64,000 nucleotides of DNA. Origin: Eimeria praecox (lineage: Eukaryota). The stretch is from the NCBI GenBank assembly GCA_963920595.1, contig OY986948.1, positions 2,170,001-2,234,000 of the forward strand. Direction: 5' to 3'. The position numbers and the translations under genes are program-made. The notes below the pieces were generated by a model. The model saw nothing but the letters and a program-made list of their open reading frames with translations, did no database searches and was not told the origin of the DNA. Shown piece after piece: positions 1-64,000 of the stretch. Within the stretch, counting starts at the first letter, position 1, and each line of letters opens with the position of its first letter.

Positions 1-3000
1 GGAAGAAGTATATCCTTCAAATCAGATCGAAGACATCTGTAAACTCACCAATCCAAGAAGCCCGTCATCAAAGAGCGAGTTTAACCCATACACCAATGCA
101 TGTGAATCTGTGTAGAAGGATAGATAAGGAAACCACTGGCAGATATCATCTCCCACACTTGCGGGAAGGCTCACTTTCTGCAAGTAAGACACCGCACAAA
201 CCCCATCCAAGCCAAGAATACAATGCAATGCATGCATCCGTATGAATCTGCTAGTTCAACAATGCAGCAATGCATATAATAAATCCTTCGAATCAAATCA
301 AAAATATTAGATAAACTCGCCGATACAATAAACCCAGCGAAATGGTAGTTCAGTGGATTTTACACCACTGCATGGGAATCTGTGTCGAAGGACAAGGAAG
401 ACACTGACACATGCCATCTCTCTCGCATGGGCAAAAACGCTTACTGGCTGCAAGTCAGTCATCGCTCATGCTCCATCCAAGCCAAAATACAATGCAGTGC
501 ATGCCCTTCAAAGAATATGCCTGTTCAAGCATGCAGCAGTGCAGGAAGAAGTATATCCTTCAAATCAGATCAAAGACATTTGTAAACTCACCAATCCAAG
601 AAGCCCGTCGAAAAGCGAGTTTAACCCATACACCAATGTATGTGAATCTGCGTCGAAGGATAGATAAGGAAACCACTGGCAGATATATCATCTCCTACAC
701 TTGCGGGAAGGCTCACTCTCTGCAAGTAAGAAAGCGCACAAACCCCATCCAATACAAAAATACAATGCAATGCATGCGGAGGTATGAATCTGCCAGTTCA
801 ACAATGCAGCAGTGCATCTAATAAATCCTTCGAATCAGATCAAAGATAAACTCGCCGATACAATAAACAAACCAAAATGCTAGTTTTAGCGGATTTTATA
901 CCACTGCATGTGAAACTTTGTCGAAGGAGAATGTAGCCACTGGCACAGGCCATGTCTATCCCGCATGGGCAAAAAAAAAGCTTACTGCCTGGAAGTCATT
1001 CATCGCGTAAACACCATCCAAGCCAAAATACAATGCAGTGCATCCCTTCCTAAGAATCTGGCTGTTCAAGGGTGCAGCAATGCATCTAATAAAACCTTCA
1101 AATCAGATCAAAAATATTAGATAAACTCGGCGATACAATAAACCCACCGAAATGGTAGTTTCAGTGGATTCTACAACCACTGCATGTTAATCTGTGTCGA
1201 AGGACAAAGAAGCCACTACCACATGCCATATTTATCTCTTATGGCGAAAAGAGCTTACTCCCTGCAAGCCATTCATCGCACAAACCCCATCCAAGCCAAA
1301 ATACAATGCAATGCATGCCCTTCTGTGAACCTGCCCGTTCAACCATGCAGTAATGCATCAAGAAATAAATCCATCGTATCAGATCAAAAATATTAGTTAA
1401 CTCGCCGATACAATAAACCCACCGAAATGTCCGTTCGGGCGACGTTCGCAACCACTACGTGTGAATCTGTATCGAAGGACTAGGAAGACACTACCACATG
1501 TTATATCTCTCTCGCATGCGCAAAAGGACCTTACTGTCTGCAAGCCATTGACCGCTCAAACCCCACCCAATACAAAAATACAATGCAATGCATGCTTCCA
1601 AAGAATCTGGCTGTTCAAGCATGCAGCAATGCATCTAATAAATCTTTCAAATCAGATCAAAAATACTAGTTAACTCGCCCATACAAAAAAACATACCAAA
1701 ATCCTAGTTTCAGTGGATTCTACAACCACTGCATGTTAATCTGTGTTGACGGACAAAGAAGCCACTGGCACTTGTCATATTTATCTCGCATGGGCAAAAG
1801 GAGCTTACGTCCTGCAAGCCATTCATCGCACAAACCCCATCCAAGCCAAAATACAATGCAGTGCATGCATTCCTATAAATATGCCTGTCAAGCACGCAGC
1901 AGTGCAGGAAGAAGTATATCCTTCAAATCAGATCGAAGACATCTGTAAACTCACCAATCCAAGAAGCCCGTCATCAAAGAGCGAGTTTAACCCATACACC
2001 AATGCATGTGAATCTGTGTAGAAGGATAGATAAGGAAACCACTGGCAGATATCATCTCCCACACTTGCGGGGAAGGCTCACTTTCTGCAAGTAAGACACC
2101 GCACAAACCCCATCCAATACAAAAATACATATGAATATGCCTGTTCAAGCATGCAGCAGTGCATCAAGAAGTATATCCTTCAAATCCGATCAAGGACATC
2201 TGTAAACTCACCAATCCAAGAAGCCCGTCGAAAAGCGAGTTTAACCCATACATCAATGCATGTGAGTCTGTGTAGAAGGATAGATAAGGAAACCACTGGC
2301 TGATTTCATCTCCCACACGTGCGGGGAAGGCTCACTTTCTGCAATTACGACACCGCACAAGCCACATCCAATACAAAAATACAATGCAATGCATGCATAG
2401 GTATGAATCTGCCAGTTCAACAATGCAGCAATGCATCTAATAAATCCTTCGAATCAGATCAAAAATATTAGTCAACTCGCCCATACAAAAAACACACCAA
2501 AATCCTAGTTTCAGTGGATTCTACAACCACTGAATGTTAATCTGTGTCGAAGGACAAAGAAGCCACTGGCACATGTCATATTTATCTCTTATGGCGAAAA
2601 GAGCTTACTCCCTGCAAGCCATTCATCGCACAAACCCCATCCAAGCCAAAATACAATGCAATGCATGTCCTTCTGTGAACCTGTCCGTTCAAGCACGCAG
2701 CAATGCATCAAGAAGTAAATCCGTCGTATCAGATCAAAAATATTAGTTATCTCGCCGATACAATAAACCCAAAGAAATGCCCGTTCCGGCGACGTTCGCA
2801 ACCACTACGTGTGAATCTGTATCGAAGGACTAGGAAGACACTACCACATGTTATATCTCTCTCGCATGCGCAAAAGGACCTTACTGTCTGCAAGCCATTG
2901 ACCGCTCAAACCCCACCCAATACAAAAATACAATGCAATGCATGCTTCCAAAGAATCTGGCTGTTCAAGCATGCAGCAATGCATCTAATAAATCTTTCAA

Positions 3001-6000
3001 ATCAGATCAAAAATACTAGTTAACTCGCCCATACAAAAAAACATACCAAAATCCTAGTTTCAGTGGATTCTACAACCACTGCATGTTAATCTGTGTTGAC
3101 GGACAAAGAAGCCACTGGCACTTGTCATATTTATCTCGCATGGGCAAAAGGAGCTTACGTCCTGCAAGCCATTCATCGCACAAACCCCATCCAAGCCAAA
3201 ATACAATGCAGTGCATGCATTCCTATAAATATGCCTGTCAAGCACGCAGCAGTGCAGGAAGAAGTATATCCTTCAAATCAGATCGAAGACATCTGTAAAC
3301 TCACCAATCCAAGAAGCCCGTCATCAAAGAGCGAGTTTAACCCATACACCAATGCATGTGAATCTGTGTAGAAGGATAGATAAGGAAACCACTGGCAGAT
3401 ATCATCTCCCACACTTGCGGGAAGGCTCACTTTCTGCAAGTAAGACACCGCACAAACCCCATCCAAGCCAAGAATACAATGCAATGCATGCATCCGTATG
3501 AATCTGCTAGTTCAACAATGCAGCAATGCATATAATAAATCCTTCGAATCAAATCAAAAATATTAGATAAACTCGCCGATACAATAAACCCAGCGAAATG
3601 GTAGTTCAGTGGATTTTACACCACTGCATGGGAATCTGTGTCGAAGGACAAGGAAGACACTGACACATGCCATCTCTCTCGCATGGGCAAAAACGCTTAC
3701 TGGCTGCAAGTCAGTCATCGCTCATGCTCCATCCAAGCCAAAATACAATGCAGTGCATGCCCTTCAAAGAATATGCCTGTTCAAGCATGCAGCAGTGCAG
3801 GAAGAAGTATATCCTTCAAATCAGATCAAAGACATTTGTAAACTCACCAATCCAAGAAGCCCGTCGAAAAGCGAGTTTAACCCATACACCAATGTATGTG
3901 AATCTGCGTCGAAGGATAGATAAGGAAACCACTGGCAGATATATCATCTCCTACACTTGCGGGAAGGCTCACTCTCTGCAAGTAAGAAAGCGCACAAACC
4001 CCATCCAATACAAAAATACAATGCAATGCATGCGGAGGTATGAATCTGCCAGTTCAACAATGCAGCAGTGCATCTAATAAATCCTTCGAATCAGATCAAA
4101 GATAAACTCGCCGATACAATAAACAAACCAAAATGCTAGTTTTAGCGGATTTTATACCACTGCATGTGAAACTTTGTCGAAGGAGAATGTAGCCACTGGC
4201 ACAGGCCATGTCTATCCCGCATGGGCAAAAAAAAAGCTTACTGCCTGGAAGTCATTCATCGCGTAAACACCATCCAAGCCAAAATACAATGCAGTGCATC
4301 CCTTCCTAAGAATCTGGCTGTTCAAGGGTGCAGCAATGCATCTAATAAAACCTTCAAATCAGATCAAAAATATTAGATAAACTCGGCGATACAATAAACC
4401 CACCGAAATGGTAGTTTCAGTGGATTCTACAACCACTGCATGTTAATCTGTGTCGAAGGACAAAGAAGCCACTACCACATGCCATATTTATCTCTTATGG
4501 CGAAAAGAGCTTACTCCCTGCAAGCCATTCATCGCACAAACCCCATCCAAGCCAAAATACAATGCAATGCATGCCCTTCTGTGAACCTGCCCGTTCAACC
4601 ATGCAGTAATGCATCAAGAAATAAATCCATCGTATCAGATCAAAAATATTAGTTAACTCGCCGATACAATAAACCCACCGAAATGTCCGTTCGGGCGACG
4701 TTCGCAACCACTACGTGTGAATCTGTATCGAAGGACTAGGAAGACACTACCACATGTTATATCTCTCTCGCATGCGCAAAAGGACCTTACTGTCTGCAAG
4801 CCATTGACCGCTCAAACCCCACCCAATACAAAAATACAATGCAATGCATGCTTCCAAAGAATCTGGCTGTTCAAGCATGCAGCAATGCATCTAATAAATC
4901 TTTCAAATCAGATCAAAAATACTAGTTAACTCGCCCATACAAAAAAACATACCAAAATCCTAGTTTCAGTGGATTCTACAACCACTGCATGTTAATCTGT
5001 GTTGACGGACAAAGAAGCCACTGGCACTTGTCATATTTATCTCGCATGGGCAAAAGGAGCTTACGTCCTGCAAGCCATTCATCGCACAAACCCCATCCAA
5101 GCCAAAATACAATGCAGTGCATGCATTCCTATAAATATGCCTGTCAAGCACGCAGCAGTGCAGGAAGAAGTATATCCTTCAAATCAGATCGAAGACATCT
5201 GTAAACTCACCAATCCAAGAAGCCCGTCATCAAAGAGCGAGTTTAACCCATACACCAATGCATGTGAATCTGTGTAGAAGGATAGATAAGGAAACCACTG
5301 GCAGATATCATCTCCCACACTTGCGGGGAAGGCTCACTTTCTGCAAGTAAGACACCGCACAAACCCCATCCAATACAAAAATACATATGAATATGCCTGT
5401 TCAAGCATGCAGCAGTGCATCAAGAAGTATATCCTTCAAATCCGATCAAGGACATCTGTAAACTCACCAATCCAAGAAGCCCGTCGAAAAGCGAGTTTAA
5501 CCCATACATCAATGCATGTGAGTCTGTGTAGAAGGATAGATAAGGAAACCACTGGCTGATTTCATCTCCCACACGTGCGGGGAAGGCTCACTTTCTGCAA
5601 TTACGACACCGCACAAGCCACATCCAATACAAAAATACAATGCAATGCATGCATAGGTATGAATCTGCCAGTTCAACAATGCAGCAATGCATCTAATAAA
5701 TCCTTCGAATCAGATCAAAAATATTAGTCAACTCGCCCATACAAAAAACACACCAAAATCCTAGTTTCAGTGGATTCTACAACCACTGAATGTTAATCTG
5801 TGTCGAAGGACAAAGAAGCCACTGGCACATGTCATATTTATCTCTTATGGCGAAAAGAGCTTACTCCCTGCAAGCCATTCATCGCACAAACCCCATCCAA
5901 GCCAAAATACAATGCAATGCATGTCCTTCTGTGAACCTGCCCGTTCAACCATGCAGTAATGCATCAAGAAGTAAATCCGTCGTATCAGATCAAAAATATT

Positions 6001-7430
6001 AGTTATCTCGCCGATACAATAAACCCAAAGAAATGCCCGTTCCGGCGACGTTCGCAACCACTACGTGTGAATCTGTATCGAAGGACTAGGAAGACACTAC
6101 CACATGTTATATCTCTCTCGCATGCGCAAAAGGACCTTACTGTCTGCAAGCCATTGACCGCTCAAACCCCACCCAATACAAAAATACAATGCAATGCATG
6201 CTTCCAAAGAATCTGGCTGTTCAAGCATGCAGCAATGCATCTAATAAATCTTTCAAATCAGATCAAAAATACTAGTTAACTCGCCCATACAAAAAAACAT
6301 ACCAAAATCCTAGTTTCAGTGGATTCTACAACCACTGCATGTTAATCTGTGTTGACGGACAAAGAAGCCACTGGCACTTGTCATATTTATCTCGCATGGG
6401 CAAAAGGAGCTTACGTCCTGCAAGCCATTCATCGCACAAACCCCATCCAAGCCAAAATACAATGCAGTGCATGCATTCCTATAAATATGCCTGTCAAGCA
6501 CGCAGCAGTGCAGGAAGAAGTATATCCTTCAAATCAGATCAAAGACATCTGTAAACTCACCAATCCAAGAAGCCCGTCATCAAAGAGCGAGTTTAACCCA
6601 TACACCAATGCATGTGAATCTGTGTAGAAGGATAGATAAGGAAACCACTGGCAGATATCATCTCCCACACTTGCGGGGAAGGCTCACTTTCTGCAAGTAA
6701 GACACCGCACAAACCCCATCCAATACAAAAATACATATGAATATGCCTGTTCAAGCATGCAGCAGTGCATCAAGAAGTATATCCTTCAAATCCGATCAAG
6801 GACATCTGTAAACTCACCAATCCAAGAAGCCCGTCGAAAAGCGAGTTTAACCCATACATCAATGCATGTGAGTCTGTGTAGAAGGATAGATAAGGAAACC
6901 ACTGGCTGATTTCATCTCCCACACGTGCGGGGAAGGCTCACTTTCTGCAATTACGACACCGCACAAGCCACATCCAATACAAAAATACAATGCAATGCAT
7001 GCATAGGTATGAATCTGCCAGTTCAACAATGCAGCAATGCATCTAATAAATCCTTCGAATCAGATCAAAAATATTAGTCAACTCGCCCATACAAAAAACA
7101 CACCAAAATCCTAGTTTCAGTGGATTCTACAACCACTGAATGTTAATCTGTGTCGAAGGACAAAGAAGCCACTGGCACATGTCATATTTATCTCTTATGG
7201 CGAAAAGAGCTTACTCCCTGCAAGCCATTCATCGCACAAACCCCATCCAAGCCAAAATACAATGCAATGCATGTCCTTCTGTGAACCTGTCCGTTCAAGC
7301 ACGCAGCAATGCATCAAGAAGTAAATCCGTCGTATCAGATCAAAAATATTAGTTATCTCGCCGATACAATAAACCCAAAGAAATGCCCGTTCCGGCGACT
7401 TTCGCACCCCTGCGTGTGAATCTGAATCGA
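1..7430. repeat. Near-identical higher-order repeats of 3256 bp (12 monomers) and 1350 bp (5 monomers)
   Basis: Identical ORF-track peptides recur at offsets of 3256 (353/3609, 1184/4440) and 1350 (1733/3083; near-identical at 5790/7140). Cassette positions follow the same offsets (175/3431, 1259/2609). Confidence 0.95.
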
Positions 7431-10400
7431 AGGACTAGGAAGACACTACCACACGTTATATCTCTCACATGGGCAAAAGGAGCTTACTAGCTGCAAGTCA
7501 TTGACCGCTCAAACCCCACCCAATACAAAAAATACAATGCAATGCATGCTTCCAAAGAATCTGGCTGTTCAAGCATGCAGCAATGCATCTAATAAATCCT
7601 TCGAATCAGATCAAAAATATTAGTTAACTCGCCCATACAAAAAACACACCAAAATCCTAGTTTCAGTGGATTCTACAACCACTGCATGCTAATCTGTGCC
7701 GAAGGACAAAGAAGCCACTGGCACATGTCATATTTATCTCGCATGGGCAGAAGGAGCTTACTCCCTGCAAGCCATTCATCGCACAAACCCCATCCAAGTC
7801 AAAATACAATGCAATGCATGCCCTTCTGTGAACCTGCCCGTTCAAGCATGCAGCAATACACCAAGGAATAAATCCGTCGTATTAGATCAAAAATATTAGT
7901 TTACTCGCCGATACAATAAACCCACCGAAACGTCCGTTCGGGCGACTTTCGCACCACTGCGTGCGAATCTGTATCGAAGGACTAGGAAGACACTACCACA
8001 TATTATATCTCTCACATGGGCAAAAGGAACTTACTAGCTGCAAGTGATTGATCGCGCAAACCCCATCCAATACAAAAATACACTGTCTGTTCAAGCATGC
8101 AGCAATGCATCTAATAAAACCTTCAAATCAGATCGAAAATATTAGCTAACCCGCCCATATAAAAAACACAACAAAGTGCTAATTGCAGCAGATTTTACAC
8201 CCACTGCATGTGAATCGAAGGAGAAGGAAGCCACTGGCAGATATCATCTCGCGCGCTTGAGGGTAAAGCTCACTTTCTGCAAGTGAGACATCGCACAAAC
8301 CCCACCCGATACAAAAATACAATTCAATGCATGCCTTTATAGGTATATGCACGCTCAGCGGTGCAGCCGTGGAGCAAGAAACAAATCTGTCGTATCAGAT
8401 TAAAAATATTAGTTAATTCGCCGATACAACAAACCCACAGAAATGCTAGTTTCAGCAAAATTTGCACCACTACATGTGAATATGTGTCGAGGACAAGGAA
8501 GCCACTACCACATGCCATACTTATCGCTGATGCGCAAAGGGAGCTTACTCCCTGCAAGTCATTCATCGCTCAAACCCCACCCACGCCCAAATACAATGCA
8601 ATGCATGCCCTCTGAACCTGCATGTTCAAAGATGCACCAATGCAGCAAGAAGTATAACCTTCAAATCAGATCAAAAATATTAATTAACTTGCCGATACAA
8701 CAAACCCACTGAAATGCTCGTTCCGGCCATTTTTATACCCCTCTATGTGAATCTATGTCGACGGTCAAGGATGCCACTGGCACATTTCATACCTATCTCG
8801 TCTGGGCAAAAAAAATACTTACAACCTGCAAGTCAGTCATCGCTCAAGCCCCATGAAATATAGAAATACAATGTAAAGCATATCCTGTGAACCTGCACGT
8901 TCAAATATGCACCAATACAGCAAAAAATATATCCTTCAAATCAGATCAAAAATATTAATTAACTCGCCAATACAAGAAAGCGACGGAAATGTTAGTTTGA
9001 GCGGAGTCTACATCACCGCATGCCAGTTTGTGTCGACGGACAAGGAAGCCATTGGAACATGCCATCTATCTATCTCCCATGGGCAAAAAGCCTTACTGCC
9101 TGCAAGTCACTCAGCACTCAAACCCGATGCAATACAAAAATACAATGCAATGCATGCCTTTCCAAGAATCTGCCTGTCCAAAGAAGCAGCAGTGCAGCAA
9201 AGAATATATCCCTCAAATCGGATCAAAGGCATCTGTAAACTCACCAATCCAACAAACCCGCCGAAAAGCGGGTTAAAGTCATATACCACTGCATGTGAAT
9301 CTGTGCCTAAGGACAAGGAAGCCACTGGCACACGTCATATCTCTCGAGAATGGGCAAAAAAAGCTTACTCCCTGCAAGCCATTCATCGCACAAACCCCAT
9401 CCAAGCGAAAATACAAAGAAGTGCATTCCTATCACAGATGCAGCAATGCACCTAATAAAGCCTTCGAATCAGATCAAAAATATTAGTTAACTCGCCCATA
9501 CAAAAAACACACCAAAATGCTAGTTCCAGTGGATTCTACACCACTGCATGTGAATCTGGGTCGAAGGACAAGGAAGCCCCTACCACATGTCATATATCTA
9601 TCGCATCGGCAAGAAGAGCTTACTGTCTGCAAGACATTCATTGCTCAAACCCCATCCAACACTAAAATACAACGCAATGCATGGCTTTGTGGATCTTCCC
9701 GGTCCAGGATGCAGCCATGGAAGAACAAGCATGTCCTGCAAATCGGAGCAAAGCTATGTGTAAAATCACCAATCCATGAAACCCACCGGAAAGCGAGTTT
9801 AAGCCATACTGCATGTGAGACTGTGTCGAAGGACAAAGAAGCCACTGGCACATGCCAGATCTATTTCGCATGGGCAAAAACACTTACTACCTGCAAGCCA
9901 GTCATCCCATAAACCCTACCCAATATAAAAATACAATGTAATGCATGCCTCAGAATCTGCCTGTTTAAGGATGCAACAATGTAGCAAGAAATGTATCCTT
10001 CGAATCAGATCAAAAATACTAATTAACTCGCCGAAACAACAAACCAACGGAAATGCTAGTTTCAGCGGATTTCACATCACCGCATGTGAATCTTTGTCGA
10101 AAGACAAGGAATCCATTGACACATGTTATGCCCATCTCTCATCGGCAAAAAAAGCTTACTGCCTGCAAGGCATTCACGGCTCAACTCCCATCCAATACTA
10201 AAGTACAATTCAATGCATGCCTTTCTAGCTATATGCACGCTCATCGATGCAGCCGTGCAGCAAGAAACAAATCCGTCGATCAGAGTAAAAATATTAGATA
10301 ACTCGCCGATACAACAAACGAACGGAAATGCTAGATTCAGCAAATTCTACACCACTGCATGTGAATAAGTGTCGAAGGACAAGGAAGTCGCTGGCACATG

Positions 10401-13400
10401 CCGTATCTATCGCGCATGGGCAAAATGCTTACTTCCTGCAAGTGAAACATAGCTCAAACCCCACCGAAGCCAAAATACAATGCAATGCATGTCCTCTGAA
10501 CCTGCATGTTCAAAGATGCACCAATGCAGCAAGAAACATATCCTTCAAATCAGATCGAAAATTAACTCGCCGATCCAATTAACCCATCGAAATGCTCGTC
10601 CCGGCGATTTTTACACAACTGCAAGTGAATCTGTGTCGATGGACAAGGGAGCCACTGGCGGATGCCATATCTATCTCGCGTGGGCAAAAAGACTTACTAC
10701 CTGCAAGTCAGCCATCGCACAAACCCCAACCAATATAAAAGTACAATGTAATGGATGTCCTCCTGTGAATCTGCACGTTCAAAGATGCACCAATGCAGCA
10801 AGAAATATATCCCCCAAATCGGATCCACAATATTAATTAACTCGCCGATACAACAAAGCGACGGAAATGCTACTTGTAGCAGGTTTTACACAACTGCGTG
10901 CGAATCCGTGTCGACGGCCAAGGAAGCCACTGGAGCACGTCATATCTATCTCGCATGGGCAAAAATAGCTTACTGCCTGAAAGTCATTCAGCACTTAAAC
11001 CCCATCCAATACAAAAATACAATGCAATGCATGCCTTTCTAGAGCCTGCCTGTTCAAAGACGCAGCACTGCAGCAAAGAAGTATATCCTTCAAATCAGAT
11101 CAAAGGCACCTGTAAACTAACTAACCCAACATGCCTGTCGAAAAGCGAGTTTAACCTGTACAGCAATGCATGTGAATCTGTGTCGAAGGATAAGGAAACC
11201 ACTGGCAGATATCATCTCCCACACTTGCGGGGAAGGCTCACTCTCTGCAAGTAAGACACCGCACAAACCCCATCCAAGCCAAGAATACAATGCAATGCAT
11301 GCATTCGTATGAATCTTCCAGTTCAACAATGCAGCAAAGCATCTAATAAATCCTTCGAATCAAATCAAAAATATTAGATAAACTCGGCGATACAATAAAC
11401 CCACCAAAATGCTAGTTTCAGTGGATCTTACACCACTGCATGGGAATCTGTGTCGAAGGATAAGGAAACCACTTCCACATGCTATATCTCGCATGGGCAA
11501 AAGGAGCTTACTCCCTGCAAGGCATTCATCGCTCGAACCCCATCCAATACAAAAATACAATGCAATGCATGCCTTTCTGTGAACTTGCCCGACCCAGGAT
11601 GCAGCTGCACAACAGAGCAAAGTTATGTGTAAACTCACCAATCCATGAAATCCGCCGGAAAGCGAGTTCAAGCCATGCATCACTGCATGTGTGACTCTGT
11701 AGAGGGACAAGGAAGCCATGGGCGCATGTCAAATCTATCTCGCATGGACAAAAAAAACTTACTACCTGCAAGTCATTCATCGCGCAAACCCCATCCAAAG
11801 AAAAATGCAATGTATTGCATGTCTTTCTGTGAACCAGCGCGTTCAAAGGCCCACCAATGCAGCAAGATCAAAAATATTAGTTAACTCGTCGATATAAGAA
11901 ACCAACCGAAATGTTCAGCAGGTTTTACACGACTCCGTGAGAATCTGTGTCGACGGATAAAGAAGGCACTGGAACATGTCATACCTATCTCGCATGGGCA
12001 AAAAAACTTACTGCCTGCAAGGCATTCACCGCTCAAACCCCATCCGATACAAAAATACAATGCAATGCATCCATTTCTAAGAATATGCCTGTTCAATGAT
12101 GCAGCGAAGTAGCAAGGAATATATCCTTCAAATCAGACCAAAGGCATCTGTAAACTCACCAATCCAAGAAACCCGCCGAAAAGCTAGTTTAAGCCATAAA
12201 CCACTGCATGTGAATGTATGTCGAAGGCTAAGGAAGCCTCTGGCCCACGCCAGATCTATATCACATGGACAAAAAAGGCTTACTCCCTGCAAGTCATTCA
12301 TCGCTCAAACCCCACCCAAGACCAAAATACAATGCAGTGCATGCCTTCCTATCAATCTGCCTGTTCAAGGATGCAGCAATGCAGCCAGGAATAAATGCGT
12401 CGAATCAGATCAAAAATATTTGCTAATCTGCTGATAGAAAAAACCCACCGAGATGTCTCTTTCAGCGGATTTTACATCAATGAATTCGAATCGGTGTCGA
12501 GGACAAGCAATCCACTGGCACATGTCAGATCTATCTCCTATGGGCAAAAGGAGCTTACCCGCTGCACGTCATTCATCGCCCAAACCCCAAGCAATATAAA
12601 AATACAATGTAATACATGTCCTTCTGTGAACCAGCACGTTCAAAGATGCACCAATGCAGCAAGAAATATATCCTTCAAATCAGATCAAAAATATTAATTA
12701 ACTCGCCGCTACAACAAGCCGACGGAAATGCTAGTTTCAGAGGATTCTACACCACTGCGTGCGAATCTGTCATGGAAGCCACTGGGACACGTACCTATCT
12801 CGCATGGGCAAAAAAATGCTTACGATCTGCAAGTCATTGATCGCTCAAAATCCATCCAATACAAAAATACAATGCAATGCATGCTTTCCTATGAATCTGC
12901 TTGTTCAAAGACGCAGCAATGCATCAAGAAATAAATCCGTTGTATCAGATCAAAAATATTAGCTAACTCGCAGATACAACAAACATGCCGAAATGCTCGT
13001 TTCAGCGGAATTTGCACCACTGCATGTGAATCTTTGCCGAAGGACAAGGAAGCCACTGGCACATGACATCTCTCTCCTGCAGGGGAAAAAAGCTCTTACT
13101 CCCTGCAAGCCATTCATCGCCCAAAACCCATCCAATACAAAAATAGAAGGCAATGCACGTCTTTGTGAAATTGCCTGTTCAAAGCCCGAGCAGTGGAGCA
13201 AGAAATATATCCTTCAAATCAGATCAAAATTATTTAACTCGCCGATACAACAAACCCACCGACATCCTAGTTCTAGCGGATTTTACATCACTGCATGTGA
13301 ATCTGTGTCGAAGCACAAGGAAGCCACTGGTACATGCCATGTCTATCTCGCATGGGCAAAACAAGCTTACTCCCTGGAAGTCATACAACGCTCAAACCGC

Positions 13401-16400
13401 ATCCGATACAGAAATACAATGCAATACATGCCCATCTAAGAATCTGCCTGTTCAAGGATGCAGCAGTGCAGCACGAAGCATATCCTTCAAATCAGATCAA
13501 AAACATCAATAAACTCACCAATCCAAGAAACCCGCAAAAAAGCGAGTTAAAGTCATGCAGCACTGCATATGAATCTGTGTCGAAGGACAAGGAAACCCGT
13601 GGCCGATATGATCTCTCGCGCTTGCGGGAAAAGCTCACTTCCTGCAAGTGAGATATCGCTTAAACACCATCCAATACAACAGTACAATGCAATGCATATC
13701 CTTCTAAGAATCTGTCCGTTCACAAACCCAGCAGTGTAGCAAAGAATATATCCTTCAAATCAGATCAAGAATATCAGTAAACTCACCAATCCAGCAAACC
13801 CACCGAAAAGCGAATTTAAGCCATACACTGCATGCGAATCTGTGTCGAAGGCCAAGCAAGGCACGGGCGCATGTCATATCTATCTCGCGTGGGGAAAAAA
13901 TGCTTACTGGCTGCAAGCCATTCATCGTTCATATCCCATCCAATACAAAAATACAATGCAATGCATGCCTAAGCATATGCCTGTTCAAAGATGCACCAAT
14001 GCAGCAAGAAATATATCCTTCGAATCAGATCAAAAATATTAGTTAACTCGCCGATACAATAAACCCGCAGAAATGCTAGTTTCAGCGGATTCTACACCCA
14101 CTGCATGTGAATCTGTGTCGAAGGACAAGGAAACCACCGGCGCATGTCATATCTAGCTCGCATGGGGAAAAGGAGCTTACTGGCTGCAAGCCATTCATCG
14201 CTCAAACCCCATCCAATACAAGAATAAAATGCGATAGGTGTCTGCCTCAGAATCTGCATGCTCAAGGATGCAGCAATGTCGTAAGAAAATTATTATTCCC
14301 TTCGAATCAGGTCGAAAATATTAGTTAACTCCCCAATCCAAGAAACCCAGCGAAATGCTAGTTTCAGCGGGTTTTACACTAATTCGCGGAATTCCATGTC
14401 GATGCAGAAGGAAGCCACTGGCACATGCCATGTCTCTCATGGACAAAACAAGCTTACTAGCTGCAAGCCACTCATTGCGCAAACCCCATCCAATACAAAA
14501 ATAGAAGGCAATGCAAGCCATCTAAGAATCTGCCTGTTCAAGGATGCAGCAATGCAGCACGAAACATATCCTTCAAATCAGATCAAAAACATCAGTAAAC
14601 TCACCAATCCGAGAAACCCGCAAAAAAGCGAGTTAAAGTCATACAGCACTGCGTATGAATCTGTGTCGAAGGACAAGGAAACCCGTGGCCGATATGATCT
14701 CTCGCGCTTGCGGGAAAAGCTCACTTCCTGCAAGTGAGATATCGCTTAAACACCATCCAATACAAAAGTACAATGCAATGCATGCCTTCCTCAGCTTCCT
14801 TCTTTTCAAGGGTGGAGCAAAGCGGCATGAAATATATCCTTGCAATCACGCCAAAAATATTAACTCGCCGATACAACAAATCCACCGAAATGCTAGTTCG
14901 GGCAATTCATACATCACTGCATGCGAATCTGCGTCGAAGGACAAAGATGCCACTAGCACATGCCATATCTGTCTCGCATGGGGAAAAAAAGCTTACTCCC
15001 TGCACGTGGAACATCACTCAAAACCCATACAAAAACAGAATGCAATGCATGCCTTTCTAAGAACCTGCCTGTTCAACGATGCAGCAATGCCGCAAGGAAT
15101 AAATCCTTCAAATCAGATCAAAAACATTACTTAACTGGCCCATACAAAAAACCAACCGAAATGCTAGCTTCAGCGGATTCTACACCACTGCATGCGAACC
15201 TTTGTCGAAGGACAAGGAAGCCACTGGTGCATGCCATATCTATCTCACATGGGCAAAAAGAGCTTACTATCTGCAAGCCATTTATCGCCCAATCCCCATC
15301 CAATACAAAAATACGATGCAATGCATGCCCTTCCAAGGATATGCTGCTCAAGCATGCAACAATGCAGCAAGGCGTATATCCTTCAAATCAGATCGAAAAT
15401 CTTAGTTAACTCCCCCCCCCAAAACTTACTCCCTGCAAGTCGTACATCGCTCAAACCCCGTCCAATAAAAAAACAATGTAATGCATGTCCTCTGAACCTG
15501 CCTGATCAAGGATGGAGCAATGCGGCAAGAAATCTACCCTTCAAATCAGGTATGATCGAGGATTGAGCCATGCAACTAATGTATCCTTCAAATCAGGTCA
15601 AAAGCATTAGCTAACTCGTCGATACAACAAACCGACGGAAATGCTAGTGTCAGCGGATTTTACATTACTGCATGCGAATCTATGTCTAAGGACAAGGAAG
15701 CGGCTGGCACATGCCATATCTATCTCGCATGGGCAAAAAAACCTTACTGCCTGCCAGTCATTCAGCGCTTACGCACCACCCAGTACAAAACTGCATTCCA
15801 ATGGATAGCTTTATCAAACTCTGCCTGTTCAAGCATGCAGCAGTGCAGCAAGAAATATGTCCTTGGTATCAGATCAAAGACATGTGTAAACTCACCAATC
15901 CAAGAAATCCGCCAAAAAGCGAGTTTAAGCCCTACATCGCTGCATGCGAATGTGTGCCAAAGGTCCAGGAAGCCACTGGCGCATCTCGCATGGGCAAAAA
16001 AAACTTACTACCTGCACGTCATTCACATCTCAAACCCCCTCCCAGACAAAAATACAATGCATCTCCTTCTTAGAGTCTGCATGTTCAAAAATGCACCAAT
16101 GCAGCAAGAAATATATCAGATCGAAAATATTAGTTAACTCGCCGATACAACAAACCCACCGAAATGCTAGTTCCAGCGGATCTTACATCACTGCATGTGA
16201 ATCTGTGTCGAAGCACAAGGAAGCCACTGGCTCATGCCATGTCTACCTCGCAGGGGCAAAAAAACCTTACAACCTGCAAGACATTCATCGCTCCAACACC
16301 ATCCAATAGAAAATAAAACGCAATGCATGTCCTTTTGTGAGGCTGCGCGCTCAAAGGCGTAGCAATGCGGCTAGAAATATATCCTTCAAATCAGATCAAA

Positions 16401-17625
16401 AACATAAGTAAACTCACCAATCCAAGAAACCAGCCGGAAAGCGAATGTAAACCATACAGCATGTGCATGTGAATCGGTGTTGGAGGGAAGGAAACCAGTG
16501 GCAGATATCATCTCCCGCACTTGAGGGAGAATCTCACTCTCTGCAAGTAAGACATCGCTCAAATCCCATCCAATATAAAAATACGATGCAAAGCGTGTCT
16601 CTGCGAACCTGCCTGGTCGAGGTTTGAGCGATGCAACAAATATATCCTTTGAATCTGATCCAAAATATTAGTTAACTCGCATATACAACAGATGCACCGA
16701 AATGCTGGTTTTAGCGGATTTTACACCACTGCGTGCGAATCTTTATCGAAGGACAAGGAAGCCACAGGCACATGCCATACCTACCTCGCATGGAGGAAAA
16801 AATGCTTACTGGCTGTAAGTAATTTATCGCTCAAACCCCACCCAACACAAAAATAGAATACAATGCGTGGCTTTCTGTCAATCTGCCCGCTCGAGGATGG
16901 AGCTGAGCAGCAACAAACATCCTCGGAAATCAGATACCAGTAAGCTCACCAATCCAAGACACCCGCTCAAAACCGTGCAGCCATACATCACTTGCATGCA
17001 AATCTGTGTCGAACGACAAGGAAGCCATTGCCATATGTTATATCTATCTCGCATGGGCAAAAAGAGCTTACTAGCTGCAATTCATTCACCGCACAAACCC
17101 CATCCAATACGAAAAACGATGCAATGCATGCCTTTCTAAGAATCTGCATGTTCAAAGACGCAACGATGCAGCAAGAAATATATCCTTCAAATCATATCGA
17201 AAATATTAGTTAACTCCCCGCTACAACACACCCACCGACATGCTAGTTCCAGCGGATTCTACACCACTGCATGTGAATCTGTGTCGAAGGACAAGGACAC
17301 CACTAGCGCATGCCATATCTATCGCGCATGGGCAAAAACACTTACTCCCTGCAAGCCATTCATCGCTCAAACCCCATCCAATAAAAAAAAATACAATGCA
17401 ATGCATGCCTTTCTATGAATCTGCCTGTTCAATGATGCAGCGGCGCAGCAAGAAAGAAATCCTTCGAAGCAGATCAGAAATACTAGTTAACTCGACGGCA
17501 CAATAAACCCACCGAAAAGCTATTTTCAGTGAATTTTACACCACTGCGCGTGAAGCTGTGTCGAAGGACAAGGAAGCCACTGGCACATGCCATATCTCTC
17601 CCGCATGGGCAAAAAAGCGTACTCG
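175..17625 (-). CDS. 66 consecutive 3-nt exons, one per satellite monomer, encoding RGLPRVVAGIGELPPEGGIRGAVGRAVEAVTGAVGKLGLGKKDTGKKDTGARPKDTGKKDTGARPK
   Basis: Lowest plus coordinate and minus-strand codon, in transcription order: 17623 CGA, 17346 GGA, 17072 CTA, 16810 CCA, 16538 AGA, 16271 GTT, 16009 GTA, 15748 GCA, 15430 GGA, 15268 ATA, 14997 GGA, 14725 GAA, 14458 CTA, 14181 CCA, 13908 CCA, 13639 GAA, 13371 GGA, 13100 GGA, 12824 ATC, 12559 CGG, 12284 GGA, 12012 GCA, 11763 GTA, 11512 GGA, 11242 AGA, 10974 GCA, 10698 GTA, 10433 GAA, 10160 GCA, 9888 GTA, 9624 ACA, 9369 GGA, 9097 GCA, 8823 GTT, 8549 GGA, 8274 AAA, 8035 CTA, 7762 GGA, 7488 CTA, 7215 GGA, 6942 AAA, 6688 AAA, 6415 GAC, 6141 ACA, 5865 GGA, 5592 AAA, 5338 AAA, 5065 GAC, 4791 ACA, 4515 GGA, 4242 GCA, 3973 AGA, 3701 CCA, 3431 AAA, 3159 GAC, 2885 ACA, 2609 GGA, 2336 AAA, 2082 AAA, 1809 GAC, 1535 ACA, 1259 GGA, 986 GCA, 717 AGA, 445 CCA, 175 AAA. 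All are flanked by CAG and GTAAG/GTGAG (one GTACG). Confidence 0.82.
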
Positions 17626-20600
17626 CTGCAAGCCATCCATCGCTCAAACCCCATCCAACACAAAAATACAATGCAATACATGCCTTTCTATGAATCTGCC
17701 TATTGGAAGATGCAGAAATGCAGCAGCAAATATGTGCAAAAAGCCGAACAAAATGTGTATTGATAAGCCCGCCCTCCGAACTAGCAAGAATCCTGAAAAG
17801 CTGCGTTGAGCAATATACCCGCGCAAGTCAATCCTCCTCGAAGGGCTTTCTCCTACAAAGTATCTGCCTGACGTAGATAGCAAGCAAATCGCTCCCACTT
17901 CCTAAGTGGCTTTTGTCGCTACTTTAGCGCACTCTCTGCAGAAGAAGGCGTTAAAGAGAATAACTTGCTTGAACGGTAAACAAAAGCATAAATTGTGTCT
18001 GCTTGCTAAGAGCCCGAATTACCGGAACCAGCATGCTCCCTGCAAGTGTGCAGCCTTCGCACAAGGGGTGGTGCTGCTGCAAGCGAGTGCGTAGCATGGC
18101 CTGGGATAGACGACGCACATCCTGCAAATCCATGTTCTACCCCTATTCCCTTTGCGAGCATTCCTAAGCCCTACAGCCCTACGAAATAAAGTGGACGTCA
18201 GTATAGTACTGAAGAGAGCCGGATGGTCTCACTATTCCCGGTGAAGACAGCATAAGCAGCACCATTTAGTCAGACATTCTTCCAGTTGCATCGATGTCCA
18301 GGTACACCTGCACTTTCCCCCGAATCCGGTAAGTCCTCGCACCTTCGCGAAAGCAGGGCAAAAACAATCCTGTCACCACTGTTGCGCATCCAGTCGGTCA
18401 CATATAGATTTAACCACATGCGCAGCTTGAAGGCGCAACTCCTTCCTGTCCCGATATGGTTGCCAAGAAGGTAGCAGTAGGTAACAGAGGTCCGCCAGGC
18501 ACACACCACTGCTTTTCAACGGGGACTCTGTACCACGCAATCCAACGCGATGTCGGCAGGGAAGTGCAGTGAATGGTCGAAAGTGTTTAAACTTGAATCT
18601 AGTTAGCGCCCAAGTGCAAGAAGCCGAACACTACTGCTAAGAGCTCTATAATGCCATCAGGGGCATTGTTCGTGTATCAGGCTGCTTCAGTAACCACATT
18701 TGCCTCTGGGTATCGAATATACCCTGTAAGTATCGGATAAGAAAATGTTACACCTGGTGCTTAGCTTATTAGATGCAATGAGATTCCCCACATTACTGTG
18801 CACATCAATCTGAACCGCGAGGCTCGCCCGAGCGGTCTACACCTTTGACCAAGCTCTAGTAACTGTCGTAATGGCCGCCCTCACGACCTAAGCAGCCTTG
18901 GTTGAGTGGGCCGCAATCGACGGCGAGCGCATCCTCTGCACTGTAAACACTGGTGCTGACGTACTGCCTGTGCCGTGATTTGCATATACGTTGCGCCACG
19001 TTGCGGCATGCAGAAGTGCCCCTAATGCCACAGCCCTAAGTATATCTGCCAAAATGTGTCGGTAACCTTCCTTCAGGTAAACCAGTGCGCCGACAAAGTG
19101 TGCCTTTCTAAGGATCTAACGCATTGCCTGCTTTCCAAGGCAGACGAGAAGCATGCTGCAGAAGCATGCTGCAATTAGCAAGAAACCGCTGCCGTTCTGG
19201 TATTCAACCATGGTACACTCCTACACTGCACAAGAATTTCTCCTTCGAATTCCTTCTTCCTTGTCACGTAGCGCACGTCCTGCACGATTAGAAATAATGC
19301 AAAAAGAACGCATTGGCATTCAAGCATGAACAACACTTCCTACGCAAGAAACGATTACACACTAAAACAGACTAGTGACTCCGAAACTGCTTGCACTGCA
19401 GCATCTCTTCCATGCAAAACGAAAATGAACCCACTTTCTGTGCAATCCCACAGCCGCAACACTGCATCAAACAGCTTCAGCAAGGCGATATGCGAAAACC
19501 CGAATATCTCCCTGGTGGACGCCTGCCTCAAACGGCGCAATGCTTGCCATGGTTATCATGCTAAAGGTGTTTTCACACACCAGCAAGATGTGCAGCATAC
19601 AACTGCATATTATTTTCGTGAAGTCGGCAGCAATCGTACGCGATGCAAGCCGACCACCGCTGAAATCTCGTATGATAATAGGAAATGAGACGCATGAGGC
19701 AGGCTTAATACAGCTCACTGCCGCCATTACACGCCGCTTGCAACTGTTGCAGATGCTCTCATTTGTATTGTCAACCTCAGGATGAGAATGTAGCCTACGT
19801 CCTGGGACAGGAAAAATCACTGCATGGTAAAACAAGAAGTGTCATGCATAGTTATTCTGCATATCCACAGAAAAGGGTCGTGCATCTCTCCGATCAAGCC
19901 CTACAGAAACGAATGCGCATTGTTTGTTAACGAGGTATTCTACCGCCAGGCCTCCAAATGGCCTGCCCAAATCGCCGGGTGAGATATGGAGCCGCACAAG
20001 CTGCACAGGTAAGAATAAAAAGTCAACACCCCTCACTCAAAGGCCATGAATTTCATATACCTACTGGGAGGTCGGCAAGCGTTGCCGAAACCCTTCGCAC
20101 TGCATCGCTTCTTGCATGCGGGATGGCATTGGACTCTCTTCATGAGCAATCCCACCGAAGTACCAGCCCGTCAAATGGCCTCAGAATCACGAGACACAAG
20201 CCCAATTTTGCTCAGCTCAGAATGTCCTTTGCAAATAGTGCAATCATGATCACGCCGCAGCTGTTAGCAAGTACAAGCAATTTGCTCATCCGTTCGATTG
20301 CATGTTGCCGTCCATCACCCGATACGTTCCACAAGCGAGGCTTCGCAGTGAAACCCTTGTGCAGGTCAACCCAACAGCGTTGACCACAACATTTGCACGG
20401 TAACAGAATGCACTATCAATGCTATATGTCAACTATTCGCCAACGCAAATCTATGCCAGAAAGATAGCATACACTGCTTGTAGAATAACTGAAGCCTCGC
20501 CCAACAGACTAACCCCAAATCAGATGGAGAATCGCACTCTCTGCACAAAACAAATTCATTAGTGCGCTTGTTTAGCAATCGCAAACAAGCAGCATATCCC

Positions 20601-23600
20601 TGAAGCGCAATTGCTTAGCACTGACAACTCAATTCGCTGTATAGGAAGGAAGCCCATGTTGCAGCCTCATATGTTTCAATGCCCTACCCTCAAAATCTTC
20701 CTTCCGAACCTCTTTTGACAAACTCCTGCAAAACTCTAGAAGAGGCAGATCCCATCCCTGAGGAACCCGTACACAACCGAAACCCGCGCATTTGCACGGC
20801 TGGCAATAGTCTACCTACTCTCTAGTGGTGGAAGATCAAGAGAGCATTTGCTTTCCACATTGCAGCAGACCCCATACGCAGGCCTATTTGTCTTTGGCAA
20901 CTATGCAGCCACGTTCTGCTGTGTTGCAGATTGCACTACCGGGGGCTGCGCTCCGTCTGCCAAGGAAAGTGTGTCTGCTATAAGCTAAATTAGGAGTTCA
21001 TTACGTTGTACACGAGATAGTTGCCTGCCTGGATAGTTGCCTGCCTGGTGCTTTGTCTGCAGAACGTGCCCCTGCAACACTGATCTGTTTCTCCTTGTTA
21101 CTGGTAGTATTTATTGTATGCAGCGTCTGCTAAAAGTGAGGGAGCATACTTGCTGCAAGTGATGGAACCGGGGAGCACAAAAGGAGACACCTCGGGGGAG
21201 GCGCAGATGGCAACGTGGAGAAACCATAGCAAATACAAAAGCACTTGCGTCGGTTTTACCTCTAGGCTGCTTCGAATGCTCTGTGCATCAAACCAAACCA
21301 GCCGACGGCGTTTACCTGCAGCCACCTTCAAAGCAACCCTTACTTCCTGAGCCGAGGAAAGCACCCACCAAAGATCACTTGAACACAGCCCCTCAATCTT
21401 GCATATACACAACGCATATTTTCTTTGCACCCCTAATCTCTCAATAGTATCTTGCTCGTCAAACCAGACCGGCCAATGATGCTCAGGTGCTGTTGCCCTG
21501 CAAAGCAAGGCTCACTTTCTGGGCGGGGTAATAAGGCCATCCATCACCTTGCTTTTGAGATGCCCCACGACTCTTGCTGGCGTCTACGAAAAATGAATGT
21601 ATCCCAAATCCGTGCTGGCTCAATATTGGGCTCCCGGTGCCTCTCTTGCAATTGTCACCATCCTAATAACATATTGATGCCCACTGTATCCCCATGTTGT
21701 CAAGAGTGCCTAGAGCGCCAAGCTGCAGCCATTTTGCAAAGGAAGCCTCACTTTCTGAGGCGAGAAATAAAATCATAACATCGTTACAGGCTTCAAGAAT
21801 TCTGCATCTGCCTTCCTTAGCATGATCAAAGCATTCCTATCCCAAGTCTGCATACTTGACGCCTCGCTCTCGGCGGCCCTATGGAACACCGCATGCACGA
21901 AGTTGCGTGCAAAAAACAAAACAAGCATATGCTCGTCAAGCCGAAACATCACATCGGCAGGAGGAAGCACACATCATCACAAGCGTCCTGACATTCGCTG
22001 CAGCATGAAAAGTGCGCACAAGCATACCTAGGTGGTAACGTACGTACTGGCACCAAACACCAACCTGTTGCTGCCTTACAGCTGAACAATGTTCAGCCCT
22101 AGAACCGGCACTAACCTGATATAGAAAGTTCTTGTTGTTCGTCGAATGTCCCCTCCAGTGTGTGCAACTCACTTTCTGGGGGATGGGGTACCCGCTTTTT
22201 TGAACCATCCTCTTGAACGGCCTATGCCCGTAGGAGATTCACCACCACCGGCATCTGCTTGATGCCAAGAGAGTGGCGGCGGCAGATGTATTGGACTGCA
22301 GCATGCCGCAGCAACCTAATGCCGACACTGCAGCCTCGCGTGCAATTACGCACGCTGATACGTACGTCGCCATGGAGTAAGATTGAACACAGGAACTAAA
22401 TATCCTGCTCCGCGGCTTCTGGCATGCAGCTGCTTACTCTCTGTGCAGAAGTATACAAGCCCAAAATCTAGCTCGTTACCTTACAAGGTAAGGTTCTGCA
22501 AACCAAGTTCTAAAGGACAATAAACAGTATGCGCGGGTCACACTGTTTAGAAAGCTCCTTACCGTCTAAACCAGAAAAGGACCACCGCACCGACAGCAAT
22601 AAACTCCTCCTAGCCATTCCTTTAGTAGAAGCAGCTCTGTATGCGTTCATTGTCATAAGCGCAATAGGCCACACAATCTGCCCCCCATGAAACGGTAACG
22701 GTTTTATCTTGTATCTGCTACTTCATCTGAAGAACAAGAACTACTTACCGCCTGCGCAACAAGCAGCCGCTTACCGAAGAGGCCTTCCCTACACGAAGAC
22801 GGACTATGTGGTGCAGAGAAACTGCGTTTCCTTATTGTATTAACACTCCAGGAGCCCACTGCACAGCCTATTGCTCTACACTTCAACAAATTGAACGCAC
22901 ATCCTGCACGTTCCATCGGCCTTACCGCGTGCTCTATTGTATAGTTTGACTGCTGCAAATGAAAAAAGCCTGAAGGGGATCCATCTAACTCCACCGCCCG
23001 ACGCACAGTGAGAATGCACGAAGCCTTCAACAGAACTTTCCACAGCTAGCAGCACTCAGACATCCTGGCTCTCATCTGAATGTGCGGACGCCGACGCACC
23101 TCCTTTAGCAAATAATCACTCGCTATCTAGCCTTCATCAAAAGCCGCACAGAAGTACCCCCAGAACTCATTTTGGATGCTGCGAGCGCCCAACCGATATA
23201 ATGACCACAACACCACTCACTCGCTGAAACAAATATATCCACACTGACAACGCCAATGAATTCGTACCAATCATGACCAATACGAAAAAGCTTCGGATTC
23301 TTATCGCCTTCCTGACAGTAAATAATTCCCCCAGCCCGTGGAATGTAAGGGCCTTCAACACTTCCGACTTACACCCTGAGCATGGAGAATCCCCAGCCAC
23401 TCCGATTCCTCGCCAATTGGGAACCGTCGCCAGGCCAAAACGTTGTACTTAGTCTAGCTCCCGGAGGGTCCATGACACACTTGCTGAGCCGCAGAATGCC
23501 CACGGGCGAACCGCTTCCTGACGGGCAGGTTTACAATGGCACTTTCACAACGTCAGCCAATCTACTCTGACAGTCCACCTCGACAGGAAAATTGCTTCTG

Positions 23601-26600
23601 TGGCTTAGTACAGCGGCACGCAAGCTCCCTTGACCGGCTCCCTTATGCAGATTCGCATGTTAGAGGTATCTGCAGAGACGAAAACAGCCAAAAGCTCTGT
23701 GGGACTGTCTGAACAACTTAGCATTCCAAGACTCACAAGCTGCGATAATCCTGCTCCTTTATCAAATGCGCTTTCTTGCCAGGAAGAGAACTAGTAAATA
23801 TAGGCAGCAAGCAACCCAGAGAAGCGTTACTGCCGGATATATTAAAAGCGCATTATCTTGTTATAGAGATGCGTAACCTTGCTAGAATTAAAGCTCGGTC
23901 TGGAACAGGAAAACGTAGAACTCACCCACTGCAAGTCAGCGCAAGGTGAGATTTTAGCCCTTCTGGGAAGGAACGCTTCTCCTCCCTGTACCATTTAATC
24001 AAACATATCGCGGAAAATATCCCCATACATACCCTTAGTACATCCACAGCTCGTTCAGCAGGGTTGCATTGCTAGTTATGCCGAGCAACTAACGATCTGT
24101 GGGGATCGGAACGTCTTCATAGCTGTTGTGACGTTTCTCCAGAGTTTGCCATTTATGGGGGGCGGCAAACTCGCAAAGGGAAGCCTTTCTGGCGGTAAGA
24201 ACTAGCGAGAGACAATCTTTGAGGTGGCGGAAAGAGGGTGCCGCGCTGCTGCTGCAACGTTCATGGGAAGGATCTACGCTAATTCCACAGATTACCTACC
24301 GTGATGCAACACGCCTTCCCCGTTATTGTCACTCGCTGTTTCCCTTGTGCAGATATTGTGGATGCTTGAAATATCTACAACAAACCACCGGTTTCGAGCA
24401 CCCCGCTTACTAGCTGCATTCTCGACAAATCGCATTACCAGTGCCTCAAACTCACAAACGCTCTGCAACTTTACTAGAGCTAGAAAGCCTGGCAGCATCT
24501 GTCCAACGCAATACCAGCAAGCTCCCCATCGCAATCAGACTGAGGTGTCTAACGCATTCGTTACCCCAATCTGTAATGGATAACTCCCAGTGAGCCAACA
24601 GTGCAGGCTTGCCAAAGCATCCGTGTTATCTCCCTCCTTTTCTACTCACCTCGCGACTAACAAAGAGGTGCATAGAGCCCGCCTGTTGGAAGTGACCACT
24701 TCGTAAGAACTCGACGCTGCATCCAGACGCACATACTGGTGTTAAAGCCACTTCCCCACTGCCGACATCACTAACGAGGGGCCCAGCAGCACAGAAGCAC
24801 AACAGCCCAGCATGTGAGGCCTCCCTTTGCAGCATATGCCGTCATATCTTGCTCCCTGGCATTCCGGCCGCAAAGCATGATATCATCATGTGGTGCCCAA
24901 TCACTTACTCCCTGAAAAATACAAATCCCATATTGCCACAGCGATCATGCGCAGCAGGGAGCAGGTAAGAATGCACGCACCGTATCGGTAAGACAAGCGC
25001 AAGGCCATACATGGAAAACCATCATCGAGTACGTTTGCACTGGAACCAAGATGGCATTTTAACTTAGTATGACTCGTTCCAATATTTGCTCCTCCTCACG
25101 CACAAACTGCGATTCCAGTTTCATGCACACCACTGCGAACTGCGTCAGCTAGGCAACAGCAGGGTCAGCAACCAAAGGGGAGAAACGTTCCCAGCCGTGG
25201 CATTGAGCGCAGAATGGCAAAAGCATGAATATACGGTGACTAACACGCGCTAACACTACTACACCCTTGGAACCCAATTGGCAAAAACACCTAGCAACCT
25301 GTCATCCTGCCCACTTTCTGGATGTGCCATGGCCGAGACCTAAGGATGGGCGAAAAATATGAGATTGCATCCACACACTATCGGTGAAGCCGCATTTCAG
25401 CCCCTGTTGGAGGTGTCTGTGTGACGCTGCGGCAGAACCCATTCACAAATACCCTAGTACTATACATATAGTATGAGACTACTTGTTAATGGCGATAAAG
25501 ACCAACACTGCTCAATATCGTTTGCTCCGGAAATCTGCGATATGTGGCCTACTGCCTTTATACGTTGATGAGCAGGTAAGTCACAAGAGTCGCACGCTGC
25601 GACGCTCTGGCAGTCTTAGAAATCCCTGCACAAATCTGCAGGGGGCACTTCGGATACCTGCGTTAGTAACCTTCACGAGGCTGGACTTTAGCGCACTGTT
25701 CGCATATTGCTATGGCTAGGCGTGAGGGCAACGCACATTCTAAACCAACCAAAGGCAAATTCAACAGGCAAATTCAACAGGAACTAAGGCTTTAGGCGCG
25801 CGGCAGTATCACATGGTGAAGCTGAATCCCTTCCCTACCTAGCCAATATTTGTCAATCACAAGCACTTAAGCAGCACTAAATCTCGAGTACTAATATCGA
25901 TGCCGGCCGCCATCAGGACGGAGCAGCCGCAACGGTATCATCCCCGTGAAGCGGGTCATTCAAGCTCACAACAGGAAAGCTCGGGAGTAAGACGAGGAGC
26001 ACCTTCGAACAACCGGCCTCTCTCCAACCGTGGCATTCTGGACCAACAGTCCTCTCCATCAAAGGACCCGACCAAAACCAAAAACTCCTGTAATATGTGT
26101 TTCTTATTCCCTCCACGCACAGGCTGTAGCAGCGAAAAATTCGAGAGCTTGTACCGTCAGTATACAAATCCACACAGGCAACTTGGCTGCGCAGTTCTTT
26201 TCCCTCGTCGCCAAAGAGCACAGCTAATAAAAGACAAGCCTGATATCGACTAATCCTGGTGACACACATCCTGTGAGAGCGAAATGATCCCTGGAATTAT
26301 TCCTTATAACCCCCTCACATAGCGCATGCAATCACTGTGCATCCCTGTGCATCCCACGAAGATTCTGATGAGGCCTCCTTGCATCAGGCAGCGGTACCGT
26401 CTCCTGCTGAAACATCTCAACGGCACCTCAGCCAAAGTAAATGACAAGCAAAGTGCTCGTGAAAATACCAGGGAGCAAGAAGGCCTGCCCATGAACATAC
26501 GCAAACTTGAATTGCAAAAATAAATTCTATTGACGCCATACTATGGACCTAGATAGGCACAATTAGGGCTGGCAATACCTAGGCATGCACTACCAGCCAC

Positions 26601-29600
26601 TAGGAGCAGAAGCGCATTCTGGATTAAACCAAAGGCAGCAGGGTGCATTATGTTTTCCCTAAGAGACCTCTAACCAACACAAGCGGCGTCCAGTGAATTG
26701 GCCCCCCTCTGCAATGCGTGCGCAGCTCCCCCTTTCTACTTGATTAGCAGCCGCTATGGAAGTTTGCAGTCACCTCACACCTCACCACGTCACAAGCAAG
26801 AGGCTCCATACACAGAACTCACCTCCTGAACGACTCCCAGCTAGCCCCAAGACTTACCTGGCGCGTTAAAAAAGCCACAGCCCACACCCGCCACACCCCT
26901 GAAGTCCAACTCCCGCATCTATACGCTAGTGCGAAGGTAACCATCTATGGCGCTAGAACGTACAACCTGCATATGAAGGGATGAAGCATTCCGGTTGCAT
27001 GGGGCTAAATGCCGCTCCCGTGAAGCACCCGTTGACAGGATATGAATCTTAAACTGCGCTCACGTGCTGTTGTCACACCAGTTCACGAATAAGGCCTGGA
27101 ATTGAGCTATATGAACGTACTGGTAGGTGCTTTGTTTCATGCAGCATGGGATAACGACAATTCTGATTCAAAAGTTGCAAACTACAGGAATAGGAAATGT
27201 GGATGATGTGATTCCCTATGGAGTCGTGTCAGCAGGATATCTTCAGATACAGCCGACAGGGTGATTCCACAATGTCAGGGGCTACGCACAATCTGCCATG
27301 TCAGCAGACTAGCTCTACATGCGTTGGGGCTTCTCAAATTTCGAGCAGCTGCAGTTACACCATGCCCCCAATCCCCATCCCTGTAGATGCAACGTCTGAA
27401 CTGGAATTGCCGTTATCCCCGAAACGCTTAACACATGCAGCACGAAACAAAAAAGCTATGCTGCTATCACTTCGCCAACCTCTGTAACCGGTTGAAGAGC
27501 TTGACGAACGTCCTGTAGAAAATTCAAAATATGCTGTATGGCTTATCACTGAAAGACTAGCAAGCCTATTCGCCTGTGCTAGTGCTGTACTCCTCTAGAT
27601 GCTTGCTCGCTATCTACCGTCGACTCACTTTCTGCATCATTACTTTTTCACTCGTCCTCTAGTCAGGTGAATAACTCCCAAAAAAACGGGCGGAGCTGCC
27701 AACTCACACAGCACCTGCATCCCAAGGATAGTCTTCCCTTGGTGCTGCCATATAAGGCCTGGTGCGTATTTGCAGAACAAATGCAACAAGCGCGAGAGGC
27801 TTACAGCCTGAAAAATAGGCGTTTGCTTCGCCGGGAATGTTCGCCGTGAACAACCGCGCAGATCCACTGACAGTGCGTAAGCGATGCCTTCTGCAACGTA
27901 AAGCGATGCGCTTCCACGCTTTCCAAAGGAACTGCTGTGCACCGCACCAGCTACATTTCAGGGGGTACACCGAGACCAATCCTCAAACGCAAGCAATGAA
28001 TGCGTGTTTGGATTTTTCTAAGGAATTCCTCGTTGTGGCCAGCATCCTAAGCAATCTTCTACTACCTAATCCGGCGAACCTCTGTCGTTCTGCAAAGGCC
28101 GGCAACTCTGCTGTTCAGCTTGACTGTCCGAACCACGCACCACCTGCAAAAGCAACGATCAATTTTAAGCAATTAGGCCCTGCCCACGTTCGACTTACAT
28201 CAGCACGCTAGAGAAGTCTGAAGTACTAGGTGAGTACCACAGCATGCATGCATCGCGCTGCACCGCTCCTTCGGAAGCTGGGATAGCTCCTTTTCTCACT
28301 CCCTGAGCATTCAGTATAGCCCTACTAGTCGCCGACTGTTCAAATCTGGCCGCAACGGTCATGCGGCGTGTTGCAGGCGATATGCTAGTGTAGCCTTCAA
28401 AAAAATGGATGCGAACCAACCAGCGGCTATCTAAATGGGTCAGGCACGGCGGGCGCACTCCCTTGACATTCAAGTGGAACCCCCATTCTCCTTCCAAGCA
28501 TCCTTAACGTCTACAACCCTACGAGCTGAAACGGAGCTCCGCACTCTATTGAAAAGAGCTGAACGGTCCACTCCTGCTCTATGCGATATAAGCACAAGCG
28601 CCTGGGTTGATATTTTACCCTTCTCTAAGGCTAAAGTGTTCTTCCTCTTTGCGCAGCTTCTGCACTGTTCACCAGCAATGCGTTACCCAAAACTGCTATC
28701 CTCGCTAATACACAAAACCGAGCGGCTTCTCACCACTGCTGCACCTACAAAGCAGGAAACTTAGATTTGATCGCTTGTGCAGCTTCGTGAAATTCCTTCC
28801 AGTCTACCTATGGACCCCAAGAAGCCACCATCGCATAACAAAGCACTAACTACCACGTTTAGCCCTAGTTATCTCTATCACGACAGATTGATTCTTGCGC
28901 TTAAAAGTAGTAGCTGTAGGCAAATTCAACACACTGCCTGCAGATTCGAAAGAGTCCGCACCGAATCTAGAAACCGTTAAAAATGACACCTGGCTACCGG
29001 CTAAAAGCACGAAAGCCTAGGACGATTGGACCCTTATAAGTAGGTGTACGAACTCTAGTTGTACTCTTGTGAAACTCTAGAAGATTGGATGCTTAGAACT
29101 AGGTGCACGAACTCTAGTTGTACTCTGTCGAACCCGACAATGGCACAACGTGATAGGTAAATGGTGTTTTCGACGAGCTCTCTTGCTGTTCCCTAGCAAT
29201 TCTTGAGTCTTTTACGCACTGCCTGCAAATCGCGTATATTTGCTTTCCTGCCTTCAACTATAGGCAGCCGTTGGTGCTCCGGGAGGGGATGTGGTCCGAG
29301 TCTGCCCGCTGAAGCTAATCAGCTGGCACTAACGTCAAAATATCCTCGCTTCACACACAAGCAGCAAAAGCGAGATTGAATAGGGACGTTCTAGCATATT
29401 CTAACTACGTAAGACACTACGCCCCCTTTGCTCAGCTGCACATACTGCCTGGAGACTCAGCCGGCTTCAGCAGCCATCCCCTCCTTTGAATGTCGGCTGA
29501 AAGCATGCTGCACCTGATGTTGTAATGCTGTCCAAATGCAGAGCAAAGGCACAACCTAGTGTGCGCATCTTTCTAAATTCACTCGTTCAAACATATCAGA

Positions 29601-32600
29601 GCAGGAGAGGTATGATGATTTCCGCATAATTCTTATGCCACGGCCTAGTTACAATATCTGCTCTGCCTACAAAGTACCAATCGTAGCCCGACGCACAGCC
29701 TAAAGGATGCACAGCTCTTACTGAAAGCTGCACGTGTGGCTAACCCACGCGCAGATTTGGGCTCGTTTGAGATGAACGAACCCAATATGCTCGTTGAATA
29801 GCAACAAAAACGAAACAGCACTTCACAGAAGAAATGTTTGACGCAACCCACTGCCTGCCGATTTTTGCACAGCGCTGTTCTGCTAACTGCGAATATCCAT
29901 CTTGCAAAATGCTCCCTCAGCCCGCGTTAGTGGCTGGCAAAATAATCCCGTGCCGGTTCAGCCAACAAAGAAAGGCATTCACCCGCTATAGCATAGGCTC
30001 TGCAAAATGCTGCTCAAGCACACTACTGCCCAGTGGCGCAAGACACTCACTGCCTGGTTGTTGGATGTCATGCAGACAACCCTTTCTCCGAAAGGTATAG
30101 ACCCGAAAACGCATGCATTTTTTGGACGAGCTTGGTGGCCGTACGCAAATCATGGAAGCGAAAGGTCTTCCTGGCGGTGCAAGGCACTTACTGCCTTAAG
30201 ATTAAGTGGGCATGGCTAGCAAAGAGTACGGGTAGCCTGCGCCTTACCAACGCTCAACGCTTGTGTGCAGATCGTAGGAGTGCCGAGACCCCTCCCGATA
30301 GCACTGAGCATTCCTGTATAGCCATTAGCTCCATCCATCTCAAAGGACTGGCTCATGCATTGTCCATCAATTCCAAATAACTACACAAAATCCACTGCGA
30401 TGAACGCGAGCATGGTGCAGGAAATCCTCAAACACGCAAAACGCACCTTCCATGTCTACCGTCCTGCGCGGTAGCAGCGTTAATGCATAAATCAAGCCTG
30501 ATTTCCTTTTTGCCTAAGGGGACCCGAACCCAGGCCTTCCAACCGACGTACAAGCTGTAATGAAGGCAACAATTTGTCCCTACATCTTTACTGCTCACAA
30601 TTAAAGCCCCGCAGGATTCGTTCAACTAAAACTAGGAACTGTTTTGTTAGAACTACACACTAACCAACCACAAGCAGACAGCAATCCTAATGCTGAGCCT
30701 GGTGGACGTAGCACACTCCCTTCCCAGCGGATTTTCAGATAGCACAATTACCACTAGCTAGGGAAAATGGAATGGGCAGGGCGCGTTGCACCCACATCAC
30801 CAGATGCTGCGGACAACTGGACAAACCAATGAAATATTCTACGTAAATGACCCTATCACCCTATCCTAATTCTCTGCCTCTATGGCCTCCCGCGCACAGC
30901 CTTTTGCCCCAGGATGCACATGATTGCGCCTAGCCTTAAATCAACAGCGGCAGTGAGGAAGACCCTGGGGGATTAGGAGCCACTTTCTAGGGGAAGCCTC
31001 TATGTATTGCTGCGCTCTAATCTACCAGCATACTTCCTGCGGTTTCCCAAACATCCTCCACAAGAGGCAAACGTCGCAAAAATGGTTCAAAACTTTACCA
31101 TAATATTACTAGTCTGCAAGTCTTGTTATTGCCCCTATGAATTTCTTGTGGATGCAGTGCATACTCCCTGTATATTCGGCAAAGCATCCAGCGTAGGTTT
31201 GTGGAGAGCAAAGCCCATCGGAAGCCTGCTATAACGGCCGTGTAACCACCGGGCAGCATAGCTTTAGTAATACCTCCAGGAAAATGACGCGGCCTCTGCA
31301 TATGATGCAGTCAACTGCCCTTTATTTGCGGGAACTACTCCCAGTGACATACTCCCTTAGCCAAAAATGTACTTTTTGTGCCTGTCGAGGGTAATACTCT
31401 GCGTGAAATTCACTTGCCCGCACTACTGTATGGTAATACAAAAAGTGGCTCGTTTAGTGATGCACTTCTTAAACGCCCAGGAAGCTACTCCCTGGACGTA
31501 ATTTTTTAGCCCTACACGCGTACTCCCTGGACGCCGAATATGCGAGGATATTTCGACTTCTCCCTATTGCAGCAAGGTACACTGCTTATACTGGCTCGCC
31601 GTTTTATCCCCTGGGCACGAACAACAAAATCCAGAATGCCAGAATGCCCCCGTCATATTCGAGGCAGCATGCAAGTTCAACTGCCTCATCACAACATCAA
31701 ATTAGCATGCTTGGCATGTTGGGAAGTGCCCAGAAGAACGAAATCCTTCAGTTTAGTCGCCGTACTGTATCACTCACTGCCTGCAACAACGGCGTAAGCT
31801 GTCCAAGGGACAGGACATCTTCTGTTCCCGCCCCAAAAAATCAATGGGGGTGCCAGTGCAATGCAAAAGCAGCCATAGTCGTTTGCAACAAACAGTATGA
31901 CGTTACAGGTTACGGGCGTGCTGCGCCTTCGTCAAACGACAGACAAAAGCACCACTAACCTCAGCTAACCTCCGCAGTAAACCCATGAAAAGACGGCCTT
32001 CCATTAACAGCAGGAAGCCAGCACGTTATCGTGATTTGTACGTCTCCCATACGGCTTCCTGCTATAGACGCCTACTTTGCATGCGGGAAAAATACAGAAT
32101 ATGCTCACAACAAGCCTGCATCACGCCCTCTCGCCCTTTTTCTACTACCTGCCTCATCCAAATCAAACTCACTTTCTGGGGGAGGAATACAATTAGGGGA
32201 ACACGATCTGCAGATGCACCACGACGCAACTTTGCAAACGACAGCCTACCGAGTGTAGATAATATTGGGGCGTCTATTTACTGGGCAATTTCGGCGAGGT
32301 AGCACACTGTGCTAGCCCGCAAATACACCGAACGAATCGGCCCTAAACAAATGGCCACTACCTTGGGCAAAACTGCTGGTGCTCGTGCACCAACAACAGG
32401 GGCCAACTACGCTCACCCAAAAACGCTCGCGTTGGATGCCGCACAACACGAACTCCTTCAAACTTACATTCTGTAGTGTCAAAATGGAATATGAGACGGG
32501 AGCAGCCCAACAGTGTTCCTGCACGCAGTCCCCTAACGCGGAGCTCCTTCTGGGCTCAATAATTTTGGCAATAGTTCGCTTGCATGTGTCTGCGGTGCGC

Positions 32601-34378
32601 TTATACGACCGGCGAACTGCATTGCTTCCACACACGAATTTCAAGTGTATGAGGTTTCCCCAGTGATCTCCAAGAGTCAACTGCACAAAATTTTGACCGC
32701 ATTATTTTCAACAAAGACATATTCAGATTGTATTCACCACTTCGTCGGTCACATTTCACCCCCTGTTTAATGTCTTTAACAAAAGACGCACGTACTGTAT
32801 GCATACCCAGCGTGCGGGGTTTAATAAAATCCACCACCAGCAGAATGCATTCAAACCCCTATTGGTGTGCCGAACTAAACTGCTAGCATGCGAAAAAAAC
32901 ACTCCTGTGCTCAGAGTACCATTCACAGCGCTCCCTGAAATAAGGGCCAGGCAACTTATCATGTCTATTCTGCTTCACGTGACGCACTGCCTGTAATTAG
33001 ACAGCTTGTAGACAAAACTGAACATTAGGATGTCAGGAGGATATCGTGCACTGCCAAGCTCCCTCCCAAAGGTTTGTATTCACGCTACTTGACGTGCTAA
33101 CCTCTTTACGCAACAGTGATGTCACACATAACAGTTCTCCTAAGCTTCCCATGATCGATCTGGCTCACATCCTTCATGTTCAGCATGCCGCTTGAATGCA
33201 AATGGAGCATGCACTTAGAACTGTAGAAAGCTTCATACCTGTCTACAGCCCACTAGGGGTATGCCTACGACAAAACCTAAACGATTGGTTTGAAATGCAT
33301 ATCTAGCAGATGTAATTCGCATAGTACGCCACTGAGAGTGTAATGTGCCCATGCATTTGCCACTGATTAAAATAAAATGGCGTACATCCTGTTTTACCCC
33401 ACAGCGCGAAACGCCAAACGTTGCTGCCCCTGGCAGAAAGGCCATATATGCAGGCGAAAAGGCACACCAACAGCAGCCGTGGTCTTCAACCCGAAATTTT
33501 CAGGGACTGCTGCAGCTCTGCGGCGCCAGCCAAACATGCCCTCAGCATCCTGGCGCCCTCCACTACCTCAAGTGCCCCGCGCATGCCATACATCCCATAG
33601 CAGTCAACGCAGAGGCTCTGATTTTGTGAGCTGCTACTAATTGAGCATCACCTAGTAGCTGTTTCTACCTTAGCCATCTCGAAATATCCATCTCGAGATG
33701 GTTGTTCCTTCCCTGTAGGATTGCTGAAGTAGTGCTATGCACGCACTGCCTGAAGGTAATGCAGCAAGCAGGCGCATTTGCGAATATCCTCGAACATCCC
33801 TTCGAAACACCGGTACAATACTTCAGTAATTCCAAGCTTTTCACACCGTGCCAGGTCAAGTGTAGTGCCCGAGTACCTGCCCATGTCGAGTATGATGACG
33901 GTTGGAACTCACCGCCTGCACGGTATATCCCTAGTAGCGCGACACTCACCACTGTAGTAAAGACACCCCTGTGATCCAATCAATGAAGTGTGAAGGCAGC
34001 ATGGCATCAACCACCACGATGCGCACTTGCTGAATGCCGAGAAACGCCACCCTGTCACAAAGGCAAGCTCTCAAAGTAAAACTAGGCTTTGTCACCGCCG
34101 CAAGGCATTCACCCCTGCGTTGGATGCACACGACTTGCATAATTCTTGCAAATCTATCCGGATGGATGATGGCGCCTGCGATGCTGTACCTGCGCAGTCT
34201 GCCCACACTGCCCCTAAAGCCAGTCACACCTAAATGCTTTACAGGGTGGAAGGGACGGACTTGCTGCAAGTATCATTAGACCCTACGATCCGTGGTGTCA
34301 ATATAATGCTTGCAAGTCCAGAGGCCACACTGTCCCGAAGCTACCCTAATGAAGAAAGATGAGTAAACCTGAACACTG

Positions 34379-34429
<51 letters not shown>

Positions 34430-37400
34430 CACTGTAGTCGCTGCGATTTCTTTACTATGCCCCATTTCGTGTTCTTCCCTGCTAGTATGCTCCCGGTCTA
34501 CGGCACGTACACACTAAAGATTGCAAGTGCATCGTTTTTGTAGATATATTGTGTACACATATAGGTTACTGGTCTAAGGAGCTACTGCCCCCGACCCGGG
34601 CAAAGCAATGGCAGGCACATCGGTACACGACAGCTCAGATGATACAACCCCACCTGGTATCCTCATTTAGAAGCCGAGTGATCCATCGGTAATAAGCAAC
34701 GCACACACCGCGTTGCAGCCCCACAGGTCGCTCATCCTGCTACAGAAAAAACGCTCTACACCTAGACCATTCATATCAGTCGATACAATAGGCCAGCTGC
34801 CCATTACGGCCCAGTTGCAACTGGGTCATAATTGCAGCTGGCCTATTGTGTCTATCACGGCCTGAACGCCACTTACTTTCTGCACGTGGAATCCCTCGCT
34901 CTCAGGCAGTTCCCTTCTTGTGTCAGTTCCCACCCGTGTCAACCCGCAATTCTGACGTTTCCTGAGCGAGCTTTTATCGCCTGCAACGAGTAGTTTCAAA
35001 CGGCATGCAGCACGCACATCCTGCAAATTCAGAAGGCCCGGTCGAAACCAACACTGGCTGTCTATTGCTCAACTATTTATCCAGCGATGCATGGCAGGTT
35101 GCAAACCCCACAAACGTGCAAGGGAATGTCTCCGCACCACCTTTGATCCAATCGCTCCCTGAGAACTAATGACATGGTGAGATCTGATATGCTTTGCGAA
35201 GAGACGGCGTGACCTCGTTTTTCAAGAACCAACCGCGAAGTACAAATATCAAAAAAATTCCTCTGCAGCAAAACGCTTACATACTGTACCATAAAAGAAT
35301 GCAAACACCGCCTTCTTTGCAGACGAACAAGATCTAGTTGCCATGAGTTCCTAATAATGGTGTGCAGAGCTGTTTCGCGGGCCCCATGCAGTGGGCGCAA
35401 ATACCGAGTGTTCGTGAACCTCAGGATTCATCCACATCTTGTTGGTCGGGAAAAGCCGAATTTACATCACCTGTGGGAGCGTACAGGCTGTAATTTGAGG
35501 ACATGGTGACGTCACCGCGCACGCTAACTCAGTTCATGCCAAGACAACAGTGCTCATGCGAGTAGCGCAGCTTCCATCCTGTCAGGGCTTGGCTTCACAA
35601 TCGCGCAAGTTGGGTGGTGCCTGCATGCCCTCATCAATGTTCCGATGATGCAACATGATTCTTCTCGGCTGAAACGAGATCCTTGCATGATCCACGATGC
35701 CGGCCCGCTCTCTGCAACTAGATTGTTCCACTGTGTATAGACACAGACAAGCAAGCTCCGCCTCATGACGTCAGACGAGCGCGGCTGGCCAGCCATGTTC
35801 GTACACTACAAGGAACCCACTCCCTGTTGCAAGCCATATTTCACAAGGCAAAAATAACTGTCAAGCTAGGTGCATAACTGCCCCCGCAGAGTGCCTTTGT
35901 CTACAGCCGGTGGAGTACATCTGCGAAGTACTGGTCATCCCCCTCCAAAGAAACGCACTCTCTACCGATTCAGGAATCAGCCCTACCCGAACCTTACAAA
36001 AGTTAGAAGGCAGCCGTTCTGTAAAGGCGGTACCATTGCCAACGCTTTTTACTCCGTGAGACGTTCGCACAACTGACAGCCGCTAGCAGTCAGTCGCCTT
36101 TCTGTATGTCCTTCACTAAGCCTGCTGTTCTCGTATGCAACGTACCAGCTGTGCCGCCGATACAGCTCCCTGATGCTCACCCTGCTCAGTCGACCACGTT
36201 GAAAGCATCTCTATGTTGCACCTTTCTACCAAGTAGCCACAAATACGACAAACAAGCGCATAAGCTGGGCAAACCTTGCCCAAGATTGAATGCTAATAAA
36301 CAATGGGTAAAATGCAATACTCCTGAGCTCACCAACTGCGTATGCGCACAATCCAGGGCATTGCTTGATGGGAGTATTTGGCTCATGCTGCAAATAGACT
36401 TTCGCACTGCCTACAGGGTTCACAAGGTAGGAATAAGCAATATATGCAGCATTGTCAGTTGGCTTTCACAGTGTATGATTTAAAAAGCAGCGCAGCGCAC
36501 GACCTGTCAGCCAAGCATACCCCCGATGGGCCGAGGATACTGCCAAACACGAAACAAATCAAATAAAGAGGTGCTCGACCCTTCCCCCGTCCAGGTACGA
36601 GGTGGGCATTTCCTGATTTTAACGGAGAGTCGCAAATACGTCACCATCCACTCTCGAATTGCTGAATCTCATGTATGCTTCCAGTGGCAATTCTTCAGCG
36701 GCTGCACTGATTTCCAGCAAACACGCCATGCAAACGGCTTCCAATGGGGCGGTATACTGCTTGCTTGTGACGTGCATGCCTATACGAATAAATGTAGAGG
36801 CGCACATTCTGCAAACTCGAGGAACACGAGCCCATTCCTCGGAAGAGTACAAAAGTGGCTGTTGTTAAGCAAAAAGAACACTGATCGTATAGAGCAAGCC
36901 CTTGCCCTCAAGAACCCCTGTGGCAGCGCTCGGTTGTTCAGCGAAAGTCGATTCAGCAACGGAATTTCATTAAAAAATGATCCCTCCAAATTATTCAGTT
37001 CGGCTATGCATCACAACAAATGATGGCCATGATCTCGCCTTGACCCTGCGCGGTGGCTAGTTCCTGGTTAACACCTAAAGAGCTACACCCGCAATGGTTA
37101 AGTACACATGTGCCTCCATACTACCGCTAGTTTTGCGCATTTATTGAGACCCACTCCCTGCAGGCGCGTAAATTCTTCTCACTAGAATTATCGAACAACA
37201 GTATTAATGCACTCTTGCTCCTACCTTTTCACCAATGCAATGCCAAGCACATGGAGATTCAGGTTTTGGCAGAATGGGGTGATTCTGCCTCCCACGCCAT
37301 TCATCTGCTCATCTCGCCTTAATTTTGAAATGCGCGCCAAAAATGATTTTTGCGGAACAGCATGCCTACTGGCTGCCCCAAGCATGCATATTCCAACAGC

Positions 37401-40400
37401 CCGTCAAGAACGTACCAACAGGATATTTCTTAGTCACATATCACGCACATCCTGCAACGAGAACAAGATTTTCCTTTACAAGCAAGCAAGGTGGACGGTT
37501 TGCTTTATCCTATGCTGCATTAGAACAAGCTGAATTTGAGCTGAAAACGCATTCTTCCAGCGGCCGCAAGCATATATATTGGAACAGCCCACCAAACCTA
37601 TCAAGGAAATGAGGTGCTTCTATCGCGCACTCCCTGCAACAACAGCAGCAGCCCCTTCAAAAAGCTGAAGTTGAAACCCCTTCACACGTGGGTGAAGTTA
37701 CAGAAGATGCCGCCGAAGAAAACAGTTTCTCGAAGTCGTTGTTAAACAAAATACGAAAAGGAATCGCTTCCGTGCTCCTGAGAAAAGGCATGCCCAGCAC
37801 GCACAACCTGAAAAGTTGCATACCAATGCACAGAATGTCCTTCACGCACCACACTCATGTAGTGGTCACGACACCACGCCCTCTACAGAGTATGCAACTG
37901 CCAATAACCCTACATAATATTCGCAACGGCATCGCAACGCACATCCTGCGCATTCACTCACGACGGCTTTCGTCATCAGGAGCCCTACAACCTGTTCAAC
38001 AGCACACCAAGGCAAATACAGAAGGTGTTAAATCAGATTCCTCACAAAATCTTGTGTATGCATTTCGTTACAAAGCTGGAATCTCGACCTTTATTGGCTT
38101 CTCAACAAGACGAGGGACGTACGGACTGTATTGCAGCCTGAACTGCCTATTATCCCATTTGGACTAACTCTTAACGCATCGTGACTCGGTGAAAGCGCAT
38201 CTGCCAAAGCGTCTGATCAATACAGCCCACAATACGCTAAAGCAAGGTATGAACCACAGGAAACCACAGCTCATGTGAGCGCAGGTTGGTGGCATCAAGA
38301 AGAGCTTCCATATCTGCCTGCAAGATTATTCTACTTTCCGACGCCGGTTTACCGACAATCTGCTGGACGTGATATGAAGACGCACACGCTGAAGTTAAAA
38401 CGGTCATTTCTCACAGTTTTCCACTGTGCAGAAGGTTGAATGAACAGGGCAATACGCCAGGTACTTGCCAGCCTCACCCTAACCAAGCAACTTACTTCCT
38501 GCAGGCGAACGAATGTGCTGCATACAAAAACTGGTTAGGCGGTCGGCACAATAACGGATGACCGGCTGCATATGCAAAGCAAGGCATCCTTCCTTTCACC
38601 TAAAGGAACCAAGCGACGAGAATAAAGGAATGAAATAGTGGAATATTCTCGGGCAACGCAGATAATAGGGCTGTGTACTCTTGAACCAACGGAGAGCGCA
38701 GCAAATAAGCCTGAAAGCAACTCGACTAAATATCACACCATATTTGTATCACTATTAATACACTTATGAAAATAAGTTGTATGTTCTAATATACAAAAAT
38801 CTATGTTGAAATATATATAGTCCATGCATATAAATGTAGTGTGTATTTGTACACAATTCTCCCCACTCAAAATTATGTTATTGAAAGTCAAATCAGTTCA
38901 GATACCAAAACGTAGAACTCTTTTTGGACAGAAAGCTGGCCTTTCGTCCCCAAAAATACAGAGGGCGCGATCCAAGCAAATGGCGAACCAGGGGCGGCTT
39001 GCAACTCACGCCCTGCAGCAAAAGTAATAGAGCTGTCTTACCACATATAATACCTTCCAATTCAGTCTCATTCACGTTTTTGAAGGTACGGGGGACCCTT
39101 CAAGTGTCGGCCTCCCCACCCGGATCCTTCATCGCCATCCCCCATACATCCTGTGCGTATGCCAAACTCGAATATTGGTTAGCTAGCGGATAAGCGCCCC
39201 GTGCCTCTACGCCAACAGCTGGTCCTAAAAGAGTTGCGTCCCCACTACACGCATTACAAGAGGCTAGCGTCTTGCCAGGGGATGAGCCCATCCTGATTTG
39301 CGCGACCTGGTCTTAGGGCTCACCGACTGCATGTTCAAGAACTACCTGCACGCAGTATTCCTCAGCGTAGGTCGTTCAAATCCATGTAACAAAACATTTC
39401 CCCGTCGTCTCCGCGCAAACCGCAGTAGGACGTACATGCTATTGGGCAAGACAGGGCAAGTCTGCAGAGTCGTTAGCTTCATACTGAGAGCGCAGGCTTG
39501 ACACGTCAAGGATAATCGGAGGCCAGTGAGCTGCTACAAGACGTACGAACTGCCCATTTCCATCAACAACACGCTCGCCAGTGGAGAGGTCTGCTTCTTG
39601 CCCTTCAGCAGTCATCAAGCAGTACCCCTTCTAGGCATTCGTGATTACTAATGCGGGCTAGTGTACCTACCACCTGGGAATTCGCAAAACCTCACCGGCG
39701 CCGACGCACACAGCCTATGGTTAAGTGTGCAAGTAGAAAAATGCACCGGGTGTCACAAACTGGGGTGTCATCGCGGGGAAGCAATAGGTGCCACCGTGCT
39801 CCCTGCCCTTTTAGCCGTTTCCAAAAGGCAACCCCGGTAGGCTTGGCCAAATAATCAGTGAAAATGTATCCGACCTAGAAACCAATGTCCAAACGGAAGT
39901 AGAGGCACATGTGGCCTCTACGGTTTCATTCTCGCGCAAGCATAAAATGGGTGCATTACGTTTCAATCCGCAACACAGCACAGCTCAGCGTCATGGAAGG
40001 AATTGCGATGCACCTGGAAGTTCTCAAGTATGCGACGCACTGGCTGTCAGTTTAATTCTTGTACAACTGGTTACTCAGCGTGCATCGAAATTTCCTAGCT
40101 TGCCAATGGGTGGCCCTGTGTCGTGCTCAAAGGTGATACCCCGGGCTTGCCGGACACCTTCCGCTGCATACACTAATCTAAATGATTCAATGGAGCTTTA
40201 CTATGTAGCGCCAGGATAATGGAACCGCGCCCACTACACTGAACACCTGTAAAGCATCCTTTTGTCATTTCCAGCCCCAGAAGAAGGCAACGACGTACAT
40301 ACTGCCGGACCGACCAGTTTGCAGAGAAGTCACACTTACAGCTCAATGGTAAAATGGCAATCATAAGGGCAACGAAATGCGCTGCTGCGCTTTTATGGAG

Positions 40401-43400
40401 GATGAATTTGGGACTAGCGAGTAACCTGTATTCAGCATGTAGGCCATCCCTCATCATTTGTCACGTCCGATTTCCCCGCTTGCAAGCACAACCTTCCCGA
40501 CTTCAAACGCACCATAGTATTCGACTGGGGAGAAGCTGGCAAGCTGCTCCTTTGTCAATGATGGATAACCAGCTCAGCCAGAAAGTGTGCTCCGCGTACT
40601 TGCTGCGAATGCGAGAACGAAAGAATAAGTTCATTAGCAATCAATGAAGGGGCAGACGTTCTGCTCAGAATACAATGTTTAACTAAATTTTCGAAGCAGC
40701 GATATACTCAACTAATTAGTGCAAATGCATTGTCTTGGATCTGCTGTTGTTGCATGGTGCGCTTCACTGACTGGCTGTTAATATTTATGACATCGATGAA
40801 CCCCCAGGGAATATATATGCTACTGCTGGCGAACAAAGTTCAGTGTATTTCTCACCATGCTACCGGATGCAGCTGAGAAGCATGAGCCCTGGGCAGAAGT
40901 GCATCTTCGACCCCTGTCTGGTCAACAGAGAGCGCTCAGCTCCGTACCGTCTGTAGCAGGAATCATGGTTTCCGAACAGGCTTCGCAAATCAGAGAACAT
41001 GCTGGGTGCAAGACTCTGCTTTTCGAAAATGCCCAGGCAAGTGCATGTCGAAAACAAATGAGTTGAAACTCAGGATGGGACAGTCCTTACTAACTGCACA
41101 GGAGCAGAGCGGCGAATGTGTCTTAGCTCAAACGGCTTCCAAGCCGCATGCCGCCTAGCTCCTCATGCATCCCCCCCTCCAGTTTTTATTTTCAATCAAA
41201 TCTCTGGGAAGGTTTGCCCAACTGAGTCCGAGGTGTATTCATTGTTTCTCCTTTGCTGATGCCACGCACTCCCTGACAGGACAGCACTTCTTCCACTAGC
41301 GGCATATGGCAACATGCAGATTCAGCCCTGGCGTACTGGAAGCACACAACGTTGCAAGTGCACACCAGGGGCTACAACACCTGATATCCGTTTGTGCAAC
41401 CACCAGTCTGGTGCTATACTTTCCAGTGTGCCTCCCATTTTCCCATTTTACACACTTCCTGCGGATGCACCAGTCCCCACACTATTTTGCTTCCAATGCA
41501 TCGTACAGCGAACAGGTCCTTGGATGCTCTAGTAGTACAGCACAACATACCACATATTTTCGTCTTATCACGGTCTTTTCTAAACACCTATGCAAGGATT
41601 GTGAATTCCAGATATTTACTACCTTCAAGTAAAAGCCCAGAGGATCCATGATTCACAAGCCCCCTGTAGTGCACAAGGTTGCACAAGGCTCCCACCTGGC
41701 AACACAACCCTTCTCCAACTGAGGCCATATGATTGCATGCAGATACAGTCCTAGGCGTACTCAAAGCATACAATGTTGAAAGCACACACACCAGGGGCTA
41801 CAATACCTGATATCCGGTCGTGCTGCCACCAGTCTAGTGCAATACTTTACAGCGCGCGTCGCGTACGTCGTTAGTTGCGCTGGGAAGTGGTGGACTGTCA
41901 CGTTTCGTACCTATAAAAAGAAATTAGCGTGTTCAAAAGTGCGAACCGTGACAGCCGACCAAGTCCCAGTGCCACTCAAGACGCACGAGTGTCTAGCAAA
42001 GAATATTTGCAGCAGTACGCTGACGCTGTTCTACGCTGGTTTCAGGTTCTCTCGCGTCATGTTGTGCCTATCAACTGCACAAGCAACTCACCGTCTATGA
42101 AAATCCCTCTGATGGTATATTCCCACTGCTTTGCGACCGGCAGCAAACGCACGGCCCTGAAACGGGAACACGCGGGCACTGTCATGGCTCGCGTTGCTGT
42201 AGGTCTGGTTACTGATCGAAAAGCCATGTTAGGCAGACAAGCATCCGTTAAGCTTGGCGAGAGGCTATTCCCACAAATATGGCTGTGCAGTCGCCTTGTA
42301 CGTTGGTAGCATTGAAGCTAGAGCCAGGGCTGTTGGCTCTTAGGCCTTATGTGCCTCTCGTTGGGGCAGCTCACTGTCTGCAAGATAAGTGGTCGGTGCC
42401 AGTGCCCCTACCTCCATATTTCGATGATGCAGCAATGCTGATAGTGCATATACAATACCCGCCGCATACCTTGAGGACACTAAGTTATATGCCTATAGGC
42501 TGGCTAACAATGAGAGTGGAAGTATCACCACGTGGCACACAACCCACTTCAACAAGCAGCCCCTAGGCTCGGCTGAGGCTCCAGGCAGATGCACGCACTG
42601 TCTGACTTGCAAAGGCCGTTAACTGCGTAGCAGCCCAGTGTAGCGGCACCGTACAAGATGGAAACGAGCAATCGGTGAATATTCCTTGTTCCTGATTCCC
42701 AGATAGTTGAGCATCTGTCTCACTTCACAATCGTTGCAGTAGGTATGCGGCAACTTCATCAATGCACCACTTTTGCATGTGCTGTGTCAAAGTCAGCTTC
42801 CGGGTTCTGCGAATATGCAAAACCGGCATTCGTATTCACCGCCCACTCACATACTGTAACGCCGCAACGCCACGTGGTTCAAGCCAACGCAATTGTTGCG
42901 CGAGTCCAAGTGCCTTTTTCCAATAGGTGCCCATCAGGTGTTTTTCGGATGTCACTGGTTGCGTGCCCCAAAACACCCCTGCACAAACGCAGTAGAGCAA
43001 TCGCCGCTGCCCTTCTGTCCCAAGTCCCTTTTATCCAAACGCACTGACTGTTGATGCATTCACTGGCAGAATCACACTGCTCTTCGCACCTGCACGGAGC
43101 GCTGGGTAACCATACTAACGGCCTATGCGTAATGCCATTTTGCTGGAATTAGCGTCAGCATCAAATCAGCCTAGTTAGCTACTTGGCTGATGCTAGTCAG
43201 AGACTCGACAGCTCATGGATTAGAGCACGATTTCATCTCCACGCCTAATCGCACGAGACTTACTCCCTTGGATTTAAATACCGCACAATCCAAAGACATT
43301 GCAAAACATCCGCCACTAAGCCGCTGTTCCTGGCCACACGGCTCTGTGGCATCTTAAACAACGAGTGTTGCCCGCATAATGATGTTTATATATTATCAGG

Positions 43401-46400
43401 GAAATGGCACGCACGTCCTGATGGTCCGATGTGCCCGGCAATCATACACTATTCCTCATGCGCAACACTGTGCAGGTAGTAAATGCTCCCAATAGTAAAT
43501 GCTCCCAATTACTGAGGTGGCTACATAACATTTCTGTGGCTTGCCCTTTTTTACGCTGTTAAATCCCTGGCTGGAACACACCATCTGAAGTTTCGCAAGG
43601 GTTCATCGAAACCATATCGGCTGTAGTCTGCAGGCTCTGCAAAACGATCGCTGAAGCACACCAGCGGCCTAGCTTTCGGAGCAAGGTTCTCTCCAACGCT
43701 ACCGAAAAGAAGCCCGGCGTGCCATGCTACGCTACGAAACCTCCCTTACAGAGCCACCGTCATCGATCCAGAGCATGCAGATTTGTACAGGTCGTTTGCG
43801 TCCAAAGGGACAGCAGTTGCTTGCTTACAAAGTAAACAGACCTCATTATTTTCCCGGCCACAAGGCACACGTGTTTGCTCATGGAAAAGAAACATTTAAC
43901 CTCTATCATCCACCAGTGGCGCACTCTCTGCATGTTCCACGTTTTCTCCACCAAAACCTCGCTGCCTCTTCCCTTCCGGTGGCATCACCCTGCTGTATAG
44001 ACTTTGCCCCTGTTTGCTGAGTGGCCGCAACACCATCACAATGCATTTCATCACGCACAGCCTATTACATCGAAGCAGGAGCAGCAAAGCATCTACCATC
44101 CATGCTAAACATGTCTTGTTCATCGGTTCGACTTCCATGCCAAAAGAAAACGGTGGGTACAAAGATATCTTCCGCACAGCAGCATGCCGCAAATCTCACA
44201 CGTTACTGCCCCACTAGCTACAAAAAATTCGCCGAATTGCCCATACCCGAGGTCAAATCAATCCGATCGTTTCACTGAAGGCCTGCGACGCACTTGCTGA
44301 AAAATCAAACGCATCAGCAAGTGCCAGCGACGGCAAATATAATGCCGGTGAGAATGGTGCAGCACCCTGTTTATCTGGGGGCCCAGCAGCTCTGCAAAAC
44401 GCACGATCTTCGCCGCATGCCAGTGAAGCCAATGTGCATCCCTGGCGTTCAGATTTTTGACCCTAGCGTATTTGCATTACTTAGTCCTGAGGAATATTGT
44501 CACGCACAGATTGCTCTGCCAGTGCGCAAGGCAGAGCTTCTCCGTTCAAATGTCACATACTTCGGCTATTTATGGAAAGGATATTGAAGTTGGGCGCTTA
44601 ATTAGTATGCATGTGCCCGCATCGAGTCAACGAGTGGGCACTCATCAAGACACTCGCTCTGGCTTCCACTGTGTCTGGGCCTACAGTCTACCGAGAAAGG
44701 AAGCCGTCGCAATCGGAAGGATGCCCGCTAAAACAAATCCCCAACCACTTTTCGATCACCAAGCTGGAGAGACAACCAAATGTATGGGACCAATCATAAA
44801 TCGATTTGCGCCGGTTCGCTAGAACTCTAGGGTGCTGGTCTAGTCAGCGCACCACCTGCATTGCAAGTATGCATGCCAGTCGTAAAATCCAATCGCCAGC
44901 AAAGGCTAAACCTAAACCCTTGCCCCTTTCCAAAGAAACATGGTGCCGCCAACATCGACAGAGTTTGTTCATCAGGCCAGCTACTAGAAAGCCACGCACG
45001 CCCTGGTAGTTCATTTGCTGCCTACCGACGACCTGCTCTGTCCAGCTCCAGGCATTCCACCACCGATGAACCTGCAATACGATCTCTCGGCATTCCGAGT
45101 GCATTGTCCTCCTCTGGGATCATGCGAAGCTGCGGACGAAACGCACTCCCTGCAGGTGCAAATCGTCAGTGCATCTGCATACGACTGAAGGTCTTAAGGC
45201 GAAAACGGCAAGAGATGCCTTTGTCAACCGCAAACGGCTTTCATAACATGTATAGCGTCACTAGACTTCCACCTACCCTACCCATGAACCGGTTTCCATT
45301 ATGTAGCAATGTCAAACAACCCACAACCTGGGGGCAACGAAGCACCGAGAGAAGCAACAGGTTACGCGTTAAGCACGCGGATTTAGTTCGCGCCAATACC
45401 CGAACCGACACAAAGGCATTTCAAACTGTTCGTACTGTCTGCAAACCAAGATACGCTCCCTAACTTTCCATCCTCATGCAGAGTGCGGTTCAATTAATGG
45501 AATTCTGGCAATGCGCTGTCAATCCCGCAGGTTCTATACTGGCCAGAGCGCTATACTGCTCCACCGGCTGCTATGCTATAGTCTAGTTCAAGAGAACGCA
45601 CAACCTTCAGTTTGACAAGGTGAACACTTCACTCACGTTTATGAAGATAGGTATGCCATGATGCACCTAGGACGAGTAGGTCCCACCTTCCATAGGAAAC
45701 AAGTGGTCAGCAGCGAGACAATTCTGTAGATTTCTGCATGTCCTATGCCCACGTGCACCATTAGGCATCTGTATTCAGGTATATATTACGCGTGTTCGTG
45801 TGTGTATGTGTGTGAGTGTGTGTGTGTATTCGTTTTACGTCCACCCGCATCACCGCCGTCCCGCGAATCTTCAAAAAAAATCCAAAAGATACAGAAATAA
45901 CCTTATTTTGAGCGATACAGACCCACTTCCGTTCCATCAGCCACAACACCAGCGAACCCAGCAACAGTCTTCTTAGTAGTACCAGATAACCCAATCAACG
46001 CTGATATGCCCTCTGCAACTGACTTGGAGAATGCGCTTCCTACTGGGTTGGCAGTATCCAGTATAGGCATGCTAAAACTGTACGATATTGTCAACGAACC
46101 ACAGGATCCAAAAAAAAGCAAACGGTATACGAAAAGAAGATGTGCCAAGGGTTGGAAGGTTTAGCACACGGCGCAGCAGCATCCTAGCGAGGGTCTCTTC
46201 CGTGTGGCTCTCGGGTGGCCTACTTGCTGGAGGTAAACATGCGCCCCATTCTTGGCACGCAGGAATACGATTCTACACTGACTTTGTCCTAAGCTGGGCG
46301 GCAGGGAACAGCAATGGAAACATGGGCATAGGCCACCAGAGACAGCAGCGTCCAGCACCACCAACGGGTCCGCATCGTGAAATTCAGAAGCACCCAGGTT

Positions 46401-49400
46401 GGAATCCTAAGGTTAGCTAGCTAGACACTGAAACTAGTATCAGGCTATCCAGGTTCTGCCTTAACGGCAATCTGACATACGACCTGACGATTGTGCTTGT
46501 CAAGTTTGTCTGGGCGTTGTAGACTGCCAACTTTCTCCTGAAATCACGTTAATCGCACATGAAGCGCTGTCCTAGAACCTCTATTCAAACTTTCGTCCCA
46601 CAAAACTCACGCTCTGTTCGACAAATAGATCACGAGGGACGCAGAAGAGAATCGCAGCTTCAGGTAAATTAAAGAGAAGCAAGACAGTCCTTACTGTAGC
46701 CATATGCCCCTTCACCTCCCTCCCCTAAGATTGGCTACGTACACACTGAAAGAACGAATTTCGCCAGCCGTCCATCCGCATATAATCGTACAGAGCCGGA
46801 TGAAAGTTTTTAATGATGGCATCTTACTGGCAGCTGCAACAAGAGTGAAGCACTTAATTAGCCATATCACACTCAAAACATAATTATGGCTGCCTGCGCA
46901 CTTTGCGTATGTACATCGCTCTCCTACTTGCACAAATGCTCATCATGCCTCTACCCACATTCTGCAACATTCCGGAGCATAATCCCTGTTACAGGAAGTG
47001 TTGCGCCGAGGATACGCTTTTTTGCAATGCCCGGCTGGCATTCTGAATCACTGCTTTGCAGGATGAGCGACCCTAAACGCTGGAGTTTGAATCACAGCTA
47101 ACCTCCGATTGAGCAACACACAGATGACAGCAACTAGCTCTTGCAAGGGCGTCCAGGTACCTCACCAATGCTCACCAATTTGCAATCCAAGGAACAAGTG
47201 GACCACCACGCAACGCAATCGCAGGATACACCGGGAAGTAGTACAGATGCTAGTGGGACCGTCTTTCCATGCAAACTGGGAGCCCCGTTGCTTTCCCAGC
47301 GCTAAACGTTCTGCAATAAACTGGTAACTCTGCGCCCCTGTATTCTGCCTCCTTCCAACGTACTTTCTAAGGCGCCACAGTCTCTCTCTACGTAGTCTGA
47401 AGTGTTACAGCGAATGCAACAGTGGACAAAATGCCAACCAACCGCTATCAGCGCAATGCAGCCTTCCGTTTCTTGCCTGGTGGGACGTATACGCAGATAT
47501 TACATATAATCAAGCAACATAAGTATCATCCGTGCACCCCATATGCAAGCCAACAAACAGCACTGAAGATACAAGCCTAACATGCGGAGGAATATAAAAG
47601 GGTGGTTCGCCTAAGAGCTGAAAAGGAATGAACGGCAGCACTGAGGCCTTTGTGGAAGGGATGACGAATTCTAAAGCAGCTTCCATCTAGCGACACTGTC
47701 ATTATTATTCACTTTAACAGAAGCTTCTGTCTATCTGCATCTGAGACGTACGCGCTAAAAGAACTCACCAACGAACCTTCCTTTTAACATCCACAAAGTG
47801 CTCCAAACACAGCGTATGACGCATTATGAATGCGGAGGTACACCATGATAAAACGTCCGAGCCTCTTGGCCTCTCCTTCATTAATGCCACCCAAATATGA
47901 GCAGGCTGACCTCTAAGATAGCTGGCTCAATATGTCCTGTACGTGTCTTAAATGGCGCTTGGGCAGCTGCTTGGTCCTTGCAGCATTCCTGTTGAATGCT
48001 ACCTCATGCACGAAGGATACGAGTTGAACAAAACAGCCCTACGATGCTGCTCCTTAGCAATTAGCCATTCGCCGTTGTATAGTGTAAATGGGGCACGCAG
48101 CATACATCCTGCATATTACAAGCGCACTGCTACGACTGAAGTCCTTAAACAACAAAGTTAAGGAACACTCCTAGATCTTCGGGATGCAAAGTATATTTCC
48201 ATTTCACTGACCAGACACACACCTCACTTCGCAAACACACACCGCAGCTGCCAGCCGGGAAGCCCGAATGCGAAGGAAGGGGTGTTGTGCAACGCACGAA
48301 CTGAACGGTAGTGCAAAACAAGCAATAAAGCCACACTAATCCACGACTGCACCTCCTGTGCAGACACTCGTAGCAGATACCTTTCCACAACTAGACAGAA
48401 TTTCCCCCATAATAATTCACATCAACAGGGAAAACGGCTCGGCCGTTGCCTACGGATCCTAAGCTTCGCTGGAATATCCTAAGTTTTGCTGGAATAGAAG
48501 GGGCTTGCGCAACGAACAAGCTGAATATTATCCCAAACAGCCCCACATTTTCCACAGGCATTTCCGGTTCAGCTCTAGTCTGTGGCTATGCCTTTGCCGA
48601 AGCCCACCTCTTTGCACCGCCTCAAGGCAGGACAAAAGAGTTGGCTGGCATGCCTCACGAGGTCTTATCTAAAATGCCTATCGTGATAGTCCAGCCTGAA
48701 CAAAGAATCGCGACATTTCCTCTGGCGCTACCTCCCGCGAAAAGGATTGATAGCACTGATCAAGCATCTCTATGCCTGCTTCAATTTGGCATCCACCTTT
48801 GGCAAAGCAAGCAACCGATACCAGAAACCAGTTCGCCTGATTGCTCAAGAACGCATCAGACGTTCTCCACAAACGTGCAAAAGATCTTATCAATGCTCGA
48901 CTCTACAGCAGCTGAACTTGGCAGATCCCCCACACGGCTCTGCATCTGGCCGCTCGACCACTCAAGCCGCCAGCACTCACATCCTACAAATTGTAAAGGC
49001 ATCAAGCATGTCTAGCCCATATTTACTCCAGCGCTCATCTTCCGCACTTTAATTGCACCACAGTCCGCAAGCATGCAAACCGCTGACATCCACGCCAGGC
49101 AGCAGTGCCACAACACCAAGCACCACGGACGACACCACAACTCTGCCTCTAACACGCACTCTCTACGCATCAAAAAGATGCCTTGCAGCCTCATTTAGGC
49201 TGCTATGCGCATCTCAGAACGCGGATATCGTTTATGCTCCTAGAATCTCCAACCTCGTTCAGCCTATCTTTGACAAAGTGTCATATTAACGTATGGCGCC
49301 ACTTTCCCCTATGCAGTACCTCCACAAGGAAAGCAACATCACAACTCCTCCTGGAGCTCCACCGCTGCCAACTCCACGACTCAGTCTCTACAACACGCAC

Positions 49401-52400
49401 TTGCTGCAAATTACAGAACGGTCGAGCAAAACTAGTAGGATACGTAAGAGAGGCTCAATACCGACTGCTTAGGCTGCCCAATAGAGCGCATCCTGAGCAC
49501 CCCACGCAGATGCACAACGCCTAACTCCCGTGTGTCATTAAACACAGACACAATATAACTTTGTAACTTCGCTCCGCCACTGGCCACTCCACTGCCTCCC
49601 ACACGCACTGGCTGCAAATCAGCAATTCTCCGCGAGCTTCTAGCTGGCCGAGTCCATGTACCACCCACCTTGCACAGACATTCAAGGGGAGACCGAACAC
49701 AAACTTCTGCCCACATTGCATTCCAAGCAATCGAGAAGCACGCAAAGAGTCGCAATGCAAACATCAGCAGACACCCAAACTCAAATCCACCACAAAACAC
49801 TCCACTGCTCCCGAGGCACGCCTCATCACTCCGGCCCTAAACGCACTCCCTATAAATTAGAAAACTCACCAAGCATGTCCAGTTGCTTGGTTTTGTCTTT
49901 CACTTTCCACACGCTTGCCAGTGGGCGCCCAATACCGCCATGCTATATTAGCATATACAGCACATCTCCCTACACCTAAGTGCGTTAAATCCTTCCCCAC
50001 ACCGCAGGGTCCATGGGGCTTTCCCTTAACTATGTGGCGTACAAGCTGTTCTCCTATAGCTCCAATCCATATTCCTCGATAGAACCCAGGCTTGATCTGC
50101 AAAGGCGCTTAATGCAACACCCAATGCTCCAAACCATCCATGCTGCTTCTAGCCTACACTGCTCAATTTCCAAACACCTCACATACCCACTGCATATCAA
50201 ACGTATGGAACCACTCTTAACTCTGGCCATGAAGGCGCTTCCTTCAAGTACAAAAAGCGTGGACCGCAGTACTTCAAACCATACTACTGCTCCTCCAGGA
50301 CACTACTGCCAACAGCAATACTGCCTTCCCTGTGAAGCACGGATATGTTGAGGTGCAATATGGAGGCCCCCGACTGGTCAGTGGGCTCTTTCATCTTCCG
50401 CCTGTCAACTGGAACCCACGGTCGCTCAAAATAACACTGGGAGGAACTCGTCCTACAATCCAGCCACGTACTGCCTGCAATTTGGGTAATTGACCTACCG
50501 CTGTGACACCGGCATTGATAGACGCGCCAAACGACAGAGATGCAGACAATACTACATTGTGCACGCGCCCTCGGCTCTAGGGACTTATGCTATAACTAGT
50601 TCCGCATCATGGAGCATCATGGAGGCCCTTGGCTAGTGGATGGACTCGACATCTTGCGCCTGTCTAGCGGAACCCATGGTTGCAAGGAATTCTAGTCCAA
50701 CAACCCTGCCACGCACTCCCTGGAGTTACGTCTCGTATATCGGCGCCATTGATGGACGCAGCCACCGACGCGATTGCATGGAATTCTGCCTTATTCGAAT
50801 GCTGGTTTTACATCCGCCGCTGGCGTATAACAACTGATGCACTATTAAGTTCCGTGTCACTGTGGGAGCTCCCCATCGAAGTAGCCTCCCTCCAATTTCG
50901 CAGCAACGCACCGGGTAAAGGCGCATTGTCACTCGTCAGACTTGCTCAGCGCCTATACACAAAGCGCGTATTGGTGATGAGGAGTCACTCAAGATGTATT
51001 ATGGCGAAATTCGTCTGTGCACGCGGGACTTGCAACTCGTCACGCAGCTTCCTGTTTCGGCCAGATATGTTGCGGTGGCAAGACGCAAGCGACCAATGTG
51101 CGCTACCTGTATTGGCCCTGCATGGCAACGTGCACGCCACTGCATGTTCCTGGAGCAAAATGTGAAGACGCCATCTGCTTCCACAATCCAAGAAAACGCA
51201 CCAAAGAAGGCACCAGGCTCTCCGCGTACTAGCCAAAATTGCAGCGATATGGGCTGCGCCCATCCTGCCAGGGAAGCTTAGCTTGATATATGGAATAACA
51301 CTACCACCATCGTGAGGCAGGCCGATAACGCAAGGACTGGCTCTAAAGGCAAAACAGCACCCACGAACCTTGCAGAGCATGTAAACAACGCACTGGAACC
51401 CCATAAATTCATCTAATTTAACTGGCACCAATTCAAAGCAGTGAGCATACTAAACCCTGCAAGTGACCCAACACGACATAACACACATCTCAGTCAAGCG
51501 CCACGTGACAAGGTGTGACAGTAAAATGGAAGCTGAGAGCAGCCCACTGCAGCCTGAGCGCATTTCTCCCCCCAGCCGCAACTGAGATGTTTACCGCTCC
51601 AAGCAATCTCTTCCTAATTAATATCATCAATGGCCAGTCCGTAAACTATCCTACTACACCAACTCTCGTCCGCCGCCTACCTGGACGCCATAGCCCACCA
51701 ACCAAAAGCTTAGCCTCTCGCATGCACACTCTGTATCGAGAGCATCGAGCATATCTAGCTGTCTACATTAGTCTAACTCCTAAACTCGATGGTTACATGA
51801 TGGGCTACATAGCATCTCTCTCCCACACACCCGAACAATCATGATGGGATTACTACTAGATGCCCAGCAGCTTCCAGATGCATCGATCATGCCTAGCGCT
51901 ACCATTCAGTCTCCCTCAAGAGCGACACTGACGGCCCCAACCTCCACGGTTGCCCACGACGACGCACCGTTTGCAATGTAAAGCGCCCTACTCACCTACC
52001 CTCATGCTCCCATGCAAGCAATCTAGTCGCAAGGGCAGCATCATCAAACACAATCAACTGCGCCAGTGGCCACTCCACAAATCAGTCATTGCGCCATTTC
52101 TACAGAATATCAACGCCGACAGCATCTCAAGCTACCCAATTTACTCCACCATCCACCGTCTTCACGATAATCAGCGCCCACGAGGCAGATACCTGCCGCA
52201 CACCTCAACGCACGTCACGTAAGCTGGCCGATTCACAGCTCAACCTCGCACACTCACATCCTACGCATTAGAAACACACGGAACATGTCAGTGTGCCTCA
52301 TTTACTTCAACGTTCCTAAAAGACAAAATAAATACCGTTCGCCGCAGGGCTGTCTGCCAAACCGTGCACACACCCCACGCAGATCCTGAATACCAAAAAC

Positions 52401-55400
52401 CGTTTGATAGCAAACCCCCACGCTTTCGTCAAGCCAGCAGGCTGGCGCCGCCAGCACTGGAACAAACTACTGAAGCCAGTCTAACCAGCACCCCCTCAGT
52501 ATCATACGTAAAAAACACTAATCCAGCCTGTCTGACCGCCCCACCCAGCCTTACATCAACCCTTCAAAAGTAAAAAATAACCCACGATCAAATTCGCAAT
52601 ACGACACTCCCCACGCAATCCACAAAGATGCAGCACACACTAGTGATATATGCCGCTGCTCCCCTCCATGCAGCAGGCTCAATAGGAAAACATCAATTGA
52701 CTCATAAACTCAACTCCGGCCATGGCAAACCCAACATACCAACCACTAACATGCACTCATTAGCAATTAAAAACCTATCCGTTAAACCTAAACTCCCCAT
52801 GCATCCCAATATCAACCCCGAACGAGATGGGCCAGCCACCGCGATCCTCATCACGCAGCCCAACACAGCGCATCCAACGCACTCCACAAAGATCCAACAT
52901 GCATAGACAATGCATTGCACTTCTCTAACCAGCAGAGTCGCAACCCCCAAATCTACCAAAACACATAACTCTGCTCAGCCAAAGAACAGACCAGAACGCA
53001 CGTCCTGTGGCCCAACACTCAATCTCGAACAGCGAAATCCTGTAGAATCAAACCATCTAGCGTGTCTACATGCAATATTCATTCCAACACACAATCCATA
53101 GAATACGCAACGGGCACCAAACGCAGGTCTCCTCAAATATGCTGTACAAAGCAATAAGCGTACTCAAAGCACAAACACAGCGGCTTCGGGATCGCACTCT
53201 GTTCATATATGCTGCATTGTCAGGGCGCCAAGCAATAGCGCAACCGCCCCACCCACCCAACTAAAGCACTGAAGCCTGCAAGCATCTGCCTACAGCATGG
53301 AGTCCCTATATATTAAAATTGCATCGCCCGTGCAGTACGCCCTATAGTGCACAGCAATATTCGTAGGTTATACGCACCAAACATGTCTCACCGCGTGATG
53401 CAGCGGTTCATTCTCCTACCCACATTCCATACGAAAGTAAGCGCGTCCCACAAAAAAAACGTTAGGGGATGCCCACCCACAGTGCACCCAACCCCCGGCC
53501 ATAAGCACGTGAAGGGCCTCATCCGCATACAGCTGTGATCTCCTCCAAATCATCAGATTCGTCAGACAGCCCAACAGACCCCATCAAACGTACTCCGCAA
53601 AGACCCAACATATACTGTCAATGCACTGCACTTCTCTAACAAGCACACTCGCAACCCTAAGATCTACCAGGTCATATAACTCAGCTCAAGCAAAGATCAC
53701 ACCAGAACACAAGCTCTGCGGGCCAGCACTCAATCTCAACGGGCACCAAACGCAGGTCTCCTCAAATGCGTTGTACAAAGAAATAAGCATACTCAAAGCA
53801 CATACCGCGGCCTCGGCATTGGACTTCATTCACGTATGCACCAAAGTCACAGCGCCAACCACTAGCAAAACCGACGAACAAGCCCTAAACCCAAAACCCT
53901 CCAAACCTCTGCGCAGGACACAATATATAGGCAGTGCATGTTCTCTGCAATGCACCCTCTACAGCAATATTCGTTTAGCTCATACGCACCAAGCATGTCT
54001 AACCGCCTGATACTGTGGTTAAGTCTACTATACGCATTTTACAAGATAGTAAACGCGCACAAGGAAAAACAGTTCGCGGATGTCCACGCACAGTGCACCC
54101 AAACCCACCCTACAAACACGTGAAGAACCTGATTCGCAAACGCCAATGCTCGCCTCCAATAACCAGTGTCCCAACTGCAACCAACTGCAACTTTACCAAA
54201 CCTTCGCACTCAAATACGCCTACCGCCGAACCACAGGGAAACCTCTAAAACGCACTTCCTACGAATCCCACCGTATACAAACCTGCAACATATTCCAATG
54301 TCCTTCAATAATACGCATAGCGTAAACCAAGTAAACGCACACAAGGAAAAACAGTTCGCGGATGTCCACGCGCAGTGCACCCAAACCCGCCCTACAAACA
54401 CGTGAAGAACCTGATTCTCAAACGCCAATGCTCGCCTCCAAGCACCAGTGTCCCAACTGCAACTTTACCAAACCTTCGCACTCAAATACGCCTACCGCCG
54501 AGCCACAGGGAAACCTCTAAAACGCACTTCCTACGAATCCCACCGTATACAAACCTGCAACATATTCCAATGTCCTTCAATAATACGCATAGCGTAAACC
54601 AAGTAAACGCACACAAGGAAAGACAGTTCGCGGATGTCCACGCGCAGTGCACCCAAACCCGCCCTACAAACACGTGAAGAACCTGATTCGCAAATGCCAA
54701 TGCTCGCCTCCAAGCACCAGTGTCCCAACTGCAACTTTACCAAGCCTTCGCACTCAAATACGCCTACCGCCGAACCACAGGGAAACCTCTAAAACGCACT
54801 TCCTACGAATCCCACCGTATACAAACCTGCAACATATTCCAATGTCCTTCAATAATACGCATAGCGTAAACCAAGTAAACGCACACAAGGAAAAACAGTT
54901 CGCGGATGTACACGCGCAGTGCACCCAAACCCGCCCTACAAACACGTGAAGAACCTGATTCTCAAACGCCAATGCTCGCCTCCAAGCACCAGTGTCCCAA
55001 CTGCAACTTTACCAAACCTTCGCACTCAAATACGCCTACCGCCGAGCCACAGGGAAACCTCTAAAACGCACTTCCTACGAATCCCACCGTATACAAACCT
55101 GCAACATATTCCAATGTCCTTCAATAATACGCATAGCGTAAACCAAGTAAACGCACACAAGGAAAGACAGTTCGCGGATGTCCACGCGCAGTGCACCTAA
55201 ACCCGCCCTACAAACACGTGAAGAACCTGATTCGCAAATGCCAATGCTCGCCTCCAAGCACCAGTGTCCCAACTGCAACTTTACCAAGCCTTCGCACTCA
55301 AATACGCCTACCGCCGAACCACAGGGAAACCTCTAAAACGCACTTCCTACGAATCCCACCGTATACAAACCTGCAACATATTCCAATGTCCTTCAATAAT

Positions 55401-58400
55401 ACGCATAGCGTAAACCAGCAGGTTGCCTCCCAGACACACCAACACAGCGCTGCCCATTCACCGCAACAACAAACCGCGCTTCAGCCAACTCCGCCACTGA
55501 CGACTCCACAGCCCATAGACCACTAAATGCACAGCCTACAAATTAAATACACCAAAATAACTAATCGGCAAATTTACCCCTAAGTCCATCATACACAAAA
55601 TATATAACCCTCAATACAGGACTGCTTGTCAAACGCCCCATCATAGCACATCCCGCCAAGCAAGCAAACACGAAAAAAACCGCACTTAGCACTTAGCACT
55701 TAGCAAAGTCCTATCCTCCAGCCGGCACAGTCAAGTCGCCTAAATTAGCAAGCATCCGCACTCAAATCCTCCACACCACTCCGACACTCAAACATTAACA
55801 CGCACTTTCTGCAAATCAGGAGCGCACCGAACGTTGAACGGAATTCAATCTAACGATCACCCCCTCAGCAACATGCGTAAAAAACACTCATCCAGCATGT
55901 CTAACTGCCACACTCACCCTGGCATCAACCCTTCACAAGATAAGTGATGGACGAGAGAAAAGTAGCCTAGCATCGAATTCGCAATACGACACGCCCCACG
56001 TAATCCACAAAGATGCAGCACATCCTATTGATATATGCCGCTGCTTCCCTCAATGCAGCAGGGTCAATAGGAAAACACTTGTTCAGTCCCGCGCTCAGCT
56101 CCCGCTCTCGCGAAACCACGTCCAACAAACCAGCCAATAATATGCACTCCTTAGCAATTAAAAACCTATCGGTTAAACCTAACGTCGTTGGGGAGGTGGA
56201 TATTAGGGTGCATGGGGAGATGTGCCAGCCACCGTGATCCTTGTCAAGCAGGCCAACACAGCGCATCCAACGCACTCCACAAAGATCCAGCATGTATCCT
56301 CAATGCATTGCATTTCTCTAGCCAGCAGAGTCGCAACCCTAAAATCTGACAAAACACGTAACTCAGCTCAACCAAAAGAACAGACCAAAACGCACCTTCT
56401 GTGGCCCAACACTCAATCTCGAACAGGCAAATCCTGTAGAATCAAACCTATCTAGCGTGCCTAAATGCAATATTCTCTCCTACACAAACAAAACCATAAC
56501 ATATGCAACGCGAACCAAACGCAGGTCTCCTCAAATGCGTTGTACAAGGCAACAAGCGTACTCAAAGCACATACACTGCGACTTCCCCATTAGGCTTCGT
56601 TCATACATGGTGCATAGACACACAGCCAAGCAATACCAAAACCGCCCAGCAAGCAGAACTAAACCACTTCGCCTCCAAAGCGCTCTCTAGAATACGCACT
56701 CCCTATATATTAAAATCGCATAGCCCGTGCATTACGTCATCTAGCGCCCAGCAATATTCGTTTAGTTCATACGCACCAAACATGTCTAACCGCCAGATAC
56801 TGTGGTTAAGTCTACTATACGCATTTCACAAGATAGTAAACGCACACAAGGAAAAACAGTTCGCGGATGTCCACGCGCAGTGCACCCAAACCCACCCTAC
56901 AAACACGTGAAGAACCTGATTCGCAAACGCCAATGCTCGCCTCCAATCACCAGTGTCCCAACTGCAACTTTACCAAACCTTCGCACTCAAATACGCCTAC
57001 CGCCGAACCACAGGGAAACCTCTAAAACGCACTTCCTACGAATCCCACCGTATACAAACCTGCAACATATTCCAATGTCCTTCAATAATACGCATAGCGT
57101 AAACCAAGTAAACGCACACAAGGAAAAACAGTTCGCGGATGTACACGCGCAGTGCACCCAAACCCGCCCTACAAACACGTGAAGAACCTGATTCTCAAAC
57201 GCCAATGCTCGCCTCCAAGCACCAGTGTCCCAACTGCAACTTTACCAAACCTTCGCACTCAAATACGCCTACCGCCGAGCCACAGGGAAACCTCTAAAAC
57301 GCACTTCCTACGAATCCCACCGTATACAAACCTGCAACATATTCCAATGTCCTTCAATAATACGCATAGCGTAAACCAAGTAAACGCACACAAGGAAAGA
57401 CAGTTCGCGGATGTCCACGCGCAGTGCACCCAAACCCGCCCTACAAACACGTGAAGAACCTGATTCGCAAATGCCAATGCTCGCCTCCAAGCACCAGTGT
57501 CCCAACTGCAACTTTACCAAGCCTTCGCACTCAAATACGCCTACCGCCGAACCACAGGGAAACCTCTAAAACGCACTTCCTACGAATCCCACCGTATACA
57601 AACCTGCAACATATTCCAATGTCCTTCAATAATACGCATAGCGTAAACCAGCAGGTTGCCTCCCAGACACACCAACACAGCGCTGCCTATTCACCGCAAC
57701 AACAAACCGCGCTTCAGCCAACTCCGCCACTGACGACTCCACAACCCATAGACCACTAAATGCACAGCCTACAAATTAAATACACCAAAATACCTAATCG
57801 GCAAATTTACCCCTAAGTCCATCATACACAAAATATATAGCCCTCAATACAGGACTGCTTGTAAAACGCCCCATCGTAGCACATCCCGCCAAGCAGGCAA
57901 ACACGAACAAAACCGCACTTACCAAAGTCCTATCCTCCAGCCGGCACAGTCAAGTCGCCTAAATTAGCAAGCATCCCCACCCAAATCCAGACGCCCCCAA
58001 TCAAACGCTCCACCTGACACTCTAGCAGCCAAACCCACCTCCTACAAATTAAAAATACGAAAATAATAATTAACCGGCTCATTTATCCCTATACCCGCCA
58101 TACACAAAATATATAGCCCTCAATACACCACAATGCTTGTCAAACGCCCCACCATAGGGCATCCCATCGAAAAAAAGGGGGAAGTCGTATTCCCCTAAGG
58201 TACTCCTACCCTCCAGTCGGCACAGTCAAGTCGCCTACGTTAGCAAGCATCCGCACTCAAATCCTCCACACCACCCCGACACTCTAACATTAACACGCAC
58301 TTCCTACAAAACAGAAGCGCACCGAGCAGCTCTAAACGGAATTCACTCTAACGAGCACCCCCTCACCATCATACATATAAAAACACTCATCCAGCATGTC

Positions 58401-61400
58401 TAACGAGAAAAAATGACCCAGGATCAAAGTCGCAATACGACACTCCCCACGCAATCCACAAAGATGCAGCACAAACTAGTGATATATGCCGCTGCTCCCC
58501 TCCCCCCCCCCCTCCCCCCTGCAGCAGGCTCAATAGGAAAACATTAGTTGACTCATACACGCTACTCCCGCCCTGGCAAGTCCAGCATACCAACCCCTAA
58601 CATGCACTCATTAGCAATTAAAAACCTATCTGTTAAACCTAACCTCCCCATGCATCCCAATATCAACCCTCCGAACGAGATGGGCCAGCCACCGCGATCC
58701 TCGTCACGCAGCCCAACCCAGCGCATCCAACGCACTCCACAAAGATCCAACGTGCATCGACAATGCATTGCACTTCTCTAGCCAGCAGAGTCGATACCCC
58801 CAAATCTACCAAAACACATAACTCTGCTCAACCACAGAACAGACCAAAAGGCATGTCCTCTGGCCCAACACTCAATCTCGAACAGGCAAATCCTGTAGAA
58901 TCAAACCTATCTAGCGTGCCCAAATACAATATCCACCCCAACACAAACATTCCATAAAATACGCAACGGCAGCTCCCCTCAAATACGTCGTACAAGGCAA
59001 TAAGCGTACTCAAACCACATACGCAGCTGCTTCCCCATTACGCCTCGTTCATAAATGCTGCATTGTCACAGCGCCAAGCAATAACACAATCGCCCAGCCC
59101 ACCCAATTAAAACACTTAAGCCTGCAAAACACTGTATACAGCAACGCCAATCGTAAATAATCGGATAAAATATTCCAACCTCTACCATACACGAAGTAGA
59201 CAGCGACCACAAAGGCGATGTTTGCCAGGGAGCCCATCAAAGCTCACCCCACAATGCCAAAGAACATTGTCATAACTCCCTATCGGACTGTTCCTCTACA
59301 AGCAGCGGAGTCCCAACATCGACATTAGCAGACGCCCCCAATCAAACGATCCACCAACCGCCTGACACTCTAGTAGCCAAACCCACATCCTACAAATTAA
59401 AAATACGAAAATAATAATTAACCGGCTCATTTATCCCTATAGCCGCCATACACAAAATATATAGCCCTCAATACACCACAATGCTTGTCAAACGCCCCAC
59501 CATAGGGCAACCCATCGAAAAAAAGGGGGAAGTCGTATTCCCCTAAGGTACTCCTACCCTCCAGTCGGCACAGTCAAGTCGCCTACGTTAGCAAGCATCC
59601 GCACTCAAATCCTCCACACCACCCCGACACTCAAACGTCAACACGCACTTCCTACAAAACAGAAGCGCAACGAGCAGCTCCAAACGGAATTCAGTCTAAC
59701 AATCACCCACTCAGGATCACAGGAAGAAACACTCATCCAGCATCTCTACCCGCCCCACTCACCCTTACATCAACCGTTCACAAGATAAACAATGGACAAG
59801 AGAAAAAATGACCCAGGATCTAATTCGCAATACGACACTCCCCACGTAATCCATACGCATAAATCGTGAATACCAAAGGTCCACATCACCAAAATCTAAC
59901 GGCCCAAGTTGCACTACACAACTGCACAGATCACACCGCAGCTTCCAAAGCGCACTGTCTGAAAAGCAAAGGCGCCATCCCCAGAAAGTTAATTCAGGCA
60001 GCACGCCTACACAGTTCACTTTCTCGGCATCCATCCCCCCAAAATTGCCAGTGGACACCCAATATCGCCATGCTGTATTAACATGTACAGCACATCTCCG
60101 CTATACTGCTATATTAACATATACAGCACATCTCCGTACACCTTAAGTGCACTAAATCTCTCCTCGCACCGCAGGGTCCATGGGGCTTTCCCTCAACTAT
60201 GGTACGTACAACCTGTTGTGCTATAGCTTCAATCCATATTCCTCGATACAGCCCAGACTTGATATCCACAGATGCTTAATGCAACACCCAATGCTCTAAA
60301 CCATCTGTGATGCCCCCTAGCGTACCCGCACACAGCCGAATTTCCAAACACCTCACATACCCACTGCATATCAAACGTGTACAGCCGCTCTTAACTCTGA
60401 TCATGAAAGCATTTCCTCCGACACGCGCTCTCTACAAATCACGAGCGCACCGAGCATCTATAACCGAAAGCCACTCTAACGATCACCCCCTCAGCAAAAT
60501 ACGTAAAAAACACTCATCCAGCATCTCTAACCACCCCACTCACCCTTACATCAAGCCTTCATAAGGCAAACAACGGACAAAACCAAATTCGCAATACGAC
60601 ACTCCCCACGCAATCCACAAAGATGCAGCACATACTAATGACATATACCGCTGCTTCCCCTCCCCATGCAGCAGGCTCAATAGGAAAACATTGGTTGCCC
60701 CATACATTCTACTCCCGCCCTGGCAAGGCCAACAAGCCAACCCCCCACATGCACTCATTAGCAATTAAAAACCTATCCGTTAAACCTAACCTCCCCATGC
60801 ATCCCAATATCAACCCTCCGAACGAGATGGGCCAGCCACCGCGATCCTCGTCACGCAGCGCATCCAACGCACTCCACAAAGATCCAACATGCATAGAGAA
60901 TGCATTGCACTTCTCTAGCCAGCAGAGTCGCAACCCCCAAATCTACCAAAACACATAACTCAGCTCAACCAAAGAACAGACCAGAACGCACGTCCTGTGG
61001 CCCAACACTCAATCTCGAACAGGCAAATCCTGTAGAAACAAACCTATCCAGCGTGCCCAAATACAATATCCACCCCAACACAAACATTCCATAAAATACG
61101 CAACGGGAACCACAATCAGCTCCCCTCACATACGTTGTACAAAGCAATAAGCGTACTCAAAGCACATACACAGCTGCTTCCCCATTACGCCTCGTCCATA
61201 AATGCTGCATTGTCACAGCGCCAAGCAATAACACAATCGCCCCGCCCACCCAATCAAAACACTTAAACCTGCAAAATTCTGTATACAGCAACGCCAATCG
61301 TAAGCAATGGGACAAAATATGCCAACCTCTATCATACACAAAGTAGATAGAGACCACAAAAGCGTTGTTTGCCAGAGACCCCATCAAAGCTCACCCCACA

Positions 61401-63800
61401 ATGCAGAAGAACATTAAGAATGTCATAACTCCCTATCGGACTGCTCCTCTACAAGCAGCGGAGTCCCAACATGGACATTAGCAGACGCCCCCAACCAAAC
61501 GATCCACCAACCGCCTGACGCTCTAGTAGCCAAACCCACATCCTACAAATTAAAAATACGAAAATAATAATTAACCGGATCATTTACCCCTATGCCCATC
61601 ATACACAAAATATATAAACCTGAATACAGGACTGCTTGTCAAACACCCCATCACAGTGCATCCCATCGAAAAAAAAGAAGCCGCATTCCCCTAAAGTATT
61701 GCTATCCTCCAGCCGGCACAGTCACGTCGCCTCACGCTAACAAGCATCCGCACCCAAAACCTCCACACAACTCCGCCAATCAACCTTTAACACGCACTTC
61801 CTACAAATCACACGCGCACCGAGCACCTCTAGACGGAATTCAGTCCAACAATCACCCCCTCATCATCATACGCAAAAAACACTCATCGAGCAGGCCAAAA
61901 CCCCCACACTCTCCCTTGACGCCAACCCCCCCACAAGATAAACAATGGACAAGAGAAAAAATGACCCAGGATCTAATTCGCAATACGTCACTCCCCACGT
62001 AATCCATACGCATAAATCGTGAATACCAAAGGTCCCCAACACCAAAATCTAACAGCCCAAGTTGCACTACACAACTGCACAGATAACACCGCGGCTTCCA
62101 AAGCGCACTGGCTGAAAAGCAAAGGCGCCATCCCCAGGAAGTTAATTCATGAAGCAAGCCTAGATAGTTCACTTTCTCGGCATCCATCCCCACACGCTTG
62201 CCAGTGGACACCCAATATCGGCATGCTATATTAGCATATACAGCACATCTCCGTACACCTTAAGTGCACTAAATCTTTCCTCGCACCGCAGGGGGCATGG
62301 GCATACTCCCTAGCTGCGTGACGCACGTTCTGTTGTCCTATAGCTTCAATCCATATTCCTCGATACAGCCCAGACTTGATCTCCACAGATGCTTAATGCA
62401 ACACCCAATGCTCTAAACCATCTGTGATGTTCCTAGCGTGCCCGCACACAGCCGAATTTCCAAACACCTCACATGCCCAGACTTGTTTTCCACAGATGCT
62501 TAATGCAACACCCAATGCTCTAAACCATCTGTGATGTTCCTAGCGTGCCCGCACACAGCCGAATTTCCAAGCACCTCACATGCCCGCTGCATATCAAACG
62601 TGTGCAGCCGCTCTTAACTCTGACCACGGACGCATTCCCTCTAACACGGGCTCCCCAGAAATGACGAGCACACCGAGCATCTATAACGGGAATCCAGTCC
62701 AACGTTCACCCCTTCAGCAACCTACGTAAAAAACACTCATCCAGCATCTCTAACCGCCCCACTGACCCTGGCATCCACCCTTCACAAGATAAACAACCTA
62801 CGAGACAAAAAATGACCCAGGATCAAAGTCGCAATACGACACTCTCCACGCAATCCACAAAGATGCAGCACATACTAGTCATATATGCCACTGCTCCCCT
62901 CCTCCCCCTCCCCCCATGCAGCAGGCTCAATAGGAAAACATCAGTTGGATCATACACTCTACTCCCGCCCTGGCAAGGCCAACATACCAACCCCTAACAT
63001 GCACTCATTAGCAATTAAAAACCTATCCGTTAAACCTAACCTCCCCATGCATCCCAATATTAACCCCGAACGAGATGGGCCAGCCACCGTGATCCTCATC
63101 AAGCAGCCCGACACAGCGCATCCAACGCACTCCACAAAGATCCAACGTGCATCGACAATGCATTGCACGTCTCTAACCAGCAGAGTCGCTACCCCCAAAT
63201 CTACCAAAACACATAACTCTGCTCAACCAAAGAACAGACCAAAACGCACGTCCTGTGGCCCAACACTCAATCTCGAACAGCGAAATCCTGTAGAATCGAA
63301 CCTATATAGCGTGCCCAAATACAATATCCACCCCAACACAAACATTCCATAAAATACGCAACGGGAACCACAATCAGCTCCCCTCAAATACGTCGTACAA
63401 GGCAATAAGCGTACTCAAAGCACATACACAGCTGCTTCTCCATTACAATTCGTTCATAAATGCTGCATTGTCACAGCGCCAAGCAATAACACAATCGCCC
63501 AGCCCACCCAATCAAAACACTTAAACCTGCAAAATTCTGTATACAGCAACGCCAATCGTAAGCAATGGGACAAAATATGCCAACCTCTATCATACACAAA
63601 GTAGATAGAGACCACAAAAGCGTTGTTTGCCAGAGAACCCATCAAAGCTCACCCCACAATGCAGAAGAACATTAAGAATGTCATAACTCCCTATCGGACT
63701 GTTCCTCTACAAGCAGCGGAAACCCAACACCGACATTAGCAGACGCCCCCAACCAAACGATCCACCAATGACCTGACACTCTAGCAGCCAAACCCACTCC
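175..63800 (-). CDS. Putative giant micro-exon gene (partial, likely open at both window ends) built of about 200 three-nucleotide, one-codon exons; product unknown
   Basis: Minus-strand motif YAG|NNN|GTRNG recurs along the whole window. No triplet in a GTRNG-donor cassette is a stop codon, and the phase-0 concatenation is protein-like. It could be more than one gene; no transcript evidence is available. Confidence 0.75.
17933..52260 (-). CDS. About 117 candidate 3-nt exons in non-repetitive introns. Approximate phase-0 reading: DGALGPQRDDRKNCSVQTGGVQARDSYTTEGLPAVFHSDGERSVDVGDPGNVALRGYDKCQAADAYNKAGGELAAAAAAGVLAKIHVEDPKGYLWLQGRDATRKKKEQRRDKDAVDR
   Basis: Manual scan for plus-strand CNYAC-NNN-CTR. 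Examples: 18119 GAT, 19277 GAC, 20538 AGA, 21344 GAA, 21516/21752/22173 AAA, 22901 GAT, 23926 TGG, 24411 CTA, 24909 GGA, 27629 AAA, 28141 GTG, 29220 GCA, 31778 GCA, 33913 GCG, 34877 AAA, 35018 GAT, 37449 GAT, 37631 GGA, 38496 GAA, 39010 GGC, 41091 TTA, 42375 ACA, 43925 AGA, 45147 GGA, 45436 ACA, 48106 GAT, 49401 CAA, 49609 CCA, 50472 GCA. The list certainly contains some false positives and misses some exons. Confidence 0.65.
29041..29126. repeat. Short direct duplication (~27 bp x2)
   Basis: taggtgtacgaactctagttgtactct at 29041 and taggtgcacgaactctagttgtactct at 29100. Confidence 0.8.
34381..34426. repeat. (GT)23 microsatellite
   Basis: Perfect dinucleotide run seen directly. Confidence 0.98.
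34782..34852. other. Imperfect palindrome / hairpin of about 71 nt
   Basis: gatacaataggccagctgc pairs with gcagctggcctattgtgtc (1 mismatch) around a perfect central palindrome cccagttg|caactggg. Confidence 0.9.
41360..41852. repeat. Two diverged copies of a ~65-bp segment (~41360-41427 and ~41786-41852)
   Basis: cacaccaggggctacaacacctgatatccg...ccaccagtctggtgctatactttccag versus cacaccaggggctacaatacctgatatccg...ccaccagtctagtgcaatactttacag. Confidence 0.8.
45798..45828. repeat. Imperfect (GT)n microsatellite
   Basis: gtgtgtgtatgtgtgtgagtgtgtgtgtgt. Confidence 0.85.
49900..50235. repeat. Outlying copy of a module also found at ~60030-60420 and ~62180-62640
   Basis: Shared sequence: ccagtgg...catgctatattagcatatacagcacatctcc...caccgcagggtccatggggctttccc...caatccatattcctcgata...gcttaatgcaacacccaatgctc. 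Confidence 0.85.
53002..63800 (-). CDS. About 25 candidate 3-nt exons inside the right-hand repeats, mostly Glu/Asp codons (acidic segment)
   Basis: 63798 GGA, 63250 GAC, 62327 AAC, 61798 GAA, 61540 GAT, 60992 GAC, 60210 GTT, 59649 GAA, 59387 GAT, 58301 GAA, 58039 GAG, 57766 GCT, 57577/57305/57033 GAA, 56700 GGA, 56396 AAG, 55806 AAA, 55533 GCT, 55344/55072/54800/54528/54256 GAA, 53002 GAC. Many use TAG acceptors, and spacing is sparser than elsewhere. Confidence 0.5.
54048..55417. repeat. Five near-identical tandem copies of a 272-bp unit
   Basis: aaacgcacttcctacgaatcccaccgtatacaaacctgcaac recurs at an exact 272-bp period (triplets at 54256, 54528, 54800, 55072, 55344). Confidence 0.95.
56835..57650. 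repeat. Three more copies of the 272-bp unit, part of a segmental duplication offset 2233 bp from the first array
   Basis: Same unit at 57033, 57305 and 57577. ORF-track peptides match at 54754/56987 and nearly so at 55191/57424. Confidence 0.93.
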
Positions 63801-64000
63801 CTACAAATTAAAAATACGAAAATAATAATTGACCGGGCTCACTGATCCCTATAGCCGCCATACACAAAATATATAGCCCTCAATACACCACAATGCTTGT
63901 CAAACGCCCCACCATAGTGAATCCAATCGAAAAAAAGAAGCCGCATTGCCCTGAAGTACCCCTATCCTCCAGCCGGCACAGTCAAGTCGCCTCACGCTAA

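Follow-up and report, generated by a model that had tools for sequence, protein, structure and literature searches.

The minus strand of the window (the whole 64,000-nt stretch of DNA analysed here) carries 233 short cassettes of the form YAG-NNN-GTRNG, in each of which an acceptor and a donor enclose a predicted 3-nt, phase-0 exon. As a feature of the DNA this cassette array is real. Judging from its sequence, it probably represents a spliceosomal gene, or two such genes in tandem, whose coding sequence would be joined one codon per exon and which would have grown by duplication of an intron-plus-codon module.

The cassette array and its splice-site signals

Counts of the strict pattern YAG-N(k)-GTRNG over the whole window gave 233 matches on the minus strand at k = 3 and 10-43 at each of the 30 other spacers from k = 0 to 30, while on the plus strand there were 7 matches at k = 3, within a range over spacers of 1-13. 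The sharp peak at three bases on one strand only, which the first-pass annotation had expected, is therefore present. Within 17801-52300 there were 137 cassettes at k = 3, compared with 5-21 matches at other spacers and 12.7 +/- 3.5 (maximum 24) in 200 dinucleotide shuffles, and about 13 of these 137 strict matches are expected to be chance. Earlier estimates of about 200 cassettes in all, about 117 in the unique 34 kb and about 8 by chance thus all proved slightly low. The spacer counts revealed no excess at 2 or 4 nt, at exon sizes of 6, 9, 12 and 15 nt, or at any other size up to 60 nt. When sites were scored with matrices, which were trained on the same cassettes that they score, there were 117 at k = 3 and 2-11 at each other k from 0 to 60.

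Outside the strict pattern, 12 cassettes with an AAG acceptor were found at k = 3 against a background of 4.9. Since the roughly 13 chance matches are offset by a similar number of missed cassettes with AAG acceptors or weaker donors, we put the total at about 230. A relaxed, matrix-scored set, with a threshold at which about 12 chance matches are expected, has 238 members. The outermost triplets of the array, read on the minus strand, lie at 63798-63800 (first) and 175-177 (last), and the cassettes are spaced at a median of 268 bp (quartiles 185-285). Strong donors are more numerous on the minus strand (120) than on the plus strand (27); 38 are left after removing the cassettes, which leaves little space for ordinary exons. 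The window also contains 110 stop-to-stop frames of at least 100 aa, the longest of 210 aa, the majority of them on the plus strand.

All 30 bins of 17801-37800 are covered by DNA contigs from two studies (the window itself may come from one of them), and this part is therefore not an assembly artefact. One DNA run contains two versions of the locus in 17801-37800, about 1.9% apart (380 places in 20 kb), and indels at about half depth are the same in runs of both studies. These two versions reflect either a heterozygous diploid or a two-copy locus.

The array and its parts are as follows.

175..63800, minus strand: 233 strict cassettes, reaching both ends of the window, with start and stop outside view
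53002..63800, minus strand: 5' part with 30 cassettes, arranged in 272-bp tandems and in duplicated multi-exon blocks that are 70-98% alike
48981..52260, minus strand: 11 cassettes, one of them inside a decayed zone
17899..48300, minus strand: non-repeated part, 126 strict cassettes with introns almost all mutually unrelated
175..17625, minus strand: 3' part, 66 tandem units of about 272 bp, with one intron and one triplet per unit

Asp or Glu is encoded by 17 of the 30 triplets of the 5' part (53002..63800). The whole array contains eight near-identical Glu cassettes. In the 5' blocks the triplet differs in 9 of 11 cassette pairs with flanks that are 75-90% alike, in all cases non-synonymously, the pairs not being independent of each other. 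The 11 cassettes at 48981..52260 are linked with the 5' part through those at 50243-49907, which share 79-83% similarity with blocks in that part. The joined triplets of the non-repeated part have a mixed, protein-like composition. We infer an ancient tandem origin for this part, in which the similarity of neighbouring introns is barely above that at other lags (1.98 vs 1.86-1.95). A local duplication of 166 bp (77%) was seen at 41272-41860 in this otherwise non-repeated DNA, and individual introns contain an imperfect 71-bp palindrome (86%, 34782-34852) and a (GT)n microsatellite of 23.5 copies (34381-34427).

Roughly the final 26 units of this 3' array are organized as higher-order repeats. 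Between 175 and 7217 these comprise 5 to 12 units, some of them near-identical, and identity peaks at lags of 5, 7 and 12. The 20-triplet example string given in the first-pass annotation corresponds to cassettes 12286 to 7217, in order. There were no matches among metagenome contigs to one motif of the 272-bp unit.

The signals on either side of the triplets look like working U2 splice sites, with a GT donor carrying +5G and a YAG acceptor. The commonest donors in 17801-52300 are GTGCGT, GTGAGT and GTACGT. The acceptor has C at -3 (CAG) in 84% of cases, and GAG acceptors are absent against a background of 6.5. Outside the search pattern, donor position +6 is T in 63%, and behind a T-rich stretch A is enriched at -8 and -9 (39% and 35% vs 23% background). 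Base frequencies alone suggest this putative branch-site A, which sits just 8-9 nt before the intron end. Triplets of the form NAG, which would offer a competing acceptor, are few (3 vs 45 NAA triplets).

Several further observations concern base usage. The usual donor prefers G at -1; in 17801-52300 this position is G in 16 of 137 triplets and A in 61 of 137. Candidate cassettes with a GC donor lie at 62586, 60431, 35711 and 18039. The first two belong to duplicated blocks, and the one at 62586 is a copy of a family whose donor is GT. The non-repeated part has a GC content of about 49%, with the dinucleotides GC, CA and TG at 1.28-1.32 and CG at 0.76, and GATC is the most depleted 4-mer in 17800-48900 (0.63 of expected). 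Such a base composition, together with GTGCG, GTGAG and GTACG donors, may resemble that of coccidian apicomplexans or green algae.

Reading phase, codon-like change and triplet order

When the triplets are read in phase 0, none of the 233 is a stop, compared with 7.75 under a positional null. The other two joins of the triplets contain 11 and 15 stops, the same as in shuffled order, and phases 1 and 2 were rejected on this basis. Taken by itself, the 3' array also lacks stops at offset 2 (0 vs 0.6 expected), so stops do not fix the phase there. The earlier statement that no triplet is a stop thus holds for the strict set, but as an argument for coding it is weaker than it appeared, because splice-site competition partly confounds stop avoidance. 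After CAG, the triplets TAA and TGA create strong competing donors, GTAAG and GTGAG, on the G of the acceptor, and a TAG triplet creates a competing acceptor. In the TA. and TG. boxes none of 12 triplets ends in A, compared with 136 of the 221 other triplets. In boxes that hold no stop, a final A is likewise infrequent among triplets starting with T (2 of 8). Equally strong donors arise from only two TAC triplets and one TGC triplet, the latter being the shadow of a neighbour. The relaxed set of 238 contains a single stop, a TAG at 20063 whose donor lacks +5G.

A codon signature is found in the 3' tandem array. CAG, GT and +5G are kept in all 66 units while the introns drift, and all 65 intervals are 318 bp or shorter, which means that the cassette has been retained in every unit. 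After near-duplicates above 93% had been removed from the 65 aligned units, we compared the remaining 46 with their consensus. Mismatch was 15.4% in intron columns, zero at the CAG, GT and +5G sites, and 41%, 67% and 11% at triplet positions 1, 2 and 3, respectively. Changes were also counted by parsimony on three versions of trees built from intron columns only, which are approximate because the array recombines. Intron columns had a mean of 4.8-5.2 changes (maximum 15-18), the splice dinucleotides none, and triplet positions 1, 2 and 3 had 14-16, 21-24 and 5, respectively. Positions 1 and 2 therefore change 3-5 times as often as intron columns and position 3 at the intron rate, and 31 of 32 and 26 of 27 of the triplet changes alter the amino acid, compared with about 72% expected for random single changes. 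As donor positions +6 and +7, which lie in a T-tract that slips, had 13 changes each, near the count for triplet position 1, a clear excess over every intron column is seen for position 2 alone. A preference of splicing for A might be what constrains position 3. The pattern would arise if new residues are favoured by selection, or if homogenization acts on introns and wobble positions while differences at positions 1 and 2 are maintained. Both readings require a reading frame, and we regard the pattern as a codon signature. The original proposal of one codon per exon at about 1% coding density (699 of 64000 nt, or 1.1% of the window) is partly supported by this codon-position-specific change within the array, a test beyond the reach of the first-pass annotation, while splicing itself remains predicted.

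The order of the triplets carries signals of its own, two of which are localized.

28935..30194, minus strand: consecutive Ala triplets, 6 by the strict pattern or 7 if an AAG acceptor is allowed, one being a synonymous variant
7762..12286, minus strand: 18 triplets in succession whose hydrophobic residues are spaced in a helix-like manner

The introns of the Ala run gave no BLAST match to each other. Among the 126 non-repeated cassettes the longest run of identical residues is 6, compared with 2.45 in shuffles (P 0.0002), and hydrophobic and charged windows gave P values of 0.015 and 0.012, respectively, all three being unadjusted. The helix-like spacing has an unadjusted P of 0.025 at 100 degrees, one of 10 angles tried. 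Adjacent identical residues number 13 vs 8.0 in the strict set (P 0.055), with no significant excess of adjacent synonymous pairs (6 vs 4.1, P 0.22), and the higher-order duplications preserve multi-residue motifs. These signals are modest and moderately favour serial joining of the triplets over a library from which one is picked.

Read from 5' to 3', the predicted product would begin with acidic repeats and continue through a mixed region with two or three Cys, an Ala-rich hydrophobic stretch and a charged stretch to a Gly/Ala/Val-rich amphipathic helix and then Lys-rich five-residue repeats on the C-terminal side. The mixed domain is about 100 residues long. Tentatively, the product might be a modular protein of partly low complexity, most plausibly one that is secreted, lies at the surface or has a structural role, and it may bear some resemblance to a CAP or coccidian SAG domain. 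A resemblance to the thioredoxin fold noticed by eye gained no support from small E. coli profiles. When three versions of the predicted protein were compared with profiles of glutaredoxin, the GST N-domain and thioredoxin, made from 5, 8 and 4 E. coli proteins, respectively, no score rose above -0.7 bits and all lay within the range of 300 shuffles each, although such small profiles miss remote kin.

A gene model and its alternatives

In the model that we propose, about 230 three-base exons would be joined in order and in frame, each contributing one amino acid, and a pre-mRNA of more than 64 kb would yield a message of about 700 nt. Each intron of 100-500 nt would be recognized on its own (intron definition) through its GTRNG donor, branch-like A and YAG acceptor, so that exon size would hardly limit splicing. 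Growth would occur by unequal crossing-over of one intron-plus-codon module or of blocks of modules. After duplication, selection would alter codon positions 1 and 2 while introns are homogenized or drift, and the non-repeated middle would be the oldest part of the gene. As each exon would be one phase-0 codon, its gain, loss or skipping would change one residue without a frameshift, and the dead cassettes in the following list fit such a scheme.

50720..54250, minus strand: decayed zone, 2 strict cassettes in 3.5 kb, with dead copies of live cassette families
58855..58857, minus strand: dead cassette copy in which the YAG acceptor and the GT donor are both lost
53715, 53305 and 52710, minus strand: beginnings of other dead cassette copies
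52213, 51967, 51393, 51201 and 50911: five strong orphan donors in the decayed zone

Cassette density in the decayed zone is 0.57 per kb, compared with 4.05, and a density of about 4 per kb is held over 31 kb. The zone either is a long intron left behind when exons were lost or separates two genes, and given its presence the locus may be two genes. An ATG lies five codons upstream of donor 50911 in phase 0 and, if the zone is a gene boundary, would be a possible start exon. Together with the dead copies, the zone could also indicate that some of the array has fallen out of use. It seems to us quite possible, short of likely, that a gene of this kind writes new protein residue by residue, with the module duplicated, its codon retuned by selection and single-residue combinatorial variants arising through loss or skipping.

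The same cassettes could be used differently. They might form a library from which each transcript takes one or a few triplets, through heavy skipping or the choice of mutually exclusive exons, for insertion into ordinary exons located beyond the window. Since all exons are symmetric any subset would be in frame, the triplets diversify fast, dead copies are tolerated, and the schistosome micro-exon genes (MEGs) make variants by skipping, according to the available portion of one account (PMC4350168). We nevertheless consider a library unlikely, based on the fact that the order is informative (the run of six or seven Ala triplets in unrelated introns, the hydrophobic and charged clusters, the helix-like spacing and the motifs preserved in higher-order duplications) and that the eight near-identical Glu cassettes would provide length and no choice. 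The cassettes might also be spliced into a non-coding RNA, or into a host transcript for intron-encoded RNAs, with 3 nt as the smallest workable spacer between introns. Against this, the window has no match to Rfam, triplet positions 1 and 2 change faster than position 3 with nearly every change altering an amino acid, 53 of the 64 triplets are used and encode all 20 amino acids, and spacers of 2 or 4 nt are not in excess. For these reasons we judge it quite unlikely, even though splice-site competition can account for stop avoidance, a start or stop exon is absent within the window and the small thioredoxin-fold profiles found no match in the predicted protein.

The decayed zone and the four dead cassette copies would also be expected of a once-active gene that is now partly or wholly a pseudogene, or of two genes of which the 5' one is decaying. 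This is very unlikely given that splice sites are kept in 66 of 66 units of the 3' array and that density is steady over 31 kb. Among the 40 variant places listed of 516, none is at a constrained site against 1.4 expected, a comparison without power. A satellite, or intron-like mobile elements inserted head to tail with 3-nt target-site duplications, in either case with nothing translated, we find scarcely credible. About 29 kb of the window is indeed repeated DNA with a 272-bp period or in larger blocks, but 126 cassettes lie in non-repeated DNA with unrelated introns, where only 7 of 125 pairs of adjacent triplets are identical, the invariant columns are splice sites, and a terminal inverted repeat was absent from the one unit inspected. 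Mobile introns of the introner type were considered separately and set aside: within the window, related introns occur only in tandem or in blocks, and the same 7 of 125 pairs applies.

Known micro-exon systems and what the locus would mean

Schistosome MEGs are described as genes with a signal peptide, introns of up to 5 kb and 10-20 symmetric exons; exon size is 3/6-81 nt, in most cases 15 nt, and MEGs appear to be restricted to flatworms (bioRxiv 10.1101/2023.06.21.545858). Exon skipping and high dN/dS are also reported for them (bioRxiv 10.1101/2023.06.21.545858; PMC4350168). The locus described here shares with MEGs, at the DNA level only, a coding region of very small symmetric exons that is hard to annotate, and a fast non-synonymous change, here among paralogous units (the 26 of 27 and 31 of 32 changes above). 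It differs in having about 230 predicted exons, all of 3 nt, and introns with a median of about 260 nt within more than 63 kb in all, and in being built by tandem duplication of an intron-plus-codon unit. The locus would thus work like a MEG, yet the description "extreme MEG" in the first-pass annotation is not supported, as its exon size and number lie outside those of the schistosome family. Another likeness is to spider flagelliform silk, which has tandem exon-intron repeats with homogenized introns that are more alike than the exons. Both are made of repeated exon-plus-intron modules, although silk exons are hundreds to thousands of bases long and those here a single codon.

Isolated micro-exons of 1-3 nt in fungi, plants and animals show that spliceosomes can join 3-nt exons. 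Examples in the available text of the respective reports are 27 exons of the 3-nt class in 26 genes of Coprinopsis (PMC12230235), a 1-nt exon in plant APC11 (PMC8831610) and two 3-nt exons in the lipS gene of Dactylellina (PMC5639578). Unlike the cassettes described here, such micro-exons occur, in the text available, as one or two per gene among ordinary exons and in no long run. The introns that flank plant micro-exons are likely to be removed one after another, and often late, according to the part of the plant report available (PMC8831610); this fits an intron-by-intron model, with the reservation that the plant data concern single micro-exons. Among the mainly non-subscription papers searched in full text, none came up that describes a gene with long runs of 3-nt exons.

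The locus is likely to be a new, extreme variant of micro-exon gene architecture with serial, in-frame coding use. If this is true, it represents a limiting case of the split gene, with more than 200 splicing reactions for about 230 residues. It would become testable how small an exon the spliceosome can handle in series, in what order and how faithfully hundreds of 3-nt exons are spliced, and whether duplicating exons can generate new protein sequence when the module is a single codon. Young (tandem), intermediate (block) and old (unrelated introns) stages lie next to each other in the window. Neither ORF finders nor gene predictors nor seed-based spliced aligners can see genes with one-codon exons, and in other eukaryotes unmapped transcripts and apparent gene deserts may hide more such genes.

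Follow-up and report, generated by a model that had tools for sequence, protein, structure and literature searches.

A 64-kb minus-strand locus of candidate one-codon exons, probably a gene spelled one codon per exon

Codon-sized microexons in the nank genes of the truffle Tuber melanosporum were reportedly described by Iotti et al. in 2012. These NACHT-ankyrin genes are reported to carry tens of alternatively spliced codon-sized exons (PMC4986451, PMC10197012, PMC13449251). Short exons are a feature of other eukaryotic genes as well. The Schistosoma MEGs are described in PMC10526429 as having 10 to 20 exons of 3 to 81 nt, mostly 15 nt, together with a signal peptide. The whole genome of Coprinopsis cinerea contains 27 exons of 3 nt, which belong to 26 genes (PMC12230235), and the exon-per-repeat layout of the brown algal LRR/TPR receptor genes is mentioned in PMC13449251.

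We describe a window, by which we mean the whole 64-kb stretch of DNA analysed, whose minus strand carries about 230 to 250 acceptor-NNN-donor sites. The sites lie at fixed spacing, on one strand, over the 64 kb; they are conserved, and their content is codon-like. They are likely to be the one-codon exons of a protein-coding gene that has grown by tandem duplication, and we hold with high confidence that they are true one-codon exons. From the signals in the DNA we infer that the sites are spliced and translated, that they form one continuous gene which grew by duplication, and that selection has acted on the codons of its tandem array. An earlier note on this DNA had drawn attention to a tandem array at positions 1 to 17740. 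The array is indeed there, but only about a quarter of the candidate exons lie inside it, and array 1, as we call it, is merely the youngest end of a larger locus (Table 1).

Table 1. Features of the locus, in positions of the window
Feature	Position	Strand	Remarks
Array 1	37..17757	-	66 units, each an intron with one 3-nt candidate exon
Youngest part of array 1 (monomers 40-66)	37..7348	-	Higher-order repeats
Older part of array 1 (monomers 1-39)	7349..17757	-	Nearest-neighbour identity mostly 76-87%
Chain of about 120-150 candidate one-codon exons	17933..52260	-	Mutually unrelated introns
53-nt island with candidate exon 23100-23102 and both splice sites	23064..23116	-	Still alignable in the second haplotype, both flanks replaced (single case)
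Ala run	28935..30194	-	7 of 8 successive calls are Ala codons, every one flanked by unrelated introns
Array 2	52470..64000	-	Nested duplications and 29 candidate one-codon exons

Sites upstream of array 1

The DNA upstream of array 1 on the minus strand is largely unique: 786 of the 34,740 bases at 17761-52500 are self-matching, and neighbouring introns have a median identity of 0.40, against 0.39 when shuffled (98 introns). A comparison of the array 1 monomers with this 35-kb region, made to look for the dispersed copies that would mark an introner or mobile intron family, gave only four short matches of 23-34 nt. A model-free regular expression, YAG-NNN-GTRHG, finds 120 sites on the minus strand of 17761-52500 and 5 on the plus strand; 100 dinucleotide shuffles of the region give 9.8 +/- 3.1 sites, with a maximum of 18. 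On the minus strand of this non-repetitive DNA, a spacing of 3 is enriched about 12-fold and is the only one enriched, each other spacing from 0 to 60 in YAG-N(k)-GTRHG yielding 3-19 sites. The sites also keep their distance from each other, the behaviour required of true exons. Their median separation is about 186 nt, almost none are closer than 97 nt, and 3 of 122 gaps are shorter than 100 nt, against a random expectation of 37.

A mixture model puts about 150 of the 305 AG-NNN-GT sites in the unique region as real, with GTGCG, GTGAG, GTACG and GTAAG as donors and mostly CAG as acceptor. The scoring model was trained on the minus strand of this region, so its counts there are partly circular; the counts from the regular expression are not. 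With the same partial circularity in the training region, sites across the whole window number 228 on the minus strand and 5 on the plus strand at scores above 0.8, and 249 and 11 at scores above 0.5. Longer exons show no excess upstream: of the strong donors, 52 on the minus strand and 36 on the plus strand have no AG five bases ahead of them, so that longer exons can be few at most. No branch-point motif stood out clearly. Of two repeat motifs associated with coccidian DNA, a heptamer is not enriched and an octamer occurs twice upstream, which lends no support to a coccidian origin.

The upstream triplets have a codon-like composition. Stops are absent from the 121 high-scoring triplets, where 5.5 would be expected (P 0.0014), and occupy 10 of 131 low-scoring AG-NNN-GT sites. 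Base 1 is rich in G and base 3 in A and T, and every one of the 20 amino acids is present. NAG codons are scarce (2, against 17 NAA codons), as would be expected if NAG made a tandem, second acceptor. Alanine codons cluster: 7 of them fall within 11 calls (P 0.0005 by shuffling). The clustering of charged residues is weak (P 0.03), and clustering by hydropathy is not significant (P 0.11). For the peptide that array 1 would encode, helical-moment tests are not significant (P 0.13 and 0.06), and a post-hoc test of aliphatic periodicity gives P 0.04. Two shifted frames were tried and rejected: one has 7 stops in array 1 and 2 upstream, and the other has 9 stops in 77 upstream pairs, though none in array 1.

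The 64-kb window yielded neither a start exon nor a stop codon, and neither a signal peptide nor a known domain; Pfam gave no matches for the 11 ORFs scanned out of 85. By the same Pfam scan, and with no excess of long exons, no NACHT, ankyrin or other long exon was seen within the 64 kb. Such a picture would suit splice signals that are real but non-coding, whether as stages in the recursive splicing of a single, very long intron or as the boundaries of exons in a non-coding RNA or an untranslated region. The dominance of a single spacing would suit it too, as recursive splice points likewise consist of AG followed by GT. In a recursive splice point, however, no bases lie between the two, and zero spacing is not enriched here (7 sites, against 120 at spacing 3). 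Non-coding signals would also leave the avoidance of in-frame stops, the codon-biased bases and the clustered alanine codons without a cause, and the same applies to the first two triplet positions of array 1, which change faster than the third and than the introns (quantified below). We consider non-coding use quite improbable.

Public reads add an independent view of this DNA. Three runs from two studies contain it, all DNA and none registered as RNA, a fact that has no bearing on expression. They cover 17800-34300, the region compared, in 30 of 30 bins, and a second haplotype, or else a paralogue, is present there at roughly half the depth. Among 40 of the 556 substitution rows, none falls on the AG or GT of 68 sites, where 0.66 would be expected, a number too small to inform; one lies inside a triplet, at base 3, and is synonymous.

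Array 2, at the far end of the window, is built of blocks of about 2.2 kb at 72-91% identity and of a 272-bp unit at 93-98%. AG and GT are both kept at 32 of its 41 homologous positions. The other nine lack AG or GT, and five of these lie in or beside two poorly scoring families that are possibly not exons. Array 2 may be decaying or may be a separate gene. This leakiness, with gaps that reach about 1 kb near 50.7-54 kb, means that a single continuous gene is not established.

Array 1 and the history of its codons

Array 1 was delimited by BLAST with one monomer, independently of the splice motif, which gave 66 matches at 37-17757; Tandem Repeats Finder places a 271-277 bp repeat at 169-17733. 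All 66 monomers carry CAG-NNN-GT on the minus strand (AC-NNN-CTG on the plus strand), in agreement with the earlier reading of an AC and a CTG fixed 3 nt apart, and the enclosed triplet takes 15 values, the number then reported: GGA 15 times, AAA 9, GCA 7, CCA 5, ACA 5, and each other at most 4. Donors are GTAAG or GTGAG, with GTACG once. Every intron runs from GT to AG, with lengths of 159-315 nt and a median of 269 nt, and keeping any of the 65 introns produces a stop or a frameshift. On the minus strand the candidate exons begin with 17623-17625 and end with 175-177, and the chain continues past the left edge of the window. Two checks for an intronic structured RNA that the repeated unit might host were negative: Rfam gave no matches at the gathering score across the 64 kb, and the one array 1 intron that was folded is not unusually stable (z -1.43). 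A second exon per monomer, marked by internal acceptor-like and donor-like motifs, was ruled out: the pair occurs in only 29 of 65 introns, and the putative exons, at 53-62 nt, fall into all three classes modulo 3 and contain many stops.

The 66 monomers are not independent, because monomers 40-66 form 5-, 7- and 12-unit repeats. Blocks of five and of seven units recur there at 98-100% identity, the 12-unit period measures 3256 bp, and splicing of this part would give short peptide repeats rich in Gly/Lys/Asp/Thr. Distinct copies number 49 at 97% identity and 44 at 90%. The remainder of the monomer is diverged, as the earlier note had said, with a mean pairwise identity of 75.5% across all 66. 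Nine of the 251 well-occupied alignment columns are invariant. Six of these belong to the splice signals (C, A and G of the acceptor, G and T of the donor, and the donor +5 G), and the other three are T columns in the intron. Per-column entropy is highest at triplet position 2 (1.97 bits, level with one intron column). Position 1 ranks ninth of 251 (1.44 bits) and drops below the top 12 without near-copies, and position 3 is at background, with A in 58 of 66 monomers.

Rates of change were counted on a tree that relates the 49 distinct monomers by their intron columns, with a further set of intron columns held out. CAG, GT and the donor +5 G have no changes on this tree; 4 of the 231 held-out intron columns also have none. 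Triplet positions 1, 2 and 3 changed 15, 24 and 5 times, against a held-out mean of 5.3, and two of the 231 held-out columns reach 15 changes while none reaches 24. Bases 1 and 2 evolve about three to five times faster than the intron, then, and base 3 no faster. One intron column nearly matches position 2 (19 changes against 24), and this counts against a gene of one-codon exons.

These counts divide the earlier claims. Purifying selection on the splice sites gains support twice over, from the absence of change on the tree and, independently, from the AG-NNN-GT spacing among 35 kb of unrelated upstream introns. Hypervariability of the triplet holds for positions 1 and 2 and fails at position 3, and diversification of the codon is supported for positions 1 and 2. 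The predicted entropy profile is found in its minima at the splice signals and its maximum at position 2, but position 1 falls short of the rank expected of it.

Could array 1 nevertheless be neutral satellite DNA, or an artefact of assembly, with AG-NNN-GT present by chance? A motif in the founder monomer would be copied to all, three intron columns are invariant as well, and with monomers 40-66 nearly identical the copy number rests on the assembly. Against such an origin, at least five adjacent invariant columns are unexpected with only 4 of 231 invariant, the same spacing is enriched on the same strand of non-repetitive DNA, and the three public runs cover the adjoining region throughout. 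Substitutions indifferent to splice signals and to codon position, the pattern of a neutral satellite, are not what array 1 displays. We find chance hardly credible as the source of these sites.

The codons of array 1 are a narrow set. Of the 49 distinct units, 44 have A at base 3, compared with 53 of the 123 triplets upstream (P 7e-9), which indicates descent from one NNA codon; base 1 is never T, and 11 amino acids are represented. Both the amino acid (P 0.001) and triplet position 1 (P 0.013) track the intron tree, as if codon and intron had been copied together. Position 2 has no significant signal on that tree (24 changes against 26.5 permuted, P 0.12). The latter result would suit a history in which the codons are old and retained and gene conversion or unequal crossing-over carried a single intron family across them, so that the triplets only seem diversified, and the upstream chain shows that varied codons between unrelated introns pre-exist. 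Spread of this kind is unlikely in our judgement, given a codon set that is NNA-derived, unlike that upstream, and the shared signal of codon and intron. Duplication of an intron together with an NNA codon, followed by amino-acid-changing substitutions, fits array 1 better.

A possible gene of one-codon exons

How might such a gene work? Stepwise splicing draws on intron definition, as it is generally known from microexon splicing: GT-AG introns would be removed one by one, every step appending one codon to the mRNA. All exons would be in phase 0, and the gain, loss or skipping of one would add or delete a single residue. The design would be able to persist because none of these events shifts the frame. 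The window would then hold an age gradient that runs from the unrelated introns, the oldest, through the units of 75% identity to the near-identical blocks, the youngest. After each duplication, CAG and GTRAG would be retained by selection and amino-acid changes favoured at codon positions 1 and 2, and a novel peptide would be built from the ancestral NNA codon.

Taken to its full extent, a gene of one-codon exons would spell out a protein exceeding 200 residues, perhaps almost in its entirety, with a single amino acid from each exon; it would span 64 kb or more and retain about 1% of its pre-mRNA. We lean slightly towards accepting this extent. The same gene might grow by duplication of an intron plus its codon, with new codons rewritten under selection, and skipping might yield single-residue deletion variants. 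Genes of this design would go unnoticed by gene finders and read mappers, and a whole class could be absent from annotations.

Skipping might even be the main role of these one-codon exons, combined so as to give many variants per gene, with a receptor or secretion domain outside the window. The proposal does not conflict with the reading of the locus as a gene spelled one codon per exon; it extends that reading by one step. Phase 0 throughout would keep any subset of exons in frame, amino acids change rapidly in array 1, and alternative splicing of the Tuber melanosporum exons, as reported in PMC4986451, PMC10197012 and PMC13449251, offers a precedent. An upstream chain with 20 amino acids and local clustering fits a fixed sequence better than interchangeable codons, however, and a NACHT or other long exon is missing from the 64 kb. 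We treat combinatorial skipping as a serious possibility, with somewhat less than an even chance of being right.

If spliced, the locus would be an extreme case of gene fragmentation, with over 200 one-codon exons in succession, most of them flanked by unrelated introns; the unrelatedness of those introns would mean that the design is old and maintained rather than a recent repeat accident. It would also be a direct test of the spliceosome on exons that are too short for exon definition and follow one another in long series. A gene spelled one codon per exon would offer a route to new protein sequence, residue by residue, visible as an age gradient within one locus. By implication, "intergenic" or satellite DNA of intron-rich eukaryotes can conceal such genes, and a strand-specific count of AG-NNN-GT spacing provides a way to detect them.

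Comparison with known systems

The search was extended to other DNA. A metagenome scan with a gapped three-site pattern returned 113 loci, none of them similar to the window apart from a GT microsatellite, and viral contigs gave no matches to a monomer pattern. Of the metagenome loci, 35 passed a filter for varied triplets. Most are built of 64-73 nt units in tandem and carry 15-74 sites; those with units of 24-36 nt or 258 nt, a small number, are probably other repeats. Reading frames were examined at three of the loci: in L029 and L073 a NACHT-like plus ankyrin frame lies immediately 5' of the array, and the third has no long frame. The layout of these two is that described for the truffle nank genes, and they serve as a positive control for the pattern.

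Like the Tuber nank genes, the locus has runs of 3-nt in-frame exons between spliceosomal introns, which here are candidates recognized from sequence signals. It differs in the number of candidate exons (about 230-250, against tens), in the lack of a NACHT or ankyrin exon within 64 kb, and in its introns of about 190-270 nt, compared with units of 64-73 nt in the metagenome arrays of nank layout. Most introns here are also mutually unrelated, unlike those of the Tuber genes, for which alternative splicing is reported. The locus appears to resemble the truffle codon-exon system in its working, a likeness that stops short of demonstrated membership in that family.

The other systems are more distant. 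The Schistosoma MEGs (PMC10526429) are similar in that their coding region consists largely of very short exons that preserve the frame and are separated by longer introns; their 10 to 20 exons are mostly of 15 nt, whereas the candidate exons here number more than 200 and are practically all of 3 nt, which places the locus outside the description of a MEG. Coprinopsis cinerea has 3-nt internal exons in long-read-based gene models, but these are isolated exons of 1-3 nt, about one per gene (PMC12230235), unlike the chain here. In the brown algal LRR/TPR genes, exon-plus-intron units are duplicated and diversified inside one gene, as they seem to be here; according to PMC13449251, an exon there holds a whole repeat, in contrast to one residue per candidate exon.

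A search of full-text literature, whose coverage excludes most subscription journals, found no gene with hundreds of 3-nt exons. Codon-sized exons by the tens are known from the truffle; for a chain several times longer, with one-codon exons that lie between unrelated introns, the search found no report.

Extra donors and unusual candidate exons in the chain

Along the chain of candidate one-codon exons (acceptor AG, three nucleotides, donor GT, on the minus strand) lie candidates of unusual form, listed in the table. Several have an AAG acceptor in place of YAG, and these fill gaps in the minus-strand chain; a longer candidate exon has six nucleotides between acceptor and donor, a spacing that shows no overall enrichment. 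At the largest gaps of the chain (50911-52213, minus strand), there is a cluster of seven unpaired strong donors, which might indicate the boundary of a gene or a first exon of greater length.

In array 1, the tandem array of 66 intron-plus-triplet monomers (37-17757, minus strand), most monomers have a further donor-like motif about 150 nt into the intron, which reads GTGAGT or GCGAGT, and 24 strong donors of the array lack an AG five bases upstream. We considered the motif as a second exon, and no coherent exon was defined. It may be the relic of an older half-size unit.

Features of the window and of the metagenome loci
Sequence	Position	Strand	Feature
Window	23102, 28461, 30194, 33171, 43266, 45604	minus	candidate exons, AAG acceptor for YAG, strong donors
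Window	46828-46833	minus	clean-looking candidate 6-nt exon between TTGCAG and GTAAG
Window	34381-34427		GT microsatellite in presumed intron
Window	41272-41860		166-nt duplication, 77% identity; sole sizeable one of unique region
Window	62368-62585		two-copy 107-bp tandem repeat in presumed intron
Window	62584-62586	minus	GC donor in one array 2 copy; GT in its two homologues
L001	44-5619		74 candidate one-codon exons
L029	9569-11819		28 candidate one-codon exons
L073	3886-13822		65 candidate one-codon exons

Strand composition and haplotypes

Over 50000-64000, which takes in array 2 (the nested duplications), strand asymmetry is strong: plus-strand GC skew falls to -0.44 and AT skew rises to +0.33, and the rest of the window has a milder skew of the same sign. 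Public DNA runs reveal two haplotypes or paralogues of roughly equal depth over 17800-34300; both occur in a sample of 2013 and in one of 2023, and there are tracts that are fixed differently in the two samples.

Arrays in metagenome loci

L026-L028, metagenome loci with a 249-nt period, carry 58 AG-NNN-GT sites with three triplets only: possibly a long-intron array of the one-codon-exon kind, or else an ordinary repeat. The arrays of loci L001, L029, and L073 have units of 64-72 nt, and NACHT-like plus ankyrin frames lie 5' of those in L029 and L073.

Follow-up and report, generated by a model that had tools for sequence, protein, structure and literature searches.

Predicted three-nucleotide exons in the window

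The stretch of Eimeria praecox DNA analysed here, referred to throughout as the window, is 64 kb long (64,000 nucleotides), and over the whole of it we have called, on the minus strand, 230 sites of the form AG-NNN-GT, in which three bases lie between a predicted acceptor and a predicted donor. This working set consists of 66 sites in a tandem array, which is the 3' part of the minus-strand chain, 135 sites in the interval 17.7-53 kb, and 29 sites in duplicated blocks beyond 53 kb. The features of the window are the following:

175..17625, minus strand: tandem array of 66 units of ~272 bp, each a predicted intron plus a 3-nt exon, with bases 1-2 of the exon hypervariable and base 3 mostly A
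1..5939, no strand assigned: exact higher-order duplication in the array (1-2683 = 3257-5939), and further identical stretches at offsets of 1350 and 4606
17933..52260, minus strand: chain of 135 called 3-nt exons, mostly non-repetitive, median spacing 206 bp, zero stop triplets
35020-35018 and 34879-34877, minus strand: pair of predicted exons singled out in the initial annotation, whose junction is a stop in frame +2
53002..63800, minus strand: duplicated blocks of ~2.2 kb, mostly 72-93% alike, with 29 called 3-nt exons
54048..57650 (54048-55417 and 56835-57650), minus strand: second tandem array, 272-bp period, each unit with a GAA exon (8 copies)

The units of the second array have the same period as those of the first (272 bp); their sequences are not alike. 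Paralogous sites with lost splice signals, that is dead exons, are found at 58857, 53715 and 62654.

The preference for a spacer of three bases does not depend on a trained model. The consensus YAG-(k bases)-GTRVGY, which involved no training, was searched on both strands for k = 0 to 30: at k = 3 on the minus strand it has 57, 96 and 34 matches in the intervals 1-17.7, 17.7-48.5 and 48.5-64 kb, respectively, against maxima of 7, 10 and 11 in the same intervals at any other k, and against 0-4 matches on the plus strand. A matrix trained on the 17.7-53 kb interval finds 127 sites at k = 3, versus 3-15 at the other spacers from 0 to 39 and 0-8 on the plus strand. Sites in the non-repetitive chain were called at a score of 8 or higher, a threshold at which plus-strand controls suggest that about 4 of the 135 calls are false and that about 20 true sites fall below it; splice-site scores vary widely, from 5 to 23. 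Predicted introns have a median length of 262 nt, and exons account for 1.1% of the span. Outside the array there are 19 gaps longer than 380 bp with no site scoring 8 or higher (of 25 gaps listed, with the duplicated blocks counted), so that either the calls are incomplete or some introns are long.

Apart from a 166-bp duplicate and a palindrome, the DNA between 17.7 and 48.5 kb has near-zero self-similarity, and the majority of the 135 sites can thus be treated as independent observations. A mobile introner was considered as a source of the non-repetitive introns and rejected on the same ground. Exons of other lengths show no excess: orphan donors number 47 versus 34 on the plus strand and orphan acceptors 76 versus 87, values close to the plus-strand background, which argues that few such exons are present. 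No stop-to-stop open reading frame in the window exceeds 210 amino acids, none of the 36 window ORFs scanned (of 85 listed) matches a Pfam family, and there is no Rfam match in the window. No ordinary exon was seen in the 64 kb, and both gene ends fall outside the window, so that start, stop and phase have no anchor in an ordinary exon.

The sequences flanking the triplets resemble splice signals in several respects. The dinucleotide AG is nearly absent from positions -1 to -13 of the acceptors (0-0.03 per position; 1226 control YAGs have ~0.07). At -12 to -8 there is an enrichment of T and then A. An upstream branch motif of the form YTRAY is only weakly present (19% versus 16% in controls). 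When sites are picked by acceptor score and GT alone, G is found at +5 of the donor in 89 of 95 cases and at -1 in 13 of 95. Position +4 is C in 46 and A in 27 of 95 donors of the non-repetitive chain, and A in 65 of the 66 array units. At spacer 3 there is no excess of exons ending in G without a +5 G, and the requirement for +5 G has therefore hidden no G-ending class; GC donors likewise show no excess at this spacer. These donors are similar to the NN//GURAG class of 5' splice sites, which is reported to have G at +5 and any base at -1, with recognition leaning on U6 over U5 loop 1 (PMC11732430): here too +5 G is nearly fixed and -1 is free, which fits the rarity of G at -1. Unlike in that class, where +4 is A, the non-repetitive donors mostly have C at this position, and the class accounts for the tolerance of bases other than G at -1, not for a liking of A.

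Reading phase and rates of change

The initial annotation proposed that each exon is one codon, read in phase 0, and took the bias towards A in third position as the sign of it. The phase has good support, but from other evidence, namely the absence of stops and the rates of change at the three exon bases. Read in phase 0, the non-repetitive chain contains no stop among 135 triplets, where 5.5 are expected (column shuffling, p ~0.001), and the result is the same at three score thresholds. Since splicing by itself might exclude TAG, we also considered TAA and TGA alone, for which 4.7 are expected (P = 0.009).

The other two frames behave as the initial annotation had described. In frame +1 a TAG ends the reading after 6 codons, and the array holds 7 stops in all; frame +2 runs through the array without a stop and is rich in R, S, T and K (R 20, K 13, S 12 and T 9 of 65 residues), and its predicted stop at the 35018/34877 junction does exist, with 10 further junction stops in the non-repetitive region. 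In frame +1 there are 3 junction stops in the non-repetitive region and 7 in the array, where shuffling the exon order gives means of 3.0 and 7.5; in frame +2 there are 11 in the non-repetitive region (shuffle mean 12.1) and 4 in the 5' blocks. The agreement with shuffled order indicates that stops are not avoided in these two frames. That frame +2 stays open over the array alone is a point against the phase-0 reading.

For the rate test, parsimony changes were counted on a tree built from the array introns, with 247 intron columns as reference, and the analysis was repeated with columns held out. Exon bases 1, 2 and 3 of the array underwent 15, 23-24 and 5 changes, respectively. Intron columns have a median of 5 changes and a maximum of 18 (those with an A consensus average 5.9); in the held-out analysis, 3 of 247 reach 15 changes and none of 247 reaches 23. 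Bases 1 and 2 thus change 3 to 4 times faster than intron sites, and the rate at base 3 is that of the introns. A silent base is not expected to change faster than neutral DNA; as only base 3 shows this behaviour, the wobble position is placed there, and the reading phase is obtained without a cDNA. On the assumption that the introns are approximately neutral, the amino-acid-changing bases of the array are likely to be under diversifying selection; constraint on all intron columns would imply constraint on base 3 as well.

These rates also bear on the possibility that the sites are not spliced at all, the array being a satellite and the remainder chance occurrences or a decayed relic. Part of the array is indeed an exact recent duplication, and dead sites exist. 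A scan of metagenome contigs for three consecutive sites of this kind returned 87 loci, none of which matches the window in a blastn search (E 1e-4), and among them are plain satellites (L014, L044 and L070, for example) that fit the same pattern. Such an origin is nonetheless very improbable: the 135 sites lie mostly in DNA without self-similarity, on one strand, with one spacer, an AG-free zone and zero stop triplets, and a satellite origin gives no cause why two of the bases enclosed by AG and GT should change faster than 244 to 247 of the 247 other columns. We consider it probable instead, from these sequence features taken together, that the whole window is the interior of one minus-strand spliceosomal gene with some 230 or more predicted one-codon exons, separated by phase-0 introns, and that base 3 of the array is near-neutral.

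Base composition at the third position

The array was described in the initial annotation as having 58 of its 66 triplets ending in A, with GAC making up half of the exceptions, and both counts are correct: the third base is A in 58, C in 5, T in 2 and G in 1, and the four GAC triplets (6417, 5067, 3161 and 1811) have identical or near-identical flanks. The other exceptions are GTT at 16273 and 8825, ATC at 12826 and CGG at 12561, none of them forced by the code. What does not hold is the use of this count as a sign that the wobble base is tuned for splicing. The units are copies of one founder, and since base 3 is no slower or faster than the introns the figure of 58 in 66 is no evidence of such tuning; 142 of the 247 intron columns of the array units hold their majority base at least as often as base 3 does (median of the intron columns 0.91). 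At a distance of 3% the 66 units form 49 clusters, of which 44 end in A. The 88% of A at base 3 of the array appears to be a founder effect, superimposed on a weak preference for A and an avoidance of CAG and AAG.

The preference itself can be recognized in the non-repetitive exons. Among 132 synonymous choices, A is used 60 times, T 41, C 17 and G 14, where the intron context predicts for the same choices 31-33, 38-45, 22-29 and 32-35, respectively (p ~5e-7 for A). In the boxes that offer only A or G, A is used 28 times and G 3 times out of 31, with 17 G expected (p ~1e-7), and in the four-fold boxes G is mildly low (11 of 66, with 15-17 expected; p = 0.37). The claim that many of the non-A endings in this region are forced by the amino acid is correct for 34 of the 75 (D, N, Y, H, C, F, W or M codons), but the other 41 are unforced.

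These results can be interpreted in two ways. According to the first, splicing holds the third base at A, with A favoured over G before GT and NAG forbidden, and A alone marks the phase. The excess of A to about twice the intronic expectation and the near-loss of G from the A/G-only boxes agree with the first part of this proposal, and the absence of a concealed group of exons with G at -1 and no G at +5 is also in its favour; C, however, is low too, and AGG is as absent as CAG and AAG (AGA 6, AGG 0). The expected depletion of NAG was only partly found. In the non-repetitive exons CAG and AAG together occur 0 times versus 17 for CAA and AAA, whereas in the four-fold boxes G and A occur 11 and 32 times (Fisher p = 0.025); when GAG is included, NAG and NAA stand at 2 to 21, a ratio not significantly different from that of the four-fold boxes (p = 0.12). 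A single AAG is found at 56398, in the duplicated blocks. Also against the proposal as a whole are the intron-like rate of base 3 in the array (5 changes, against the average for A-consensus columns given above), the number of unforced non-A endings, and the rarity of A after a T in second place (2 of 22).

Arrays from other organisms provide a comparison. From the 87 metagenome loci, 17 that are diversified and non-redundant were kept by eye, the 70 dropped being redundant, single-triplet satellites or too short. Their 572 triplets, which are not independent within a locus, end in A 128, C 94, G 128 and T 222 times and include 2 stops. In other arrays T, G or C in third position is thus as frequent as A, with the same caveat of non-independence among units, and NNA is no general property of one-codon exons. 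The same 17 loci have CAG 1 versus CAA 6 and AAG 4 versus AAA 23, with GAG, a poor acceptor, common (23 versus GAA 16); a scarcity of CAG and AAG may therefore be general among one-codon exons. Overall we regard it as unlikely that splicing sets the third base to the full extent proposed. The scarcity of CAG and AAG plausibly reflects avoidance of a rival acceptor immediately before the donor, GAG being tolerated as a poor acceptor, and a weaker splice-linked bias of the third base in the non-repetitive exons is plausible; avoidance of rival acceptors does not account for the low C.

The second interpretation is that the remaining A/T bias at base 3 is the codon usage of the organism and owes nothing to splicing. 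At base 3 of the non-repetitive exons G and C are both depleted (17 each out of 135) and T stands at its expected level, which is the pattern of a preference for A/T-ending codons, and NTA codons are rare in these exons, NTA scarcity being a common trait of codon usage. On the other hand, the introns have about 49% G+C and the third positions 25%; so low a value would not be usual for the coding third positions of such DNA. The loss of G is also sharper in the A/G-only boxes (3 versus 17) than in the four-fold boxes (11 versus 15, p = 0.37). Codon usage is in our opinion a doubtful explanation of the bias.

Known systems, proposed mechanism and possible use of the gene

The closest parallels are found in genes that are already known to contain very small exons. 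In the NACHT-ankyrin (nank) genes of Tuber (truffle), tens of consecutive codon-sized exons are reported to be spliced and skipped in combinations (PMC4986451, PMC13449251). Among 15 ORFs from the metagenome loci scanned with Pfam, 4 match NACHT/ankyrin-type families, and one PEX11 match lies below the cut-off; in L010, L021, L047 and L061, NACHT-type and ankyrin matches are found in the long ORF adjoining an array of 16-65 triplets with a spacing of ~64-73 bp. The chain in the window is like the nank genes in being a run of codon-sized exons, here predicted from splice signals, with a probable role in protein diversification. It differs from them in having at least 230 exons, and not a single ordinary one seen, in 64 kb, as opposed to tens, and in its ~135 exons with mostly unrelated introns; it differs from the four metagenome loci in its median intron of 262 nt against their spacing. 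Among the 36 of 85 listed ORFs of the window that were scanned there is no NACHT/ankyrin sequence, the gene ends lying outside.

A second parallel is provided by the micro-exon genes (MEGs) of the flatworms Schistosoma, Echinococcus and Hymenolepis, which are described as genes composed mostly of tiny exons of 3n length with in-frame skipping; in S. mansoni they have 10-20 exons, mostly of 15 bp, and a signal peptide (PMC10526429, 10.1101/2020.04.08.031872). The operational rule for MEGs calls for 7 or more exons, at least half of them shorter than 70 nt and divisible by 3, in runs of 4 or more, and the predicted chain has all of these properties. Unlike the S. mansoni genes, with their 10-20 exons of 15 bp, it has at least 230 exons, ten times as many, and essentially all of them are 3 nt long. 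That a 3-nt exon can be spliced between AG and GTAAGT has been reported for micro-Ex8 of Drosophila hth, by RT-PCR and a donor mutant (PMC7392893); there the exon is isolated amid ordinary exons, whereas here it would be part of a chain. In the literature searched, with subscription journals largely outside it, we found no report of hundreds of consecutive 3-nt exons, coccidian or other. The kind of gene is already known; the novelty of the predicted chain is its scale, about ten times what has been reported, together with 135 exons that have unrelated introns.

The features of the chain suggest how such a gene might arise and be read. It would grow by tandem duplication of a cassette made of an intron plus a codon, each event adding one residue and never shifting the frame, and loss of a splice site would take away one residue with the frame kept. 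The marks of both processes are visible in the window, as unit and multi-unit duplications and as paralogous sites with lost signals. Donors would be recognised on the intron side, where +5 G is nearly fixed and -1 G is rare, and the three exon bases would then be free to code. Exon definition would need more than three bases, so that the splicing machinery probably works here by intron definition and takes the introns out in turn. A similar sequential removal of the two introns surrounding a microexon is reported as likely in plants (PMC8831610). The third base would be a near-neutral wobble position, subject to the proviso that CAG or AAG would create a rival acceptor directly ahead of the donor, and the likely diversifying selection on the amino-acid-changing bases of the array would be expected of a recognition or host-interface protein. 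The predicted product has, in order, an acidic 5' side, a mixed middle part with aromatics, a G/A/V-rich part, and then a K/D/T/G repeat. A point against the one-codon-exon reading is that residue order in the non-repetitive part has only weak structure (hydrophobicity autocorrelation p ~0.05 at lags 2 and 4, among 16 statistics tried).

It is possible, with odds we would put slightly short of even, that the exons are cassettes skipped in many combinations, yielding a library of single-residue variants, a use compatible with a one-codon-exon gene. Only in phase 0 does every combination of exons remain stop-free, the splice-site scores span the wide range given above, the array undergoes diversifying change, and there is precedent in the Tuber nank genes and the flatworm MEGs, as these have been described (PMC4986451, PMC13449251, 10.1101/2020.04.08.031872). 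Against skipping, the older array units show a helix-like hydrophobic periodicity (autocorrelation of 0.40 at lag 4, p = 0.008 uncorrected), which suggests that the order of neighbours matters, although part of this signal comes from old multi-unit duplications. More tentatively still, a whole protein, including a folded domain, might be spelled out codon by codon, each in its own exon, over a span exceeding 64 kb, with residues individually skippable, as a codon-addressable library whose newest part is under positive selection; under this speculative reading the ~135 exons with unrelated introns would imply that the layout is old and stable and not a passing repeat expansion.

If it is spliced as predicted, this would be an extreme gene, with about 230 splicing events for about 230 residues and 1.1% of its span in exons. 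It would make testable how 3-nt exons in long series are joined by the spliceosome, whether the strength of the intron side of the donor frees exon bases for coding, and how introns originate by duplication of intron-plus-codon units. Such genes escape gene finders and read aligners, so that whole families may be absent from annotations.

Contigs from three sequencing runs of two studies, matching 20001-29900, span all 30 bins of 17700-37600; one of these runs may be the source of the window, and no RNA run was among the matching runs listed. They have 3 joints, none of which reads as a splice joint, and among the 40 differences shown of 519 none falls in a called exon, a number too small for a test. 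As to short motifs, which were counted as possible marks of a coccidian origin and give no support for one, CAGCAGCAG occurs only 2 times in the window, TTTAGGG 4 times versus 4.4 expected, and TGCATGCA 4 times versus 1.1 expected.

Two tandem arrays with a common period

A period of about 272 bp is common to the predicted one-codon exon arrays at 175-17625 and 54048-57650, which lie within the same predicted gene, while their unit sequences are unrelated (local alignment score of 19 versus a shuffle mean of 18.2). The period shared by these two unrelated arrays possibly reflects a preferred intron length. One unit of the first array, at 15270-15600, is rearranged and has a short spacing (162 bp); a run of G directly follows the donor at 15432, inside this unit.

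The non-repetitive part of the chain

Three features were recognized in this part:

34381-34427, (GT)n run of 23.5 copies, inside a predicted intron
34782-34852, imperfect palindrome of 72 bp, inside a predicted intron
41272-41860, lone 166-bp duplicate, 77% alike, in a region otherwise non-repetitive

The copy of the 166-bp duplicate at 41458 is preceded by a called exon; among the splice-site calls, the counterpart exon site was not called for the other copy. Contigs from the DNA runs over 17700-37600 reveal a second similar copy, with 519 differences in 19.9 kb, and some of the contigs covering this segment are 90-95% alike; the second copy would be an allele or a paralogue.

Base composition and weakened exons in the duplicated blocks

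In the duplicated blocks (48501-64000) G+T is strongly enriched on the sense strand (G 0.33, T 0.32), and the cumulative skew is steeper than in the rest of the window. Comparison of paralogues identified the following exon positions:

58857, 53715, 62654, splice signals gone
62586, 60431, GC donors

These five positions are predicted single-codon exons that are dying or weakening.

Similar arrays in metagenome contigs

At four metagenome loci (L010, L021, L047, L061) NACHT-type and ankyrin ORFs adjoin 16-65 candidate one-codon exons spaced 64-73 bp; these are probably genes like nank, the NACHT-ankyrin genes with codon-sized exons reported in Tuber. Other diversified arrays, of 22-76 triplets each with a spacing of about 68-70 bp, occur at L001 (76 triplets within 5.6 kb), L002, L005, L011, L015, L058 and L069, where NACHT was not found among the ORFs scanned. 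In other contigs (L008, L009, L053, L054, L027) arrays of varied triplets have a spacing of 258-270 bp, which is nearer to the intron length of the window.

Follow-up and report, generated by a model that had tools for sequence, protein, structure and literature searches.

Exons as short as a single codon are known from a few unrelated systems. The NACHT-ankyrin (nank-type NLR) genes of Tuber melanosporum contain alternatively spliced 3-bp mini-exons in runs of tens or dozens, according to the available excerpts of three accounts (PMC4986451, PMC13449251, PMC9815663). The Schistosoma MEGs encode secreted proteins from exons of 3-81 bp that are separated by introns of up to 5 kb, as described in the accessible part of a further account (PMC10526429). 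Among plant microexons of 1-15 nt, even 1-nt exons can be spliced in, and the portion of that study available to us describes them as single or two adjacent exons among normal exons rather than as chains (PMC8831610).

The window, by which we mean the whole 64,000-nucleotide stretch of Eimeria praecox DNA analysed here, carries AG-NNN-GT units that recur every 100-350 nt over all 64 kb. These units resemble the Tuber NLR genes, as excerpted, in having runs of candidate 3-bp exons between canonical introns and variation that is safe for the reading frame, here at the level of sequence. Unlike the arrangement in those excerpts, the candidates number about 230, are spread across 64 kb or more and have introns of 100-350 nt, and over half of the chain has unrelated introns. 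There is also no NLR exon in the window, where none of 126 ORFs passes the Pfam cut-off and the gene ends lie outside. The likeness to the Schistosoma MEGs, so far as the accessible text describes them, is that most of the coding sequence is predicted to lie in short, frame-preserving exons, whereas the exons called here are uniformly 3 nt long, the median intron is 186 nt and no start is called in the window. Codon-sized mini-exons have already been published for the truffle, judging from the excerpts available, and what appears to be new is the length of the chain together with its unrelated introns. No whole-gene chain of one-codon exons this long, or with unrelated introns, was found in the literature searched, which largely excluded subscription journals.

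Two further comparisons concern repeats and introns of other kinds. Alpha satellite consists of diverged monomers grouped into near-identical multimers through unequal crossover, and the window shows the same grouping. Unlike satellite, every monomer here couples splice dinucleotides that never vary with a single hypervariable triplet, and instead of lacking coding-type constraint it has its most changed column at exon position 2. Introner-type introns are similar introns at unlinked sites between exons of ordinary size. Here, the similar introns are in tandem blocks, the middle introns are unrelated and no longer exons were detected.

A motif from the splice region of the left array gave no matches in metagenome contigs. 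A generic three-exon pattern was found at no fewer than 118 metagenome and 4 viral loci, many of which consist of short, perfect repeats in tandem that all have the same triplet and were not counted as exons; among the matches listed, none resembles the window by BLAST. Seventeen of the 122 loci listed were picked for variable triplets. Their arrays share the AG-NNN-GT architecture of the window, with an intron of about 67 nt plus a variable triplet and only one stop in the 17 loci. They have a period of about 70 nt, at most 74 units and homologous short introns in 17/17 (mean identity 0.59-0.92), and unrelated introns were seen in none of the 17 examined of the 122 listed. Ankyrin or NACHT ORFs stand beside the array in 3 of the 10 loci with ORFs scanned (L020, L022 and L050), and the variable-triplet arrays there are directly downstream of these ORFs, as in the truffle design that the excerpts describe. 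The loci L027:926-6567 (minus-strand count), L063 and L006 have 15-54 variable triplets, introns of about 68 nt at 0.59-0.68 identity and no stops. These three arrays are possibly of an age intermediate between tandem arrays and unrelated introns.

What the window shows is probably the middle part of a single minus-strand gene whose exons are nearly all one codon long. The latest in-frame duplications of that gene are likely the repeats of 1350 and 3256 bp near the left end of the window. The main interest is this proposed gene rather than the repeats that it holds. Most of the chain lies in sequence that is not repetitive:

17800-48983, minus strand: non-repetitive chain of candidate 3-nt exons, 95 by the strict rule and 135 by the relaxed rule, with mutually unrelated introns of median 186 nt.

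The strict rule was YAG-n-GT on the minus strand, with GT followed by GCG, GAG, ACG or AAG. This donor set was picked after inspection of the data and was then used equally for every n and either strand. For n = 3 on the minus strand there are 66, 95 and 30 sites in the left, middle and right zones, respectively. Each of 40 other values of n (0 to 40) gives only 1-14 sites in the middle zone, n = 3 on the plus strand gives 2, and 200 runs of a second-order Markov null give a mean of 4.9 and a maximum of 12. The spacing of the middle-zone sites is also regular, with 3 gaps below 100 nt against 24.7 expected (0/20000 simulations). There are 242 sites in the window under the relaxed rule (66 left, 135 middle and 41 right), of which some 10-15 are expected to be false, leaving a chain of about 230 units; roughly 10 of the false calls belong to the middle zone, where other values of n give 7-16 sites. 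The candidate donors in the chain include GTGCGT, GTGAGT, GTACGT and GTAAGT.

Among the 108 middle introns tested there is no BLAST similarity, and their global identity is 0.54 versus 0.52 for shuffles. In the unique zone, exon sizes of 0, 1, 2 and 4-12 nt are not over-represented, and neither a remnant of 6-, 9- or 12-nt exons nor a surplus of split codons was seen. A small excess at 7 and 11 nt included repeated sequence at 49-64 kb. Isolated acceptor-donor pairs with good scores are present on the minus strand at 33950 (2 nt), 48128 (2 nt), 36181 (1 nt), 42153 (4 nt) and 26858 (0 nt). Some of these could be split codons; as classes they are not above background. There is no clear enrichment of a branch-point motif, and a (GT)23 microsatellite at 34381-34427 falls inside a predicted intron.

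The middle-zone triplets read as a stop-free peptide of mixed composition. There are no phase-0 stops among the 95 strict middle sites (4.6 expected, P=0.004; range for the middle zone P=0.003-0.004) and none among the 242 relaxed sites, versus 11/241 and 15/241 in the shifted frames. Part of this avoidance may be driven by splicing, because TAA or TGA after AG would make an overlapping donor; with TAG left out, P=0.01. A frame shift of 2 likewise yields no stops if only the left array is considered. The Lys, Gln and Glu triplets of 17800-48983 (minus strand) shun a final G (AAA/AAG 9/0, CAA/CAG 6/0, GAA/GAG 5/2), perhaps because NAG before GT would make a competing acceptor. The order of the residues has features of its own:

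28935-30194, minus strand: seven successive Ala triplets (6 GCA, 1 GCT), with unrelated introns between them.

The run has P=5e-5 in the relaxed set, and its introns are no more alike than shuffles; in the strict set the longest Ala run is only 3 and is not significant (P=0.31). It opens the most hydrophobic 17-residue stretch (30900-27292), and hydropathy is clustered in the middle zone (P 0.02-0.04). An H-x-D...H spacing in this zone, which we take to be reminiscent of 2OG-Fe(II) oxygenases, is not claimed as a relationship.

There is no start or stop within the called chain, which reaches both ends of the window. Composition changes along it: 19/41 residues are Asp or Glu on the right, the middle is mixed, and 10/27 are Lys or Arg at 1-7.4 kb. 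Pfam was applied to 126 of the 134 ORFs listed for the window, and matches to Colipase_C and EB below the curated cut-off were taken as chance; Rfam has no matches in the window. No conventional gene competes with the chain there, and the case for a protein-like joined product is made from internal statistics of the predicted sequence.

To the right of the middle zone, repeats are found again:

48983-63800, minus strand: older mixed repeats of several intron types at 75-98% identity, with 41 candidates (19 Asp/Glu) and some homologous sites broken.

Nine of 52 homologous sites are broken here and two have GC donors, so codons have also been lost. The initial annotation had proposed frame-safe editing of a peptide repeat by recombination; these broken sites qualify that proposal, and the loss of a 3-nt exon still keeps the frame. 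This region includes a second 272-bp array (54048-55417 and 56835-57650) whose units are 96-98% identical and all carry GAA (5 and 3 Glu). It has the same period as the left array and no BLAST similarity to it, and indeed no BLAST similarity was found between the left array, the middle zone and the right repeats. A 107-bp tandem duplication at 62365-62585 copies a donor without an acceptor, and the upstream site has a GC donor.

One possibility is that the triplets are real but optional exons, and that heavy skipping yields a cloud of in-frame variants in which the full chain is rarely made. There is a published precedent in the alternatively spliced 3-bp mini-exons that the excerpts describe (PMC4986451, PMC13449251, PMC9815663), and both the fast codon change in the left array and the dead sites at 49-64 kb would fit diversification. 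The features of the middle zone that depend on order, namely the Ala run and the clustering of hydropathy, instead suggest a selected order of residues, and no NACHT, ankyrin or HET exon is present in the window. We consider optional exons unlikely, although they are the strongest of the alternatives.

The left end of the window holds the youngest part of the proposed chain. There are two higher-order repeats at 1-7.4 kb, one of which includes a copy of the other:

1-6677, minus strand: 12-monomer (3256-bp) higher-order repeat, with full copies at 3422-6677 and 166-3421 and a third that probably begins at the window edge.
4694-7399, minus strand: 5-monomer (1350-bp) higher-order repeat, a tandem pair, with a third copy at 1438-2793 inside a 12-mer copy.

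Exact-offset self-comparison of the window gives periods of 1350 and 3256 and their combinations. A shift of 3256 leaves 5 mismatches in 3421 nt (1-3421 versus 3257-6677), a shift of 1350 leaves 5 in 1356 nt (4694-6049 versus 6044-7399) and a shift of 4606 leaves 1 in 1356 nt (1438-2793 versus 6044-7399). The 5-mer is thus present three times, and copies are 99.6-99.9% identical. Positions 1-174 match the intron after exon 3433 at 174/174 nt, including a diagnostic 1-nt deletion, which makes it probable that another 12-mer copy, the third, begins at the edge. When monomers are counted from one minus-strand exon candidate to the next, 1350 bp holds 5, with the phase-0 reading KKDTG, and 3256 bp holds 12, reading KKDTG+ARPKDTG. 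These counts and peptides agree with the initial annotation, whose term 'encode' is best read as a prediction, and the identity of the copies, introns included, supports the recent expansion that it proposed. The Lys-rich peptide repeat that it described is present but gives an incomplete picture, since it accounts for just the final 27 units in a chain of some 230 single codons.

The junctions between copies indicate how they arose:

5868-6140, minus strand: hybrid junction intron of the 5-mer duplication, with a crossover near 6044-6049 and a conversion-like 4-site tract at 5940-5957.

As far as alignment column 91, introns 6143 and 2887 have the bases of the T>G type (intron 4793) at 11 diagnostic sites; from column 98 on they have those of the L>G type (intron 7490). 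Read from the alignment, they arose when two different introns crossed over at homologous positions, and because junction introns are hybrids of two parents, unequal crossover in register is indicated. The hybrid is common to both 12-mer copies, and the 5-mer duplication is therefore the older of the two. Four linked T>G-type bases at 5940-5957 occur in intron 6143 alone and look like a later conversion. The 12-mer junction can be placed just behind the donor, since the intron after exon 3433 shares its 1-nt deletion with the R>P intron, and a private base at 6541 is a further difference between copies. Unequal crossover of an ordinary kind accounts for the higher-order repeats themselves. It had been suggested that such crossover anywhere in the array adds or removes whole codons; the hybrid introns bear this out for exchange in register, and 'anywhere' was an overstatement.

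Alternatively, the chain could be real and the 1350- and 3256-bp repeats could be assembly artefacts, arising from chimeric joins at homologous positions. Copies at 99.6-99.9% identity invite this explanation, and a misjoin could also yield hybrid introns. Nevertheless, the copies are nested in a consistent order, the differences between them include four linked sites with the bases of a paralogous intron as well as the private base at 6541, the window is free of N, and like duplications of 75-98% identity at 49-64 kb show the process to be biological. We regard an artefact as improbable.

Our fuller reading, to which we assign a probability of roughly 0.55, is that the window encodes a complete stretch of protein longer than 200 residues, with a non-repetitive domain that takes up about 120-135 of them, written as one codon per exon over more than 64 kb and made by serial duplication of an intron plus a codon, with every age of this process preserved. 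The gene would grow by duplicating intron-plus-codon blocks, after which codons would diverge under selection and introns would decay until they can no longer be aligned. This would give rise to the gradient in similarity, from 99.9% identity at 1-7.4 kb through about 72% at 7.4-17.7 kb and 75-98% at 49-64 kb to unrelated introns at 17.8-49 kb. No older higher-order period stands out at 7.5-17.6 kb (lag identities 0.71-0.74). Intron definition would govern the removal of each intron. Removal would probably be ordered, since by an established steric argument an acceptor and the donor that follows it after 3 nt cannot both be occupied at once. The joined triplets would be translated in phase 0, and both exon skipping and unequal crossover would then be frame-safe. 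The predicted product has, in this order, an acidic repeat, a mixed segment with a hydrophobic Ala/Gly helix and a Gly/Lys-rich repeat tail.

The same arrangement might instead have been reached by single, Introner-like insertion of introns at every codon boundary of an existing gene, which would account for unrelated introns around a protein-like middle zone. The uniform exon size of 3 nt favours duplication, because insertion into an older gene leaves unexplained the absence of any residual 6-, 9- or 12-nt exons or split-codon excess. In addition, the 108 middle introns have no BLAST matches among themselves, and in the array tandem duplication is evident from blocks of several monomers and from the hybrid junctions. 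Intron insertion is thus quite improbable as the origin of the chain.

The monomers of the left array bear on whether the triplets are translated:

175-17625, minus strand: 272-bp monomer array of 66 candidate 3-nt exons between homologous GT-AG introns.

Tandem Repeats Finder reports the monomer from 169 to about 17.7 kb. The repeats noted earlier at 1-7.4 kb are confirmed, and the monomer array extends well beyond 7.4 kb. Every monomer combines a GT-AG intron on the minus strand with a candidate exon of 3 nt (66/66 intact) and has the splice signal CAG-NNN-GTRAG, or GTACG in one unit, and there is no monomer without a site. Breakpoints that destroy cassettes, which the initial annotation had named as evidence against its own proposal, were not found in the left array, where the 65 introns between the 66 candidates are 159-315 nt long and none is double-sized. 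Two irregular monomers at 15273-15429 (159 nt, deletion) and 15435-15747 (315 nt, insertion) both have AG-NNN-GT intact.

Mean identity among 48 non-redundant introns is 0.72. Only 10 of 262 columns are invariant among 47 non-redundant units, and 7 of these 10 are splice-signal bases, with AG and GT invariant in 47/47. Heterozygosity at exon positions 1, 2 and 3 is 0.58, 0.75 and 0.20 versus a median of 0.23. On a tree of the 47 monomers made without the exon bases, these positions changed 15, 22 and 5 times, and for the 259 intron columns the median is 4 changes and the highest value 18. Codon position 2 thus changes more than any intron column and position 3 behaves like intron. The 21 closest monomer pairs show 48% difference at codon position 2, compared with 7.4% in the flanks. 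Codon and flank are weakly linked in the array, as are upstream and downstream sequence (Mantel r 0.17; P 0.007 and 0.015). As far as the alignment reveals it, the pattern of change is that of amino-acid diversification in phase 0, the alternative being site-directed mutation of the triplet.

A different explanation is that the splice signals are used in a non-coding transcript, or serve as recursive-splicing points in one giant intron from which the triplets are discarded. The coding density of only about 1% and the lack of a start or stop in the chain would suit such a transcript. A spacing fixed at 3 nt (sizes of 0, 1, 2 and 4-12 nt are not over-represented), the avoidance of stops and the codon-position pattern are hard to understand without translation, and we consider this explanation very doubtful. 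Plain satellite DNA with chance splice-like motifs is hardly credible, because the satellite-like monomers and higher-order structure of the left 17.7 kb leave unexplained both the 95 sites in 31 kb of non-repetitive DNA and the two hypervariable bases inside invariant AG and GT. These comparisons lead us to consider it probable, on sequence grounds, that the triplets form an ordered chain of exons and are translated.

If the chain is spliced as predicted, the spliceosome would join more than 200 consecutive 3-nt exons. This extreme gene design would offer a natural test of intron definition and of the order and fidelity of splicing. The predicted mRNA has no mappable word in common with its gene, and therefore gene finders and RNA-seq aligners would miss the gene and label the locus as satellite or intergenic. 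Similar genes may hide in other genomes. The chain would also represent a route to new protein sequence, in which introns of 270 bp recombine and single residues are gained or lost while the frame is kept.
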